A stretch of 64,000 nt of DNA from a virus, in the IMG/VR virus record IMGVR_UViG_3300018059_000546. One strand, given 5' to 3'. Positions 1 through 64,000 of the stretch are shown here, in pieces. A program made the translations under genes and the position numbers. Below the pieces are notes generated by a model. The model was not told the origin of the DNA and made no database searches. It saw nothing but the letters and a program-made list of their open reading frames with translations. Numbering within the stretch: position 1 is the stretch's first letter; the number at the start of each line of letters is the position of its first letter.

Positions 1-582
1 AAATTTTAGCAATGATGGAGATCGTAAACTCTTGGGACCAACTTCTTCTCGTTTGAATTGGAAGATGATGTCGAGATGGGGCATGCATCTCGACATCTCG
101 ATAGTCGGAATGGTGTTCATGAACAGACTGACCTTGTTCACGTCCCTCACAGAAATAGAAACCATCGGAGAAGTCGACATGATGACGCCGAACTTCTTCG
201 ACGTGTCCTTGCTAGAATCTATTTTGAGAATAGATCCCATCGTGAACTGCTTCTTCTCATCATTCAAGTACGCGTCTTTTGCACCAGGCAAAGAGGTCGC
301 TTCATCATGAAAAATCTTGATCCTATCATGGAAATCTTTTTCGTTTGCGACTTGGCCTTTCTTGAAGAGAGTGCCGAGTTCATGAATTATCTCCTTGAAC
401 GTCAGAAGTCCAGAGCCTGTTCGATCACCCGTGTGGATGAGAGTCTCGTTTATCTTCTGAAGGATTGCGTCCCCATCGGGAACCTTTCCCTTTGAGAACG
501 TTTTGAGAGTGTACTTGCCGAGTAGATCTCCAGGCTGAATCGTTCGGTAATATCTCTCTAGTTCGTTGACGTTATCGCCCAT
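1..582 (-). CDS. 5' part of a probable baseplate/tail protein (runs off the window edge)
   Basis: Manual translation: ATG at 582 (MGDNVNELERYYRTIQPGDLLGK...) stays open to position 1. It follows the LysM-type baseplate gene. Function is inferred from position only. Confidence 0.55.
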   Translation of the reverse strand, partial: MGDNVNELERYYRTIQPGDLLGKYTLKTFSKGKVPDGDAILQKINETLIHTGDRTGSGLLTFKEIIHELGTLFKKGQVANEKDFHDRIKIFHDEATSLPGAKDAYLNDEKKQFTMGSILKIDSSKDTSKKFGVIMSTSPMVSISVRDVNKVSLFMNTIPTIEMSRCMPHLDIIFQFKREEVGPKSLRSPSLLKF

Positions 583-610
583 TTAGACTTTGTCCTGGTT
601 ATATACCTGA

Positions 611-904
611 TCACCCACAGATTTTTGCAATCTCAACGAGATCAGGAATTCGAATAACGGTGCCCGGAGGAACCTGTAAACCCCATCCGATATCAGAGGC
701 CGCGGCGATGATCCACCAGTACCTTCCGTTTTGGTAGTACTTGAAAGCGAGGTGGTCAAGTCTCTCTGCTTCGTGAAGAACGATAGTCTTGAACGGAACT
801 CGTTCGTTCTTCACCGCGGCGCGAATGAGAGAATGGGTCGTCGAAGTACCGTACTGAAAGTTGTAGCCCAGCACGTCAGTTCTTTGGTAACGAGAGAAAG
901 CCAC
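611..904 (-). CDS. LysM/gpX-type baseplate wedge protein (T4 gp53-like)
   Basis: ERLDHLAFKYYQNGRYWWIIAAAS...VPPGTVIRIP matches the LysM-like signature of contractile-tail baseplate proteins. Located downstream of the tape measure gene. Confidence 0.8.
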   Translation of the reverse strand: MAFSRYQRTDVLGYNFQYGTSTTHSLIRAAVKNERVPFKTIVLHEAERLDHLAFKYYQNGRYWWIIAAASDIGWGLQVPPGTVIRIPDLVEIAKICG

Positions 905-3900
905 TTACTTGAGCACCTTTCTCAACTTCTTGCGAAGGTTGTTGAAGTTCGTTCTTCCGGCTCCGACAGAATCCGTACCGTCACCACCGATGCCGTTCAT
1001 GATTTCTCCAACGTTGTAGACAGGAGCTCGGTTGAATCCGTTGACGTCCAAGCCCGGAGCAATGTCGTGAATCGGAGAAAGGGACATTCTTACGACGCAC
1101 ATTTTAGGAGCGCGCGAACCGTACGACTCGGTCTCCCAAGGAATGTTGTCGAGCCAATTAAACCCCAAGCTATCGATCATGCAAGCGAGACCCTTGCCGG
1201 CCGAAGATTCGAACGATCTGACGATGCTGTTCTCGTTAGGATTGAGAAAGTCGTCTATTTTCTTCAAGGTCGCAAAATCGCTCGCCGAACCAGTTCCACT
1301 CAAACGGGATTCAAGAACCTTCGCAAGAGATTCTCTCGGAATAGAAATCTGATCCACTGGAACGATAATGAACTCGTCGTCTCCACCGGTACGATCTGTC
1401 ATCTGAACGACGTACAAACCTTCGTCTTCTTTTTCGGCGACCTTCGCAGGTTCTTGAAGTTCGACAGACACCGACGTTCGGTTCTTCTTCCCTCCCAATT
1501 GGATTCCGAGTCCATTCGTCTTCGCAGTCTTGATGGGATAAACACCGGGTTGAATGACTACTTCTGCATCTCTTAGAGATTCCAGATCGTTCGTGCCAAT
1601 GATACGAGAGAATTCAACCAACTTAGCGATGCCTTCATCTTCGATCTTCACGTTGAAGAACGTGTCTTGTTGTCCGAGACCAAAGAGACGAGCTAGAGCA
1701 AAACGAGAATAGTTCGTTCTAAACAGATCTCCCAACCGAAGCCTGATAAGAGGAGAATTGGTCGGAGTCTGTGAGAACGGTTGCACGAACTTATCGTTAG
1801 TTTCGGGATTCGTTAGAACATTCCCCTTCGACCACTGGGGGTAGACTAACGTAACGAGCTTGTTGATCTTCCACCACATCTGATCGAAGTCCTGCTTGTT
1901 CGTAGCAACGACGTAGAATTCGATGCTGATCTTTCTATCCGTAGATTTGTAGATCTTCACAGGATCGATACGACCGAATGCTTTCACAGTCTCTGTTTCG
2001 ACAGTGTAGTCATCGGACATAGAACGCAGGAAGGCGTGGAACGAAACGATTTCGTTCGTTCGAAGATCGTGAAAGTAGAACGGCATGTACTCTGCGTCGA
2101 GCTTCGCTTCTACCTTCGCAACATTTTCTGCGGAAATTCGCCTGTTGATGTTGCTTCCCAGGTCTTCGTCGAAACCTTCTTCGCTCTTGACAGCAGCGAC
2201 CGAAGCGGGAGTTACACTGTTCGGAAACCTGTTTGAAAAAGCTGTCAACGCTGAAACTGCTGCGCGCGGGAAAAGGAATGCAGACGGAGATGTTGATGTG
2301 GCGAGCGCGGATTGCAGCCGACCTTGCATACGTCCCTTGCCCACTCTGAAGTCATCGTCCAAAGCGTCGACAGTCGAGTACTTGGTGATTCCTAGAAACT
2401 CTTCTTTTTGAAGCGGTTTGTCATCCAACGACAAGGTCGAATCTCCAAGCTTAGCCATGATGTTGATTGCAGCGATGACCTTGGACGACCGAATCACGTT
2501 GACTAGCTCGATGATGTTCTGGGCGATTTGGATCGGGTTTCCCTTCACAGCGTTCTGAACTTGTATCACAATATTCGCTGCAGAACGAACGATGTTTCGG
2601 CAGATGACTCCGTAGAAACCGGGAGTTTCGAGCACTCGATCGAAGGACGACCCCAAGCCTGATCCGAAGACCAGCGCGATTCCTTCGTCGACGCAATCTT
2701 CAAAATCATGCGTCGTGATCGTCAGACCAAGAAGGCTCGCAGGAATGGGCAACGGAGGGAAGCTCGATCCCTTGCCTGCGGAATGCATATAGCTGCCTAA
2801 GATGTAGCGACCCTGACTATCCTTCTTGACATTTCCTTGCTTCGCAGAAGTGATTGCAGCGAGCAACATCGTCAATCCCTTTAGAGCCAGTTTCATTCCG
2901 ATCACGAGAGCAGTCGATGCGGCGATCATTCCCAGCGGGAGCAGACCCGAGAACGGTTCAAGAACGTTGTTCATCTGACCGAACGACGACGCACCGGTGT
3001 TATTGATGAGGTGATCGTTCGCGTCGCCAGGATCTAAATTAACGGCGTCCGTGTTGTCTTCAATCAGAGATTTGAAAGCTTCGCTAGCTCGAAGATCGTC
3101 CACGTCTACCTTGATGAGACCGATCTGGGCTGTTCCAGGAAGGAGCGCCGCCGCAGAGGCTCCAAGTCCGTCGGGTCCGTCCTGCCCGTATCCCGTGGTA
3201 GATGCAAGTTCAGACGTGGCACGAACTGTCAAGAGAGCTCCCAGGTTGGCGAAGTGACCGGCTGTCACATCCTTTCCTCCCGGAGACTCGACGAACGCTC
3301 GATAGTTTCCGAGAGTATCTTCTGGATGAGTGGGATTCACCCGCACGAGAGTGGGATTTTCAGAGCGCTTTGATGTCGCCGTGAATCGATTGTTCGACAG
3401 GATGGGAGACACGTACGTCTCTTGTATCTTATCTACTCCATCTCTAAGAAGAGTATTTCCGTCGTGCTCACCTTGCTCCCGAACCTGCTTTCCCTTTTTA
3501 AGGGTCGGTGAAATCGTTCCGGGATTTTTGAGGGTGCGGCCGCTAGAAACTGTGCTGTTGGAATAATTCTTGAGAAGATCTTGGTCTTCAGTGCTTTCGA
3601 CGAACTGTGCGCCGGTACCGTTCGTCCTTTGGGACGTATTCGTGGCCGAATCGAACGGAACGGGATTTCCAGAATTATCGTTCAGATCTTTAGAGTTGTA
3701 GCCGGCCCCGACAGGATATCGGTTCCTGTGGGTTGGATCGTTAGCTCCATGGGTAATATCGCTAGCGTTCTGGACAACGGCTTCTTTGGTCTCTTGGCTA
3801 AGGTCGTCGACCCCTGGTTCAAGGATTTTAGGCGTACCGATATGAGTCGTCGGGTCGTATTTGACCCCGACGTCGTATTCGATGGGCTTTCCAAAAACGT

Positions 3901-3916
3901 TGTTTACACGTGCCAT
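905..3916 (-). CDS. Large baseplate/tail-tube initiator-like protein (gp48/gp54-type domain)
   Basis: The C-terminal half has MPFYFHDLRTNEIVSFHAFL...GRIDPVKIYKSTDRKISIEF...PLIRLRLGDLF, typical of tube-initiator folds. Lies between tape measure and LysM genes. Confidence 0.6.
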   Translation of the reverse strand: MARVNNVFGKPIEYDVGVKYDPTTHIGTPKILEPGVDDLSQETKEAVVQNASDITHGANDPTHRNRYPVGAGYNSKDLNDNSGNPVPFDSATNTSQRTNGTGAQFVESTEDQDLLKNYSNSTVSSGRTLKNPGTISPTLKKGKQVREQGEHDGNTLLRDGVDKIQETYVSPILSNNRFTATSKRSENPTLVRVNPTHPEDTLGNYRAFVESPGGKDVTAGHFANLGALLTVRATSELASTTGYGQDGPDGLGASAAALLPGTAQIGLIKVDVDDLRASEAFKSLIEDNTDAVNLDPGDANDHLINNTGASSFGQMNNVLEPFSGLLPLGMIAASTALVIGMKLALKGLTMLLAAITSAKQGNVKKDSQGRYILGSYMHSAGKGSSFPPLPIPASLLGLTITTHDFEDCVDEGIALVFGSGLGSSFDRVLETPGFYGVICRNIVRSAANIVIQVQNAVKGNPIQIAQNIIELVNVIRSSKVIAAINIMAKLGDSTLSLDDKPLQKEEFLGITKYSTVDALDDDFRVGKGRMQGRLQSALATSTSPSAFLFPRAAVSALTAFSNRFPNSVTPASVAAVKSEEGFDEDLGSNINRRISAENVAKVEAKLDAEYMPFYFHDLRTNEIVSFHAFLRSMSDDYTVETETVKAFGRIDPVKIYKSTDRKISIEFYVVATNKQDFDQMWWKINKLVTLVYPQWSKGNVLTNPETNDKFVQPFSQTPTNSPLIRLRLGDLFRTNYSRFALARLFGLGQQDTFFNVKIEDEGIAKLVEFSRIIGTNDLESLRDAEVVIQPGVYPIKTAKTNGLGIQLGGKKNRTSVSVELQEPAKVAEKEDEGLYVVQMTDRTGGDDEFIIVPVDQISIPRESLAKVLESRLSGTGSASDFATLKKIDDFLNPNENSIVRSFESSAGKGLACMIDSLGFNWLDNIPWETESYGSRAPKMCVVRMSLSPIHDIAPGLDVNGFNRAPVYNVGEIMNGIGGDGTDSVGAGRTNFNNLRKKLRKVLK

Positions 3917-3932
3917 ACGACGATAAGTACCC

Positions 3933-4739
3933 TCACTTGAACTTCCTCATGTAATCCACAATGAACGACGATCCCCAGGAAAGTTGCTGAATGAGTTCTT
4001 TTCTCCAGATTCCCAAGTTCTGAAGATCTTCATTCGAAGGCGCGGACTTTCCCAACCCTTCAATGTCTATGTAGTCTCGTGTGACGATAACGTGGTCGCC
4101 ACCCTCGACAGGTTCTTCGAACGGATCGGATTCCACGTCGTACTTTTCACTTCGAGAGATCCATTTGTTAGAAGGTTCTTCAGGACCGCTCGCACCAGGC
4201 TTCAAGGGCCTTGCAAGAAATCGAGCCAAACTGACTTTAGCTCCTTGTTCTCGTGTGGCCATCCTGTCCTCCATAACGTAAGTCAACATGACATGGCCAT
4301 TATCATGCTCTACCTTGAAGGGTCCCTTAGAGTGTCCCCTGGGAACACCGTGACGGTAGTACGCGATGGTCTTGTTAGCAACGTCGACGACGGTCGGATT
4401 TTCTCCGTCCCTATGTCGTTGGCCGTTCTTGAAGTAGGAAATGGATTCGTCCCTAAACCAGATCTCTGCAGGTAGCGGTCCGTTATCAGGACGACCATCA
4501 GGGCCATTCCAGACGAGAACTTGAGAATGAACGACGGGTTTTGGAAATCCTAGGACGAGCGTGGCTAGCGGTGCTAGAACAGCATCGACGATGGCTGCTC
4601 CGCTGAATCTGCGATCTATGTCCAGCGTGATCGGATGTCGAACAGTTTCGAGAATCTCCATCAAACGAAGAAACGATTGTCTGTCACCGTTGAGCGCAGA
4701 CCGGGCAAGGTCCGAGATGAGCTCTTTACTCGCTTTCAT
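3933..4739 (-). CDS. Hypothetical protein with MORN-variant-like repeats
   Basis: SYFKNGQRHRDGENPTV and AYYRHGV resemble the Y..NG..HR.DGP repeat. Overlaps the upstream gene. Confidence 0.5.
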   Translation of the reverse strand: MKASKELISDLARSALNGDRQSFLRLMEILETVRHPITLDIDRRFSGAAIVDAVLAPLATLVLGFPKPVVHSQVLVWNGPDGRPDNGPLPAEIWFRDESISYFKNGQRHRDGENPTVVDVANKTIAYYRHGVPRGHSKGPFKVEHDNGHVMLTYVMEDRMATREQGAKVSLARFLARPLKPGASGPEEPSNKWISRSEKYDVESDPFEEPVEGGDHVIVTRDYIDIEGLGKSAPSNEDLQNLGIWRKELIQQLSWGSSFIVDYMRKFK

Positions 4740-4974
4740 GTTTCTTCGCCTCTCGTGAAACTAAAAGTGATCTGATCTCCTGCTTTATTTCAGGATCTTC
4801 CGTGGCCCTTTTAACGAGTTCTTCAAGGGGAAGAACAAAATTTTCAACGAAGGACTTCACGATTCCGTTGACTTTTTCCTTCTCTTCTTCGGAGAGTTGT
4901 TTGTTAGCTTCAGAGAGTAGAGGATCATTAGAGATCTGCTCTAGTATGCTTTCAACGGTTTGTTTTTTCATCAA
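4726..4974 (-). CDS. Hypothetical helical protein
   Basis: 82 aa, coupled to the tape measure stop by an ATGA overlap. Confidence 0.6.
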   Translation of the reverse strand: MMKKQTVESILEQISNDPLLSEANKQLSEEEKEKVNGIVKSFVENFVLPLEELVKRATEDPEIKQEIRSLLVSREAKKHESE

Positions 4975-7900
4975 CGATTCCTGATCTTATCTCGAAGTTC
5001 ATCATCACCGATTCCGAGAGACGACTTGATGGATTCTTTGATTATACTCTTTGTGCGCAGAACAAGAGCCTCTTCGAGTTCTTCTGCGTTCATGACGATC
5101 TTCAGATCAAGATTGATCTGAATTCCCTTGTTCGTGATGGTGTACTTGTCGTTTCCGCCGAGGCCCGCATTCTTCGCGAACTTGGAGAGGTTCTTAGAGA
5201 CAGAGATTCGAGTTGCATCTCCCGAAGCTAGAATGTTATCCAACTCTCTGACCGATTGAATGATATCTTGCGTCGCTTTGATAGTAGGGGCGAGCCGAGC
5301 TTCGATGTCCGCCCCAGACGTCTTTAAACCCTCTGAAAGCTTTGTCATCGTAGCATTGAGCTCGGTCACACGATTCAAAAGACCAGTATTGATCTTGTCC
5401 ATGTTGATTGCATCGAGCTTAGCTCCGGTATCATTGATAGTTTTTTGGATGTCCATCTTCTGTAGTTCTTGCAGCGCTTTCATGCCTTCGAGGGTCGCGG
5501 TTGCTTTCATCATTTTGTCTGCAGGGACGTCTTCTGGACCCATCGGGGTGACAGCTAGTTTCTTTGGAGCGACATCTTCCCTAATACCGCTATTAGCTTT
5601 TCCTTGCGCAAGTTTCGTAGCATCTGCAGCTTGTTGTTCGACACTCTTCTTATCGCTGCCAGAACCGAACTTCAGCATACCCTTGATTTTCTCAAATGAT
5701 GCCATCAAGGAAGGAGCAAACTTACTGATTATTGCACCTGGGATCGCCATGAGCGCGCTGATGAGAAGATTCCACATACCCTTGGTAATATCTTCTACCA
5801 GTCCTCCAAAAGCTTTCAAAAGCCATATCCCGAGAGTTCCTACAAGCACTAAGAGAGATGGAATGAGTTTTGTCCATACGGCGAAGAACATTGCTTTGAA
5901 CGCACCCCACAACGGACCACCCATGTTAGTAATAGATTGCCATAGCGCAGGTTTTACTTTTGTCCACACACTACCGCTGGCAGTATCACTCAAAGAATCA
6001 TAGAGGAAAACAGACAATCTGTCTATCGCTGGAACGATCCAATTGATGAACGCGGTCGGAAGTTCCATGAAGACCATGCGAATGTTGTTGACAGCCATCT
6101 TGAATGCATCTGCCAAGATGCTTCCGATACTCTTTCCAATGCCATCGATATTGCCGGACAGAATGTTCCTGATGAGGTCACCAATGTGGGTAAGAAAATC
6201 GAACTGAATCGTGAGACGTTCTTTCATCACCGCACCAAGAGATGGTCCAAAAATCTTGTCAACTTGTTTGAACAGATTGTCCGTGAATTTCGCGAAACTC
6301 TTTGCCATTCCGTATGCGGCTTCGTCAGTAACTGTTCCGAATGATAGCAGCTGCACGATGCCTGCAAGAGACGAACCAATCTGTTTTTCGACCTTGCCAC
6401 CGATGGCCGACGTGTCAGCAACGAGCTTGTCCTGGAATTTTTCGACACCCTTGGACATTCCGACACCGGCGACACCGACAGCGACAAGAAAAGCTGCAGC
6501 TGCAACGTAGGGATTACCGAACAGACCTGTCATTAGCTTCCCACCGATGGGGGCTTTCCCTGCGAGGCCGACAGCAGCGTCGCCCCCTAATTTGCCAGCA
6601 CCGAACAACGTGCTAGTGATCGTGCTCGCAAGTCCACCGGCGACACCCCGAATCAACGTTGGAGCCATGAGCATTCCGAACATAGCTATCCCAATGGGAG
6701 CAACGATCTTGAGGAATGCTGGGCTGGTGACCCACTTCTTGACAAGTTGCCACACACCTCCGAATGCATCGGTGATCGCTCCCCACAGTTTTGTCCAAAG
6801 CGCCCTATCTTTTACAAGCTCGACAAGAGGTTCGATGACCTTCATGAAGCCGCTTTTAGCACCGTCAGCACCTGATGCGAACGCAGCTTCGAGCGTCTTA
6901 GGATCCTTAACATACGCTTTGATGAAAGCACCGATTTTGTGAAGACCTTTGGTAAGTTCTTCGATGACAAATTTCAGCCCATTCGCGAACATCTTTGCAA
7001 GATGACTGAAGAATGTTTTGGCTCCCGATGCAATTCCAGTTGCCCCTCCTCCTGTGAAGAATTTTCCGAACGTAGCTTGAAGATTCTCGACGAATCCACG
7101 CACGTCAGCTGTTACGAACAGTGTCTTGAACGCAGCTTCGATTCCGCTGAGGACCTTACCGAAGCCGTCGAACGAATGGGTGATGGACTTGAGCATCGGA
7201 GTCGCACCCGGAAAGAGGTTGATGAATGCTTTTCCGACACGAACACCCATGTACATCGTCTGTTGCAGAGCATTCCGCAACGTCAGAATCATTTCGACAA
7301 ATGCGGGAGAACTCTTGATTCCGATTTGGAACCCATGGAGGAATTGTTCAACGAATCCTCCTTTGAACATCTGTCCCGTCATGACAACGCGCTCGATGGA
7401 CGCTGCAAGTTTTTCCATCGCTTCAGCCTGACGTAACGGAGCGTTTTCAGCTTCTCCAGCTTTCTTCTTGATCTGATCTAGGGAAATTCCCTGGTTCTTC
7501 GTAGAGAAAGCTAACTGGGCTGTCGCTTCATCGAGATGAGTTGTGTTCGCCAAGAGTTTAAGCTCTTGACGTGACATATTTTCCGAGGTCTTGCCCGCAG
7601 CTGCCATCGACTTACGAAGCATGTCGAGTTGGTCAGCAGGATTTTGAGCTGACATCATTTTGAACGCATCGACGGACGTTCCGAACGCCTGGGAGAGCAT
7701 AGCGCTGTTCGTCGCCGCGTCCTCGAAGGTATCGAACGCGTCCATCATCCCAGTCAGGCTCTTGATTTCGATGCCGAGCTTACGTGTGTAGACAGAAGCG
7801 ATCGTCATCTCTTTTTGGGTGATGGATCCGAAATGCTTGACGTCCTTGACCATGGCGGCGACGTCTTTTGCCAAGAGCTTCTGGGACATTCCAAAAGCTT

Positions 7901-8807
7901 CACCCATCTGCAGAGAATAGTTCGCGACTTTGAGGAATTGTGTCTGCCAGCTCGTTCCGAAGATCTTCGCTCGATCGAGCATGGACTTGATCTGGTCGTC
8001 AGCGACACCCAAACCTTTTTGTAATCCTATGAATGTTCCGGCGTCCGCAGCAATAGCACTACCGAACTCGTGGAACTGTGGCCCAGCTGCCTTGGCGACC
8101 GCTGAGAAGTGCTCTAACTGCTGGGCAAAGGTTCCCAACACTCTAAAGGTAGAAAGTCCCGTGCCAGTGATTCCAGCCTGTGCTCCCTTGAATGCACCAA
8201 GGACATTCTTAGACACGTCCGACTTGAAGTCTCCGGACTCTTTTCTCAAATTTTCAAGCGCTTGAAGAAACGCGGAGTCGACCGGAAAGTCAGTCGCCAT
8301 GTCGATAAGACCACTAAAGATCTTCAGAGGAATTGACGCGATCGACTTACCAATCTTGAAGACTCCACTGGCAAATCCCGTTGCCATCCCTATGGCAGAA
8401 GCTCCGCCGGCGACGATGTTCTTGAAACCCTGAACAAGTCCGTTCAAAGCACCAGCAGAAGCACTCTTGAGAGCGGGAAACTTCGTTGTAAGCAACTTCA
8501 TCCGCTTGTCAACGTCGCTTATTCCCTTTCCGGCTCCTTTGGTGCTAGTTCCAACAGCAGCCATGGCTTTTTCAGCTTGACTACCAGCTTCTTCGGACCT
8601 ATCCTTGAAGTCCTGCATCGCCTTAGAAGCTCCTGCGAGCTTTTCACCGATTTCTTCAGGTTTCATTCCCCCGACGATAGTAGCAATTTGAGTCGCCAGT
8701 TCGAGTTGGTTCCTCATCTCACGCGTTACCGCCGCAGCGAGGACTCGCCTTTCGGAGAACAGCTTATTGAACTGTTCAACTACCTTTATGTTGTCTATAT
8801 CAGCCAC
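4971..8807 (-). CDS. Tail tape measure protein
   Basis: 1278 aa, Ala/Gly/Lys-rich and helical with hydrophobic segments. Downstream of tail chaperones and upstream of baseplate genes. Confidence 0.85.
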   Translation of the reverse strand: MADIDNIKVVEQFNKLFSERRVLAAAVTREMRNQLELATQIATIVGGMKPEEIGEKLAGASKAMQDFKDRSEEAGSQAEKAMAAVGTSTKGAGKGISDVDKRMKLLTTKFPALKSASAGALNGLVQGFKNIVAGGASAIGMATGFASGVFKIGKSIASIPLKIFSGLIDMATDFPVDSAFLQALENLRKESGDFKSDVSKNVLGAFKGAQAGITGTGLSTFRVLGTFAQQLEHFSAVAKAAGPQFHEFGSAIAADAGTFIGLQKGLGVADDQIKSMLDRAKIFGTSWQTQFLKVANYSLQMGEAFGMSQKLLAKDVAAMVKDVKHFGSITQKEMTIASVYTRKLGIEIKSLTGMMDAFDTFEDAATNSAMLSQAFGTSVDAFKMMSAQNPADQLDMLRKSMAAAGKTSENMSRQELKLLANTTHLDEATAQLAFSTKNQGISLDQIKKKAGEAENAPLRQAEAMEKLAASIERVVMTGQMFKGGFVEQFLHGFQIGIKSSPAFVEMILTLRNALQQTMYMGVRVGKAFINLFPGATPMLKSITHSFDGFGKVLSGIEAAFKTLFVTADVRGFVENLQATFGKFFTGGGATGIASGAKTFFSHLAKMFANGLKFVIEELTKGLHKIGAFIKAYVKDPKTLEAAFASGADGAKSGFMKVIEPLVELVKDRALWTKLWGAITDAFGGVWQLVKKWVTSPAFLKIVAPIGIAMFGMLMAPTLIRGVAGGLASTITSTLFGAGKLGGDAAVGLAGKAPIGGKLMTGLFGNPYVAAAAFLVAVGVAGVGMSKGVEKFQDKLVADTSAIGGKVEKQIGSSLAGIVQLLSFGTVTDEAAYGMAKSFAKFTDNLFKQVDKIFGPSLGAVMKERLTIQFDFLTHIGDLIRNILSGNIDGIGKSIGSILADAFKMAVNNIRMVFMELPTAFINWIVPAIDRLSVFLYDSLSDTASGSVWTKVKPALWQSITNMGGPLWGAFKAMFFAVWTKLIPSLLVLVGTLGIWLLKAFGGLVEDITKGMWNLLISALMAIPGAIISKFAPSLMASFEKIKGMLKFGSGSDKKSVEQQAADATKLAQGKANSGIREDVAPKKLAVTPMGPEDVPADKMMKATATLEGMKALQELQKMDIQKTINDTGAKLDAINMDKINTGLLNRVTELNATMTKLSEGLKTSGADIEARLAPTIKATQDIIQSVRELDNILASGDATRISVSKNLSKFAKNAGLGGNDKYTITNKGIQINLDLKIVMNAEELEEALVLRTKSIIKESIKSSLGIGDDELRDKIRNR

Positions 8808-8846
8808 TTCGCAGTATACTTACGAGTAAGAATAACTAGGCTCTTA

Positions 8847-9929
8847 GTGTTCACATACAGATATCGTATTCGTGATAGTTCTTCGAAGGTTCGGCTTAAG
8901 AAGCTCGCTTCTTCTGTCAACTTCGTCTGGAACTATGTCAATAAACTCTCGTTCGAGAACATCAAACAACACGGCCGATTTCTCTCGACGTACGATGTAA
9001 ATTACTATTTGAATGGATGTTCAAAAGGTTTAGAAATTGGATCAAGTTCTATACAAGAAATTGCACGTTTTTACGTGCAAACTAGACAACAGTTCAAGAA
9101 ACGAAAACTCTCGTGGAGGAGCGCTAAACGTTCTCTTGGGTGGGTTCCACTTCGACACGACGGGTTTAAACTAAAGAACGATACCGTTCGCTATTGTGGA
9201 CATGACTTCAAACTCTGGAAGCATCGAGAGCTTCCGCAGGGAGCTAAGATAAAGACAGGATCATTCGTGCAAGATGCACGCGATCGTTGGTACTTGAATG
9301 TTTCCTTCGAAGTTCCCGATGTTGAAGTGCATGCGCTTCCTAGAACCGAGGTCGGCATCGACCTCGGTATCAAGAACCAACTGACCCTCTCGACGGGTGA
9401 GAACTTCACCCGCGGCAGCGAGACGAAGAAGTTCGCCGTAGATCTTGCACATGCCCAAAGGGCTCGCAAGAAGAAACGTATGAAAGCTGTCTCCGCCAAG
9501 GCGGCGAACCGTCGCTCCGATTGGACGCATAAGGTGACGACGGACATCGTCCGTCGCTTCGCGACGGTCTTCGTCGGTGATCTGAAGACGAGCGAGCTCG
9601 TCGCAAAATCTTCGTTATCTAATTTCTCGAGCCTCTACGATGCTTCCATCGGAAGCATCAAGCACTGCTTGAAATACAAAGCCAAGAAACTTGGCGGTGC
9701 TTGCTATGTCGTGAACGAGGCGTATACTTCCGTCACTTGCTACTTCTGTGAAGCCCGAAGCGGGCCGACAGGCAAAGGTGGGCTGGCGATAAGAGAGTGG
9801 ACGTGCCAAAGTTGCGGAGCGGTGCATCACCGCGACGTGAACGCCGCCCGGAACATTCTCCGTCGAGGGCATTCGACGCTGCAGAGGAGCCTCATAGGAG
9901 GAGATGCCACGTTGTCGACGTCTGCTTAG
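8847..9929 (+). CDS. tnpB: TnpB-family RNA-guided endonuclease (IS200/IS605 OrfB), stand-alone
   Basis: Likely GTG start at 8847 (FTYRYRI...VNFVWNY). RuvC-I VGIDLGIK, RuvC-II FVGDLK, Zn finger CYFC...CQSCG, RuvC-III HHRDVNAARNIL. No tnpA in the window. Confidence 0.92.
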   Translation: MFTYRYRIRDSSSKVRLKKLASSVNFVWNYVNKLSFENIKQHGRFLSTYDVNYYLNGCSKGLEIGSSSIQEIARFYVQTRQQFKKRKLSWRSAKRSLGWVPLRHDGFKLKNDTVRYCGHDFKLWKHRELPQGAKIKTGSFVQDARDRWYLNVSFEVPDVEVHALPRTEVGIDLGIKNQLTLSTGENFTRGSETKKFAVDLAHAQRARKKKRMKAVSAKAANRRSDWTHKVTTDIVRRFATVFVGDLKTSELVAKSSLSNFSSLYDASIGSIKHCLKYKAKKLGGACYVVNEAYTSVTCYFCEARSGPTGKGGLAIREWTCQSCGAVHHRDVNAARNILRRGHSTLQRSLIGGDATLSTSA

Positions 9930-9930
9930 T
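9861..9930 (+). ncRNA. Putative 3' end of the TnpB omegaRNA / IS right-end-like structure
   Basis: Hairpin cgtcga-gggcat-tcgacg, then cctc-atag-gagg and agatgcca. This is the same order of elements as IS605 right ends (...GGATGTCAA). Boundaries are inferred. Confidence 0.4.
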
Positions 9931-9936
9931 TGTAAT

Positions 9937-10203
9937 TTACAGCGGCCAGACGCATCCAAAAACGTGCTCGAACGTACGAGAACAGGCATGCTTGCGTCTC
10001 AGAGCCTCTGTGATCTGTTCCAGTGACTTCGAATCGTCTAAAAGGGTGGATTCGAAGATCTTTGTGGCAGCAACAACGTCTACCAAAGCCTTCAATTCGG
10101 GTTTGGTTCCATGAAAGTTGTACGCAGGTCGTTCCACTGCGCTCTCGATTAGGGCTTTACGAAGTAGAAAACGATCCTTCATGGGCATAAATACCTGGTT
10201 CAA
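9937..10203 (-). CDS. Hypothetical protein
   Basis: 88 aa, overlaps the stop of the upstream gene in the tail operon. Confidence 0.55.
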   Translation of the reverse strand: MNQVFMPMKDRFLLRKALIESAVERPAYNFHGTKPELKALVDVVAATKIFESTLLDDSKSLEQITEALRRKHACSRTFEHVFGCVWPL

Positions 10204-10565
10204 GTGAATCGACGTAAACGGGCAGGAGTTTGGGCTCGGTGCTTCCCAGTCATCGCTGCGTAGGTCGGATCATTCTGGTGGTTCATGGCCTTAGAAGGTC
10301 CGTTTCCTGGTTCTCCCTCTCCGGCCGAGCCTTTGATTTCTTTGGCAACTCTTTCAATGAACCATCGTTTGTAGACGATCGGAATGTTCAGGGCCTCGAT
10401 GTACGTGAACCCCAAATAATACATGAGAAGAAAAATCGGCTCGAGGAACACCTGTTCCCGGTTTTCGTAGGTCAACGGGAACGGGTGAACTACTGCGACA
10501 GAAGGGCCTTCCTCACCCCTTGGGAAAGAAAAAGCCCACGCCAACCGGCACGCTGACCTCCTCAA
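10200..10565 (-). CDS. Tail/baseplate assembly chaperone, C-terminal part (probably a frameshift product)
   Basis: EQVFLEPIFLLMYYLGFTYIEALNIPIVYKRWFIERV resembles the small ORF that follows gp26-like chaperones. It overlaps the upstream ORF in the +1 frame and has no good ATG. Confidence 0.65.
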   Translation of the reverse strand: MRRSACRLAWAFSFPRGEEGPSVAVVHPFPLTYENREQVFLEPIFLLMYYLGFTYIEALNIPIVYKRWFIERVAKEIKGSAGEGEPGNGPSKAMNHQNDPTYAAMTGKHRAQTPARLRRFT

Positions 10566-11334
10566 CAGCGTCGCATTCGCTGCAGTCGATCACCTGAGTC
10601 ATATCGATCCCAGGTTCACACTTGGACATGTACTTTCTGAGTGCATCGGCATCTCGAACAACCATGCTGTTGATAGCGCGGATGATCTCGAGCCTGTTGT
10701 CATTTCCATCGATGGCGACAATCGTCTGAGCTAGCCGAGAAGTCACGGTCGTTTCGATGTCGTGATTGAACTTGGCCTTCTTCTGATTCTGGGTCAAAAG
10801 CATCGACTCCTCGTCGGCACCGGTCAAGAACTTGAACTGGACCTTCTTTTTCGACTGGGGGAGTTCGAATTCGAAGAGATTCAATCCGACTCCTACAGGG
10901 GTGGCTTCCAACTCTTTAATCGGCAACTCGTCCAGTTTGAACGTATGGGTCTGCTTGTGTCCGCACTGGGGACACTCGACAGTGGCTTCGTATTCTGGTC
11001 CGTAGCTCATAACACGAAGGGCGACCAGAAGAGCGTAACGATCTCCTGAAAGCATCTTGTCGACAGGAATAGACTGGTCAACGAGACAGTTCTTGATGAG
11101 GTGAGTGACGACCGTTCCCTTCTTGATGAGAGCACGAGACATGAGGATATCCTCTTCTCGGGTTGTCATGGCGCGAATTTCGACCTGCGCTCTCATGTGG
11201 AGAGGAGATCCTTCCGGGTAAGCCTTTCCTCCCGAAGGGAGCGGAATCGATTCAACAGGAACATCCACAGCCATCTGCTGCTTGATAAGATTCCCGCCAT
11301 GCTGAAACACAGGATTTCTAACGTCACCGCTCAT
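10513..11334 (-). CDS. T4 gp26-like baseplate hub/tail assembly chaperone
   Basis: IPLPSGGKAYP...VEIRAMTTREEDIL...CPQCG...FELPQSKKKVQFKFLTGADE...PGIDM...CSEC...GFFFP. Located upstream of the tape measure gene. Confidence 0.75.
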   Translation of the reverse strand: MSGDVRNPVFQHGGNLIKQQMAVDVPVESIPLPSGGKAYPEGSPLHMRAQVEIRAMTTREEDILMSRALIKKGTVVTHLIKNCLVDQSIPVDKMLSGDRYALLVALRVMSYGPEYEATVECPQCGHKQTHTFKLDELPIKELEATPVGVGLNLFEFELPQSKKKVQFKFLTGADEESMLLTQNQKKAKFNHDIETTVTSRLAQTIVAIDGNDNRLEIIRAINSMVVRDADALRKYMSKCEPGIDMTQVIDCSECDAVEEVSVPVGVGFFFPKG

Positions 11335-11357
11335 TTGATATCACCCATCTTGTAAAA

Positions 11358-11654
11358 TTACTCTTTGTTCGAAGATTTGTACCCTGCTTCTGTCAAGACA
11401 TAAACATCGAACTCAATTCGCATGCTACGAACAACCTTTTCATCGTCAGAAAGACGATGAACAAGCCTACGTTCTTGAAGAACTTCCAAGGCCTCCTTTA
11501 CGACGACCAAGGAATATAGAGTCTCCAGAGAGATGTAACCAGAGAAACAAGGCAACGGATGACGCGGCCACATACAAGCTAGAATTCGTTCCAATAGAAT
11601 TGGAGCGTACTGTCTTGCGGGCTTTGTCATGGGTCCGCTCTTTGTATGTATCAA
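11358..11654 (-). CDS. Hypothetical protein
   Basis: 98-aa ORF co-oriented with its neighbours. Confidence 0.5.
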   Translation of the reverse strand: MIHTKSGPMTKPARQYAPILLERILACMWPRHPLPCFSGYISLETLYSLVVVKEALEVLQERRLVHRLSDDEKVVRSMRIEFDVYVLTEAGYKSSNKE

Positions 11655-11660
11655 CCTGCG

Positions 11661-12287
11661 TCAATTTTTCCCACGAGGGCGATGTGCTCTCGGGTCGATT
11701 TCTTCGGGTTTGATGGGTCCAACATTTTCAAAAACGTCCACAAAGACTTTCTGACCCCGGACATCTTTCAACATATCTCCGGGACGAATCGTTCCAAGCA
11801 TTTCTAAAGCTTCATCGAGCGGAGGAGGAGATTCTACATCGATTTCATCTCCACAGAGCTCACCACCGGCTTGAAAGGCTTCTATTGTCGTCATCTTGCT
11901 ACGGGCAGCTCTTCGCACGGCTCTTTTCTTAGAATCTTCCAAAACATCCTTGATGGAAAACGAAGCAAGGTCGCCAGCTTTTTCGAGAGTCTTTCCCTGA
12001 AATAACAGAAGATCTGCTCGATTTCTGATCAACGCAAGTTGGCTGTAAGAGACCTTGGCTTCTCCGTCCGGATGCCATAGAACAATCTCTAGCGGATCAA
12101 GACCAGCAATCTGGCTGGCTCTGATCTCCGGGTCATCCATCAACCAAGCTACGGGCTCTCCATCTCGATCTGCCAAAAATTTCTTACCAGCCTTGTACTG
12201 GAGATCGAGACGCTTAGCAAAGGAAACGAATTGCCGAGGCAAACCTGCGAACTGGGAGCGAGACCAACGTTTATCCATGGTGATCAT
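11661..12287 (-). CDS. Hypothetical protein
   Basis: Start moved to ATG 12287 (MITMDKRW) to avoid overlap with the + strand gene at 12325. Confidence 0.55.
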   Translation of the reverse strand: MITMDKRWSRSQFAGLPRQFVSFAKRLDLQYKAGKKFLADRDGEPVAWLMDDPEIRASQIAGLDPLEIVLWHPDGEAKVSYSQLALIRNRADLLLFQGKTLEKAGDLASFSIKDVLEDSKKRAVRRAARSKMTTIEAFQAGGELCGDEIDVESPPPLDEALEMLGTIRPGDMLKDVRGQKVFVDVFENVGPIKPEEIDPRAHRPRGKN

Positions 12288-12324
12288 GGTACTATAAACA
12301 AATCTAGGTGAAGTATTTATAGAA

Positions 12325-13089
12325 ATGGTCATTTCGCCCAAAAAAGATAACGCTCGAACAGGTTCAGAATTCGCCAAGAGCATCATGGGAATAACGGGAA
12401 TCCCACGAGAGAACGCGATTCTCATCGAGCTTATAAATGGGAATGTGCCTGATTTCATTCGCGCGCGCGTGCACGTAGCATCGATGAATGAGAAATTAGG
12501 ATTCAGCGTCACTTTTACCGTAATTCCACGATTTTTGGCGATTGGTACGAATGAGGATCATTTCTACGTGCCCATGGCTCCCACCACAGCCCAAAAGGTC
12601 GCGGATTTGTACGGGGCCATGCTTCCAACGTACAAGATGGTTCAGGACATCTTCACGTTCGCAAGTTGGAAACAGATCGCCGTTCCCTTGCAGTTCGGAC
12701 CACTGATGACGTCGACTGAATGGTACAAGAGGCACAACGATATCGTGGTGAAGCAACTAGAAAATGTTCCGTTTCCAGCTCTGTGTGACGGTTACAAGAA
12801 GAACGTCATCATCAGCAAGAACATGGAGACGAAGCCGAATTCCGTCTTCATCTACGGCTGGATGAAAGATCAATCGGGTAACTTTTGGCAGGGGCTTCCG
12901 TTGTACCCGGGACATTCGAGAGACTACGCAGATTATAGCCACTCTGTTCGACTTGTAGATCGAAAGATGATACTCACAAATCTAAACGACGAAACTTCTA
13001 TTGAAGTAGACGCATACGATATCTTGAAAGATCCAGCTCTCTGCATTCTCCTCAGCGCTGAGGGTCCGCTATCCAAACCGTACTACTGA
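12325..13089 (+). CDS. Conserved hypothetical protein (bacterial-type family, possibly a cell-wall enzyme)
   Basis: Motifs LAIGTNEDHFYVPMAP.TAQ.VAD..G..LPT.KMV, GYKKNV, IYGW, GH...YADYSHSVRLV. TATTTA lies 6 nt upstream. Function not established. Confidence 0.55.
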   Translation: MVISPKKDNARTGSEFAKSIMGITGIPRENAILIELINGNVPDFIRARVHVASMNEKLGFSVTFTVIPRFLAIGTNEDHFYVPMAPTTAQKVADLYGAMLPTYKMVQDIFTFASWKQIAVPLQFGPLMTSTEWYKRHNDIVVKQLENVPFPALCDGYKKNVIISKNMETKPNSVFIYGWMKDQSGNFWQGLPLYPGHSRDYADYSHSVRLVDRKMILTNLNDETSIEVDAYDILKDPALCILLSAEGPLSKPYY

Positions 13090-13856
13090 ATCTGTACATG
13101 CGGCCATGTTGTTCCGTTTCTAATTCGTCGAACCATCCGATCATTGATTTCGAATTTTCTAGCGACATCCAGATAATGCATTCCAGAAGCTAACATTTTC
13201 TTGATTGCTAGAACAACCTCTTCTGTGAGTTTAGCAAAATGAGATTTTGTTCCCAAATGCTTCCCTTTTTGTTGTAAGCTCATCTGCTGACGTTGCTCAG
13301 GTGTTCGTTTTTGTCCACGAAGTTTCATTCCAACGAACTTCGCAATTTCAGGGTTTTTCATATGATGAAGATGAGAACGTGAGCGCTTTGTCGCCGACGC
13401 TTTCTCATATGCACTCTTGTCATGCGGTTTTCGGTTCGGGTACTTCTTCCCTTTGTTCTTGCCCATCATCGACGCAGACTTCCTAGCTTTAACCTCAGGA
13501 CGGTGAGATGGATTCAAAGCTCCCTTCATTTTCTCAGCTCCTCTCCGTTGTGCTTCCTCCGAAATTCTACCTCCAGAGCCGCCCTCTCGTCTGTTGTAAC
13601 CGATCTTCGGATTCATCGCATCGAAATGATCGACCCAGTACGTCTCAGCATCGAGTGAGTCCTTCTCAGTCGTGAAGCTCTGGAAGATGCGAAATTCGAA
13701 GTGCTTATCTCCGTATTTTCTCATCGCAGAGTACAATGCTTTGACATGACCTCGGCGAGCATTTTCGCGGTGATCTTTCCAGCGATCGATCGGATCATTA
13801 GCTTTACCAACGTAGAGTTTGCCGTTGATTCTATTGATGATTACGTAAACGTGCAC
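13083..13856 (-). CDS. GIY-YIG homing endonuclease with NUMOD3-like motifs and C-terminal HTH
   Basis: VYVIINRINGKLYVGKA...RWKDH...E..W......GYN; GQKRTPEQRQQMS; AKLTEEVV...IRNGTTWPH. Confidence 0.88.
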   Translation of the reverse strand: MHVYVIINRINGKLYVGKANDPIDRWKDHRENARRGHVKALYSAMRKYGDKHFEFRIFQSFTTEKDSLDAETYWVDHFDAMNPKIGYNRREGGSGGRISEEAQRRGAEKMKGALNPSHRPEVKARKSASMMGKNKGKKYPNRKPHDKSAYEKASATKRSRSHLHHMKNPEIAKFVGMKLRGQKRTPEQRQQMSLQQKGKHLGTKSHFAKLTEEVVLAIKKMLASGMHYLDVARKFEINDRMVRRIRNGTTWPHVQIQ

Positions 13857-13876
13857 AACAAGATTGTACTACGAAA

Positions 13877-14302
13877 TCAATGGAATCCACATTCTGGACA
13901 AGGTTCGTTCGGATCGTATCCTTGATGTTTGCATTGTGGACATTCGAACGCGCCGCTACCATCATCTGGTTCACACAATTCGCAAAACTCATCATTCGGA
14001 TTAGCAGTTTGAGATCCGCAACCAGCACATGGATTGTCTTTATGAGGATCATGTCCACAATCAGGACAAGACCAGTCTTTTGTGGGTATGTTCTTTCGAT
14101 CGCACTGTGGGCAATCCCACGCGTCGCGCTCGATTTCGTGGTTCATCAATTGTTTCTGAGAAAAGAACCTACATTGTTGGTTCGGGCACTCAACGTTGTT
14201 CATGCCTCCGATGTACGCACCTGGATGATTGCATCCGGGACAAACAGCCTCAGAAAGCACCCGCCGAACAATTTCTCGAAACTCTTTCAGGGTGGCTTGC
14301 AT
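13877..14302 (-). CDS. Multi-Zn-ribbon protein with N-terminal putative capsid-targeting peptide
   Basis: MQATLKEFREIVRRVLSE followed by seven CxxC pairs and one CxxxxC. TAGTTA motif upstream. Confidence 0.7.
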   Translation of the reverse strand: MQATLKEFREIVRRVLSEAVCPGCNHPGAYIGGMNNVECPNQQCRFFSQKQLMNHEIERDAWDCPQCDRKNIPTKDWSCPDCGHDPHKDNPCAGCGSQTANPNDEFCELCEPDDGSGAFECPQCKHQGYDPNEPCPECGFH

Positions 14303-14306
14303 TACT

Positions 14307-15551
14307 CTAACTATTCGAAAACAGCTTCAGATAGAGCTGTGCTACATTGTACCAGCTGTTTTCTTCCACGTACTTCAGCTGTTTGTCGACCTGCTTCTTC
14401 TTCATAAGAGGATCGGAGAAAAGCTTATCCAATATCTCTGCAAGGGACTTGGGATCGTCCGCCTTGAGGGTTGGGATGTCCGAGAAGTGATTCACGGACG
14501 TCGTAACGACGGGCACGGCTTTCGACATAGCGGAACGTGCTGCGCCGGAAGCTCCGTACACCTCGTGCTTCGGGTGGGACGTGTACGGAAACAGCACAGC
14601 CTGGTTGGTGCGCATGTAGCTGTCCAGCACCTCGACGGACTGGAACCCTCTGATGATCGAAACGTTGGATTCTAATCCGTGTTTAGTGACGAACGACATG
14701 AGCTCATCGTAGTAGAGCTGATGTTCGGTCGCATTGAAGGGCGATTCGGAGAACAGCCCCGTGAAAAACGCATCCTCGTACCTGCCAGCGAGGATCCGTG
14801 CCACCTCCAGGGACGTCTCCCAACCCTTGTACCGGAAACCAAATCCGAATTGCATGAAGGTTCTGGGTGACTTATAGAGGTTCCAGAGCTTCTTCCTGTC
14901 CAGGCACGGATCGCAGCCGTGCGGAATGACCGAAACAGATCCGCAGATCTTCTTCTCATCATCGAGAACTTTCTTCGCGCCGTCGAGATGAACGACGATC
15001 TCAGGCATCGCAGCTTCACAGATCGTCTTGTCACGATGGTGGAACACGGAATGCATCGTGACGATGACCCTTCGAGATCTCATCTGTGAAAGGAACGATA
15101 GCCAGTGGCGCGCATTGGACCAAAGCCCCCACTCGTGCTGCACCCAAACGATATCCGGATCGTATTCATCTATCCGCTTGACAAGCTCTTTTAGATCTTC
15201 TCCACGCTTCCAACAGATTACAACATCTTCGTCGGCGACTGTTCTATCTCCAACAAGATGAAGAGGTCCGGTCGGAGTGTCGTTACGTTCGATGAACAAC
15301 CTAGCATGACCAACACCGTCGATGACGTGCGGCCACAGTTTCTCGGAGTACGTGGAAATTCCGCACACCATCTTCCAATTTCCGACGAATGCAACCTTCA
15401 TCTCGTTGAGCGGTTTTTGGACACGATCGTGCTTCGAAAGAGAGATGGGATTTTCGGAAGATGATTCGACCACTTTCATTCCTTTCGATTCGAACGGAGA
15501 ATCCGACACAGTTACGATCTTGTCATTTCGTATGCCGACATACTTGACCAT
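14307..15551 (-). CDS. GT-B glycosyltransferase (GT4-like)
   Basis: CGISTYS, PDIVWVQHEWGL, VIVTMHSV, VIPHG, FGFGFRYKGWE, SGAARSAMSKAVPVVTT. Confidence 0.88.
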   Translation of the reverse strand: MVKYVGIRNDKIVTVSDSPFESKGMKVVESSSENPISLSKHDRVQKPLNEMKVAFVGNWKMVCGISTYSEKLWPHVIDGVGHARLFIERNDTPTGPLHLVGDRTVADEDVVICWKRGEDLKELVKRIDEYDPDIVWVQHEWGLWSNARHWLSFLSQMRSRRVIVTMHSVFHHRDKTICEAAMPEIVVHLDGAKKVLDDEKKICGSVSVIPHGCDPCLDRKKLWNLYKSPRTFMQFGFGFRYKGWETSLEVARILAGRYEDAFFTGLFSESPFNATEHQLYYDELMSFVTKHGLESNVSIIRGFQSVEVLDSYMRTNQAVLFPYTSHPKHEVYGASGAARSAMSKAVPVVTTSVNHFSDIPTLKADDPKSLAEILDKLFSDPLMKKKQVDKQLKYVEENSWYNVAQLYLKLFSNS

Positions 15552-16518
15552 CGTGAACCCCCTTCAAGAAAACCGCAATCTTGCTTTTCAATTCGGAAAA
15601 ATCGGCAACTGAAGAATTCATCAGTTTGCCGTGGAGTTCGTCCACCGCAGCGTGCAAAGGTCTCTTCGAGAATTCGTAGTAGGGAACTTTCTCTCCCCTG
15701 AATGGTTCGATGTTCTTGAGCTTATCATGGTGGTGAACAGAAATGGAAGGAACGTTCACCATCTCCGCAAGGACGAGCCCGTGGTAGCGTTGGCTGATCA
15801 CGATGGAGCGTTTAGAGAATTCTTCCAACACTTGAGAAGCGGAGATCTCGGACGCCTGAATCATTTCGAATCTGGTAGACCTTCTTGTCATCTTAGAAAC
15901 GATTTCTGTGGCCGCCCAAAGGTCGTCCATCCACAGATTTTTGCACATCGAGAGGAACGATATTTTCCACCCTGAAGACAATCGTTCATCCAAGAACTGG
16001 GCCGCTTCATTCTTGAACCGTTCCCACGCGAGGTGAGCCCATGATGGAGCATCCCACTTAGGGATCGTTTCTACATTCGATACGAAGAGAATGCTGTTGG
16101 GAATTCTCTTGCCTTGAACGACCGGTACGATGTGAACGATGTCCGGAATTGACATGGCATCGACACCCATGCTACGAAGATGTTTCGTTCCAAGCGCGGT
16201 GCGTACAGCAACGATCTTAGACTTCTTCATCAGGCGGAGGTGGACCGGATGAACCTCCGCCTCCACACCCACTCCGATGTACGCTGTCGGTATTGCCACC
16301 AACAAATCGAACACATCGGAGTCGATTCGAGGTTCTTTATACAAGAAAGAGCCGCCGCCGAAGACGACCGCTCTTTTCCCTTCGAGATCCTTGGCTGAGA
16401 TTTTGTCGACGAACGTCAGCTCAGCTTCCGGCATGAGAAGCCGGAAAGCATCACAGAAAAGTTCATCTCCAACATTCCCGTGATGGTACCACCCGTACGC
16501 AAGGATGGAAATTGGCAT
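15523..16518 (-). CDS. Polysaccharide pyruvyl transferase family protein
   Basis: YGWYHHGNVGDEL, VFGGGSFL, YIGVGV, IVAVR, SIPDIV, VISQRYHGLVLA, SVHHHDK. Confidence 0.85.
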   Translation of the reverse strand: MPISILAYGWYHHGNVGDELFCDAFRLLMPEAELTFVDKISAKDLEGKRAVVFGGGSFLYKEPRIDSDVFDLLVAIPTAYIGVGVEAEVHPVHLRLMKKSKIVAVRTALGTKHLRSMGVDAMSIPDIVHIVPVVQGKRIPNSILFVSNVETIPKWDAPSWAHLAWERFKNEAAQFLDERLSSGWKISFLSMCKNLWMDDLWAATEIVSKMTRRSTRFEMIQASEISASQVLEEFSKRSIVISQRYHGLVLAEMVNVPSISVHHHDKLKNIEPFRGEKVPYYEFSKRPLHAAVDELHGKLMNSSVADFSELKSKIAVFLKGVHDGQVCRHTK

Positions 16519-16519
16519 C

Positions 16520-16861
16520 TCAACTGCAGGCCTCCCAGACGATCTTTCTCAGACCCGAGACCTTCCAACGAATGACAAGCTCCCAGCGCTTATGCTTGTG
16601 GCAACAATGACACTTGTGGTGACATTTGTGCTCACAACAGACAGAATGTACTTCATAATCGAGCTCATCATCCGATCCGGGATCGCAGGGAGTGCAATCT
16701 TCGTCGGCAAATTCTACGCTGATGTATTCGGGATTACGTGTGAGATCGAACCGGGCCTCGTCAGCACCGGTGACGGTGAGTTCTCCTCGTGCTTTTGTGC
16801 TAACGAAGAGATCCATGAAGAATTTCCAGATCATATCGAGTATTGTGAACATCCTAAGCAT
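16520..16861 (-). CDS. Hypothetical protein with Cys/His-rich loop
   Basis: Contains CCEHKCHHKCHCCHKHK. Part of the same operon. Confidence 0.6.
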   Translation of the reverse strand: MLRMFTILDMIWKFFMDLFVSTKARGELTVTGADEARFDLTRNPEYISVEFADEDCTPCDPGSDDELDYEVHSVCCEHKCHHKCHCCHKHKRWELVIRWKVSGLRKIVWEACS

Positions 16862-16868
16862 AGATAGG

Positions 16869-17129
16869 TCAGCGAGAGGGTGTATTTTGGACTTCTACGA
16901 GAACATCTCGAACGATTTCTCGAACCTCTTTGACCGACATAACCTTGGAAAGAACTTCGAAAGGAACAGAGCGTAGAGCTAGAGCAGCCTTATCGATCAC
17001 GCTCCAAAAAGTATCCAAGTCCTTCTGGTTCTTAATTCGTCCGGAAGTGACACGATCTTCTAGGATACTCTGCAAGGCCTGGCGAATCTGCTCCTGGCCC
17101 ATGTATTCTGAAGAAGCTCCGACTTTCAT
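16869..17129 (-). CDS. Hypothetical protein with C-terminal copy of the shared peptide
   Basis: Ends ...MSVKEVREIVRDVLVEVQ. Confidence 0.6.
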   Translation of the reverse strand: MKVGASSEYMGQEQIRQALQSILEDRVTSGRIKNQKDLDTFWSVIDKAALALRSVPFEVLSKVMSVKEVREIVRDVLVEVQNTPSR

Positions 17130-17132
17130 GAA

Positions 17133-17459
17133 TTACATGCTCGAAATGAGGAAACCTGCTGCAGCACCGAGATGGTAATGAGCGAGCTCAGGAAGCTTCA
17201 TCTTCGCGGCGTCGATAGGATGGACGATATCGGCCGGTTTGAAGGATCGAACGACGGTCCAAACGAGCAGAAGAGCCCAGGTAACCAACTTAGCCAGAAG
17301 ACCTCGAGAAACCCATCCCATGCTAAGCATCAGAGTGTATCCAACGAGAGCATGAAACAGGGGCATGTTCTTCACCGGATCACGCATCCACGGTCCAAGA
17401 ACGAAAGAAACCTTGTCGGAAACCCAGTCACGCGCACCTTTCAAAAGATCGAGAAACAT
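17133..17459 (-). CDS. Small membrane protein
   Basis: Likely start ATG 17459 (MFLDLLKG), with TATTTA on the minus strand at 17480-17485. Has hydrophobic segments. Confidence 0.5.
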   Translation of the reverse strand: MFLDLLKGARDWVSDKVSFVLGPWMRDPVKNMPLFHALVGYTLMLSMGWVSRGLLAKLVTWALLLVWTVVRSFKPADIVHPIDAAKMKLPELAHYHLGAAAGFLISSM

Positions 17460-17517
17460 TTTTTTGCCTGCCTTACCGATAAATAGCAAGCTCTCGGGCA
17501 CACTACTTATGGATTCC

Positions 17518-18144
17518 ATGCAGCTCAAAGAATTAAGAAAACTAGTTCGCTCTGTCTTACAAGAAGAGATGGAGATGATTACCGACCACAATCCAGAGGT
17601 TGTTCTATCCTTTTTGAAGGATCGAAACGTTGAGGACAAGATGAGGAACATGGGACTCAGCCATCTCATTGATAATCCTAACCTTTCGGATGAGCTTGAA
17701 AACCACATCAGAGTTGCATGCCTAGTCGGTTGCAAAGGAGAGGCTCAGAACTGGCTCGGATTCGATCTGGGGACGAATGACGAAACTGCCGAACGTCGAT
17801 TTTGCAGTGCTAGCAAATGGCAGAAGCACGACTCCATGGATTCGGATTGGTTCAAAATCAAAGCCTTGAACGTCTGGGGTCAGCCTTTCTACTCGACAGC
17901 CAAAGAATACCAGGCAAGCCAACAGTGCGCCGACGAACATACGATGGACATGTTCTCTAATGTGAACGACACCGAAATCAATCGAACAATGCTAGAACCT
18001 AGCACAACTATCTGGGTTCCTCATGATGATGGAATCAGATGTGTTGAAGGGAACAAGAGAATGCATGCTCTTGCGCTGGGCATGGTTCGAGGTGTCGTAG
18101 GAGACGACGTGACCACCCGCTGGAAGATGTGGTCGAAGATCTAA
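17518..18144 (+). CDS. Protein with N-terminal shared peptide and C-terminal ParB/Srx-like motif
   Basis: MQLKELRKLVRSVLQEE start follows TACTTA (17504-17509). IRCVEGNKRMHALAL resembles the ParB/Srx [DE]GxxR motif. Confidence 0.6.
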   Translation: MQLKELRKLVRSVLQEEMEMITDHNPEVVLSFLKDRNVEDKMRNMGLSHLIDNPNLSDELENHIRVACLVGCKGEAQNWLGFDLGTNDETAERRFCSASKWQKHDSMDSDWFKIKALNVWGQPFYSTAKEYQASQQCADEHTMDMFSNVNDTEINRTMLEPSTTIWVPHDDGIRCVEGNKRMHALALGMVRGVVGDDVTTRWKMWSKI

Positions 18145-18145
18145 C

Positions 18146-18448
18146 TTACTTCGGAACGTTCTGAAGAAGAGTTTGAAGCGTCTTATTCACGTTCGTTAGA
18201 ACTTGCTTGGTCGAAGCATCTTGGGCAGAACCCAGAGCTTTCGTCACGGCAGCTACGACAGCCTGCAGATCAGCGATCACCGGAGTTGCCTGCGGAGGGG
18301 CCGGGGCCGGAGGAGCTCCTGCGGCGGGCGGCGGAGCTGCAAGAGGTGCACCCGGCGCCGCAGGAGCGGCAGTAGGTGCCGGAGGAGGTACAGCTTCTTT
18401 CAAAACAGAACGCACCAACTCACGAAATTCTTGCAGGGAGATCTTCAT
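18146..18448 (-). CDS. Pro/Ala-rich protein with N-terminal shared peptide
   Basis: MKISLQEFRELVRSVLKE, then a PAP-rich linker and a helical tail. TAGTTA upstream. Confidence 0.7.
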   Translation of the reverse strand: MKISLQEFRELVRSVLKEAVPPPAPTAAPAAPGAPLAAPPPAAGAPPAPAPPQATPVIADLQAVVAAVTKALGSAQDASTKQVLTNVNKTLQTLLQNVPK

Positions 18449-18465
18449 CGTAATCGATAACTAGG

Positions 18466-18729
18466 TCAGTCGATGTACAGAACTGCCTGACCACTGAAGT
18501 AGCCAATGGTTCCCTCGTCAGTCAAGACCATAATTCTACCATCTGGCTCAGGATAATTGCTAACTGGACCGTCCTCGACAACAGACAGAACGAGATGGGG
18601 TTGGTAGGCTTCGCCCGGACCAATTATCATCATTCCGTAGAATTTCTTAGACATTGATCTTTTGGCTGGAAAGCCTGGGTAGACCACGTCTCCCGGTCGG
18701 AGCTTTTTATAGCAGTCCAGACGTTTCAT
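18466..18729 (-). CDS. Hypothetical protein
   Basis: 87 aa, ATGA-coupled to the upstream gene. Confidence 0.55.
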   Translation of the reverse strand: MKRLDCYKKLRPGDVVYPGFPAKRSMSKKFYGMMIIGPGEAYQPHLVLSVVEDGPVSNYPEPDGRIMVLTDEGTIGYFSGQAVLYID

Positions 18730-18971
18730 TTCTTCTCGAGTTTCGCAGAGAGGTAAGTTCCCACGAATGCTCCCAACACAGCAGGAAGGACCATCGAATG
18801 GTCTCCGATGTAGGCAATGACGATGACCGATCCTAGCAAATAGATGGCAGAGGCGTAGACAGCCGATTTGAGAGCGTTCGACTCCGCCGTGTGTTTAATG
18901 TACCTCGCCCACAAGAAGTCGGAAAAAGCCACTAGCAGGAAGATCCCAACAAATTTGAGAACGAATGTCAC
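18726..18971 (-). CDS. Small multi-pass membrane protein
   Basis: Likely GTG start at 18971. Three hydrophobic helices (FVGIFLLVAF; AIYLLGSVIVIAY; VLPAVLGAFVGTY). Confidence 0.6.
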   Translation of the reverse strand: MTFVLKFVGIFLLVAFSDFLWARYIKHTAESNALKSAVYASAIYLLGSVIVIAYIGDHSMVLPAVLGAFVGTYLSAKLEKK

Positions 18972-19024
18972 AGGATGTTGAACTTCTCTCCGAGCCTTTC
19001 GTGCTCGGCTGCATGGCATTTCAT
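18968..19024 (-). pseudogene. 18-codon remnant duplicating the C-terminus of the neighbouring HNH gene
   Basis: Translates as MKCHAAEHERLGEKFNIL, compared with DKCHDAEHERLGESFNIL at the end of 19254..20084. Confidence 0.6.
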
Positions 19025-19257
19025 GTCGTTCCTTGCAAGCTTCTCTGTGTGATCGCCCAATGGTTACAAGGCATCCACTCGTATCCAATTGTACTTTGTT
19101 CACCATCTTGGAACACAAAAGACCTGTACTCAAACTCGCCTCTTTTGAATTCTGCGACGACAAGACCAGTTTCCTCTAATGGACCATTTATCACAGTGTA
19201 GTGCTCGCCGACGGGAAGAAGATTTTGAATTAGACATTTGCATTTAGAACACTTCAT
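19021..19257 (-). CDS. Hypothetical protein
   Basis: 78 aa, ATGA overlaps at both ends. Confidence 0.55.
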   Translation of the reverse strand: MKCSKCKCLIQNLLPVGEHYTVINGPLEETGLVVAEFKRGEFEYRSFVFQDGEQSTIGYEWMPCNHWAITQRSLQGTT

Positions 19258-20084
19258 ACGACCCTCTTCAAAATGTTGAAGCTCTCTCCAAGACGCTCAT
19301 GTTCTGCATCATGACATTTATCGCATAAAACGAGGCCAGAGATGTTTCTTTCTAGATGGATCTGTTCAATTTTCTGAGCAATCTTTGTCTTCAAAGCGAA
19401 GTCGTCCTGACCGGTGAATCCAAACTCATCTGAAGCTTCGTGAAGGATCGTAGCAAATCTCTCCCCATCATGGTGGACATGGAGATCTCCTGTCGTTTCG
19501 CAACGAGAACATTTGAAATTAGCTGCTTGGAGCTTGGGAAACTTCCAGGATTTGTAGAGAAGTGAATGGGCCAAACCAGCCAGCCGAGAATATCCTCCCT
19601 TCCACTGAGAATGATCAGATCCATAAAGGGTTGGAACTTTCCCACTCTTACGATTTTCTGACATAGACTTAGATCGTCTTTTGACCTCACTGGGATTTGA
19701 AAGAATCGCGATTGATCCACTTTGACCGTACTTGGCAATACGTTCGTCAGCTTCTTTCGTCAAACCCTTATTCCATGCTTCGAGCTCCCCATTCGCAAAA
19801 GCCTTTTTGCGAGATTCACTAAGCTTTTTGTTTCTTTCTTCTGGATTAGCTCCGGCAAAATTATTTTTCACGCGAGAAGCATGCCCATGAATGAACGGGT
19901 TATAGCCCTTTTTTATCCCACAGAATTTCGTTTCAATCTTGCAAGGGCATCCACAAAGTCCGGGACCGTGGATGGCATCCCATAATTCTTTTGCAGATTT
20001 CTTATGATGATGTTGAACATGAGCTCTAAACGAATTATCAAGGTTTCCCTCATACGAACAATCATCGAACGGACACTTAAACAT
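19254..20084 (-). CDS. HNH homing endonuclease
   Basis: N-terminal C2H2 and CGCPC motifs; AWNKGLTK; HSQWKGG; CSRC...LHVHH...GLVLCDKCHDAEH. GGAGG lies 5 nt before ATG 20084. Confidence 0.85.
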   Translation of the reverse strand: MFKCPFDDCSYEGNLDNSFRAHVQHHHKKSAKELWDAIHGPGLCGCPCKIETKFCGIKKGYNPFIHGHASRVKNNFAGANPEERNKKLSESRKKAFANGELEAWNKGLTKEADERIAKYGQSGSIAILSNPSEVKRRSKSMSENRKSGKVPTLYGSDHSQWKGGYSRLAGLAHSLLYKSWKFPKLQAANFKCSRCETTGDLHVHHDGERFATILHEASDEFGFTGQDDFALKTKIAQKIEQIHLERNISGLVLCDKCHDAEHERLGESFNILKRVV

Positions 20085-20086
20085 CA

Positions 20087-20146
20087 AATCCTCCCGGCCT
20101 TTTGCGACCTAGGAGGATTATACGATGTTAGTTTACGATTTGTAAA
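20087..20146 (-). promoter_or_regulatory. Sigma70-like promoter overlapping an RBS-sequestering hairpin
   Basis: Minus strand TTTACA-N18-TATAAT (20146-20117). The inverted repeat AATCCTCC...GGAGGATT (20087-20119) pairs with the Shine-Dalgarno sequence. Confidence 0.7.
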
Positions 20147-20166
20147 TTCGATTTAGCAGTTCACCC

Positions 20167-20189
20167 TAGGACTTGACATCGCAGTCCTA
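20167..20189 (-). terminator. Stem-loop downstream of the tail tube gene
   Basis: taggact-tgacatcgc-agtccta, nested in a longer imperfect repeat (ttcgatttagc/gccaaatcgaa). Confidence 0.4.
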
Positions 20190-20213
20190 CAATAGCCAAA
20201 TCGAATAATGACG

Positions 20214-20702
20214 TCAATATTGCAAAACAGCGATGTCAAATCGAAGTGAGAGCTCAATCATCTGCGGCTCACCGGTTTCGTAAGACAGCTCGCCGAAGTT
20301 GACGTTCTTGATCCAAACACCCTTGAGATCCCAGAGCTCGACCACGGTCCCGATCGGGTCCACGATCTTGATCTGAGCGTCTCGCTTGTAGAAGTCGGCG
20401 TAGCCTGCGCGACCCGACACAATCTCGAAGTGAAGACGGATCCACTCCATGACCTGCTGCGCACCCGAGGGAGCGATCGGATCGTGGAGAGTAACGGCCA
20501 TTTCCTTGAGCTTCGAAACGCCCATAACCCACCGGCGTGAGTTGACGAACGGGATTTCGTGCTCTTCGTGCTCGATTTCAGGACGAGCTGCCTTGCTCAT
20601 CAAGAAGGCGTCGATTCCTTCGATGGCAAAGATCCACTGATTCTTCCTCTTCGGCTCGAAGAGGTTAGGAAGCATAGATGATACACTAAGGGTTTCTGCC
20701 AT
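20214..20702 (-). CDS. gp19: Tail tube protein (T4 gp19-like)
   Basis: FEPKRKNQW...ARPEI...VTLHDPIAPSGAQQVMEWIRL...DFYKRD...VELWDLKG...FGELSY...LSLRFD. Confidence 0.92.
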   Translation of the reverse strand: MAETLSVSSMLPNLFEPKRKNQWIFAIEGIDAFLMSKAARPEIEHEEHEIPFVNSRRWVMGVSKLKEMAVTLHDPIAPSGAQQVMEWIRLHFEIVSGRAGYADFYKRDAQIKIVDPIGTVVELWDLKGVWIKNVNFGELSYETGEPQMIELSLRFDIAVLQY

Positions 20703-20767
20703 GGTCTTATCCGAAGCTTAAGTATACGATCTCTTGGATTGTAAACGATGAAGTTCTATTCGCATTT

Positions 20768-21190
20768 TCATGCTGGTTCCCACCCACGACCTGGATTCCA
20801 AATGAACTCTCTTTGCTCGGGTCGATTGTTGTGCATGTACCCTCGCAAATTTCCTTCGGAGTCTTCGTACCAGCTATCGTCGTCTTTGTTACTTCCTGGT
20901 ATGTCCAACCATTGCTCAGCAGCTTCGGGAAAACTCTGCGAGACGTGTTCCCAGTTGTCGTAATCTCCTCCAAAATCGGGCGGAAACCTTGGATGTTGAT
21001 CTACAATTGGCGAAGCAAAAGGGCTTTGTACGGCGTCTGCCTAGCGTTTGTTATACAATTTACAATCTGGATTTGGACATTCAATGTCGTGTAAGCCGAT
21101 GTGTGCTTCAGAATCTCCGCATCGAGGGCAGACAGATTCACGGAGCAGGACCCTGATTGCGCTTCGAACTTCTGATATTAGAATTTTCAT
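20768..21190 (-). pseudogene. Unannotated tagged Zn-ribbon gene interrupted by an in-frame TAG at codon 50 (pseudogene or readthrough)
   Basis: Manual translation: MKILISEVRSAIRVLLRESVCPRCGDSEAHIGLHDIECPNPDCKLYNKR*ADAVQSP...WNPGRGWEPA. ATGA-coupled to the upstream gene. The N-terminus is paralogous to 13877..14302. Confidence 0.75.
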
Positions 21191-21678
21191 TTGACGTCCT
21201 CGAATGTTTTATTCAGTTTGTCCCACCAAAATGAGAAGATACCGTAGTTCTTCCCCATGTCGACATGGTGGATCTTGTGCAGATTAATTAGCCTCTTCGT
21301 TCCCAGAATCCAATGGAACCAATGAGCCTTGAGATGGATCCAATCATGAATGAAGCTATGAAGGAGTCCCACACCCCCGATGACAAGCACTAGCCAAATA
21401 GCGGACATCCATCCGATGAGATCGGTGAACAGTGCAAGAAGAAGAGGTGAGCAGAGCAGCGGAAGTCCGATGGCAAGAAACGTCCATGTAGAATTATCCT
21501 TACCCGCGTCGCGATACGTTTCTGATGAGAAATTTGTGGGTGGATAAAGGACGAGATGGTGCATCATGTGCGCTCTATGAAGAACTCCCATCCACGACTG
21601 ATGTAGCGCTCGATGGAGCCAGTATCCGAATGCATCTGTCGTTACGATGGCAGCAACAGTTAGAATTGCTGTAATCAT
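21187..21678 (-). CDS. Fatty-acid hydroxylase/sterol desaturase family membrane protein
   Basis: His boxes YWLHRALH, HRAHMMHH, HDWIH and HKIHH, plus NYGI...WDKL and transmembrane segments. Confidence 0.85.
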   Translation of the reverse strand: MITAILTVAAIVTTDAFGYWLHRALHQSWMGVLHRAHMMHHLVLYPPTNFSSETYRDAGKDNSTWTFLAIGLPLLCSPLLLALFTDLIGWMSAIWLVLVIGGVGLLHSFIHDWIHLKAHWFHWILGTKRLINLHKIHHVDMGKNYGIFSFWWDKLNKTFEDVK

Positions 21679-22709
21679 TTTTTACCTCCAAGGTCTTGCC
21701 AAACTTGAAATGCTCGTTTGCGAAACCATTTTTCTGCTCGTTCAAGCTCAGCTTTACGATCCGGTTCTTTCGTTCTTTTTCCCTTGCGATCCCTACCCCG
21801 TAAAAGCATATTTGCGTGCATGCCCCAAGGAAATCTAAATTCTGGATTTGTTTCTTGTGCTGGTGTTGTTGCTTGCGGTTTCAAATAGCTTACAAGAACT
21901 TCAACAGTTGGAAATTTCTGTAAGAATGCTTCGGGGCGATCACCATATTTCGAATACAATTTCTCGAATTGCTGGATAAAAGTTCCTACAATTTCCTCGT
22001 AGTCGAACTCACTGCCACCTCTCGTAAAAAAATGTTTCACATGAGGACCAGTAGGAACTTTTCGGGCCGTAATAAGATGACCCACTTCATGAAACCAAGT
22101 CTCATGAGCATCATCTAACAATCGAGGCATCGCACGCACAAATCGTTGCAAACTCCACAATTTTTCTTCAGGAGAATATGGAATGAGTATCACATACTTG
22201 CGTTGGGATTCTGGCATATTAGGGATATTTTTGAGACGTTCTTTACTAGTTGTCTGCCCATAGAGTCTTCTTCCTATGAAGCTATCTGTCGGATTAGAAC
22301 TTTTGTACATCCCGTATGTTTCGTCTTCAGGAACTTCATTGTTCCTGAAGACGATGTCGACATTCATAAATTCAGGAATTCCAAGAAATTTTCCTGAGAT
22401 AATCCAGTCTTCGTCGTATTTTCCCTTCCGAATGGGAATGCTCTTTGGGTCTTGCTGCAATTTAGCAGCGAGGTCCTGCATCGAATCGAATGAATTTTGA
22501 GCAAATCGAGCGTGATCTGATATCACTTCTTGAAGAGTATGTTTGACAATTCGACGAATATCTTCCATCGTCATCGTTTCATCCTCTTTGTGTTTTTCAT
22601 CCTTACCAGTTTCATCTCCTGGAACAGGTTCGACACCACCACTCGAAATCTTGTTCAGTTCCGGATTGTCGACATGGAAATAGGACTCCCTAAATTTCTT
22701 GTGGGACAT
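21675..22709 (-). CDS. Protein with shared peptide and HExxH metallopeptidase-like motif
   Basis: TMEDIRRIVKHTLQE at residues ~47-61; WFHEVGHL...EFDYEE. Confidence 0.6.
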   Translation of the reverse strand: MSHKKFRESYFHVDNPELNKISSGGVEPVPGDETGKDEKHKEDETMTMEDIRRIVKHTLQEVISDHARFAQNSFDSMQDLAAKLQQDPKSIPIRKGKYDEDWIISGKFLGIPEFMNVDIVFRNNEVPEDETYGMYKSSNPTDSFIGRRLYGQTTSKERLKNIPNMPESQRKYVILIPYSPEEKLWSLQRFVRAMPRLLDDAHETWFHEVGHLITARKVPTGPHVKHFFTRGGSEFDYEEIVGTFIQQFEKLYSKYGDRPEAFLQKFPTVEVLVSYLKPQATTPAQETNPEFRFPWGMHANMLLRGRDRKGKRTKEPDRKAELERAEKWFRKRAFQVWQDLGGKK

Positions 22710-22780
22710 TACAAAATTCTCTTTAAGGGTGCAGCAGGAGCAATTTCAACGACTTGCATGTATTGTTAAGTACACATAAA

Positions 22781-23347
22781 ATGGAACTCTATTTCAGCAT
22801 TGATATCGAAGCCGACGGACCCGTCCCAGGAATGTATTCCATGCTCAGTCTGGGCGCTGCAGCATTCAAGATTGACGATGCTGGAAAGGGATCCATCGTC
22901 GGGACCTGGTCGTCGAACCTCGAAACCCTACCCGGAGCGGCGACAGATCCCGACACCATGAATTGGTGGTCCATGCAAAACGAAGCATGGATGGCAGTAC
23001 AGAAGGATAAGAAAGAACCGAAGAAAGCGATGAGAGAATTCATCGACTGGGTCAACTCTGTGTGCAAGGAGCACAATGCAAAGCCCGTCTTCGTAGCCTA
23101 CCCCGCAGGATTCGATTTCACCTTCGTATACTGGTACATGATCACCTTCGCAGGAGAGTCTCCATTCTCCTTCTCGTGCCTCGACATGAAGAGCTATGCG
23201 ATGGCGAAACTCAAAACAGACTTCCGAACTGTTATCAAGAGAAACATGCCCAAGGAATGGTTTTCTAAGAAGAACGAGCAGCCGCATGTGGCTCTAGAAG
23301 ATGCCATCGAACAAGGTTGGATGTTCGTGGAAATGATGAAAGCGTAA
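22781..23347 (+). CDS. DEDDh 3'-5' exonuclease (Rv2179c-like)
   Basis: SIDIEADGP, AGFDFTFV, CLDMKS, PHVALEDAIEQ. Confidence 0.85.
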   Translation: MELYFSIDIEADGPVPGMYSMLSLGAAAFKIDDAGKGSIVGTWSSNLETLPGAATDPDTMNWWSMQNEAWMAVQKDKKEPKKAMREFIDWVNSVCKEHNAKPVFVAYPAGFDFTFVYWYMITFAGESPFSFSCLDMKSYAMAKLKTDFRTVIKRNMPKEWFSKKNEQPHVALEDAIEQGWMFVEMMKA

Positions 23348-23350
23348 AGG

Positions 23351-24007
23351 TCAACCTTCGGGATGCTCGGTCACAGATCCTGCTTTTATCTTCTGATAAT
23401 GAAGGTCAAAAAATAACACTCCTACGTTGGCTGAAGTGGTACCTCCCGTTTTGTTCGTTTGGTACGTATCAGCAGCATCCGAAGAACCGGGTCTTTCAAC
23501 CTTGAACACCAAAATAGAACTATCACCGGCGTTGGCGGGAGGAACTATCGTTCCAAATGACATGACACGTTGCACATACTGATCAGCAGGAGTATAGGAC
23601 GCAGTCACAGATCCCGAAATCCAACCCGCAGCAGCAGGAAGAGTGCCAGACCCAACGATGCTCCATGAATAGACGTAGTCCATCTTTACATCACCGCTTC
23701 CCGAAGCCATCGGAATGAGATGCATATGGGGACGGATCGAGGTCGTGTTATCCCATGTATGAGGCATCTGATAGGTCATGAAAATGTTATCATCCTGGTT
23801 GCGACGAAAAAATCTCATGAAGTACCCGGTGTCTCGATAACCTTCGTACGTCAGAGCAGCAGGACCGGTTCCTTGGTCGATGAAAGCAATCAGATCATCC
23901 CATCGATCCTCGAAGACAGCATTCCGAAAATCGCGACCGGCCACGACAAACCCGTCTCCGTCTGCTTGAATGTCCAGTCCTTTGTCATTTGAAATAATGG
24001 TTCGCAT
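23351..24007 (-). CDS. Probable virion structural (beta-sandwich) protein
   Basis: FMTYQMPHTW...IRPHMH...DLHYQ; beta-rich with SGS motifs. Downstream of the sheath genes. Confidence 0.5.
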   Translation of the reverse strand: MRTIISNDKGLDIQADGDGFVVAGRDFRNAVFEDRWDDLIAFIDQGTGPAALTYEGYRDTGYFMRFFRRNQDDNIFMTYQMPHTWDNTTSIRPHMHLIPMASGSGDVKMDYVYSWSIVGSGTLPAAAGWISGSVTASYTPADQYVQRVMSFGTIVPPANAGDSSILVFKVERPGSSDAADTYQTNKTGGTTSANVGVLFFDLHYQKIKAGSVTEHPEG

Positions 24008-24053
24008 GTATCACCACAATGGGCTCAGAGCACCTCGAACACCTCGGACGAGG

Positions 24054-24392
24054 TTATTCCTTTTGAGCACGTTTGACCATCGCAACAACCAAAGAAACCA
24101 AGTCCGATCGAAAGTCATGATCCTTCGTGAGGAGCACTCCGACGATCTGTTCTGCCAACTTGCGAGCATCCGCACCTTCGGCCAGAGCGACGGCTTTTCG
24201 AACCTCGGGATTGCGAGCTGCGTGCACAGCAATTTCCCTAAGACCATCCAACATCGCATCCCCGATGAGCATCGATAGTTCGAGCCCGCCGTGTGAAGTT
24301 CTCTCTGTTAAAGTACGACGAAGCTCGCCTCTAATGACAGATCTAATCTCTGTTTCGGTGAGTTTCAGATCGTTCTTTTCGTTTTTTACCAT
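24054..24392 (-). CDS. Small protein with N-terminal shared peptide
   Basis: LKLTETEIRSVIRGEL...LTE. Confidence 0.65.
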   Translation of the reverse strand: MVKNEKNDLKLTETEIRSVIRGELRRTLTERTSHGGLELSMLIGDAMLDGLREIAVHAARNPEVRKAVALAEGADARKLAEQIVGVLLTKDHDFRSDLVSLVVAMVKRAQKE

Positions 24393-24757
24393 TCGCCGAA
24401 ATCTTTATCTTCCATTTCGAGCTCACGGGTGATGAGATTGACCTCAAGCCGAATGGCTTTCATGATCCTGTTGGAGATCCTATTTGATACTTCCATGTTG
24501 GTCCATTCATTTTCGGTCGACTGAGTGCTGTTCAGCAGAAGAGTCGATACCTGCTCGGTCACGGCGTCTACTAGATCGATCACAGATGACAGATCTAGCG
24601 GGCCAGACTCTGCAGGACCTCGGTTGGGAGATGCCTTCAGGCGCGTTTCAGAATCTTCCCTTGGAGGAAGCAGCTGATTTGTTTGAGCGAGCGGATTTTT
24701 CTTTCCGTCCAATTCTTCACGAATCAACTTCCTAAGTTCGGACTCGCTGAACTTCAT
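24386..24757 (-). CDS. Small protein with N-terminal shared peptide
   Basis: MKFSESELRKLIREEL. Confidence 0.7.
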   Translation of the reverse strand: MKFSESELRKLIREELDGKKNPLAQTNQLLPPREDSETRLKASPNRGPAESGPLDLSSVIDLVDAVTEQVSTLLLNSTQSTENEWTNMEVSNRISNRIMKAIRLEVNLITRELEMEDKDFGEW

Positions 24758-24760
24758 TTA

Positions 24761-27700
24761 TCAGCCTCCGGTTGCGCGGTTGGTGATGATGAAGTCAAGA
24801 GTGACGAATTCGATCGTTCTGGTCGGAACCACGAAGATCTTACCTCGAATCGTGTTGTTCTCGATATCGATCTGCGAGGTCGTAGTGGCATCAATCTGAA
24901 CCTTGTAGTTCGTAAGACCGAACTGCTTCCTGATCTTTGCAAGTTTCGGTTCGACGGCCGAAGAGAAGCGAGCAAGGGTGGATTCACGGTTGGGCTCGAA
25001 GAGGATTGTGTTGCCAACGTCTCTAACCTGTCGACGAATCTCAATGAGAAGTCGACGAACGTTGACCCGATCCAGCGCGGAGGCGAGTTGGTATAGAGTA
25101 CGTTGTCCCCACACTACGACTCCACCCTGCGCTTGCGTGCCGGGAGGTGAGGTGGATGGAAAGGCAACTAACGGATTGATGTTGGCATCGTAGAGCGTAT
25201 CCAGGTTATCCTTCGACAGACGAACCTTAGCTTCGTTCGTCGTAGAAAGAGCTCCTCGAGTGAATCCTGCAGGAGCGAACCAGGGATGTGCGATCCTATC
25301 GTTCAGAGAGAAGGCTCCGAGAACAACGACAGAAGGAGGAACGACCACGTTAGTCCGAGTGTTGGGATCCTGGACCACAACGTCGGGGTAGTAGGCTGCC
25401 GCGAAGGAGGTGTTCAGAGCACGATTCTTGAAGGCGATCGTAGTGTTAGTTACGCTGGGCGACTGGATGCTGCTAGTAACGACAGTATTAACCGTGTCGT
25501 ACTCCAGAATGTCCATGATGTACAGAGCATCGAACCTGTCCTCGATAGTAGAGACAGCAGTGTCAGTTACGACAGACTGCCGAATCCCGGGAATGGCGAG
25601 GAGTTTGACATCGACGTCGGACTTGTTCCTGATGACTGCAAGAGCCTTCAGGTAGGCCGAGACGGACGGACCCAAGGTCAATCCTCGATTGCTGTCGTCC
25701 ATATCACCCTTGACAGCGACGTCCGTGAGTTCGGATTCGTTCTGATCGAAAATGTTCGTTCCATCGAACCCGCCCTGCATAAAGGTCGTGAATTTAGCGA
25801 ACCGTCTGTTGGATGGTGTCGCAAGGTCGTTGACGGTCAGGGCACGGGTCTTATTGGGTTCGTCTGCAGAGATGAGACCGCTTCGAACGTACCGTGCCTG
25901 TTCCCACTTCTGGGTGTCAGCGAGGGTATCAGAACCGGTAACGACGAGCACGTTCTCAAGAGAGAATCTGTTGTAATTGAATCTGTCCGCGTCCACAATT
26001 CCGTTCGCGGCAGTCGCCGAAGCACCGATCTGGCCACCTTCGACGACGTCCATCGTAGAAACCATGAAATCAGGCATGTACTTGGCGAAGCTCTTGATAG
26101 ACTCATTCTTCGAGTTAGTGGAGTTCGGAGTATCGATTGTGTTGACTTGTTCGAATTGCACGCCCCAGTAGAGAAGAGAGTTAGCAAGCTTCTTGTCTGC
26201 CGAACCGTCTGCCACTGATTGGCGATACGGAACCGGAGGCTGGACCGCTCGTTTGAGTGCACCATTGACGATGAGTTCGTTCGTGAGTTCAGTCGGGCTG
26301 GTCAGAGGAGCAGACCCAGAAGTTACGAGGTGGGCCGGTCCGCGGAATCCCATTGGAAGTCCGACTGGATTAGATTCACCACTATCAACAGAAGTGTCGA
26401 GTTCGACTCTGATGTAGTTCGAACGGTTCGGATAGTTGCCTTCGATAGCAAGTTTCTGAGAAGCTGTTGTCTTGTCGAAGTCGAAGTAGACATTCTGGTC
26501 TCCGACGAGTTTACCGATGAATCGATCTGAAGAAGGATTCAAAGTAGCCCCTCTGAAGGTTTCGAAAATTCTCGGAGCCGAATCGCTGTCAGCCCAATCT
26601 CTAACCACGAGATCGAACGTACCGTAGAGATCCGACGCATTCACTGCGGGTGAAATATTCTCGATGGAGATCTTGATAGCTACGCTAACTCCAGTGCCGT
26701 CGTCGAGAGCGTGAATTCTAAAGAGATTAGCAGGAGATCCACCAAATTTTTGAGAGATGATCCAAGGAGTTACCGCGTGGCGGAAACGATCTTCGAAGTT
26801 CTCGTAATCGGGTACAGTCGCCGAACCAACATCTCTTCCAAGAGATCCTGTCGTGAGGAATGCTGCTGCTTCAGTACCGGATTTCCGAGTTGCGGTTCCG
26901 TTTGCACCTTGCGAACCGGAAATGAGACCTGTGCCAGTGACAACAGCAAGGGTAGGATGAATATCCCAGTACGCGTACAGATAGTGACCTGCTTGCTGAA
27001 GCTTGTATGGGTCAGTGTTGAAGACGTTGGGAAAGTAGTTTGGTGCCGTGATATCGAACGATGCAGAAAGCACATTAGGATACCGAGCGTCCAGACCTTT
27101 GTGCCCGTTCAGTAACATCGTGAACTGCTGCTTCGCTTGCGAGTTTTCCAGAAGGATGACTGCACCCAACTGAGAACCGGATGAGAATGCGTCCGATGCA
27201 ACGAATGTTGACGCCGGAGCGGCGCTGTCACCGAGGAGAGATCCTCCGAGGCTACCTGTTTGCGAAGAAGATAGACGAAGGATGACACCAGAAGCTGCCA
27301 TCAACATTCCACGGACGATTGGAAGGGACGATGAAATTCCAGGCGTGATGCTTCCAGTTCCCTGGAGACCAGCTGCAGAAAACACGGTTGATCCGATGGA
27401 CTCGGACATGAAACATCCGATGAAGTATGTACGTCCCAAAGGGCCACCCGGATTAGCGTACGGGTTCTGTGCTAGAATACCCGCATCGTTCGGCTGCTGT
27501 TCGCCGACAACGAAACCGGCGCTCGCAACTTTTCCAGCGGTCACACCGCTCGTGGTTCTTTTACTGCCATCTCCAACACCGAGAACTCGGAGGAAGGTGA
27601 GGGACTGCGCATTCCGTAACCATTCGACAGCTGCAAGGGGAGCGAATTTCTTCCCATCGGATTTACCGAACTTGGCATAGAAATCGCTGAGCAGACCGAT

Positions 27701-27841
27701 CGTTACGGGAACGTACGCAGGACCCTTGACAGCAGTGCCAATGACCGCCGCAGGAATTCCCACAGGGGACGCTTGTGTCGGTCCCGAGAGGTCAACCTCA
27801 CGAGTAGAGACGCCTGCACTACCAAATTTTGTCTGTCCCAT
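24761..27841 (-). CDS. gp18: Tail sheath protein 1 (gp18-like)
   Basis: SAGVSTREVDLS...IGTAVKGPAYVP...PWFAPAGFTRG...INPL...VVVWGQRTL...ALDRVNVRRLL...FEPN...PTRTIEFVTLDFII. Confidence 0.93.
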   Translation of the reverse strand: MGQTKFGSAGVSTREVDLSGPTQASPVGIPAAVIGTAVKGPAYVPVTIGLLSDFYAKFGKSDGKKFAPLAAVEWLRNAQSLTFLRVLGVGDGSKRTTSGVTAGKVASAGFVVGEQQPNDAGILAQNPYANPGGPLGRTYFIGCFMSESIGSTVFSAAGLQGTGSITPGISSSLPIVRGMLMAASGVILRLSSSQTGSLGGSLLGDSAAPASTFVASDAFSSGSQLGAVILLENSQAKQQFTMLLNGHKGLDARYPNVLSASFDITAPNYFPNVFNTDPYKLQQAGHYLYAYWDIHPTLAVVTGTGLISGSQGANGTATRKSGTEAAAFLTTGSLGRDVGSATVPDYENFEDRFRHAVTPWIISQKFGGSPANLFRIHALDDGTGVSVAIKISIENISPAVNASDLYGTFDLVVRDWADSDSAPRIFETFRGATLNPSSDRFIGKLVGDQNVYFDFDKTTASQKLAIEGNYPNRSNYIRVELDTSVDSGESNPVGLPMGFRGPAHLVTSGSAPLTSPTELTNELIVNGALKRAVQPPVPYRQSVADGSADKKLANSLLYWGVQFEQVNTIDTPNSTNSKNESIKSFAKYMPDFMVSTMDVVEGGQIGASATAANGIVDADRFNYNRFSLENVLVVTGSDTLADTQKWEQARYVRSGLISADEPNKTRALTVNDLATPSNRRFAKFTTFMQGGFDGTNIFDQNESELTDVAVKGDMDDSNRGLTLGPSVSAYLKALAVIRNKSDVDVKLLAIPGIRQSVVTDTAVSTIEDRFDALYIMDILEYDTVNTVVTSSIQSPSVTNTTIAFKNRALNTSFAAAYYPDVVVQDPNTRTNVVVPPSVVVLGAFSLNDRIAHPWFAPAGFTRGALSTTNEAKVRLSKDNLDTLYDANINPLVAFPSTSPPGTQAQGGVVVWGQRTLYQLASALDRVNVRRLLIEIRRQVRDVGNTILFEPNRESTLARFSSAVEPKLAKIRKQFGLTNYKVQIDATTTSQIDIENNTIRGKIFVVPTRTIEFVTLDFIITNRATGG

Positions 27842-27861
27842 GCTGTTTCCTTAGATCACCC

Positions 27862-28110
27862 TTAAGTATCGTCATCATCTGGTATGTGCTTCCACGTTTT
27901 AAACATGGCAATATTGCAGACAGATATCGGTGTTGAACCTATTGTATTTGCCCATCGTTGACAAAATTCTAATCGTGGAGAGCCATACCAACGATTTCCA
28001 GGATTTCCTAAGCCCGCAGCTTTCCATTCTTTTCTGATTTGGCGAACAACTTGTTCGGTGAACTTTGAGCTACCGCAACGTTCTCCTTTAGGGTGGCTAG
28101 CCTCTATTGG
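27862..28110 (-). pseudogene. Homing endonuclease C-terminal HTH remnant
   Basis: Start-less frame PKGERCGSSKFTEQVVRQIRKEW...CNIAMFKTWKHI, resembling the AKLTE..V..I...TW.H tail of 13083..13856. Confidence 0.6.
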
Positions 28111-28114
28111 TTAT

Positions 28115-31100
28115 CTAGATAAAATCCACGCCGCTGTTTGTTATGATAAAGTCGATACCGATCTTTTCAATCGCTCTGGTCGGCTTGATTTCAATGCTGC
28201 CATTGACTCGATTGTCGAGTGCATCGCGTTCACTGTTGTTGCGTTCGTCCATGATGACCTGGTAACTTTCGACACCGAACTGCGTTTGGATCAGACCAAT
28301 TCTGATGGACACGTCGCTGACGAACTTGTTGCGAACTTCGGGAGTGTTCTGCTCGAACACCATTCTGTTTGCGATGTCGACGATTTGCCGCTTGACTTCG
28401 ATGACGAGCCGACGGACGTTGACACGGTTGAGCGCAGAGTTCGCCTGCTGGAGCGTCTTTTGTGCGAAGATGACGAACTGGCGGGGTGGAAATGGTGCGA
28501 TCGGATTGATACGAGCATCGTCCAGAATGTCTCTGTCCGAACCGTTTAAGCGAACCGCTACGTTTTTGACGAATTCCAGAGAAGCTCTGTTGAATCCTGC
28601 AGGAGCGTACCAGGGATAAGCAACTCGATCATTCAGTGCAAGGGCGGCGAGCGCCGCAACCGAAGCGGGAACCTTCACTCGACGGCTGTTCACGGCATCA
28701 TCAGCAATGACATCTGGGAAGTAAGTCGCGGTGTAGTTATTATCGAGAGCGCGGGAATCGAAGTTCTTCGCGGTGTTGGTGATGTCCGGACGGGTCACGG
28801 AATCATCGTATAGACGTACGTTCGTATCGTCGTACGAGGGAATGTCCATCACGTACAGAGCGAGACCATATTCTCTTACCATCTTAGCGGCGTAGTCGGT
28901 GACATATGGATCTCTGATTCCAGGAATCGTCAGGATGTTGAGGTTGACGTTCAGTTTGTTGGTCATGATATCGATCGCTGTTTTGATCGAGAAGACCGAA
29001 CTGTTCGTCGCACCTGATCCACCCTGGTTTTGGGCGAGACCGGGAGAAACATAGGTTGTGGAGGCTCCACCACCGGTATCGAAAGATACTGACCTGTCGT
29101 TCATTCTGCGTGAGGCTTTATCGAGGATGTTGAGTCCATCGAATCCACCCTGAAGGAATGTCGAAAACTTCATGGCAGGTGAGAACCTGTTGAAGTCAGA
29201 AGATCCCGTCATTGCTGCGAGAGTTGCGAACGTGATACGAGTCGAGATAGTTCCATCGTTGACAGTATACGTCGTTGGATCGGGAGTCGCATCACGAACG
29301 TAAGCAGCTTCCTTCATATGGGTCTCTACCGTACCTGTGAGGTCGACGACAGACTGGTTGAAAAAAGCAACCTTTGCAAGGGTGAACTTGTTGTTGTTCT
29401 GAACGTCTGCTCCCGAACCTGTGACAAGCATGTCCAATTGCGCGATGCCTGCGAACTTCGAAAAAGACTGGATGATCTTGTTCTGTTCGCTTGCCGTGTT
29501 AGAATCGAGAGGACTATTATTACGTTCGAACTTGACACCCCAGTAGTAATTCATATTCGTGACAGTCGTGGTACCCGGATTACCGAGGAAACCTGACGTC
29601 GCGAGATTACCGCGAGTGATTTTGAAACGGAATGGAATCGGAGGAACGATCGAACCCGTAGTACTAGAAGCGATTCCAACACCAACCGTTCCAGCGAGGC
29701 GCTGACCCGTAGTAGATCCCGTGTCCGACAATAAGTCGTTAGTTTTGAGAACAGAATGACCCCGAAATCCGAAGGGCAGGGCCGAGGGAGGAACCATCGC
29801 TCTATCGACTTCATCCGTCATGACCACACGAACGAGGTTCGAACGGTTCGCGTACTTGCCCTTGGCAACCAAACGACGATCTGCAACTTGTTCAGATTCG
29901 AAATCGAAATAAACTCTACGATCTCCAATCACCCTAGCAACGTAATTTTCCAACGCAGGGTTCAGAGAACAGTTCGGGAACTGCTCGAGCACCTTTGGAT
30001 TCGAATCATCGTCATCCCACGCTCGAACGAGGATGGTGAAGGTTCCGTACGGATTCATCTGATCCGAAGAACGCTTCAGGCTGGTGATAGAAATCTTGTA
30101 AAGGCTGTTAGCGTACTCTCCATCGTCAATAGCTTCAATTCTGAAAAGATCGTACTCAGTTTTACCGAACGGTTGTGAGATGAAATTGGGAGTCTTTGGG
30201 GTCGTGTACTTCGTATCGAAGTGTCCAAGAGCATCTCTGAACGTCATCGTCGAATTACCGGACGAGTTCGAAGCGTTGGCTGAACCGGAAAGAACACCGA
30301 CTGCAGTCGGCGTGGCAACTTCATCGTCGACAGGGAAGTCAGCGTAAACTACATGAAGTTCGGTCGCGAACTTATCAAGATCCTTATTGAGGAGCTTGGC
30401 ATAGTAGTTGTCGCTGGTCGGATTTAGGGAAGCAGTAAAGATCTTGACTCCCGCAATACCATCCGTGGCGGACCAGGCCGCACCGAGCGTGGACGAAAGA
30501 ACGAGCTTGAAAGTTCCTCCTGAAACTGTTCCGACGTCATCGGGACCAAGTCCGTTGAAAACTCCGAGAGCATTTTCGTTACCGTCAAGAACCATTAGAC
30601 GTGTGCCCGAAGTCAACATGACAACTCCTCTAACGAGGTTGACAGTCGAACCGACGAAGCTTTCATTGTTGGTAAACATAGGCATTCCGAATGCCTCGTT
30701 CGTCTGCAGAGTGTGACGGGCGGTCACAAGTTGAGTGCAGCCATTATGACGACGTTCTCCATTACCGACTACGGTACCAGTCACGTTGAACCCGGCATTT
30801 TTTACCTGCCCGGTTGTTTTGAACAACGTAATGTCTGCTGTCGTGCTAAGAGTTCCCGCGCCCAAAAGGCGAAGGAATGTCAAAGCACTTCTATGCTTCA
30901 AAAACTCGTTCGCTGCGTAAGGACCGAACTTCTTAACATCGAGATCGCCGAATTTACCTCGGAAATCTGCCATGCTAGAAACCGTTACCGGGACGAACGC
31001 AGGCCCCTTGTTTGACGTAGAAATGACTCCCGCCGGTGTACCCGTCGGAACAACATCCTGTAAAATCGAGCGGTCAATTTCCTGCTCGAAAAATCCCGGA

Positions 31101-31123
31101 GAACGAAACGCCTGCTCTGCCAT
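28115..31123 (-). CDS. gp18: Tail sheath protein 2 (gp18-like)
   Basis: Start MAEQAFRSPGFFEQEID at 31123. KGPAFVP...PWYAPAGFNR...INPI...AQKTL...LNRVNVRRL...PTRAIEKIGIDFII. Confidence 0.92.
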   Translation of the reverse strand: MAEQAFRSPGFFEQEIDRSILQDVVPTGTPAGVISTSNKGPAFVPVTVSSMADFRGKFGDLDVKKFGPYAANEFLKHRSALTFLRLLGAGTLSTTADITLFKTTGQVKNAGFNVTGTVVGNGERRHNGCTQLVTARHTLQTNEAFGMPMFTNNESFVGSTVNLVRGVVMLTSGTRLMVLDGNENALGVFNGLGPDDVGTVSGGTFKLVLSSTLGAAWSATDGIAGVKIFTASLNPTSDNYYAKLLNKDLDKFATELHVVYADFPVDDEVATPTAVGVLSGSANASNSSGNSTMTFRDALGHFDTKYTTPKTPNFISQPFGKTEYDLFRIEAIDDGEYANSLYKISITSLKRSSDQMNPYGTFTILVRAWDDDDSNPKVLEQFPNCSLNPALENYVARVIGDRRVYFDFESEQVADRRLVAKGKYANRSNLVRVVMTDEVDRAMVPPSALPFGFRGHSVLKTNDLLSDTGSTTGQRLAGTVGVGIASSTTGSIVPPIPFRFKITRGNLATSGFLGNPGTTTVTNMNYYWGVKFERNNSPLDSNTASEQNKIIQSFSKFAGIAQLDMLVTGSGADVQNNNKFTLAKVAFFNQSVVDLTGTVETHMKEAAYVRDATPDPTTYTVNDGTISTRITFATLAAMTGSSDFNRFSPAMKFSTFLQGGFDGLNILDKASRRMNDRSVSFDTGGGASTTYVSPGLAQNQGGSGATNSSVFSIKTAIDIMTNKLNVNLNILTIPGIRDPYVTDYAAKMVREYGLALYVMDIPSYDDTNVRLYDDSVTRPDITNTAKNFDSRALDNNYTATYFPDVIADDAVNSRRVKVPASVAALAALALNDRVAYPWYAPAGFNRASLEFVKNVAVRLNGSDRDILDDARINPIAPFPPRQFVIFAQKTLQQANSALNRVNVRRLVIEVKRQIVDIANRMVFEQNTPEVRNKFVSDVSIRIGLIQTQFGVESYQVIMDERNNSERDALDNRVNGSIEIKPTRAIEKIGIDFIITNSGVDFI

Positions 31124-31200
31124 GGTGCTCCTTCGAAGATTAGCTCCCACATATAACTATACGCGCCAGCTTTGGAAGTCCCAAGAGGCTGCCCGTAGAA

Positions 31201-32397
31201 TCAGTCATCGGAGATATTTAGAGTGGTTCCCATCTCGGGAATAAGGACCTGTTCACCAGAACGAGGGTCCGTTGTAACTATTCGTAGGTATTCCGTTCGT
31301 TCTTTGCCGGTAAACGGATTTTTCACGATCGTGACTTTAGAGACCGGTGTTTCGACAGTTCTCCTGGCAGTTGGTTGGATTTCACCGTTCAGAGTGAAGC
31401 CTCTCGACGGATCGTCTGAACCCTCTGTGGGATCTGAAGCTGTGGGGATACCATTCGTCAGACGAACGTAGTCTTCATCGTATCCGATCCCGAAACTGAT
31501 GATGGGAGCTGAGAGATGCGCTCTGACAGAAGACGGTTCTCCCGGATTTTCCGCAGCTACCATGTAGGCAGGCACCCTAACGGAAAACTTGTACTTGAGC
31601 AAACGTTCTGACGATGACATGTCATCAGCATTATCTTCGGCCGTGTACGGATCATCTTGGACAGAAGCTACGAACCAGTAACCTTTCGTTGTTTCGAGAC
31701 GCAAAAGTTTATGACCGGTGGGTAAATATGATCCCATGAGTCTCTGGAGCATTTGATTCATGTGCGTCGTGTACTGGGACCAAAGCACAACTTCGTAGTT
31801 CGCGGTGAAGAACTGTTGCATCGGAATCGTGATGAGTTCCCAAAAGTTGTTCCCGTACTTGGCGGCCAATAACCCTCCATCCTGGATGTTCTGGTCATCT
31901 TCGTTCGCTCCGACAATTCGATCAGTTTCTAAGGAGAATGAATCGTCAGCAACATTGGCTTGGTTCTTCAATCCAATCTTGTTGATGAGATTCTGGTAGG
32001 CCCTATCCTTCGGAGACAACCGTCTCTTGATGACGAGCTCTCCCTGGTGCTGATTGATCCCTCTAGAATTCATATCCTCAGGAGTCTGTTCTATCGAAAT
32101 TCGTCTGATTGTGATCAGCGGCAGAATTAAGGTAGAGCTCTCATCTCTGATAGCTCGACCATTCTTGAGCATGAATGCTTTTTCTCCGGCGGCGAAGAGA
32201 ATGGGAACTTTCGTAGCTTCTCTAGCTTCTCCATTGGAGACCACGAACCTGATTTCCTTATCGAGAAGGTCGAACAGAGCCTTGTCCACATCCAGGATCC
32301 CGCAAGCAGGAATCTTGAATCCGTCGGCGGGAACGGTCGCACCGTCGTACCCAGAGGGTACTCCAAAAGGATCTCCAGCATTGTAGCGAGTAATCAT
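31201..32397 (-). CDS. Tail terminator/sheath stabiliser (gp15-like)
   Basis: DVDKALF...VPILFA.GE...LILPLITIRR...ANYEVVLWSQY..HMNQ. Lies between neck and sheath genes. Confidence 0.7.
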   Translation of the reverse strand: MITRYNAGDPFGVPSGYDGATVPADGFKIPACGILDVDKALFDLLDKEIRFVVSNGEAREATKVPILFAAGEKAFMLKNGRAIRDESSTLILPLITIRRISIEQTPEDMNSRGINQHQGELVIKRRLSPKDRAYQNLINKIGLKNQANVADDSFSLETDRIVGANEDDQNIQDGGLLAAKYGNNFWELITIPMQQFFTANYEVVLWSQYTTHMNQMLQRLMGSYLPTGHKLLRLETTKGYWFVASVQDDPYTAEDNADDMSSSERLLKYKFSVRVPAYMVAAENPGEPSSVRAHLSAPIISFGIGYDEDYVRLTNGIPTASDPTEGSDDPSRGFTLNGEIQPTARRTVETPVSKVTIVKNPFTGKERTEYLRIVTTDPRSGEQVLIPEMGTTLNISDD

Positions 32398-32741
32398 CTT
32401 CGTTTTGGTTCAGAATCATGGCTGATATTTGCTAGATCCGTCATCATTTCCCAATCTTCGTCAGAAAGTGGATCCGTATCATCATCTGCCACGAAGTGCT
32501 GGAAATTCATCATGGGATTACTGACAGCCGTAGCCGACCAATTACGTTTCCAATCGTTGTGTTTACGCATCGGTACGGTGGGATTGAATTGAGCAGGTGG
32601 ATGAGTTTGTTTCAAAAATGTCTGCTTCTCATCAGGCAGAGCTTCAGGTGGATCCATTCGGTATGAGGCTAATCCTAGCTTCATTTCTTTAAGAATCGAC
32701 CTAATTATCGATCGAATTTCTCTTATCGTAAGGTTATTCAT
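32394..32741 (-). CDS. Small protein with N-terminal shared peptide
   Basis: Likely start 32741 (MNNLTIREIRSIIRSILKE), overlapping the upstream stop. Confidence 0.6.
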   Translation of the reverse strand: MNNLTIREIRSIIRSILKEMKLGLASYRMDPPEALPDEKQTFLKQTHPPAQFNPTVPMRKHNDWKRNWSATAVSNPMMNFQHFVADDDTDPLSDEDWEMMTDLANISHDSEPKRR

Positions 32742-33375
32742 CGTAGAATGTGCTCCCTTCGTTAGTTTCAATGATCCGAGCAGGTCCATCGATGGGGCGA
32801 TCGAGTTGGCCAGTTTCCTGGAGAGCTCTCTTGTCACCCGTAGGTTTGTCGTCCACGATAGGAAGACCCCTTTGTTGCACGAACTCTTTCTGAATCATCT
32901 CAGGTGGTTCATCGGTGGGGCTAATACGTTCTGTGACGAATTGGCCTTTACGAGCCTGCGTGCATATGAGTTTGTATCCGTCTATTTGCTCTGCCTGACC
33001 GTAGATCTGCCTCATCTTGTCAACGGCAGAAATTTCGAAAAATGCTCCACCGTACTGGAGAAAGTCTCCGATGGAGATATCGATCTTTTTATCAAGGAGA
33101 TCTCTGTAGTGAACGTACACTTCCAACTTCTGCAGTTTTTCAGGACCGAACAGGTTGGACATTGACGTTTGTTCGGGAGAATTTACCAACGCTTCTATTT
33201 CTATCGGGTTATCGTAGACTTTGTTCGTGCTCTCGTTGTATAAACCATGAACGTCTGACTTGATCTCAGAAATAGGGTAGAGGATGATTTTCTGCCCAAT
33301 AATGTCTTTGAGAAGCTCTTTTGTAATGTCAGAAATGAAATTAATTTCTTTCTGGGTAACAAACAACCTAGACAT
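32734..33375 (-). CDS. Head closure/neck protein (gp14-like)
   Basis: EINFISDITKELL..IIGQ...HGLYNE...PIEIEALV...GDF.QYG..FFEI. Follows the adaptor gene. Confidence 0.75.
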   Translation of the reverse strand: MSRLFVTQKEINFISDITKELLKDIIGQKIILYPISEIKSDVHGLYNESTNKVYDNPIEIEALVNSPEQTSMSNLFGPEKLQKLEVYVHYRDLLDKKIDISIGDFLQYGGAFFEISAVDKMRQIYGQAEQIDGYKLICTQARKGQFVTERISPTDEPPEMIQKEFVQQRGLPIVDDKPTGDKRALQETGQLDRPIDGPARIIETNEGSTFYDE

Positions 33376-34147
33376 TTCGTCTCACTTTCTCAACACACTT
33401 TTGTGGATCTTGTTTGAATTCGACATCTGTTATCCTGACGAGGCGAATGTTCTTGTCAGAAGTAACAGAGTCTAGCTCTCTATCCTTGGTCCATTTTTCG
33501 TAAATGTCTCGATCGGTCACTGTTTTAAACTTCTTGATTTCTTCAATTGGTCGGTCTAGGCCGTGCCAGTAGACACCATCAAACTGCACATAAGTATCGA
33601 TCGACTTGACGTAGAAGTCTACAGACCACCTTCTTTCGAAGTAGACCTGCTGTAAGACATCGCTTTCTCCAAACCATTCTTTTAGATACAAACCAAAAAG
33701 ATGTTCAGGTTTAGAAATCCAACTTTCGGGACGATTTTTGATAAGTGTTTTGATTGCTCTGCGTTTAATTTCTGGATTTTGATTCGGATTCCGCACCCCG
33801 TAATTTTTCAAACACGTTTCTTCCTTCTGTTTCTTGATCTCTTCTAGCTGAGAAACATTCTCGACACCGTATTTGGCTACAACAGTAACTTTCATTTTTG
33901 TTTGCCACATAATCTGGTCTCGGCATGACATCACTTCTGTGTACGTCAATCCTCCTACTTCTTTCGAAGAAAAATGGCACTCTCTAGAACAGAAGTGATG
34001 CTTGCGTGAACTCTCTAAAAGAGATTTTTGGTATTTTCCTCGAAATTCTTTGCCGCACTGGTCGCAACAGTAAAGAATTTCTTTCTTTTTGATGTGTTTC
34101 GAACGTGATGTTCTTACGATGTCGAACTCTACCACTTGTAGTATCAT
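33368..34147 (-). CDS. Putative homing endonuclease (Vsr/DUF559-like PD-(D/E)XK domain)
   Basis: CDQCGKEF...FCSREC; KYGVENVSQ and NYGVRNPNQ repeats; SKPE...VDFYV...VQFDGVYWHG...LVRITD. AT-rich and inserted between neck genes. Confidence 0.75.
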   Translation of the reverse strand: MILQVVEFDIVRTSRSKHIKKKEILYCCDQCGKEFRGKYQKSLLESSRKHHFCSRECHFSSKEVGGLTYTEVMSCRDQIMWQTKMKVTVVAKYGVENVSQLEEIKKQKEETCLKNYGVRNPNQNPEIKRRAIKTLIKNRPESWISKPEHLFGLYLKEWFGESDVLQQVYFERRWSVDFYVKSIDTYVQFDGVYWHGLDRPIEEIKKFKTVTDRDIYEKWTKDRELDSVTSDKNIRLVRITDVEFKQDPQKCVEKVRRNV

Positions 34148-34186
34148 ATCTGCAAATTATGCAAGTTCTACATCTTTTACAAAATC

Positions 34187-35443
34187 CTAACCTATTATGA
34201 TAGGTCTCGGAATAGGGATATGTCGCATTTGTGTCAGGATGCTTTCTGCTTTACTTGCTTCCATCTCGAGCAATTTTTCGTACGTGATTGTATCGAGAAA
34301 TTCTTGCAACTGGGTCAGCAGTTTTTCCTTGTCTTCTCTCGCTTGAGAAACGAGATCATCTCCATTCAAGGTAAGGTCTCCACCAGGAATTGGAATAGTC
34401 TTCATCTTGTTTCTGATCAAACCAAGAATTTCCTTCGCGAGCGCGAGGACCATTTCCATGATCCAAGTTCGTCCGGGTTGGTTGATCTTCGAGTAGATAA
34501 GCGGTCCATACGGCACCTGAGAAGGGTTGGAGATGCCATTGAGAGAAGGGTCGGAAGAAAGATAGCTTGTGGATGTCACGTCTCCTGGACCGTAGAGATT
34601 AGAATTGGTCGGATCTTGACCCGCCATGACCCACATGAAGACTTTCGCCGGAGAACGTGGAGGATTTCCGGGAATCGGATACAGACGAACGTTGCGTCCA
34701 ACGAGTTCGTAGGAATAGTGAGATCTTCGAACCTTGTGAGCTGTTTCTAACATTCCACGTCGTAGGACATCTTCAAAGACAGGAAGAACATAGAAAGCTG
34801 TAGAATTTACGTACGATTCGTAGTTGAATTCCGTCGCAAGGAAGTTCGTAAGATTTGAAGCATTGATCAACATTTGCTGCGACGCAATGGGATCAAAATG
34901 AAGGATATCGGTGATGCGTAACTTTCCCAACGTTCCGGACGGAACAGTATTTACGAATAAACTTCCCGAAAGTGGACCATCTGCTCTTTTCAACTCTGCG
35001 TACAGATCGTAGTCTTGACGACCTGGTTCGATATCGATGTAAGTGAGAAAACGATCGTACGATCCTCCGACACCTGCGAATGACGAGTACGGATCAGCCT
35101 GCCGCATAAGGAACTCGAGAGTTCGTTTTATATAGATGTTCGAGAAGTTCAACGATCCAGAAACTCCGCCGTTGACGACTGAACCGGAAAAAACGGATGG
35201 AAGACCGAGCAACGAAGCAAGATCAGATTTGAGCTGGTATTGGCTGATCAAATTTCCGTACAGGAGCACGGCTTCTTCGAACACCGTCCAAATGTCCTTC
35301 TTAGAAAGCTCAACCGACGTTGCACCATCACCGAGTTTTCTCTTGACGAACTGTACCATCCCGTTGGCTTCGTGCTGAAAGACAGGGTCGGAGTCGAAAA
35401 TCCCAAAAGGCGTGGGACCCAAGGTCTGTTGGAAGGTTGACAT
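34187..35443 (-). CDS. Head-tail adaptor/neck protein (gp13-like)
   Basis: FVKRKLG....VEL...LALAKEILGLIRNKM..IPIPGGDLTLNGDDLVSQA.E...IIIG. Start ATG 35443 follows TATTTA. Confidence 0.82.
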   Translation of the reverse strand: MSTFQQTLGPTPFGIFDSDPVFQHEANGMVQFVKRKLGDGATSVELSKKDIWTVFEEAVLLYGNLISQYQLKSDLASLLGLPSVFSGSVVNGGVSGSLNFSNIYIKRTLEFLMRQADPYSSFAGVGGSYDRFLTYIDIEPGRQDYDLYAELKRADGPLSGSLFVNTVPSGTLGKLRITDILHFDPIASQQMLINASNLTNFLATEFNYESYVNSTAFYVLPVFEDVLRRGMLETAHKVRRSHYSYELVGRNVRLYPIPGNPPRSPAKVFMWVMAGQDPTNSNLYGPGDVTSTSYLSSDPSLNGISNPSQVPYGPLIYSKINQPGRTWIMEMVLALAKEILGLIRNKMKTIPIPGGDLTLNGDDLVSQAREDKEKLLTQLQEFLDTITYEKLLEMEASKAESILTQMRHIPIPRPIIIG

Positions 35444-35491
35444 CTCAGCCAATAAATACGATAGTCATCAAGGAGAAATACGTATCCTTAG

Positions 35492-35770
35492 ATGAAGACC
35501 ACGTTCGAGACCGGAGAAGTGTACCAGTGCGAGCAGGATACACATCTGATAGATTACAAGTTGAAAAAGAAAAAGTCAAGCTGCAGACTTTCCCAACGCG
35601 CAGTGCGGATTCGCAAAGGTGACATTGTCGTATGTTTGGACATGAAAGAAGACCCCTCCGGGCAGACGGAGGCCGTCTTCCTCGTCGGAGGGGAGATCAT
35701 TCACATTCAAGAACATAGCAGCACATTACGTGCACTTCAGAAGATGCTTGTTAGAGTTGACCAGAAATGA
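35492..35770 (+). CDS. Hypothetical protein
   Basis: 92 aa, divergent from the neck gene, with AAGGAG upstream. Confidence 0.5.
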   Translation: MKTTFETGEVYQCEQDTHLIDYKLKKKKSSCRLSQRAVRIRKGDIVVCLDMKEDPSGQTEAVFLVGGEIIHIQEHSSTLRALQKMLVRVDQK

Positions 35771-35969
35771 GCAATGGCACGATTTTGTTTTTGACAAACT
35801 TCTTCACGTCAGCGTCGTTCTCACAGAATTGAGATGCCTGGTACAGATTGATAATGGTGTCGAATTCGCTCTCAGCGAATTCGTTGGATTCGGCGAGCTG
35901 GGCCCACCCCGCAAGTAAGTCCATCAAACGACGACACGAACTAGGTTCTACGGAAAAATAGTCTTCCAT
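35751..35969 (-). CDS. Hypothetical protein
   Basis: ATG 35969 (MEDYFSV) preceded by GGAGG. Confidence 0.5.
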   Translation of the reverse strand: MEDYFSVEPSSCRRLMDLLAGWAQLAESNEFAESEFDTIINLYQASQFCENDADVKKFVKNKIVPLLISGQL

Positions 35970-35970
35970 C

Positions 35971-36093
35971 TCAATCCTCCACAACAATCACTCTACCGCA
36001 CTTCGTACAACGATATCCCTCGAGACATATTCCCCAGGGATGTCCAAGGAAAGCACATCTAATTCTCTCTACTAGCCAGCGAAGCTTCTTCAT
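35971..36093 (-). CDS. 40-aa DUF1660-like Zn-binding phage protein (not in the ORF track)
   Basis: MKKLRWLVERIRCAFLGHPWGICLEGYRCTKCGRVIVVED. ATGA overlap with the kinase-like gene. Confidence 0.6.
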   Translation of the reverse strand: MKKLRWLVERIRCAFLGHPWGICLEGYRCTKCGRVIVVED

Positions 36094-36983
36094 CTTCCGT
36101 GCTTGCTGTACTGTATCGCAATCTCCTGGTCAATAGCATCCTTCTTGGTCTTGTGAGTACCAAGTTTTCGATGCTTACCAGCCTTCTTTTTTTTCGTGTA
36201 GAGACACCAATTGTCTCCGCACTTCTGAACAACCTCGTTCACAAATTCTCTCAATGCGATCGTAAATTCATCATCTCCAATTGGAATCGAGGCCTCCAGA
36301 ATGGGCTCAGATTCATCTGCAGGAGAATTATGAAGGTAACTTTGGCCAGAAACATGGCCTCTCTGTCGTCCTTCATGGGATGCATGTATCGTCTGCTGCT
36401 TCCAATTGCCGCTATCGACTCCGTAGTCTAGAATGACGATCCTACCGTCTCCGGTCTTACCCCAATGATCGATGAACTGCAATTCGGGGGTGTGAAGCTT
36501 CTTCGACTTGATAAGAGTCCTGATAGTGTCTATGATTCCGTACGTGCCGATGGTTTCATCACCTTTGCCAGGATAGACCGACTTGGACTTGACTCTCCAT
36601 TTTGGATTCCCTACCCACTTGTGGTAATCGCCGCCTTGGATGACACCAACGAACTCTTCGAATGGCATACCGAACACGTTTTCAAATTCTACTTCTGATG
36701 TGAGCGGCTTCACTAAATCTGAAACGACCCACGCGAAGTCGGGAGCATGGGAATGAACACGTGCGATGACTTGTCCAAACTTAGGATCCGAAGAGATTGC
36801 AGCTTCTGTCGCGTTCTGACTCTTACCCCTGTCCGTGTTAGCAACCTTGAGAGCGTACCTCGACGAAAGAAGAAACACCGTGCGTGATCCACCCTCTCCG
36901 AGCTCCTTCAGGTTCTCCAAAGCGTACGTAAATCTGTCACCATCATCTTCGATCGCTTTAAATTGCTTGAGGTCGAACTTCAT
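36090..36983 (-). CDS. Protein kinase-like protein with C-terminal small basic domain
   Basis: Gly loop LGEGGSRTVF, ALKVA, alphaC NATE, ILDYG (DFG-equivalent). C-terminus IALREFVNEVVQKCGDNWCLYTK...KLGTHKTKKDAIDQE. Confidence 0.7.
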   Translation of the reverse strand: MKFDLKQFKAIEDDGDRFTYALENLKELGEGGSRTVFLLSSRYALKVANTDRGKSQNATEAAISSDPKFGQVIARVHSHAPDFAWVVSDLVKPLTSEVEFENVFGMPFEEFVGVIQGGDYHKWVGNPKWRVKSKSVYPGKGDETIGTYGIIDTIRTLIKSKKLHTPELQFIDHWGKTGDGRIVILDYGVDSGNWKQQTIHASHEGRQRGHVSGQSYLHNSPADESEPILEASIPIGDDEFTIALREFVNEVVQKCGDNWCLYTKKKKAGKHRKLGTHKTKKDAIDQEIAIQYSKHGR

Positions 36984-37017
36984 GGGTGTAAAATTAAGTA
37001 GGTCAAGAACAGACCGC

Positions 37018-37055
37018 TTAAACGCCGAAAGGCCACCCTTTCGAGCAGCCTTTCG
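37018..37055 (-). terminator. Rho-independent terminator-like hairpin (repeat copy 1)
   Basis: ttaaacgccgaaaggc-caccctttcgagca-gcctttcg. Confidence 0.6.
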
Positions 37056-37079
37056 AACCAGGGTTAGAAGCTAAGTGGA

Positions 37080-37586
37080 TTAGCCGTTAGCGGGGAACAA
37101 GCTGCCGGAGACGGTACCCGAAAGCGCGGTGACGAGCCAGTACTTGCTATCGGACGTTACCGAAACTGATGCGAACCGAGAGAGCGTCACACCGTTAGAA
37201 CGAATACCAAGGTTCGTCCCGACTTGACCGACCGAACCTGAAATATTCTGGAAGAAGATCGCAGCATTCGCTGCAGAAGTGCCGAGCGAACACCCGCTGG
37301 TTCCTGTCAAGAAACCTCCGTTGTAGATTCCAAGGTCTCCCAGAGGTTGGGAGAAAATGTATGTACAACCAGGTTGAGTTGAAGCTGCGGGCAACGATGC
37401 CGTTGAATTGCTTGGAAGGTGATAAAAACCCGGAGTCGAAACAGCTGTGCTTCCGGCTGACATTGACGTGACTAGAGTGGCAATAACACCATTCGTGAAT
37501 GTCACAGGAGTATCAACTACAAGTGATGTAGTCGAATTATCTGTTTGAACGATACCACGACTATCAATTGTGACTTTAATTCCCAT
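37080..37586 (-). CDS. Probable head decoration/virion protein
   Basis: Ser/Thr/Gly-rich beta protein immediately after the major capsid gene. TATTTA upstream. Confidence 0.55.
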   Translation of the reverse strand: MGIKVTIDSRGIVQTDNSTTSLVVDTPVTFTNGVIATLVTSMSAGSTAVSTPGFYHLPSNSTASLPAASTQPGCTYIFSQPLGDLGIYNGGFLTGTSGCSLGTSAANAAIFFQNISGSVGQVGTNLGIRSNGVTLSRFASVSVTSDSKYWLVTALSGTVSGSLFPANG

Positions 37587-37642
37587 AGTGATCTTTAAAT
37601 ATAGCGATCTTATAGAGTAAACGGTCTTGCAGAAAATTGTCC

Positions 37643-37681
37643 TTAAACGCCGAAAGGCTACCCCGAAAGGGGTAGCCTTTC
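37643..37681 (-). terminator. Rho-independent terminator (repeat copy 2)
   Basis: Perfect stem gaaaggctacccc-gaaa-ggggtagcctttc. Confidence 0.75.
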
Positions 37682-37762
37682 TAAGATAAGGGCTTACGAT
37701 TATTGGGTTCGCTCGATCTCGTCGGTAGATGAATATAATCTAATGATTTAGAACTGTGTAGT

Positions 37763-37797
37763 TTAAACGACGAAAGGGAACCTTTCGGTTCCCTCTC
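37763..37797 (-). terminator. Terminator after the major capsid gene (repeat copy 3)
   Basis: agggaacc-tttc-ggttccct, followed on the minus strand by TTCGTCGTTTAAA. Confidence 0.75.
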
Positions 37798-37834
37798 AGT
37801 CTCATATATCAACCTAAGTAGTTGATATCATTCG

Positions 37835-39745
37835 TCAAATGATGTTCATGTCCATCACGCTCACGCTTCCATAAAAATCGCTTCGGACCATCTTCTTGCC
37901 GTAGCGAGTCATGACGCCCTTACGCGGAGTGAAGTCCTCAGGAGCGAAGAGGGTCGGAGTCACGATGAGCGGGATGTACGGAGCGTACACATACCCGGTC
38001 TCAAGGTAGTGAGATCCCTTGTAGCCAATCAGAATCTTGGCGCGGGGGAAGTACGGATCCTTGTAGACGGTGAACCGGTTCGTCAGAGTACCGATTGGAT
38101 CGGTTCCGAGCGAGAAGGGCACACCCACCTGGCCATCCGAGTCGATCGACAGCTTGGGCCGGTAAAGGACCGTGCTTTCGAACATCGTCGAGACGTCAGG
38201 TCCGCAGACCACGAAGTTCGCGGCTCCACGAAGCGTCTTCTGGTGAATCTCGTTAGCAACGTCGATAATCGTTTCGACGAGGACTTCGTACCACTCACGG
38301 ACTGTACCAGTGAAGTTCGGACCAGGAGAGAGCGAAGAAGCGAGGTTGGCAGTCGCGCCGGTGACCTTGTTGACGAACTTACCAGGAGAACGGCTCCAGT
38401 AGTAGTTCGCACCAGAGGCCTGCGACAGGAGATCCAAAAGGATTTCACGGTCGATTTCAAGCGAGATCTGCTGAGACAGGATCTGAGTAAGCTCAACTTC
38501 TGCATCGAGCGAGAGGTAAGCGTTCATATCCTGAGCGAGTTCGGGAGACCAGCGAGCGCGGAGCTTACGGGTCGTAGTACCGATGGAGATCTGCTCGATC
38601 TTCATATCGATCTCAGGGATCGCCGGCGAAGGAGTCGCACCGAAATCGGACTCGAACGAGGGTACCGTGAGAGCTGAGCCGGTTCCACCGTCAACGCTCA
38701 GAGCATCGCTGATAACCATCGACATCGTGTTGTTTGCAGCAGCTGCGCCAACACCGAGGGGAGGAGTGACACCGCCGTTGGTCACTCGAAGAACGCACTG
38801 GACGTGAGTTCCGTTGAGTGGCGAGGGCGTGAAGGTTGTGCCGTCCCAGTTGCCGCGCTTGTTAAGGCGACGGAGGTTGAGAACGCCGCCACCAGCCTGA
38901 TATTGCTCACCCCAGGCGACCACACCCCCGTTACCGAACCCGAAGGCTGTAACTGCGAGCTGTTCTGGTGAGAGCATATCTGCGCCGAGCATCGTACCCG
39001 TGATTTCAGCAGCACGAACGTGCATGAACGTGAAGTCGAGGGTGTTAGCCGTGAGATCAGTCTCGAGCTTGCCGTCGAAGCCACAGAGGCGAGCGACAGT
39101 GCCCGTGAACTGCGTACCAGCGGTAACGATCGAACCCGAAGACCAAGCTTCGTTGGCTCCGATGAATGCACCGATATCACCGGGAGCAACGAACACAGTC
39201 GCCGCTTGACGATGAACCCGGCTGTAACCGGCACCAACGAGGTCGTACATACCACCGACAGCCAACGAACCGGACTGAACGCCGCGGCCTGCAGGGCTGT
39301 TGAAGATGGACTGACCCCGTGAATACGTCTCATTGGTAGAGCCGTTCAGAAGGGTGAGACCCGCGTCACCACCGACATTGCTGCCGTAGGTGTAGTCAAG
39401 GTAGAACACAAGACCTTGAGGAAGGTTCAGGGGCTGGATGGAGACGAGCTCGTTAGCAACGAGCGCTCCGAAGACTCTACGAACGATCGGGAACGCGATG
39501 GTCGTGAAACCAGCGAGCTGACCAGAGTTCGAAAGACCGGCTGCACCACCGGAGATACCCACGCTTTCACGCAGGAGCTGCATGCACTGGTTTTCCAGAA
39601 GCTGCGCCATTGACTCCCGACGGAGACCATCGAGGCCACGAAGAAGGCCCGTCTTGGACCACTTCTCGACGAGAGCAGTACGCTCCGTCTTCATGTTGCG
39701 TTGCTGCATATTTTCAGTCAACGCCTTGAGATCAAAATTCTTCAT
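37835..39745 (-). CDS. gp23: Major capsid protein (T4 gp23-like)
   Basis: EKWSKTGLL...LLENQ...AFPIVRRVF...VSIQPL..PQGLVFYLDY...TRKLRARWSPELAQD...EIDREI...GYVYAPYIPL...PRKGVMTRYG. Confidence 0.96.
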   Translation of the reverse strand: MKNFDLKALTENMQQRNMKTERTALVEKWSKTGLLRGLDGLRRESMAQLLENQCMQLLRESVGISGGAAGLSNSGQLAGFTTIAFPIVRRVFGALVANELVSIQPLNLPQGLVFYLDYTYGSNVGGDAGLTLLNGSTNETYSRGQSIFNSPAGRGVQSGSLAVGGMYDLVGAGYSRVHRQAATVFVAPGDIGAFIGANEAWSSGSIVTAGTQFTGTVARLCGFDGKLETDLTANTLDFTFMHVRAAEITGTMLGADMLSPEQLAVTAFGFGNGGVVAWGEQYQAGGGVLNLRRLNKRGNWDGTTFTPSPLNGTHVQCVLRVTNGGVTPPLGVGAAAANNTMSMVISDALSVDGGTGSALTVPSFESDFGATPSPAIPEIDMKIEQISIGTTTRKLRARWSPELAQDMNAYLSLDAEVELTQILSQQISLEIDREILLDLLSQASGANYYWSRSPGKFVNKVTGATANLASSLSPGPNFTGTVREWYEVLVETIIDVANEIHQKTLRGAANFVVCGPDVSTMFESTVLYRPKLSIDSDGQVGVPFSLGTDPIGTLTNRFTVYKDPYFPRAKILIGYKGSHYLETGYVYAPYIPLIVTPTLFAPEDFTPRKGVMTRYGKKMVRSDFYGSVSVMDMNII

Positions 39746-39784
39746 CGCTAATTTCCTAATATCAATCAGACTTCAGATAACCAC

Positions 39785-41542
39785 TCACTTAGTAGAGAGG
39801 CCGGCGAGCTCGAGCCAACGAGCAGTCTCCATACCCTCTGAGATGATGGGACGTTCTGAGGACGTGGTCGTTCTAGACGACGATCCCGCAGCTTTCGGCC
39901 GACGAGACACGTTTTCTCTGATCATTCCCTGATCACCATCTTCGAAAGCCTTCGTGAGACTTCCGTAGATTAGCTTCACCTCTCGCAAACTCATCGCTTC
40001 GTCAAGCCGATCAATAACCGTTACTTTTTGGTTTTTGGTCAGCCCGTCGCGTTGGAGGAGCTTATTTGCATGGATCAGCTTACTGTTGAGCAGATTAACT
40101 TCTGCCAACTGCTTGCGATAACCGTCAGCTTCCCGACGACTTTCAGCGAGCTCGGACTGGACAGCTTTATTCCTAGCAGCTGCTTCGTCCATCTTTTTCA
40201 GAGAAGGTCCGAGACGCCTGTTGGCGAGCTCTTTAATCTTCTCAAAGCGTTTCGCGGCGCGCTCAACGACTTTGCGGGCGCTCGCTTCATTCTTAGTTCC
40301 GACATGCTTAAGATACCATGCTTTCGACTCTTTCAAGTCACTAGAAGCAATAGTAAGCATACGATCGATGCTCTCGGGCTTGAGATGATTATCAGCTTGC
40401 TCACGACCTTTGTCGTCGCGCATGCGGCGGTTCTGCTGCTCTTCGACTTCGTCGCCTTCGCAGGCCTCGTCCTCTTCACCTTCGCCGAGACGTTCTAGAT
40501 CGCTATCAAGCCAGGGATCGCCCTCAGACGAGCCACCACCGAAGTTATCGAGAACTTCAGCTCCAACTCCACCCTTGGATCCGGGAGTCTTAGGAAGCTT
40601 ACCCTTCTTCGATTCCTTCACAGAGGCGATAGCTTTACGAAGCATGGGAATAGAAACTTCGACGACGGTATCGTCATGAAGAATTTCGTTCTCATCGTCA
40701 TCTGATCCTTCGCTGTCATCCGATCCTTCGCTATAGACTGATTCGCCCATACCAGGAACGGTCGGAGGGCCCGGAGGAGGCTCGCCGCCGTCCGGAGGAG
40801 CACCCATATCGTCGGTGGGGAGTCCATCTTCATCACCGAGTGGATCCTCATCTGAGATGATATCGATGTTGAGGTTTTCAAGCTCGACGTCATCGGGGAG
40901 GCCGGTAATACGAAGGGTAACATCCTTCTCTTCAGAAACGAGTTCTTTCATCTTCATCTTCGACTCCCTAAAGGAATTCAGTAATCCGTAACAGGTCTCA
41001 AGTTTCTCTTCGAGCTTGGGCTTGTTCTCGACACTGTTCTCCTGTAGATATGAATAGATATCCTCAATTTTGCGAATTGTGGTATTCAATTCGTCAGAGT
41101 TCATTGTCCGAGCGCCAGTAATGACTTCGTTTATGTTATCGTATGTTTTATAGACTTCTGCAACGATTCTATCCATCAGTGCAGGTCCAGCAAGCTTAGA
41201 GAGATGGAAAAGAGGTTCGTAAGATTCGTCCTTGACTTCGAACGACTCTTTCGTCGTTTCGTCACTTTCAGAATCGTCCCCTGCCTCTCCTCCACCAGAA
41301 CCTGACGTCTGTCCTGTTCCTGACGTTGCGCCAGTCATTTCTGGATGAGACGAACCAAGTGACCCTCCGGCGAATCCATTCTCATCAAGAGAATCTTCAT
41401 CGGTGTTTCCGGAAAGGTTTCTCTCAATGAGGTCTTTCAACTTGGGTGTGAGACTGTCGATGATAGTGTTGCGAGCATTCGCTTCCGCGACTTCACGCAA
41501 CTGCTTCATGTCATTGAGAGCTTCTTCGTAGACGGTCTTCAT
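39785..41542 (-). CDS. Prohead core/scaffold protein
   Basis: Acidic low-complexity protein directly upstream of the capsid gene. Conserved C-terminus EVNLLNSKLIHANKLL...REVKLIY...RWLELAGL. Confidence 0.75.
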   Translation of the reverse strand: MKTVYEEALNDMKQLREVAEANARNTIIDSLTPKLKDLIERNLSGNTDEDSLDENGFAGGSLGSSHPEMTGATSGTGQTSGSGGGEAGDDSESDETTKESFEVKDESYEPLFHLSKLAGPALMDRIVAEVYKTYDNINEVITGARTMNSDELNTTIRKIEDIYSYLQENSVENKPKLEEKLETCYGLLNSFRESKMKMKELVSEEKDVTLRITGLPDDVELENLNIDIISDEDPLGDEDGLPTDDMGAPPDGGEPPPGPPTVPGMGESVYSEGSDDSEGSDDDENEILHDDTVVEVSIPMLRKAIASVKESKKGKLPKTPGSKGGVGAEVLDNFGGGSSEGDPWLDSDLERLGEGEEDEACEGDEVEEQQNRRMRDDKGREQADNHLKPESIDRMLTIASSDLKESKAWYLKHVGTKNEASARKVVERAAKRFEKIKELANRRLGPSLKKMDEAAARNKAVQSELAESRREADGYRKQLAEVNLLNSKLIHANKLLQRDGLTKNQKVTVIDRLDEAMSLREVKLIYGSLTKAFEDGDQGMIRENVSRRPKAAGSSSRTTTSSERPIISEGMETARWLELAGLSTK

Positions 41543-41562
41543 TTAAGTCCTTGCAGCCTTTG

Positions 41563-42108
41563 TCATTGAGTGCGGCCCGGCCGCATACCAGGTGTGAGAG
41601 GTGAAGGAAGTTGACTTCCTTCGAACATCTCTTTAGAAGTTACGCTAGGAACAGTCGTTCCACCAATTCCGATCTGGACACCTGGTGCGACATCTTCTGC
41701 AGTTCTGAGGAAGGGCTCCACAGGTGCAGTACTTCCAGCGCCCGAAGGATCGGGAGACGACGTGTTAGGAGACCAAGCATTTCCAGGAGCGCCGATGCCA
41801 GTACCACCAGGTCCAAAAGGCCCATCAGGGATATTCGGGGCTGAATACGCAGGATCCGGGTTCTGGAAATTGAGGTAGACACCCTTCGGGAAGAGAATAG
41901 GGTCTGCTTCCTGTTTAGCGGGGGTGAGGAATTGATTCGCACGAGCATGGATATCAGCGGCAATGGTGAGCGTCGTGGGAGTCTTGAACAGCTGGTTCAA
42001 GAGTGAGTAACGCGACGCACCTAGCGCAGGAGGAGAATTTCCACCCGTAGACAGAGGAGCGCTCGGATCAACCGGTCGGTACCTCGTGTATTTGCCTTGT
42101 CCTGCCAT
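41563..42108 (-). CDS. Pro/Gly-rich hypothetical head-region protein
   Basis: 181 aa with GAGGA RBS. Within the head operon. Confidence 0.6.
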   Translation of the reverse strand: MAGQGKYTRYRPVDPSAPLSTGGNSPPALGASRYSLLNQLFKTPTTLTIAADIHARANQFLTPAKQEADPILFPKGVYLNFQNPDPAYSAPNIPDGPFGPGGTGIGAPGNAWSPNTSSPDPSGAGSTAPVEPFLRTAEDVAPGVQIGIGGTTVPSVTSKEMFEGSQLPSPLTPGMRPGRTQ

Positions 42109-42136
42109 GTTCTTATCCTCTCCTCTAACAGTTCAA

Positions 42137-42403
42137 TTACTCAGAAATTTTGCGAATAAGCTTTTGTTTGCGCTCGTCGAGAGACTTCAACCGAAGGCGA
42201 AGTTTGGTTTCTTCAACCTTGAGTGCCTTGAGCATGTCGATGTGTGACGCGAGGGTGTCAGCGTAATCGCCGCCATCCTTAAGCTCCTTCGTCTCCTTAG
42301 CTTTATCTTCGACAGATTTCAGTTTCTTTTCTTCGTGAAGCTTCGCCATCTCTTCGAGGACGATCTTGCGGAGCATATCAGGAGTCAACGTCTTGCGATT
42401 CAT
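42137..42403 (-). CDS. Small coiled-coil protein with N-terminal shared peptide
   Basis: MNRKTLTPDMLRKIVLEE. TAATTA upstream. Confidence 0.7.
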   Translation of the reverse strand: MNRKTLTPDMLRKIVLEEMAKLHEEKKLKSVEDKAKETKELKDGGDYADTLASHIDMLKALKVEETKLRLRLKSLDERKQKLIRKISE

Positions 42404-42462
42404 CTGGTAAACCTTCCCATCCGTTAATTATGCAGTTCTAGCAAAAGGTAACGACAAGTCGC

Positions 42463-42939
42463 TCATCGGCGTGAACGAGAGGCTGCTTTTACAGCTTCGT
42501 ATGGGTCAAACCCATCGTCGTAGTCGTTATCTTGACCAACTTCCATAGGACCTGTAGATTGGGTACGGGTGATGTGAGAGTATGGATCTGTTGCCCTAGA
42601 AGGAAGCGGTGTGTCTCCGAATGTCATCTTATCCCACGTAGAAGCCATTTCTCCGAGAACTTCTCCCTGTTTTTCAGCCTGGATCGAATCTTGGTACATT
42701 TTGTCGGCGGCTCGACGTCGAGAATCGCTAAACAACGACTTCAAAGGAGTTGGAATTCCCTCAGGGAGATCGTCTTCTTGCTGTCTGGACGGAAGTGCAA
42801 CTCTTGTAGACTCTCTGACAGCTTCTTTTTGTGGAAGATGGGCACGACCCGGGTTAGTCATGGTGGTGCTTCCGTCTAACAGGATTTCAATCAGACATTC
42901 TTTGATCAATGCCTTGAAATCTTCTCTTTTGATTTTCAT
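42463..42939 (-). CDS. Head-region protein with N-terminal shared peptide
   Basis: MKIKREDFKALIKECLIEIL. Confidence 0.7.
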   Translation of the reverse strand: MKIKREDFKALIKECLIEILLDGSTTMTNPGRAHLPQKEAVRESTRVALPSRQQEDDLPEGIPTPLKSLFSDSRRRAADKMYQDSIQAEKQGEVLGEMASTWDKMTFGDTPLPSRATDPYSHITRTQSTGPMEVGQDNDYDDGFDPYEAVKAASRSRR

Positions 42940-43412
42940 AGTACTTCTGTTCCTTTGTCAGCAATCGTGATGCCGTCCAAGTGGTCTACTTCATGCATGA
43001 TGATTTGGGCCTTGAGCCCGTCAGCAACTGCAATCTTATGATCTCCGGTCAACGTAGTATACGAATACCATAGAGATTTGGCGCGGTGAACTCTGAATCT
43101 ACGTCCTGGAAGAGATAAACAAGCCTCGATAACCTGTTCGAATTTCTTGCTAGTTTTTTTGATCCTGGGATTTAACATGACTAATGGTTTCGACAGAGCC
43201 GTACCAGCATGTTCATCAACAATTATGATCCTACGTAGAGAGCCGATCTGTGGGGCGGCGATGCCAACCCCTCCAGATTCAGCCAACTCTCCGAGCATTA
43301 CCTGAATGATCGCTTGAAGTTCTTCGTCTTCGAAATCTAGGACTTTGACTTCCTTCGAGCGCTCATTCAGAATAGCGTTCGGATACACAATTATCATCCG
43401 ATCCCTTGCCAA
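42936..43412 (-). CDS. def: Peptide deformylase
   Basis: Motif 1 GVGIAAPQIG, motif 2 EACLSLP, motif 3 HEVDHLDG. Confidence 0.93.
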   Translation of the reverse strand: MARDRMIIVYPNAILNERSKEVKVLDFEDEELQAIIQVMLGELAESGGVGIAAPQIGSLRRIIIVDEHAGTALSKPLVMLNPRIKKTSKKFEQVIEACLSLPGRRFRVHRAKSLWYSYTTLTGDHKIAVADGLKAQIIMHEVDHLDGITIADKGTEVL

Positions 43413-43798
43413 CCCAAGCTTCCGCTGCCGAGTGATCCTGTCAAAAGAGGCATTTGCTTCTCAGGAATTGTGGTACACCCAGCAAGAAAGCTGTAGTTCA
43501 CAGTTCCCGAATCCGCTCTAAAAAATACAGATTTGACCCTAACATCGAAAGTAACTGTACTACCAGACCTTATTAGGAAGTAGTTGTCTCCACCGTTACC
43601 ATTCACTCCGTTGAGAGTGAAACCCAAACGAAGTGTGCTAGGACCTGAGTTGTCGATTGTTATGTCTCGAGTTACGAAGGCAAAATCAATTCTTCGAGGA
43701 ACAGTATCAACAGTAAACGAAGAAGAAACTACGGGAATTCCCGAAGATTGGTATTCTGCAGTCCAGTTCCAGCCTGGTACTGGCGTATAATTTGCCAT
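43394..43798 (-). CDS. Probable virion structural beta protein
   Basis: EYQSSGIPVVSS...F.FVTR.I.I.N...LRLGF. Follows the prohead protease gene. Confidence 0.55.
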   Translation of the reverse strand: MANYTPVPGWNWTAEYQSSGIPVVSSSFTVDTVPRRIDFAFVTRDITIDNSGPSTLRLGFTLNGVNGNGGDNYFLIRSGSTVTFDVRVKSVFFRADSGTVNYSFLAGCTTIPEKQMPLLTGSLGSGSLGWQGIG

Positions 43799-43800
43799 TT

Positions 43801-44409
43801 TTACTTGTCTCCTCGTCTAGAGGTGATATCGTTCAATATACGATCAATTCGATCAGACTTTCGAAGAACCTTACGCAGGTCTGAATCTTCGATCTTGCGT
43901 CCTTCGGTGTAGAGGAAAGCTTGCGCCGTGGAAGGTTCTTGCACGAGATCAAAGGTGATCAAAACAAAATCGTCTCCGACCACGTTGTAATCTCCTTCCT
44001 TCTTAGTAGAACCAACTCCTCTTGAAGAGATTCCAAGCTTGACGCCTCCTTCAACCAGCTCTTGCGCAATCTTGCCGCTCGGAGTGTTTAGCAGTTCAAG
44101 CACTCCAAAAACGTCGTCTCCTTCCATGCGAACTTCTCGCATGATATGAGAAACATTCTTCAGATTGATGATTGAACTATCGGGATGATCAAGCTCTCCG
44201 GTCGCTCGACTTTCAGCGATGAATTTCTGGTAGTTGCGAATCTCTCGTCCGAGAATTTCCCGAGGATAAACTCGTCCATTCTGGTTCAGAGAATCGGCAC
44301 GTTGAATGATGCCGCTGAGACGGATCTTCGCTCCTGCTTCCTTCGCTTCTTTAATCTGCTGGGGATCGTAATCCAGGGCAGTCCATTCTGTCAGTAGGTT
44401 ACGCATCAC
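43801..44409 (-). CDS. gp21: Prohead core protease (T4 gp21-like)
   Basis: NQNGRVYPREIL, GELDHP, VSH, TPSG, GISSRGVGS, FDLVQEPST. Confidence 0.93.
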   Translation of the reverse strand: MMRNLLTEWTALDYDPQQIKEAKEAGAKIRLSGIIQRADSLNQNGRVYPREILGREIRNYQKFIAESRATGELDHPDSSIINLKNVSHIMREVRMEGDDVFGVLELLNTPSGKIAQELVEGGVKLGISSRGVGSTKKEGDYNVVGDDFVLITFDLVQEPSTAQAFLYTEGRKIEDSDLRKVLRKSDRIDRILNDITSRRGDK

Positions 44410-45284
44410 TCCTCGCTTCCAAGTTCATCATGCAGTTTAGCGCAATCCATCAGATCTACGAACCAATTCTCGTTCGTTCCCATTGCAGAGATTCCCAAGA
44501 GAGATCCATCAATGATGGTCTCCTTAAGACTGATCAATTTCTTGACCTCGTAGTCTTGGGACGACCTGTCTCGAATGTATACGTCAATTCGTTCCAGCAG
44601 TCCCTTTGTCATCTGTTCGACGATCGGAAGGAATTGGGGACATGCGCTGTCTTTTCCTCCCATGAGAATGTATTCTTTCATTATTGTGCGTTGCAGAGCT
44701 GTCAGAGAATTTCCGTACTTTTCCTCAAGTTTACGAGACATGATTCGAAGAATGAGTCGATCTTCTCCTGCATTTCCCTTCATCTCTTCGAGCTTCTTAG
44801 GAGAATCTTTTCTTTCCTGCAACCAAGTCACGATCTGATCTTCGTATTCGGCTAAGCGAATCAAATCGATATCACGAGGATCCTTCCGCCAATCATTGAT
44901 CAACGTCTGGACTGTCGCTATGGTTTTATAAAGAGGCACTGGACGATCCCAGAACAGAGGATCTTTGACCGTAGAGTGAATTTCCGTGATTAGTCTGAAT
45001 TTCTCTTCATTCAGTCTTTTCATATCGTGGGCTCGCGCAGCGCGTTTAGCCTCTGACAAGATCGATGCGGCTGTACCTGACGAGCTCACCGTCGCTTTCA
45101 CTAAAGATTCGGCCAAACGGTACTCTTTGTAGAGTTCCGTACCAGGACGATAGTGTTTCTTGATGATTCCTAAAGCTACCTTCGCCTCTGAATCTCGTCC
45201 TTCAACGAGAGCTGTGGACATCCACCGCACGAGGAATTCATAAACTAGGGCGCTGTTTCTCTTTTTTGAATGAGATTTTGACAT
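44406..45284 (-). CDS. Conserved hypothetical protein between portal and protease
   Basis: HSKKRNSALVYEFLVR...TELYKEYRL. TATTTA upstream. Confidence 0.65.
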   Translation of the reverse strand: MSKSHSKKRNSALVYEFLVRWMSTALVEGRDSEAKVALGIIKKHYRPGTELYKEYRLAESLVKATVSSSGTAASILSEAKRAARAHDMKRLNEEKFRLITEIHSTVKDPLFWDRPVPLYKTIATVQTLINDWRKDPRDIDLIRLAEYEDQIVTWLQERKDSPKKLEEMKGNAGEDRLILRIMSRKLEEKYGNSLTALQRTIMKEYILMGGKDSACPQFLPIVEQMTKGLLERIDVYIRDRSSQDYEVKKLISLKETIIDGSLLGISAMGTNENWFVDLMDCAKLHDELGSEE

Positions 45285-45348
45285 TCGTGCCAATTTCCTT
45301 CTGTAGATCTACGTCAGATAAATAGTTCAGAACACTCGAATGTACTTC

Positions 45349-48300
45349 TCATGCTTTTTCTACGATGTCAGTATCATCAAAATCATCCAAGTCGATCTCT
45401 TCAGCATTTTCGCTAAGTACTGTAGCGTTTGTAACCTTCTTAGATTCGAGCTTTGCCTTCATTCTCTCGAGAGCATGACGAAGATCCTGCGACAAACCAG
45501 GATCGTCACCATTCAAGAATGGATCGATATGAAGAGCGTATTCTTTAGTTTCAGAGACAGCTCCCAATTTAGAGAATGATTTCATGAATGACGAATCGGT
45601 CGGATCCTTCATTTCAGGAGTGTCATTTCCAGTCATACGAGACAGGTCCGGCATCCCATGCGTAGTAGAACCATCGTGTCGTCGGCGCTTTTTGTTATAT
45701 AGAAGCCTATCCAGGTGGGTCTGCACCTTGACAGGGGAGTCGTCATCCTTCATAGACAATCGAATTGGTGCATCCGTAGTATCACTCGGGTCGTCGTGCG
45801 CAAGAACAAGGTCGTTACCCCGATATTCACCCGCCGTGACAACTTCTGATCCTGCGAGCGATGGGGACCCGCTAGGGGCCCCTCCCATATCGGGAGTTCC
45901 ACCGGACAGATCTTCGCCACCAAGATCCATGCCTTCGTCCGTTTCTCCACCACCGCCAAGAGAAGCAGCTTCGCGGGCGGCAGCACCCTGAGCATCATCA
46001 AGAATCTCCTTTTCGACCTGGACAATCTCTTCTGGAGTCATTCCCATGACATTCAAACGGAGCCAATCCCTTGAAAGGAGACCTTCAGGAGACGTTCCCA
46101 TGATTTCGAACTTAGAACGAATGAGCTCAAGTTTCTGCTGCTGAGCAACAGATGAGGGATTCGACAAGCGCAGGCTAAAGTTTACTAGATCCTGATCAGA
46201 GTATCCTGCTACTGCAAGATGGACCATGGCCAACTTGTTCAATTCTGAGATGATTGTCCTTTGAATCATAGAAATCGTGCGACTAAAGCGAACATCGATC
46301 TGCGCCAGAGAAGCTTTGCTTCCTAGAGCTTCTTCGAACCCAAGGTACGCCTTTGGAACCTGCAATGCGGCGAACAACTTCTTCTGAATGTATTCGACAT
46401 CGTTAACTGTTCCAACGTTTTCTCCACCCTTAAGAGTGTCGATTCTAGTTCCGGACTCCGTTCCTCTAACTGGAAGGAAGTAGTCTTCCTCAATTGAGAG
46501 GGGTGAGTATCTTTGGTCTGTTCGTCCTGAAGCTTGATCGGACACAAGAGCTCCACGAAGGGTGGTCTTCACCTGCTCCATATAGTGACCAACCTCGTCG
46601 GGTGGGATAGCTCCAATATCGATGTAGAAGACTCTTCGTTCAGGAGAACGAGTAATCCGGTACGTAAGCATTGCATCTTCGATGAGAATCAACTGACGCC
46701 AAATGCGTCTCGCACCTTCGACGACAGATGATCCGTAAGGAAGGAACATGTCGTTACCGAGAAGGCGCATGTGCGTGACTTCCCAGTTATCCAATTCTTT
46801 GTTCTTGTCTACCCATCGAAATTTGATAGCGAACGGATCATTTGGATCGTAATTCTCGACCCTTTCGATATGATTAACAGGAATCGGAACAGCATTCACA
46901 ACCCCTAATTCTGGATCGACGTCATTGAGAAGAAATGCATCACCGTACTTGCAGAGGTTTCTAACCCACGGTCGGAGGTTGAATTCAATGTTCAAGTTGT
47001 TGTAGAAGAGATCTTCGAGGACACTTCTAATCTTACTGTTCGTAGAATAGATGTGAAGAACTCTACCCTTCTCATCACTGGAACATGTTTCATCTGCGTA
47101 CAGGTTCAAGCATGCATTTAATTCAGGAGTGTTGTGAGAAATTACAGTTGACGTCGCGAAATTCTTGTAACCGTCAACTGTTAGATCGTATAGATCGATT
47201 TCTCCATAGTATTCGACTGAAACGACCTTCATGTTCTCGTAGGTAGCGGTAAACTCTTTGTAGTTCTTGTATCCTCTGAGCTGGATGCGTTTTTCGACCT
47301 TACACCTCGAATACCCCATCTTCGCAGCGAGTTGTTTGAGGTTCATTCCCTTTTCGTAAGCTGCACAAACTGTTTCGAATGTGATGCTCTTATCGAATTT
47401 CGGATTGCTTTCTGCCTGGTTATCCCACCCACCATTTCTCCAACCGGGAGAATACGCTTTGGCGAAAGTAGAAAAATTCTTGAACCCTTTTTCTTCCAAT
47501 CTATTTCCAATTACACTTAGATGAGCATCAAGAGCTTCCTGTAGTTTGTTGATGTTGAAACCAACACGCTCGCATGTTTCGAGAATTCTTCCAAAAGTGA
47601 TGTCATGACGCTTGACAGGATTGTGGTTTTTCATGAACTCAGAATGGTTCTTTTTGAACTTATCGATCCATTCTTGGTTTTCAGGGGCCCACTTTTTTCC
47701 ATTGACGATACGAGCATGATAGGCACGATGCTCTGCATCATCCATGATGAGAAGATTACTAGGAGTGTTATCAGATTTCTTGAAGTTGATGTGATGAACA
47801 ACTTCTGTTTCTGCAACTTCCCGGCCGGCGACAAACTCAGCTACGAGATTGTGTTCAGATTGCCATCCGTTGTAACCTCTGTCAGACATCGTGTACACCC
47901 AACGATATCCAGTTGTTTCTGCTTCTTCTTTCCTAGCATACAAGTCTCTTCGATAGAACGGCATCATGGCCATCCCAGTCTTCAGTTCTCCGAGCTTACA
48001 ATAGGTTCCGTCCCGTAACATCAAACGATGTTCGAAAGATCCGATGATTTCCTGTCCATCGTCGAACGTAACTTTCCACGATTTATCTGTCGTAGTTTTT
48101 CGAGCCTGTTTTCCAAGTGTTGGAACGATATGGCCTTTCTCATGGTTATAAGCATAGACGATGAACGTTTTATCAGGATTTTTCTCACACTCCTCAGCAA
48201 GCTTTCCGATTTCTACGAACCCATCTTCGTATTCTGGAGATGCTATAAGTGTATGATATGATAGGCACATTTCCATTTCGCAATAGTCCTGATACCTCGA

Positions 48301-48507
48301 CAATCTCTCTTGAATAGAGAACGTATTGTTCGTGATCTGGTTGTACGTCGGAGTGACAGAACGCTGGAAGATCCGAGCAGCAGAGGACTTACCCCTACCC
48401 GGAACAGCGATCGAGGTGTCCACCGATACGATCTTCTTTCTGACCACAGGTCCGCTCCGAAACAATCTTGTGAGTCTCTGGAAGACATTTTCCTTATCTT
48501 GGGCCAT
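45349..48507 (-). CDS. gp20: Portal protein (T4 gp20-like) containing an intein
   Basis: WVRNLCKYGD, LPYGSSV.E.ARRIWRQL.L.EDAML.YRI.RSPERRVFYIDIG, EEDYFLPVRG, LFAALQVPKAYLG. Intein at residues 81-459. Confidence 0.93.
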   Translation of the reverse strand: MAQDKENVFQRLTRLFRSGPVVRKKIVSVDTSIAVPGRGKSSAARIFQRSVTPTYNQITNNTFSIQERLSRYQDYCEMEMCLSYHTLIASPEYEDGFVEIGKLAEECEKNPDKTFIVYAYNHEKGHIVPTLGKQARKTTTDKSWKVTFDDGQEIIGSFEHRLMLRDGTYCKLGELKTGMAMMPFYRRDLYARKEEAETTGYRWVYTMSDRGYNGWQSEHNLVAEFVAGREVAETEVVHHINFKKSDNTPSNLLIMDDAEHRAYHARIVNGKKWAPENQEWIDKFKKNHSEFMKNHNPVKRHDITFGRILETCERVGFNINKLQEALDAHLSVIGNRLEEKGFKNFSTFAKAYSPGWRNGGWDNQAESNPKFDKSITFETVCAAYEKGMNLKQLAAKMGYSRCKVEKRIQLRGYKNYKEFTATYENMKVVSVEYYGEIDLYDLTVDGYKNFATSTVISHNTPELNACLNLYADETCSSDEKGRVLHIYSTNSKIRSVLEDLFYNNLNIEFNLRPWVRNLCKYGDAFLLNDVDPELGVVNAVPIPVNHIERVENYDPNDPFAIKFRWVDKNKELDNWEVTHMRLLGNDMFLPYGSSVVEGARRIWRQLILIEDAMLTYRITRSPERRVFYIDIGAIPPDEVGHYMEQVKTTLRGALVSDQASGRTDQRYSPLSIEEDYFLPVRGTESGTRIDTLKGGENVGTVNDVEYIQKKLFAALQVPKAYLGFEEALGSKASLAQIDVRFSRTISMIQRTIISELNKLAMVHLAVAGYSDQDLVNFSLRLSNPSSVAQQQKLELIRSKFEIMGTSPEGLLSRDWLRLNVMGMTPEEIVQVEKEILDDAQGAAAREAASLGGGGETDEGMDLGGEDLSGGTPDMGGAPSGSPSLAGSEVVTAGEYRGNDLVLAHDDPSDTTDAPIRLSMKDDDSPVKVQTHLDRLLYNKKRRRHDGSTTHGMPDLSRMTGNDTPEMKDPTDSSFMKSFSKLGAVSETKEYALHIDPFLNGDDPGLSQDLRHALERMKAKLESKKVTNATVLSENAEEIDLDDFDDTDIVEKA
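47131..48267 (-). mobile_element. Intein with HNH endonuclease in the portal gene (379 aa)
   Basis: N-junction EMEM|CLSYHTLI; block B IGSFEHRLML; HNH VVHHINFKKSDNTPSNL; C-junction LYDLTVDGYKNFATSTVISHN|TPE. Confidence 0.9.
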
Positions 48508-48605
48508 TTTTCTTCTTACAAACTTTCTCTACAGATTAAAATAAGTAAAACGCGACCCCATCAACAAGAAAGGATCGCGTTATCTGGGTGAGAAAGCTCT
48601 TTAGT

Positions 48606-49196
48606 TTATGATTTCGAAGAACGAAGCTTGTTTGCCCACATTTCAGTGCTCTCTGTGGTCACCATCATTTTTGGTTCACCCTTTGCTTTAGCACACATAG
48701 GGCACAAACTAACTTTTTTATCATAATTGCAACCGCAAACTGGACAGTGTGTAGGATCCGAAAGAACTCTCTCAGTTCCAGTGTTCTTTGCAGCCTGCTC
48801 AGCAGTTTCCTGCACCGTGTGGTCGATCAATGCAGAATCATGACCACCCGAAGATGGCTTCGACGAAGGAGGACCACGACCATCTAGGTCCGCCCTACGA
48901 TTCGCTACGACCTCTTCTGGAGTGCTATCAAGATAGCTTAGAGGAGACTGCCACATGTCGTTGAAAAGCCCTTCCAGTGCATTTAGATGCATGGAAATGG
49001 CAGCGGAAGCTTTTCTGGAAGGCATCTGAGCTTTTTGCTTCAAACCTTCGAGTGCTTTCAGACTGGCAGAAGCGGCTTTTCCAAGCGCAACACCCATTTC
49101 GTGCATGCTCTTTGGAGATTCGACACCTTCACTGGCCTCGGCTATCTGCTTTCTGATCAAGTGTTTTAAAGAATCGATCGTCTTCTGATCCGTCAT
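48606..49196 (-). CDS. Hypothetical protein with shared peptide and C-terminal Zn ribbon
   Basis: IDSLKHLIRKQIAEA; CPVCG...CPMC. Confidence 0.6.
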   Translation of the reverse strand: MTDQKTIDSLKHLIRKQIAEASEGVESPKSMHEMGVALGKAASASLKALEGLKQKAQMPSRKASAAISMHLNALEGLFNDMWQSPLSYLDSTPEEVVANRRADLDGRGPPSSKPSSGGHDSALIDHTVQETAEQAAKNTGTERVLSDPTHCPVCGCNYDKKVSLCPMCAKAKGEPKMMVTTESTEMWANKLRSSKS

Positions 49197-49216
49197 TTGT
49201 GGTATAGCTCTATAGA

Positions 49217-49693
49217 TTATGTATTAGATAGCAGCGTGGCTTTTTCTTGGTGTCTATAAACACGCTCTACCCAGTCGAGGAACTTCTCTACGACATAGGC
49301 AGATTTACCTTTGTTGCACATTGCGCAACATGAGACGCAATTGCCAGAGAGATACCCTCTGTTATTATCAACATTGGACGAAAGACCGCAATAGTGACAC
49401 GGTCCAATGACCAAATTTCGAGCCTCAGTTTGGGAAAGGTTCCATTCTAGACCTCTACGAGAGGCTCCGCCCTTTGAATCACCAATCCGCCGATCGACAG
49501 CACTACGTGCAGTGCGACGACGTACAGGTCGCTTACGTTTCCTAGCTCCAATTCCGATGTTCTTTCGATGCGCTTCAGATTTTTTTCTACCCCTAAGAAC
49601 ATCACTCATCATTTGGCAATATTCAGGAGTCGATCTTCTCTTTGCTGCTTCACTAAGTTTTCGACGAGTTTCTTCAGAATGTGGTTTTCTCAC
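49217..49693 (-). CDS. NUMOD3-HNH homing endonuclease (possibly degenerate)
   Basis: KPHSEETRRKLSEA, GRKKSEAHRKNI, CHYCG...NNRGYLSGNCVSCCAMCNKGK. Confidence 0.75.
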   Translation of the reverse strand: MRKPHSEETRRKLSEAAKRRSTPEYCQMMSDVLRGRKKSEAHRKNIGIGARKRKRPVRRRTARSAVDRRIGDSKGGASRRGLEWNLSQTEARNLVIGPCHYCGLSSNVDNNRGYLSGNCVSCCAMCNKGKSAYVVEKFLDWVERVYRHQEKATLLSNT

Positions 49694-49714
49694 CAGCTTA
49701 AATATTTGATGCCA

Positions 49715-51325
49715 TCACTTGAAGAGCCAATTGAAATCAATCGTTCCAGGTATCGGAGCGTCCACCTTTCTGTACCCAGACGTCAAAATCGGTGCTCTAA
49801 TTTCGTTATTCTTCTGTTGTAGAATCTCAGGTTTCAACCCGTCCGGTTCTTTCAAAGGTCGCGAAGACTTACTGATGTGACCCAAAAGAATAGCATCTGC
49901 CACGAAGTCTCCTGTACCCTCACCGTAGACTGCGTCCATGACGTAGACTCCGATAGCTAAAGATACGATCAGATCGTCATGTTTTCCTCGCATGGGACGA
50001 GCTTTTTCACCCTCCCAGATGAAAGTATCTAGCTCTTGCATGAGGCGGCTAGAGTACGTTCTGAGCTTTTTGCGTCTGATGATCGTTTCGAGCTTACTGA
50101 GTGCGATCCTTCTCGTATTCAAATCTGTCACAAATCCTGGCATCTCTTCAGCCGATGGAATGTATCCATCCAGGCGTCCTTTGGGAGCCTTCATGTAGTA
50201 CAGTTTGGGGTACTTCTTGAGCTTGAGATGAGAGCAGGTCATGTATCCGAACGTATTCTGTTCTGGACAGCAAAGAGCGTTGTAGTAACGTCTGCCCCAT
50301 TCGTCAATGAGCTCAGCCAGCTTATCAGGTGATCTCTTTCCACAGTACTCTACAACGACCTCTGCAGCATCTACATCGATGATATGGAATGTGGAGAAGT
50401 CCTTAGCATCTCCTCTAGCAACGTCTGCAGAGATAATATATCGATGTCCAGAAACGGGTGCTTTCCAAACCCAGCAGTCCTTGTTTTCAGGATCTTTCGA
50501 AGGTTCGGTCTTCAAAGAAGTGAGCCATAGCATCTCTTCGTTTTGGAAGAACGTATCTCCCGATCCAATGAACTGACATAGAAGTTCTTGGAGCACTCGC
50601 TTGCGTGATCCTAGTTGACGTGATTGTTCTTCGAACCACGCTTGGTCACGTTCTGGATGTAGATCCCAGGATAGCTTGATGGGATTGAAGTCGTTTTTTC
50701 TGGCTTCGGCGGCCGTATAGAGGTCGTAGTACAGGCCACCGACACCGTTCGGAGTAGAGAGGATGATCGCATTGCCTCCAGTAGAAAGGGTAGGATAGAT
50801 CGAAGTCCATAATTCTTCGAAGTTAGAAATGAATGCAGCTTCGTCGACGATCAGAAGCGAAATGGCCTCAGAGCGACCGGCATTCGATGAAGTCGTGGAC
50901 GCCTGGATGATCGATCCATTGGCGAACCGAACTTCTTGACGGTTCGATTCGAAAGAACTGATCAAAAGCCATGGTGGAAGGCTTTCCATCATCTTTTTGA
51001 CCTTCTTGATGAAGTTCACCGCGGTCGAGAGCTTGGTAGCAATGACAAGGATGTTCTTATCTCGATAGAACAGAGCCAACCAAACAGCGTAAGCGGCTGA
51101 TATGGTCGAAATTCCCAGCTGCCTAGATTTCAGAATGATGTTGAATCGGTGTTCAATGAACTGTTCGATGCAATCTTTCTGGAAATCGTAAAGCTTGAAA
51201 GGGACAGTTCCCCTAGTCGGGTGTTGAACCTTGCAGTAATTCTCAATGAAGTGAATTGGGTCTTTTCCACACTTCACAATTTCGTTAATGTGGAGCTGTC
51301 TACTTCTATCGAAAGCGTTCTTCAT
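49715..51325 (-). CDS. terL: Terminase large subunit (T4 gp17-like)
   Basis: LYDFQ; Walker A KSRQLGIST; Walker B LLIVDEAAF; STPNG; nuclease ADVARG...HDDLIVS. Confidence 0.95.
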   Translation of the reverse strand: MKNAFDRSRQLHINEIVKCGKDPIHFIENYCKVQHPTRGTVPFKLYDFQKDCIEQFIEHRFNIILKSRQLGISTISAAYAVWLALFYRDKNILVIATKLSTAVNFIKKVKKMMESLPPWLLISSFESNRQEVRFANGSIIQASTTSSNAGRSEAISLLIVDEAAFISNFEELWTSIYPTLSTGGNAIILSTPNGVGGLYYDLYTAAEARKNDFNPIKLSWDLHPERDQAWFEEQSRQLGSRKRVLQELLCQFIGSGDTFFQNEEMLWLTSLKTEPSKDPENKDCWVWKAPVSGHRYIISADVARGDAKDFSTFHIIDVDAAEVVVEYCGKRSPDKLAELIDEWGRRYYNALCCPEQNTFGYMTCSHLKLKKYPKLYYMKAPKGRLDGYIPSAEEMPGFVTDLNTRRIALSKLETIIRRKKLRTYSSRLMQELDTFIWEGEKARPMRGKHDDLIVSLAIGVYVMDAVYGEGTGDFVADAILLGHISKSSRPLKEPDGLKPEILQQKNNEIRAPILTSGYRKVDAPIPGTIDFNWLFK

Positions 51326-51329
51326 TCAG

Positions 51330-51713
51330 TCATTCCATCGAGAACACAAGATGTCGTCTGTAGTACGACATACGACGTGGGCTAGTAAACGTTCCCGAAA
51401 TCAACTCAAATGCGTCAGTGTCACCAACTTGCTTAAACTTCAGAGAATCGCCACCCAAGTCCTTGTATTCCTTCTTTATCTTCGTCACTGCATCCTTGAC
51501 TAGGGCCTCGGATTCGATCTTACAACGTTCTTGCGCTGTCTGAAGATCATGTGTACCGAAGGTGTTCACAATCGTAGTAAAGACGAAGGTAACCAAGGTG
51601 TCATCTCCGTTGCCAGCAAGTTTGATCTTGACGGATTTTGTAGAATCTTCGGACAGAGATGATCTTCCGAACGTAGTATCAATGCACTGTCCAAGCAAAT
51701 TGAAGTCGACCAT
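51330..51713 (-). CDS. Conserved hypothetical protein upstream of terminase
   Basis: 127 aa. TACTTA upstream. Confidence 0.6.
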   Translation of the reverse strand: MVDFNLLGQCIDTTFGRSSLSEDSTKSVKIKLAGNGDDTLVTFVFTTIVNTFGTHDLQTAQERCKIESEALVKDAVTKIKKEYKDLGGDSLKFKQVGDTDAFELISGTFTSPRRMSYYRRHLVFSME

Positions 51714-51720
51714 TGTGCTA

Positions 51721-52002
51721 TTAAGTATCCCGTAGCATGGAGAGGTCTACTGAGACTGGAAGAGAGAGCCTTTTCTCTACTTCTTCCTTCAGAGCCTCAG
51801 GTGTCGGACGCCAACCGGTCTTCCATTCTTCCAATCTGCTGTCAGCGAATGTCATCCCGCACTTGTGGCAGCATTTCTTGGCCTCGTAGGAGACTCTATC
51901 CTCGTACGTTCGCATGGCAAACTCGCAGACAGGACAGAACATGGGAATGCCTTCCGATGGGTCTGTTCTCTTGTCAACGAAGACGAAATCCACGTTCTTC
52001 AT
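51721..52002 (-). CDS. Small Zn-finger hypothetical protein
   Basis: CPVC...CCHKC...WKTGWRP. Confidence 0.65.
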   Translation of the reverse strand: MKNVDFVFVDKRTDPSEGIPMFCPVCEFAMRTYEDRVSYEAKKCCHKCGMTFADSRLEEWKTGWRPTPEALKEEVEKRLSLPVSVDLSMLRDT

Positions 52003-55000
52003 GAATTTCCGCCATCCAGCTTAGAAAACTCTCCGACCATGCTAACTTCTAGAGTTCTATCCATCATTTCTTTGACCGAATCGTTATGGGTCATGACGAT
52101 CACGAATCTGAAGATCTTCTTCAATTCTGCGAGCAATCCCTTGCAAGCCATGACGTTGTCAGCATCCAACATAGAAAATCCTTCGTCTACGATGAAGAAG
52201 TCTGGCATAGGGATGCAAGATATGTCTCTAAGCGCCACTCGTAAAGCCAGAGAAATAAGGGTTCTCTCCATCCCGGATCCAAGTTCGGCTATCCGCTTCT
52301 TCCCTTTCTTAGAAAGAATGACTTCTAAATTCCCCTTTTCGTCGTCCATCCTAAGTTGAACTGTGAAATCGACGATCTTGGAAAGTAGATCATTCATTCG
52401 ATTGTTGATGTGATCCAAGTGCTGAGACATGATGAACCTTGGAAGTCCATCCTTAGAAAAGATTTCTGTGATAGTCTCTAAGAGATCTAGACGATTATCG
52501 AGTGTCGAACAGAGTTCGATCTGGGTTTTAGTGAGTTCTACTTCTTTGCGTAGACTTCCCAATTCTGAGTGTGACTCGTCCAGTTCTAACTGAACAGTTG
52601 AGTGCCTAGTCCGTGTGGCCAACAAGAGCTCAACCTTTTTTTCATCGATCGTATCGAATTGTGACTTAGTTGATTCGAGCTTTTCATTGACCTTTAGAAG
52701 CGAGTCCTTTCTCGATGAAACCAACGTATCGATAGAACGAAGCTCGTTTACGAACTTCTCCTTCTCCTTGTTCAGATCATCTCTTGTCTTGCTCTTAGAG
52801 AGAAGATCATCGATCTTCAAAACTGCCATTTGGTCGGCAAGATCAGAAACTGCCGACTCTATCTTTTGGTAGTTTTTTCTCAACGATGAAAGAGATTGTT
52901 TGTCCTTATGAGAATCGACTATGAATTTGCACGTGAGAAACTGGTCTCCACAGGGTACCTCCAAAAGCTTGAGAGAAGACTTTTCTGCAGTCTTCAATTT
53001 TTCTGATGCGATTGACAGATCATTTTTAGCTGTTCCAAGAACGTCCTTCAGCTTCATTGCGTCCTTCATTTTTTGGACGATTTGCATTGCATCAATCGCT
53101 GCGATCTTAAAATCTAACTGTAGTACATCATCTTCGTAGGTTGCTTTCTTCTTTTCGCAATCAGAAAGTTGAGATGCTATTGAGTCACTCAGGACGATCA
53201 GTTTTGCCAGTTCTTTTTCCAGAGCACTCTTAGAAAGGAGAGAAGAACCAGACTTGGATATTTCCACTTCAAGTTTTTGAATCGATGCTGAAAGTTTATC
53301 TCGTTCCTTCGTTTTGCTGCCCAGGTCATTTGTCAGTTGGATGATGAGATTTTCTCTCTTCTTGAGCTCATCTCGAAGCATAGTCACAGGAATAGTACTT
53401 GTGACCTTTCTCTCCGTCTTGACAGTATTCATCTCTTTCTTTGCGAGAGAATGGATATCAGACAAGCAATCGATTCCAAGGAATCTCGAAACGATTTCCT
53501 TCCTGACTGTCGATCCTTCTTTCAAGAACTTTCCGAGATCTTCTTGGGCTGCCATCGAGGTCATCATGAAATCATCGACAGAACCGATCATATCTTTGAT
53601 GACCTTGTCGGTGTCGTTTCTCTGTTCTCCTGTCAAATCAGATTTCTTCGACAATGCCTTGAGATGAAGCTTAGTGGCCGAGGCATCTCTATTCACAGGA
53701 TGACGGGTAGATGTTCTCACAATTTCGTAGGTATTGCCATCCACGTCCACCTCGCTACATGTCCTGGACGAATCCTTCGAATCGTTGATGTAGAATGCGT
53801 TCTTCGTACAGTCTCGATCAGAACTGTTGAAAAGTCCGTACAGGAGAGCTCCCAGAACAGACGATTTTCCGGATGCGTTGGGACCGATGATTCCGACGAG
53901 CCCTGATAAATCGGCAAAGTCTATTTCGTTGTTTTCAGCATATGAATACAGGTTGTCGAATGAGAACTTATTCATCGTCCATCGATGAGGCTTAACATTT
54001 CCGACCTTCAATCGGTCCGCATACGAACGAATTTCTACTTCGACATCTTTCCACTTGATATCTGTTTTGACATTGTGGTCAGCATAGTGTTTAGCTTGCA
54101 GCACAAGAGAATCGATGGAATCTAACTTGACAGCTTCAGAAATTCTCTTCTTTACGCTCTTTTCAGCTTTTTGACTTTCTAGCATCACCACTTCGTGAGC
54201 TTCAAAAGACGACAACGTATCTTTAAGGGAAGACTTCTGAACGGCTGTCAAGTCTTCGCAGATAAGACGGCATCGAACGTTTTTCAGATCTACCAAGTCA
54301 GTCGCGATTACGGACTTGTAGTTTTCTGGATTAATAGTGAGAGTGACGAAAGGATTCGCACCTTCAATCTTTACGAACTCTACCTCTCTTTTGCCTGTAT
54401 CAAGATCGATCGTCCACAACAAGTACCCGTGATCTAAATCTTCATCGTAGCTTTGTTGAATAAGAGAACCTGGGTAAGCTACTCTTGGAGGATTGTAGTT
54501 CCCAAGAAATTGGGTCTTATGGATATCACCAAGCATGGCGATGTCGAATTCGTCAAAATCAGAGACGAATTTCTCTCCCTCCATCTCCCAATCCGAAGCT
54601 GTCTTCGCTCCATGAACTGCGCCGTGAAAGCACGCGATATTGTATTTCCCTTTCTGCGCATGCAGGTCTTCCCAATTTTCTGGATCGAATGGACTGTAGA
54701 CACACCAGTTCGCCCTATCGGTGATCGAATACACCCCTGTACGCTTGTACAGTTTCACCTTGGGGTCATCCATGATATCAACGATAGGAGAGACAGCATC
54801 TAGCCTCTCCAGATTCTTCAGATTCCCATCGTGGTTACCCAACATCATATGCACTTCGGCCACTTCACGAAGTGATCTGAGCGTATCGTAGAGCAGATTT
54901 ATGTACTCTGGGGAGATTCCTGACAACTTCGTATGGAAGATGTCTCCACCGATCCAAACGTATTCTACCCCTCTTTTAGCGATGTCTTGTTTGAGGTTTT

Positions 55001-55097
55001 CGAAGACGCGTCTGTACTCATCATGTCGCTGAGTGGACCTGATATGAATGTCAGCGATGTGGCAGATCTTCAGAATGTTTTTGCTTCTAGTTTCCAT
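51999..55097 (-). CDS. Fused Mre11/SbcD-Rad50/SbcC recombination nuclease (gp47-gp46 fusion)
   Basis: Phosphoesterase motifs HIADIH, GGDIFH, GNHD, GDIH; Walker A GPNASGKSS; coiled coil with PCGDQFLTC hook; SGME signature; VDEGF..LD; MTH. Confidence 0.9.
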   Translation of the reverse strand: METRSKNILKICHIADIHIRSTQRHDEYRRVFENLKQDIAKRGVEYVWIGGDIFHTKLSGISPEYINLLYDTLRSLREVAEVHMMLGNHDGNLKNLERLDAVSPIVDIMDDPKVKLYKRTGVYSITDRANWCVYSPFDPENWEDLHAQKGKYNIACFHGAVHGAKTASDWEMEGEKFVSDFDEFDIAMLGDIHKTQFLGNYNPPRVAYPGSLIQQSYDEDLDHGYLLWTIDLDTGKREVEFVKIEGANPFVTLTINPENYKSVIATDLVDLKNVRCRLICEDLTAVQKSSLKDTLSSFEAHEVVMLESQKAEKSVKKRISEAVKLDSIDSLVLQAKHYADHNVKTDIKWKDVEVEIRSYADRLKVGNVKPHRWTMNKFSFDNLYSYAENNEIDFADLSGLVGIIGPNASGKSSVLGALLYGLFNSSDRDCTKNAFYINDSKDSSRTCSEVDVDGNTYEIVRTSTRHPVNRDASATKLHLKALSKKSDLTGEQRNDTDKVIKDMIGSVDDFMMTSMAAQEDLGKFLKEGSTVRKEIVSRFLGIDCLSDIHSLAKKEMNTVKTERKVTSTIPVTMLRDELKKRENLIIQLTNDLGSKTKERDKLSASIQKLEVEISKSGSSLLSKSALEKELAKLIVLSDSIASQLSDCEKKKATYEDDVLQLDFKIAAIDAMQIVQKMKDAMKLKDVLGTAKNDLSIASEKLKTAEKSSLKLLEVPCGDQFLTCKFIVDSHKDKQSLSSLRKNYQKIESAVSDLADQMAVLKIDDLLSKSKTRDDLNKEKEKFVNELRSIDTLVSSRKDSLLKVNEKLESTKSQFDTIDEKKVELLLATRTRHSTVQLELDESHSELGSLRKEVELTKTQIELCSTLDNRLDLLETITEIFSKDGLPRFIMSQHLDHINNRMNDLLSKIVDFTVQLRMDDEKGNLEVILSKKGKKRIAELGSGMERTLISLALRVALRDISCIPMPDFFIVDEGFSMLDADNVMACKGLLAELKKIFRFVIVMTHNDSVKEMMDRTLEVSMVGEFSKLDGGNS

Positions 55098-56044
55098 ATG
55101 CTCCCACTGGCACTTTCGATAGTTCTATGAAGCTTGAGCTTCATGATGTCGTATTCTGTCAGAACTTGAGCCTTTTTGACAACTTCTTCCACAGCCACGG
55201 CTGTCATTTGTCCCGGATCTTTGTTGTCTAAGAATACGCATTTTACCGATATTCCGTATGACATGAATCTCTTCGTAAGATACAACATCCTCTCTTGCAT
55301 GTCAGAATCTAACATCAACACAATCGGTGTTCCATTGTACAAAATCTTATCGTGGAGGAGCGCTTCTTCTGAGATTGAAGATCCGAGAATGCATGTGGCG
55401 TTCATACGGCATTTGATAAGATCGAAAGGTCCTTCTACAAGAACGAGTTCTTTCTTCCAATCAATGTTCATTTCATCGAAGACTATCTCAGTTCGTTTGA
55501 TGTCGCAATTCTCGTACTTTCGAAATTGCTGATCTGTGACTATTCTTCCAGTGAAGTAGTTCAAATCTCCGTTACGATCGAACGATGGAACGATGATTCG
55601 ATCGATCCATTTTTCATTTCGAGAATATCCGAGCTTCCATCTCCACATCTCTCTGATTCCGATACCTCTAGATTTGAGGTATCCAACCAACCTATCAGCA
55701 TACTGATCTCCTTGAGTCGCTCCAAGAAGTTTGAAATCTGATGGTAGACACAACGGCATGACATCATCGATTGTTGCCGACTTGTCATGCAAGAATGGAT
55801 TGATGACCTTGTAGTCTTCAATACGGTCTTGGGCGAATTTTTTGAGCAGAGGAAGAAGAGAACGGGCAGACCATCCACACACCCAGCAGTGGTTGACATC
55901 GTCTGTCAACCTGATTGACAACTTCTTTTTCTCTGCCCTGCTGTCGTTACAAATAGGGCAACGAACTGTTATGTTCTCTCGTCGAACGTCACCAGCACCA
56001 AAAATGGACTGAATGAAGTCGATTTTTTGTGAGGCCGTGAGCAT
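55070..56044 (-). CDS. DNA primase (Zn finger + TOPRIM)
   Basis: CPIC...HCWVCG; YLKSRGI; RIIVPS; LVEGPFD; LDSD; DPG. Confidence 0.88.
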   Translation of the reverse strand: MLTASQKIDFIQSIFGAGDVRRENITVRCPICNDSRAEKKKLSIRLTDDVNHCWVCGWSARSLLPLLKKFAQDRIEDYKVINPFLHDKSATIDDVMPLCLPSDFKLLGATQGDQYADRLVGYLKSRGIGIREMWRWKLGYSRNEKWIDRIIVPSFDRNGDLNYFTGRIVTDQQFRKYENCDIKRTEIVFDEMNIDWKKELVLVEGPFDLIKCRMNATCILGSSISEEALLHDKILYNGTPIVLMLDSDMQERMLYLTKRFMSYGISVKCVFLDNKDPGQMTAVAVEEVVKKAQVLTEYDIMKLKLHRTIESASGSIWKLEAKTF

Positions 56045-56058
56045 TCTACATTTGAATT

Positions 56059-56790
56059 TTACTTCTTCGGTGGTACCTTGTGCATGTGACAAGTTTTTTG
56101 TAGATGGCCGCGGCCTTTACAGAGCTTGCAGAGTCTCTTTTTCCCTCTCAAAGAGGCAGCCATTTTTTCACGCGTTTCTAAAGAGATTGTAAGCTTTTTC
56201 TGAGCAACACTCATTCTCTGTCTAGTTTCATCGTTAGCTTTACGGCCGAGCATACTTTTGATTCCCGGCTTTCCAAACATAGGATTTTTGTCACCTAGTT
56301 TAGATTTTCTAATGTTTTCGGCATGTTCTTTGCTCTTCTTTTTCCCTGTTAGATTTTCACGTAAAATACGAGCAGCTTTGAGAGCAGTTTCAGGATCTTT
56401 CATGGGGTTGTTTTCACGCAACCTTTTTGAAAATTTCTCTCGTTTTTCGAGAGTCCATGATGCTTTCATTTTCTCACGAACTTCTTCAGATGGATTTACT
56501 ATTCCGTCTCCGCCTCGTGTCATATTCGTTCCAATGTTTTTACCCGCCGCACGAGTTCCAAGTTCTGCGACTAGACGAATTTCTAAATCAAGAGCGTCGT
56601 ATGGGCAACATGTTTGGTAGACTATTTGACGATGAATTCCAAATGTAGACGCTATCTTACGATGTTTCGTGTTCCTACGAAAACTCTTGACACGATCCTT
56701 GTTTCCCTTTCCAACGTAGAAAGGTCTTGGAACTACTTCTTCTGTGTAGTCAACGTAGACAAAATACCAGATTTTGCAATCACGTAAGAG
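56059..56790 (-). CDS. GIY-YIG-like homing endonuclease with NUMOD3 repeats (start uncertain)
   Basis: YFVYVD...PFYVGKG...R...E...NMTRGGDG; GKKKSKEHAENI; GDKNPMFGK; ETRQRMS. No clear ATG; overlaps the resolvase 3' end. Confidence 0.75.
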   Translation of the reverse strand, partial: LLRDCKIWYFVYVDYTEEVVPRPFYVGKGNKDRVKSFRRNTKHRKIASTFGIHRQIVYQTCCPYDALDLEIRLVAELGTRAAGKNIGTNMTRGGDGIVNPSEEVREKMKASWTLEKREKFSKRLRENNPMKDPETALKAARILRENLTGKKKSKEHAENIRKSKLGDKNPMFGKPGIKSMLGRKANDETRQRMSVAQKKLTISLETREKMAASLRGKKRLCKLCKGRGHLQKTCHMHKVPPKK

Positions 56791-57290
56791 TCCATCGTAT
56801 CGTACGCCCAATCGACTATTTTTGATGAACGTTTTTTGGTGGGCCAAACTAGATGTTTGAGATCTCTCTCCATCAAATAGTCTGCTGTTTGCTGCTTGTG
56901 GGTTTTCCCGCATTTCGACACTCGTTGCGTCAAAATACCACACGTTTTTCTAGCGTGTGAGGCTGTTATGAATTTTGGAGAACTTAATAGTTCTCGAACT
57001 TTCCAAGACACCAATGTGTTGAATCTAATCAACGTCATCAGTGTGTGTGCAGACGTCTTGCCCTGACTATAGCCAAGAGCAGGTTCTTCAATCCAAACTT
57101 CGTAGATTGAGTGCGCGATCAAAAGTTTAGAAATTTCGTCGTGTACGAAATCTACTTTCTTCCAAAAATCATCTATCTTTCTAAGATCAATGTGTGTCAT
57201 CAACACAATAGAAAAATCTTCTTTCAAAATCGTTACACCAACGATAGAAGTAGAGACGTCTAAACCCATAAAAAGATTTGACATTTTCAA
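56733..57290 (-). CDS. RuvC-like Holliday junction resolvase
   Basis: MGLDVSTSIVG, VWIEEP, ARK, YDTMDSYVIA. Confidence 0.82.
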   Translation of the reverse strand: MKMSNLFMGLDVSTSIVGVTILKEDFSIVLMTHIDLRKIDDFWKKVDFVHDEISKLLIAHSIYEVWIEEPALGYSQGKTSAHTLMTLIRFNTLVSWKVRELLSSPKFITASHARKTCGILTQRVSKCGKTHKQQTADYLMERDLKHLVWPTKKRSSKIVDWAYDTMDSYVIAKSGILSTLTTQKK

Positions 57291-59680
57291 AAATCATGTC
57301 TCAGGCGAAAAAGAAACTTGCTTCGTGAACGTTTGACGATCGGTTGCGCAAGCTGAGCTTTCATGACAACGTTCAAATTTTCATCGTGTAGATTCACATT
57401 AGTGATGTACACGTACCTTTGATCGTCGTCGTTGGCAGAGAATGAAGCAGACAAGGGAACGTACGTTGCGTTAGAAGACGAATTGAGAGTAGCAGGCAGG
57501 GCGAGCACATTCACCTTCATCACGTGAACTTCTTGCTCTCCTCTAAAGTTCACAACGTATCCACTTCGTCCGAAGAATGGAATTTCAGGAGTTTTGATTA
57601 CGGCGAATCCGTCTTCGTACAACACGTTTCCGACGCTTGCCCAAGTTGCGTGTGGAGTTCGAGCGTTCGCCCTGTACAACCCTCCTCTGCCATCATCTTG
57701 GAATGTGATCTTCACTTTTCCGTCGCTGCCCGAGATGTTAGAGTCAGAAACAGTGAAAGACCCCGGCATGATCCTTCCTCCATAAAACAAGTTGCTGATA
57801 TCAAACATCGCAACTTCGTTAGAACTTGCATCTCTAGTTCTTTGGTAAATTGTCAACCCTCTAGACCGAGAGCTAGTTCCAGGTGGCCTCTCGTGAACTT
57901 TACCGACTTCTGGACTGGGACCCATCAAACTATCGAACATCGATCCTGAATCGACGCTTGTCAGAGCATCGTATGTCAGAACACCGCTCATCATATTTTC
58001 TAAGCTGATGAACGATGGGTCATAAGATCCTACAGCGTCGAGTTGGTTCGCATTCCCGTCGGTAAACGTACCTAGAAGAGAGAAATTCGGAACGAAATTC
58101 CCGTCGTCGCAAGGAAGAATCGTGAGATTTCTCTTGACAATTGGTGATTGGTCATACAAGAAATCGTTAGCAGACTTTGCCTGGGTCGTAGCGGCGAGTA
58201 TCGTCGCGGTCAAGTTCAGTAGACGAGGGAATCTTCCGGTCGCGAAATCCTTCGTGAAATTTTCGAGATTGATGTAGTGGCCGCCGACCCCAAAGGAGAA
58301 GTCCACGTTGAATGGGTCGACTGTTGTATCATCTCTTTGGAAGAATGGGGTTGTCGGTACGCCCCCGTATGTACCGACAAGAGTTCTTGTAGGAGATTCT
58401 CTTGTGAAGAAGGGAGGAACATAGAAGAGAACGTTGTCAAAATCTTCTATTCCGCTGCCAGCAGTACGATCTAGTTGAGCATCGTTCAGGTAAACATTTC
58501 TGATGCTTAGGTCATGAACTTCCGCGTTAAGAGGATGTGTGAACCTGTACGTTACTGGAAAGTCTGCTCCTGCAACATCTAGAGATACAAGTCCATCGCG
58601 GGCTGCAACGTCAGCACCAAAGAAACGAGACTGCGCTGATGTTCCTGCGTTAGGACCTTCGTAAAAATTACCAACGCAAAGAACGTCCGGGTACTCTCCC
58701 GTAAAAGCTCTTGGAAGAGCAATGCTCGTAGATGGAATGACGAAGTTTCCAGCGTTCAAACCATCGACAACGAAAGATCCCGTACCACTATTAGTGTTAG
58801 AAGTTCCCCATCGAACTACGACATGGTGCCAGTTGTTTCTAAGGAGAGAATTGTCGTTTGACATGAATGTCAAATTGTTAGCTGCAGGAAGAGCTAGCGA
58901 AGGCAGAACTTCAGAACTTTGACTAAGCTGCAATAGCAACCGAAATCCATTGGGATACCCCTGCCCATCTTTTGAACTACCTGTCACAAGCGAAAGTGCG
59001 TAGGTAGAAGAATAGTGAAGTATCGTTCCGGGCCTAAAATTAGATAACGATTCAGCACGGTCTGTCGTATACCTGGGATTCAGATACATTTCGAACGTGA
59101 ACGCACCTGTCACATTGTACGATGCGCTAGCGTAATTCGCGCTGTCGTAAACGTTTGGGTACAGAAGAACAGAATCGGACGGGACCTTCGACCCAGTAAA
59201 GAAATTCAACGCATGATAGTTCGTGTAACCCCACTGATACGACGGACGAACTGTTCGATAGAACGGCATCAACTTATTTTTGATAAGCAACTTCGCTGTC
59301 GTATCCTTAGTATACGCGAATGATGGTTCAAATCGAAGTATTTTCAGTTGCCTATTTTTACGAACAGGAATTATCTGAGCATCGACTGCAGACATGTACG
59401 AGCTCATCTGTCGAAAGAAACTTCCAGTCGACGATGGGATCACATCGTTAGTTCTAACACCGGCTCTGATGTGTTGAAGTATGCTGTCTACCGATGAATC
59501 ACTCGTACGAGTGTCAGTGAACGCAGATTTGGGACCGACGTCCTTTTGCGCATCTGACCTGCGTGGGAGAACGTAAATCGATCCCGTTGCGCCCGCGCTG
59601 GACGAAGTGAACGTCTGATACGGATTAGCAACTATGGTGAAGTGTTCGAGCTGATCCTTGCCGATACGGAAAATTGACAT
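57287..59680 (-). CDS. Baseplate/tail protein with LamG-like domain
   Basis: FTFEMYLNP...WHHVVVRW...VDG; C-terminal YITNVNLHDENLNVVMKAQLAQPIVK shared with the upstream gene. Confidence 0.65.
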   Translation of the reverse strand: MSIFRIGKDQLEHFTIVANPYQTFTSSSAGATGSIYVLPRRSDAQKDVGPKSAFTDTRTSDSSVDSILQHIRAGVRTNDVIPSSTGSFFRQMSSYMSAVDAQIIPVRKNRQLKILRFEPSFAYTKDTTAKLLIKNKLMPFYRTVRPSYQWGYTNYHALNFFTGSKVPSDSVLLYPNVYDSANYASASYNVTGAFTFEMYLNPRYTTDRAESLSNFRPGTILHYSSTYALSLVTGSSKDGQGYPNGFRLLLQLSQSSEVLPSLALPAANNLTFMSNDNSLLRNNWHHVVVRWGTSNTNSGTGSFVVDGLNAGNFVIPSTSIALPRAFTGEYPDVLCVGNFYEGPNAGTSAQSRFFGADVAARDGLVSLDVAGADFPVTYRFTHPLNAEVHDLSIRNVYLNDAQLDRTAGSGIEDFDNVLFYVPPFFTRESPTRTLVGTYGGVPTTPFFQRDDTTVDPFNVDFSFGVGGHYINLENFTKDFATGRFPRLLNLTATILAATTQAKSANDFLYDQSPIVKRNLTILPCDDGNFVPNFSLLGTFTDGNANQLDAVGSYDPSFISLENMMSGVLTYDALTSVDSGSMFDSLMGPSPEVGKVHERPPGTSSRSRGLTIYQRTRDASSNEVAMFDISNLFYGGRIMPGSFTVSDSNISGSDGKVKITFQDDGRGGLYRANARTPHATWASVGNVLYEDGFAVIKTPEIPFFGRSGYVVNFRGEQEVHVMKVNVLALPATLNSSSNATYVPLSASFSANDDDQRYVYITNVNLHDENLNVVMKAQLAQPIVKRSRSKFLFRLRHDF

Positions 59681-59737
59681 CTGCTAAAGTAAGTAGCAAA
59701 GGTGGTATTTACTTGCTTTTAGAATATGCACTACTTT

Positions 59738-60982
59738 TTAGAAATCGAGGCGAATTCTAATTGTCAGATCTCTTTCGCTGCTCTTTTCTATGGGACGGGA
59801 CATCTTCGCAACGGCAAGAAGGTTATCATTGGCATCGTATAACCCCAAAGTAGTAGGCATCGTGAACGAGGTCTGGCTATCTTCTTGTCCGTTCTCAATG
59901 ACAACAATTTTGTTGCTACTGTCGATGTAGGTTGGATTGCTTGAATAGTTGAATTCGTCTGCCGAAGCCCGGCAGAACACAAGCATAGAATTAATTGTCG
60001 TAACATTCTGGAAGGTCATTGCTGAAAGTGAACCAGAATGGAAACGCACACCGCAGAGATGATCCAGAATGTCATCTATTGACCCCGAAACAAGGAAGTC
60101 TGGGATGAACGTCGCCGTATTATTTTCTGATCTGGGACCACCGATGAGAGTCTGTCCGGCGTTGAAGTTTAATCCACCCGTCGACATACCGTCGATGACA
60201 CCTGATACGAACTGGGTTCCTGATACGATCTTGGCAAGGTCGAATACGGCGATTCCTCTATCGTAGAACATTAATCCTACAGAGGTCGACGTGTTAGAAG
60301 AATCGACAATGCTGCCAACTTCTCCACCAGCGACGAAGTTACGATTGTTAGACGACCCAACGTCAGTGTAGATAAACGTAGCAGAAGAAATTTCAATAGA
60401 TCCTGTGAGAGGTCTACCAAGGTTCGGAACGAGAGTACCTCCACCTTGTGTACCAATCGATGGGGCTCGGTTGAAGAACTTCAGGGCGAATGTTTCCCGC
60501 TTGATCTTGTCACGAGCAAAGAGTCGACGGAAGCACACGAACATTGCTGCATCTATCTTGTCAGTAGTCGTTGTAGAGTCGAACGGGGCAACGAACTGTG
60601 CCGTTGCATCTCCAAGCAGGACTTGAGAGAACTGCCTATAGACGTTCACTTTTTCTCTCATCATGAGAGAACTAGACGGAAATAGAAGTTTTCCAGCCGA
60701 ATCAGTTCCGAGCTTAGAACTGTTGACGATCGAACCTGATTCGAATAACCCTACTGTCACATCGAAGATGGGGTTAGCTGTTTGGAGGGTGAAGTCCTGG
60801 TCGTATACTGTCTGAAACAGGGACGATGTCACTCCTGGACCAACGCCACCCGTGACAAAGTGTTGGTAAGCCTTTCTAGTAGACGATCCAGAAATGTCAT
60901 TCTGAAGAACGTCGATTAATTGGTTCAAAAACGCCCGCGAGGAACGGATATCGTCAGAGCTTAGTTCTTTGTAAGTTGCCAC
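59738..60982 (-). CDS. Baseplate/virion structural protein
   Basis: VGLMFYDRGIAV...FCRA..DEFNYSSNPT...TTLGLYD...LLAVAKMSRPIEK...RLDF. Confidence 0.65.
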   Translation of the reverse strand: MATYKELSSDDIRSSRAFLNQLIDVLQNDISGSSTRKAYQHFVTGGVGPGVTSSLFQTVYDQDFTLQTANPIFDVTVGLFESGSIVNSSKLGTDSAGKLLFPSSSLMMREKVNVYRQFSQVLLGDATAQFVAPFDSTTTTDKIDAAMFVCFRRLFARDKIKRETFALKFFNRAPSIGTQGGGTLVPNLGRPLTGSIEISSATFIYTDVGSSNNRNFVAGGEVGSIVDSSNTSTSVGLMFYDRGIAVFDLAKIVSGTQFVSGVIDGMSTGGLNFNAGQTLIGGPRSENNTATFIPDFLVSGSIDDILDHLCGVRFHSGSLSAMTFQNVTTINSMLVFCRASADEFNYSSNPTYIDSSNKIVVIENGQEDSQTSFTMPTTLGLYDANDNLLAVAKMSRPIEKSSERDLTIRIRLDF

Positions 60983-61035
60983 GTTTTTATGAGTCCTTTC
61001 CTAAATAGACACAAAACGATGAATTCGGTAAAAGT

Positions 61036-61368
61036 TCATTGGCTGATGACATCGTAATAATATTCTTTCACAGTCAGATCGACGTTTCCGAGAGAAGCTT
61101 GATTGTTATCGAAAAATGTGTCTTTTCGATAGTAAATCACCTTGGGAGTTCCGCCTACGAGGATCGTCTGACCCACATGGAAGTCTTTTTCGGTTGTCTT
61201 CAGAATCGTGATAACTTCATTTTGTTTGATGTCTAGCAACATCATCGAACCTTCTTGATCTCCCAAGAAACCATGAAGATTCCAATCATGTCGCTCATAG
61301 AACAAATGGAGCCGAACAGGATTTTTGAACTTGATGACAGACCCTACAGGGAGCTCAGACGTTTTCAT
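61036..61368 (-). CDS. Hypothetical protein
   Basis: ATGA-coupled start at 61368 (MKTSELPVGS). Confidence 0.5.
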   Translation of the reverse strand: MKTSELPVGSVIKFKNPVRLHLFYERHDWNLHGFLGDQEGSMMLLDIKQNEVITILKTTEKDFHVGQTILVGGTPKVIYYRKDTFFDNNQASLGNVDLTVKEYYYDVISQ

Positions 61369-61784
61369 TTGATCCTGTAACCAGGATCTCCATTGAACTC
61401 TGTCAGACCTGGATTTGCATTCTTGATGCAATCGATGACAGATTCTCTAGTTTCTGAAACTTCGAGATGAATCCACTGCTTGTCAGTGATCCTGAACAAT
61501 TTAGGACCGGCTTTAGATCCGATGAACATACCATTGAGAAGCATGTCCTTTCTCATCTTTCTAATGATAGCATTAGGTTTGTCGAGGTTTTCGTCCAAAC
61601 CATGCCAGTAGACACCATCCAGCTGGACGTAGACATCGAACGCAGGAACGTACATGTCAATCCGTTGGTCGTGCAGTCTAACCTGGGCTTTGATGTCCGG
61701 AAAATGGGTCTTAAGAAAGTTCAACAATCGGGTTTCCGGCCCTGAAATGTACTTGTTCCTGGTCTGACGACGTTTTTTGGCCAT
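61365..61784 (-). CDS. Vsr/DUF559-like endonuclease
   Basis: SGPE...IDMYV...VQLDGVYWHG...LFRITD, paralogous to the nuclease domain of 33368..34147. Confidence 0.7.
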   Translation of the reverse strand: MAKKRRQTRNKYISGPETRLLNFLKTHFPDIKAQVRLHDQRIDMYVPAFDVYVQLDGVYWHGLDENLDKPNAIIRKMRKDMLLNGMFIGSKAGPKLFRITDKQWIHLEVSETRESVIDCIKNANPGLTEFNGDPGYRIK

Positions 61785-61799
61785 CAGATCTAAATAGGT

Positions 61800-61922
61800 T
61801 CACACGATGCGCTTACGATCGTGTCTCTTTTGCTGTGAATCTCTTATTTTTTGCAGAATCTTTTCAGAGTACTTTCGACCTGCGTGCTGTAGACTTTTAG
61901 CTTCTTCTGACCATCTACAACC
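61800..61922 (-). pseudogene. NUMOD3-like homing endonuclease remnant
   Basis: Start-less frame RWSEEAKSLQHAGRKYSEKILQKIRDSQ, directly after the upstream stop. Confidence 0.4.
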
Positions 61923-62639
61923 TTACAACGTTTTATTTACGTTTACCTTGAACTCGCGCACGGCCCCAGACTGAACTCCGGTGACTTTCACGTAACTCGA
62001 GATGATGTTCTTATTGCTCGAGCTGCCGAAGACAGTGAACTGGGCATCTGTGAGGCTCTTGACAGAAATAGTAAACTGCAACCGAGAACCATTCTGACTG
62101 TTCTCTGCAGCAGAGCGAGCCAGAATGTAAGTAGACTTCTGGTTTCCGTCCACATTATCGGGAGACTGACGAAGAATTTGTAAGAACATGTTGTTCATTT
62201 CAATGATGAATGTTTGATCTCTCAACTCCACGTCGATGGTGGTTTCGTTGGTTATAGTCTGCTCCACAAGGACTGTGGAGGTCTTCGAAAGGTTTCGACC
62301 TAAGGTTACCGTGCTGGCTGAGGAGTCGACGTTGCTGTCGCCAGAGAGCGACAGAGATGGTAGACGAATGAGGTTGGGATTCGAAATGCTAATGCATTTG
62401 TACTTCAAAGCGTAGTTTTGATTGGTCAAAGCTTCGAGAATGGGAGTATTCTTCTCGATTTTTTCCTTACCGACAGTACGACCGTACTTCTGAATGATCG
62501 AGTAATCTACCTCATCGTCACCCATCGCAAACTTCACTATTGAAAACGATCCATCATTACGAGCGATGAATTGTCTTCCAAGATCTGTTAAAACTGCATC
62601 TAAGATCAGATTAGACGTCGTCGAGTCCAGTAGCCCCAT
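61923..62639 (-). CDS. Virion structural (baseplate/tail-collar) protein
   Basis: MGLLD...ILDAVLTDLGRQFIA...IVKFAMGDDEVDY...PILEA, a recurrent large-myovirus structural N-terminus. Confidence 0.65.
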   Translation of the reverse strand: MGLLDSTTSNLILDAVLTDLGRQFIARNDGSFSIVKFAMGDDEVDYSIIQKYGRTVGKEKIEKNTPILEALTNQNYALKYKCISISNPNLIRLPSLSLSGDSNVDSSASTVTLGRNLSKTSTVLVEQTITNETTIDVELRDQTFIIEMNNMFLQILRQSPDNVDGNQKSTYILARSAAENSQNGSRLQFTISVKSLTDAQFTVFGSSSNKNIISSYVKVTGVQSGAVREFKVNVNKTL

Positions 62640-62646
62640 GATATTA

Positions 62647-62982
62647 TTATCCTTTTTGTCCGAGCTTTTTTAAGGTCGAAATATTTTCTCGACTTCTTGC
62701 GAATGAAAACTTCCCAATAGAATCTTCGCTCTTGATTATACGAAGCGCTTTACGAGCACTCATACGTTCTGGTTTAAATAGCATGCATGCATCTTCTACT
62801 GAAAGTAGAAGTGCATGCAACCTCACCATTTTAAATGATTTAGAAACTTTCATCTCACTGCTTGTTCGTAGCGAGCAAAAGCCATTCGAATCCGTGTACC
62901 AGCGACACAGAACCGCCCAGAGCAACAATTTGCCAAGCTCCCGTGTAGATTCCGTAGGACATGATGACAGCCCCAATACCAA
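62647..62982 (-). CDS. Hypothetical protein
   Basis: 111-aa ORF filling the gap on the coding strand. Confidence 0.35.
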   Translation of the reverse strand: MVLGLSSCPTESTRELGKLLLWAVLCRWYTDSNGFCSLRTSSEMKVSKSFKMVRLHALLLSVEDACMLFKPERMSARKALRIIKSEDSIGKFSFARSRENISTLKKLGQKG

Positions 62983-63022
62983 TTTCTACTCCAAACAACA
63001 TCGGAAGAACCTTGCTTCTCAT

Positions 63023-63667
63023 TTAGTTCACCGTCCCAGAATTCTCTTCATCCCCAACCGTCTGAATGTTCCATTCAGAACACTCACATTCGAGCTGCCA
63101 TTTGATGGGTTCAGCTCGAGTATAATCTAACACCATCAGAGGATAGATAGCAATCGGACGAACTTTCATCTTCCAAACTTCTAGGATAGTTCCAACAGAA
63201 TCGACGATCTTGACACTCAGGTCAGTCGACATTCCAGTCATCAGAGATGCAAGTCTAGCTACCATGGATCCGCCGACAACGTCGTAGAAAGACATACGGA
63301 CAGATCCGAAAACTGTGACTTCCTTATCTAGCTCAGTATCCCGAGCCCGGATGGTGCTGGGAGGAGAGAGATCCGCAACTAAGAAGGGTTCGATATCTCC
63401 AAGGTTAGCAATCCAAAGGTTCGTCCGGCATGAATTCATCATTGGAGCACAGAGATCTTTGATCTGACCCATATGGGTCGGTCGACCTTTTTCGGGTTGC
63501 TTGAATAACTTTACAATTTCATCGAAGTGAACCCGAGCGTCGGGTGGAAGCTTGTCCCGAAACGAGAGTTTTCGAATTCCCGTCCACACTAAAAATGAAT
63601 TCCAAACTGACAGCAGACGTAACCATGCAAATCTCATAGAAATATAGTACTCAGCTTCCTCGTTCAA
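63023..63667 (-). CDS. Divergent tail-tube-like (gp19-fold) protein
   Basis: The C-terminal half aligns by eye with 20214..20702: NLWIANLGDIEPFLV/NQWIFAIEGIDAFLM; DLSVKIVDSVGTILEVW/DAQIKIVDPIGTVVELW; LDY...EP. Confidence 0.65.
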   Translation of the reverse strand: MNEEAEYYISMRFAWLRLLSVWNSFLVWTGIRKLSFRDKLPPDARVHFDEIVKLFKQPEKGRPTHMGQIKDLCAPMMNSCRTNLWIANLGDIEPFLVADLSPPSTIRARDTELDKEVTVFGSVRMSFYDVVGGSMVARLASLMTGMSTDLSVKIVDSVGTILEVWKMKVRPIAIYPLMVLDYTRAEPIKWQLECECSEWNIQTVGDEENSGTVN

Positions 63668-64000
63668 GTTTAGCCGTGGAGTTGTCTATTTCTCTCAAAT
63701 CATCGATCGCTATGTTTACATCTTGTTGTTTCTGCAAATCTAGATTGATGAACTGGAATCTGTATGATCCTCCAGATCGACTCGTGGTCATGAACTTTAG
63801 GTCATTTCCTTGAGAATCGTAGACCACGTAATGTTCTGGATCGAATGCGATCTTTAGAGTGTGGTATCCGGATGTAACGATCGAATCTAAGAACGTATCT
63901 GCTAGCAAGAACATGTTCGGATAAGCTTTTGGAGCTCCCGAAGCTGAGATTCTCTTCAAAACCATTCTGTTTTTGAACCGATCGAAGGTAACCTGATACT
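63651..64000 (-). CDS. 3' end of a probable virion structural protein (starts outside the window)
   Basis: ISASGAPKAYPNMFL...GSYRFQFINLDLQK. Confidence 0.5.
   Translation of the reverse strand, partial: YQVTFDRFKNRMVLKRISASGAPKAYPNMFLLADTFLDSIVTSGYHTLKIAFDPEHYVVYDSQGNDLKFMTTSRSGGSYRFQFINLDLQKQQDVNIAIDDLREIDNSTAKLERGS

Follow-up and report, generated by a model that had tools for sequence, protein, structure and literature searches.

An amphipathic leader on unrelated proteins of uncultured T4-like jumbo phages as a candidate capsid-targeting propeptide

Why do proteins that otherwise seem unrelated begin with a similar short peptide in an uncultured T4-like phage? The genome is ~350 kb long, with 121 kb present in the fragment, and the window (the whole stretch of DNA analysed, 64,000 nt) lies within it; no tRNA genes were found in the window. 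An earlier note on this DNA had described about 13 near-identical peptides on unrelated proteins as a capsid-targeting tag. All 13 quoted peptides are present at their positions, including the one at 17518, which starts a plus-strand gene (17518-18144) and not a minus-strand one. The profile scan of the genome and its relatives that was also proposed there was run, yielding 7 genome matches and an N-terminal excess in the relatives (12 of 20 matches). One amphipathic motif of 16-17 residues is formed by seven peptides, six at protein starts and one C-terminal. A profile of the clear copies gives exactly 7 matches (21-27 bits) in the six-frame translation of the 121-kb genome sequence, with a runner-up at 6.4 bits and a best score of 6.9 bits in a reversed-sequence database. 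Arg7, Leu14 and Glu16 are invariant in all seven peptides, and pairwise identity among the leaders is 18-65%, so that “near-identical” was too strong a term. Five copies (14302, 17518, 18448, 32741 and 16940) are recovered when left out of the profile (E 2e-5 to 2e-3), and the two diverged ones are supported by paralogy (21190) and orthology (22574).

The N-terminal copies are those at 14302, 17518 (plus strand), 18448, 21190, 22574 and 32741. The first (14249-14302, minus strand; residues 1-18, ending L-S-E; 26.9 bits, and 18.4 bits with E 2.4e-4 when left out) opens gene 13877-14302, which codes for a 141-aa protein with several zinc ribbons (the Pfam matches are weak). The leader at 17518-17565 (plus; residues 1-16, ending L-Q-E; 24.8 bits, left out 15.4 bits, E 2e-3) precedes a 208-aa protein without Pfam or PHROG match. 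Gene 18146-18448 (minus; 100 aa) encodes the leader (18395-18448; residues 1-18, ending L-K-E; 27.3 bits, left out 21.8 bits, E 1.9e-5), then a linker rich in Pro and Ala and last a helical tail, and gene 32394-32741 (minus; 115 aa, without known family) starts with a leader of 19 residues (32685-32741, ending L-K-E; 24.6 bits, left out 17.4 bits, E 5e-4). A diverged leader (21137-21190, minus; residues 1-18, ending L-R-E|S) begins gene 21041-21190, whose 49-aa product is a single zinc ribbon paralogous to that of 13877-14302 (payload E 2e-7); it scores 21.0 bits inside the seed set and 3.5 bits when left out, being too diverged to be recovered. The C-terminal copy (16893-16940, minus; 25.7 bits, left out 17.0 bits) lies in gene 16869-17129, starts with Met and ends in L-V-E, with 7 residues and the stop codon behind it. 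In the relative G002 the homologue of this protein stops exactly where the copy begins, and the copy is probably a remnant, now fused to this gene, of the start of a cargo gene that was lost.

The second diverged leader (22527-22574, minus; residues 1-16, ending L-Q-E) belongs to gene 21675-22574, encoding a 299-aa protein with an HExxH motif; an AGAGGA ribosome-binding site precedes its ATG at 22574, and the frame remains open further upstream to a long-form ATG at 22709. A word-index homologue search with this payload found only the protein itself, and a full HMMER search found three orthologues of about 40% identity. All three start with the leader at residue 1, keep [I/L]-x-E and have an invariant HExxH, and one of them (P0003) scores 14.1 bits over residues 1-17 with the five-copy profile. 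The AlphaFold2 model of the family is poor (pLDDT 60.5), detachment of the leader from the fold not being discernible in it; Foldseek found no PDB match with E <0.4, and the ESM Atlas gave no usable lead. The peptidase-like label of the earlier note is therefore based only on the HExxH motif, which is indeed present.

A probable eighth copy is the shorter leader (24713-24757, minus) that opens gene 24386-24757, the next gene after that of the sheath; with a widened profile this leader reaches 10.6 bits (E 0.09; reversed-database maximum 6.9). In the relative G010, two ORFs that carry the leader lie downstream of the sheath gene. The peptide at 24392 (4.0 bits) and the internal one at 36983 are at noise level, and those at 42403, 42939 and 49196, discussed below, are analogous helices, so that the proposed 13 shared copies come down to seven, or probably eight. 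In the 121-kb fragment the leader is found on six payload types (a zinc-ribbon pair, the HExxH protein, the Pro/Ala-rich protein and three without known family), unrelated to each other except for the paralogous pair; the carriers are thus unrelated as claimed for these six, not for 13. In Pfam and PHROG scans, no payload was assigned to a family apart from the weak zinc-ribbon matches, and the ParB/Srx-like and kinase-like labels found no counterpart in either scan. Payload homologues were sought in relatives, and none was found except for the HExxH protein. Whole-protein isoelectric points, leader included, are 4.8, 5.4, 5.8, 7.7, 9.2 and 9.7 (two of six clearly basic). The leader genes are surrounded by tail genes (tail tube, sheath) and not by the head module. 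Their region is also rich in homing endonucleases.

In the six N-terminal copies, the leader is 16-19 residues long and sits at the very N-terminus, and right after Glu16 of L-x-E the column similarity drops to background, so the shared part is bounded to 16 columns. Residues identical among the carriers are mostly encoded by different codons, and the upstream and flanking DNA is unrelated; therefore, selection acts on the peptide, and the conservation sits in the protein and not in the DNA. A DNA-level repeat or regulatory cassette was ruled out as the origin of the leader by these codon differences. A broader form of this idea, in which the shared start is a non-functional by-product of a gene head duplicated by recombination or of an RNA or DNA element (a translation initiation region or a mobile cassette), would agree with the abundance of homing endonucleases and with the copy that resembles a fused remnant, but it is already largely refuted by the codons and the flanking DNA, and is highly improbable given that the motif persists in orthologues of about 40% identity and throughout a clade with no more than 55-66% identity between capsid proteins.

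The distribution of the leader was followed in about 1.4 Mb of relatives, where 12 of 20 unique profile matches of at least 6 bits are N-terminal, compared with 5.7% expected (P about 1e-10); the matches are on at least nine unrelated payloads and on a head-module family (family C, see below). Some leader genes of the relatives directly follow the capsid gene and some the sheath gene. C-terminal copies, as in 16940, are also present in G003 and G009, and one C-terminal copy has no Glu, so cleavage cannot be universal. A blind scan of 2.9 million viral contigs with an ATG-anchored degenerate leader pattern (about 38 bits, less than one chance match expected) identified eight stretches, seven of them distinct, each starting an ORF of 46-166 aa. 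An unanchored, codon-restricted scan of viral contigs added nothing, its 13 stretches (about 7 expected) being mostly chance-level, out-of-frame or internal. According to CheckV, the six leader contigs checked are 5-38% complete, with genome sizes of about 330-350 kb; the clade capsid gene (65% identity) and an S77 protease are present on one of the six, and all of them are fragments of the same ~340-kb phage clade, across which other small proteins are marked by the same leader. A tblastn search of 50,697 cultured-phage records with the leader gave no match, and the leader is restricted to a single T4-like jumbo phage clade.

Expression signals were also compared. The TA-N-TTA motif said to precede many of the 13 genes does so in 4 or 5 of them. 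In the form TA[G/C]TTA it is located 5-11 nt before the ATG of 14302 (14308-14313, minus; TAGTTA, 5 nt), 17518 (17504-17509, plus; TACTTA, 8 nt), 18448 (18458-18463, minus; TAGTTA, 9 nt) and 36983 (36995-37000, minus), and 57 nt before the long-form ATG at 22709 (22767-22772, minus). Genome-wide, its 21 occurrences are close to the 22.9 expected from dinucleotide-preserving shuffles, and the motif is significant only by its position before gene starts, 12 of the 21 lying on the same strand within 60 nt upstream of one (2.9% expected, P 7e-14). In the HExxH orthologues, the motif is found 4-5 nt before the ATG, as TA[C/G/T]TTA(A) in two and as TATTTAA in the third, and this late-promoter-like TA[C/G/T]TTA(A) also precedes several leader genes of relatives. 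As judged from sequence only, TA[G/C]TTA is common to the sheath, tube and portal genes and to three leader genes.

A T4-type head module, composed of protease, portal, scaffold-like, capsid and terminase genes, offers candidates for the machinery acting on the leader. The prohead protease of the T4 gp21 family (43801-44409, minus; Pfam Peptidase_S77, PF03420, 77.4 bits with a cut-off of 27; phrog_207, 2.7e-53) is presumed to remove it. The major capsid protein (gene 37835-39745, minus) contains, as the earlier note pointed out, L-L-R-E|S, at residues 57-61 (39563-39577), a predicted, not measured, maturation site that is kept as [V/L]-L-[K/R]-E|[S/A] in 68 of 68 relatives and lies about 7 residues from where the N-terminus of mature T4 gp23* aligns; the leader end, [V/L]-L-x-E|S/A, is the same motif. 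An acidic, scaffold-like protein (39785-41542, minus), encoded directly upstream of the capsid gene, kept in about 60 relatives and without any family match, is the presumed docking partner on account of its position, composition and conservation. Nearby, head-module family A (42137-42403, minus; 88 aa) has 50 matching stretches in relatives and a conserved N-terminal amphipathic helix ending I-x-E-E, and family B (42463-42939, minus; 158 aa) has a conserved N-terminal helix with L-x-E twice. Profiles of these N-termini do not retrieve the strong leaders significantly (4.3 bits at best), so 42403 and 42939 are not counted as copies and known core-like proteins are linked to the leader by analogy; the family A profile matches 24757 marginally (E 0.09). 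Family C (48606-49196, minus; 196 aa), encoded between the terminase and portal genes and also with a conserved N-terminus, is a partial exception, its orthologues in relatives scoring 5-9 bits at their N-termini with the leader profile, which in this genome matches none of 42403, 42939 and 49196.

Taken together, the leader is probably a T4-type propeptide for capsid targeting, new in its sequence, from which packaging, cleavage and injection of the carriers are inferred. It would form a short amphipathic helix with hydrophobic residues in heptad-like 3-4-3-4 spacing, through which a late protein, just synthesised, may attach to the scaffolding core while the prohead assembles. Closure of the shell would be followed by cleavage behind the invariant Glu of the terminal [V/I/L]-L-x-E by the gp21-family protease; the leader would be released, and the mature cargo would stay in the head and be ejected with the DNA, where any anti-defence role is likewise conjectural. 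Every computable prediction of this reading, which was that of the earlier note, held, even if the copy number and several payload labels did not.

The neighbourhood of the leader genes, which is that of tail tube and sheath (some leader genes of relatives come right behind the sheath gene), the C-terminal copies, including the one without Glu, and the mixed isoelectric points would also suit a docking helix for another partner (a tail or baseplate assembly factor, a chaperone, a membrane surface or a host hub protein) that the head protease does not remove. This proposal, considered unlikely, leaves unexplained why similarity ends at the invariant L-x-E, the motif of the capsid maturation site, and why the leader is strictly anchored at residue 1; moreover, a head-module family of the relatives has the same motif, and some of their leader genes directly follow the capsid gene. 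Cleavage without targeting, by which the leader would be a pro-sequence that, for instance, preserves solubility or prevents activity of the payload until the head matures, or is just a substrate tag, fits the L-x-E end and the S77 protease equally well, but 13-14 conserved residues upstream of a three-residue site are far more than a cleavage site needs. In addition, the prohead protease works inside closed proheads (PMC5694885), so the substrate must enter first, and a role restricted to cleavage appears quite improbable.

If the leader is a capsid-targeting propeptide, the targeting principle is known from T4 and the leader sequence is new. A capsid-targeting sequence on T4 internal proteins was reportedly described by Mullaney and Black in 1996. 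Its presence on IPI, IPII, IPIII and Alt has been reviewed (PMC3012670, PMC9026906, PMC5694885, PMC8442874); T4 targeting sequences are N-terminal propeptides of 10-20 residues, and gp21 cuts after Glu (PMC5694885, PMC9026906). As in T4, a short N-terminal leader (16-19 aa, within the T4 range) is present on otherwise unrelated, fast-evolving proteins and ends in a motif for the prohead protease (P3 Leu/Ile, P1 Glu), and the phage codes for a scaffold, a capsid protein resembling gp23 and a protease of the gp21 family; the C-terminal propeptide that T4 Alt also has is a partial precedent for the C-terminal copies. In contrast to T4, the leader is longer and its motif differs, with Arg invariant and V/I-L-x-E at the end (the M-K...Q-E-F resemblance to T4 MKTYQEFIAE (PMC8442874) is by eye only, as peptides of this length do not allow a significant similarity to be demonstrated). 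The 121 kb of the ~350-kb genome code for 7-8 carriers, compared with about four in T4; with whole-protein pI values of 4.8-9.7, they are not uniformly basic as the IPI/II/III-like proteins are, and their payloads match no sequence family. Phage and host are uncultured, the system being known from its sequence alone. The giant phages phiKZ, 201phi2-1 and SPN3US have long propeptides on head and ejection proteins (PMC5694885, PMC7411985, PMC10052503). They too are jumbo phages with a gp21-related protease cutting after Glu and propeptides inferred to target the prohead, and the giant-phage paralogues gp53 and gp54 have an identical 15-residue N-terminus in common. Nevertheless, the propeptides of phiKZ and SPN3US are mostly >100 residues and end in A/S/G-x-E, compared with 16-19 residues and Leu at P3 here; those of the phiKZ type are not one short portable leader common to unrelated proteins, and these phages lack a recognisable gp22-like scaffold, whereas the clade described here has a conserved scaffold-like gene beside the capsid gene. 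Capsid-internal or ejected cargo is also found as MuF-fused toxins. Other head-carried cargo includes the P1 Dar proteins (PMC9024508) and the P22 ejection proteins (PMC8402733). In all three systems phage proteins in the head are delivered with the DNA, often against defence, but they are incorporated through specific protein-protein hierarchies or fusion to structural domains, without a short cleavable leader ending in a protease site.

T4 counters host defences first with proteins that travel in its head and are injected along with the DNA. IPI* blocks the GmrSD restriction system (PMC3012670), and infection of E. coli strain ECOR17 needs IPIII (PMC9391042). The leader system would give a testable second example of the T4 packaging principle. 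To our knowledge, the targeting signal is essentially unknown outside T-even phages, which leaves no way to predict such cargo; with a leader defined by its sequence, candidate injected proteins, here including the zinc-ribbon and HExxH proteins, could be listed directly for a large clade of environmental jumbo phages. It is possible, although this is put forward tentatively, that one portable 17-residue leader defines the whole set of proteins loaded into the capsid and injected throughout this clade of T4-like, uncultured phages of ~340 kb. Metagenomes would then suffice to read out what such phages inject, probably an anti-defence repertoire, and the leader could serve as a second, orthogonal protein-packaging tag beside that of T4.

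The leader, a 16-19-residue amphipathic N-terminal peptide ending in L-x-E, is found on unrelated small proteins of the window. An earlier note counted about 13 copies; all the peptides quoted are present in the sequence, and seven copies on six payload types are supported, with one more probable, whereas three are only analogous and two are unsupported. A profile built from the seven clearest copies (N-terminal at 14302, 17518, 18448, 21190, 22574 and 32741; C-terminal at 16940) matched only those seven in the six-frame translation of the whole 121,042-bp record (21-27 bits; next best, 6.4 bits). Because self-matches are circular, the search was rerun with each copy omitted in turn, and 14302, 17518 (which begins a plus-strand gene), 18448, 32741 and 16940 were recovered directly behind the seeds in rank (E 2e-5 to 2e-3). 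Chance is excluded as the origin of the core copies. The 21190 and 22574 copies are diverged, and their support comes from homology instead of leave-one-out recovery: the 21190 payload, whose zinc ribbon begins immediately after the leader, is paralogous to that of 14302 (E 2e-7), and the 22574 copy aligns column for column with three orthologues (full HMMER search), one of which reaches 14.1 bits over residues 1-17 against a five-copy profile. The peptide at 24757 is a probable eighth copy: once relatives are added to the profile it scores 10.6 bits (E 0.09), where a reversed database gives 6.9 at most. The 24392 peptide stays at noise level even with this widened profile, as does the internal peptide at 36983 in the profile search. 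Three small head-module families present in most relatives, A, B and C, account for the peptides at 42403, 42939 and 49196, respectively, which form their conserved N-termini; these peptides are amphipathic helices in the style of the leader and end in I/L-x-E. Neither the family A nor the family B profile significantly retrieved the strong leaders, and family C orthologues in relatives score 5-9 bits with the leader profile. Elsewhere in the record, at window coordinates ~-5739 and ~-44115, two more ORFs start with leader-like peptides, which do not rise above noise (7.1 bits at most); a TACTTA motif precedes one of the two.

Arg7, Leu14 and Glu16 are invariant in the leader, hydrophobic residues at columns 3, 6, 9/10 and 13/14 form a heptad-like stripe, and similarity is on average positive across columns 1-16 and at background straight after Glu16. 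The motif begins 0-3 residues past Met in the six N-terminal copies, hence the leader length of 16-19 residues. These peptides had been called near-identical; the motif is indeed common to them, but their pairwise identity is 18-65%. Where leader residues are identical their codons mostly differ, and the 30 nt that precede each copy are unrelated to one another, which rules out a DNA or RNA element as the shared unit; selection therefore acts on the peptide. Beside these data, an inherited gene head without function is a very improbable account of the leader.

Related contigs of 104-187 kb are 29-52% complete (CheckV-type estimate), and a 350,418-bp contig encodes one of the record's proteins, so the phage is assigned to a clade of ~340-350-kb jumbo phages. 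Its relatives in IMG/VR comprise about 600 contigs, the best 80 with 55-66% capsid-protein identity. The minus strand carries most of the genes. A T4-type head module comprises a large terminase (49715-51325), a portal (45349-48507, minus strand), a gp21-family protease (43801-44409; Peptidase_S77, 77 bits), a conserved acidic scaffold-like protein (39785-41542) and a gp23-like capsid protein (37835-39745). The 1052-aa portal protein carries an HNH-endonuclease-like insert (~residues 179-434) ahead of its portal domain (591-843); for this insert, an intein and a fused homing endonuclease are both conceivable. A peptide deformylase gene (42936-43412, minus strand; phrog_2890, 3.9e-34) lies within this module, with the protease gene on one side and those of the small core-like proteins on the other. 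Homing-endonuclease-like genes (33368-34147 and 49217-49693, minus strand), identified by HNH and homing-endonuclease PHROGs with a weak, below cut-off NUMOD3 match, are interspersed among the structural genes, which fits a recombination-prone region. At window coordinate ~-44807 the record also has a 79-aa open frame whose similarity to the capsid protein is confined to the last 50 residues of the latter (E 7e-12); it may be a vertex-protein paralogue fragment or a split gene. The tail genes, at 20-31 kb, include a tube gene and two tandem sheath paralogues of ~1,000 aa each (24761-27841 and 28115-31150, minus strand), to which the sheath homologue of one relative shows 58% and 35% identity, respectively.

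A TA-N-TTA motif had been noted before many tagged genes. TA[G/C]TTA occurs 21 times against 22.9 expected, so an overall depletion is not borne out, and 12 of the 21 fall in the 60 nt ahead of a gene start on their own strand (2.9% expected; P 7e-14), among them the starts of three leader genes and of the sheath, tube and portal genes. In addition to the occurrences ahead of leader genes, TA[C/G]TTA(A) is found on the minus strand at 3924-3929, 8833-8838, 20719-20724, 27863-27868, 31154-31159, 48542-48547, 51722-51727 and 59690-59695, where the start codon of a structural gene (for sheath, tube, portal or others) follows 1-34 nt later. TACTTAA or TATTTAA also stands 4-5 nt before the ATG in all three orthologues of the HExxH protein (21675-22574, minus strand) and in several relatives' leader genes. 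This motif is probably the late promoter of the clade, and its short spacing to the ATG points to mRNAs that may be leaderless or nearly so.

Apart from the HExxH protein, no payload has a homologue in 1.4 Mb of relatives. The three orthologues of this protein (~40% identity; a 243-kb phage contig carries one of them) all begin exactly at the leader and retain [I/L]-x-E at its end; the true start in the window is therefore the Met at 22574, and not the ATG further upstream at 22709. Of 20 unique profile matches of at least 6 bits among the relatives, 12 are N-terminal (5.7% expected; P about 1e-10). They fall on nine or more payloads with no relation to one another, and two of these directly follow the capsid gene. 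An ATG-anchored degenerate pattern (~38 bits; chance expectation roughly below one match) found eight stretches, seven of them distinct, in 2.9 million viral contigs, each beginning a 46-166-aa ORF, and positions left unconstrained concur (Lys2 in six of seven; Ile, Leu or Val at residue 3). The six contigs examined represent 5-38% of ~330-350-kb genomes (CheckV), the largest encodes the clade capsid protein (65% identity) and an S77 protease, and the contigs scanned hold more leaders, often on adjacent genes. On the related contig G010, two leaders lie downstream of a sheath gene, the position of 24757 and 24392 in the window. No match to the leader was found in cultured-phage records. The evidence from other genomes thus makes the leader a clade-wide, clade-restricted N-terminal module. 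Small leader-bearing ORFs occur in tandem in relatives (G007, 19076-19330; G009, 36006-39070; G010, 7429-8340), and Gly/Pro-rich linkers, GPSGPG for example, frequently come after their leaders.

The C-terminal copies are exceptions to this N-terminal arrangement. The homologue of gene 16869-17129 (minus strand) in the relative G002 (about 42888-43130) stops exactly where the C-terminal copy starts; this copy begins with Met, and the simplest reading is that the add-on would be the start of a lost cargo gene, fused as a remnant. By eye, the N-termini of both proteins are leader-like, that of G002 ending in I-L-Q-E. Relatives have two further C-terminal copies, one without the Glu; in G009 a C-terminal copy lies beside an N-terminal one on the opposite strand. 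A C-terminal propeptide is also present in T4 Alt (PMC9026906).

Cleavage after Glu is common to T4 gp21 and its relatives in giant phages, and P3 is Leu/Ile in T4 (PMC5694885, PMC9026906). In T4, Asp at P1 stops processing while leaving targeting intact. The LLRE|S reported near residue 60 of the capsid protein is there, at residues 57-61; across 68 relatives the site reads [V/L]-L-[K/R]-E with Ser or Ala after it and lies just past a conserved LLENQ block, and alignment with the mature T4 gp23* chain places the T4 maturation point ~7 residues away or less. The leader ends in V/I/L-L-x-E, the four-residue pattern of this predicted maturation site, and the residues after its Glu, often Gly/Pro-rich in relatives and Pro/Ala-rich after one leader in the window, fit an exposed predicted cut site. 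A cleaved pro-sequence with no targeting role would share these features, and is considered improbable. T4 targeting sequences are N-terminal propeptides of 10-20 residues (PMC5694885, PMC9026906), such as MKTYQEFIAE (PMC8442874), to which no homology of the leader is demonstrable. Several points counsel caution over a capsid-targeting role: the leader genes are located among tail genes, the whole-protein pI of their products is mixed, and the single structure model obtained, of poor quality, gave no fold match. A docking helix for a partner other than the prohead core is an unlikely, though less remote, explanation. That diverse internal proteins share a conserved targeting leader is textbook knowledge for T-even phages (PMC3012670, PMC9026906), and no report of such a signal in distant T4-like jumbo phages was found among the papers searched, which date from 2015 onwards and use the term. 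While the principle is already known from T4, the leader of this clade differs in sequence, and we favour, with some confidence, the view that it is a propeptide for capsid targeting of the T4 type whose sequence form is new.
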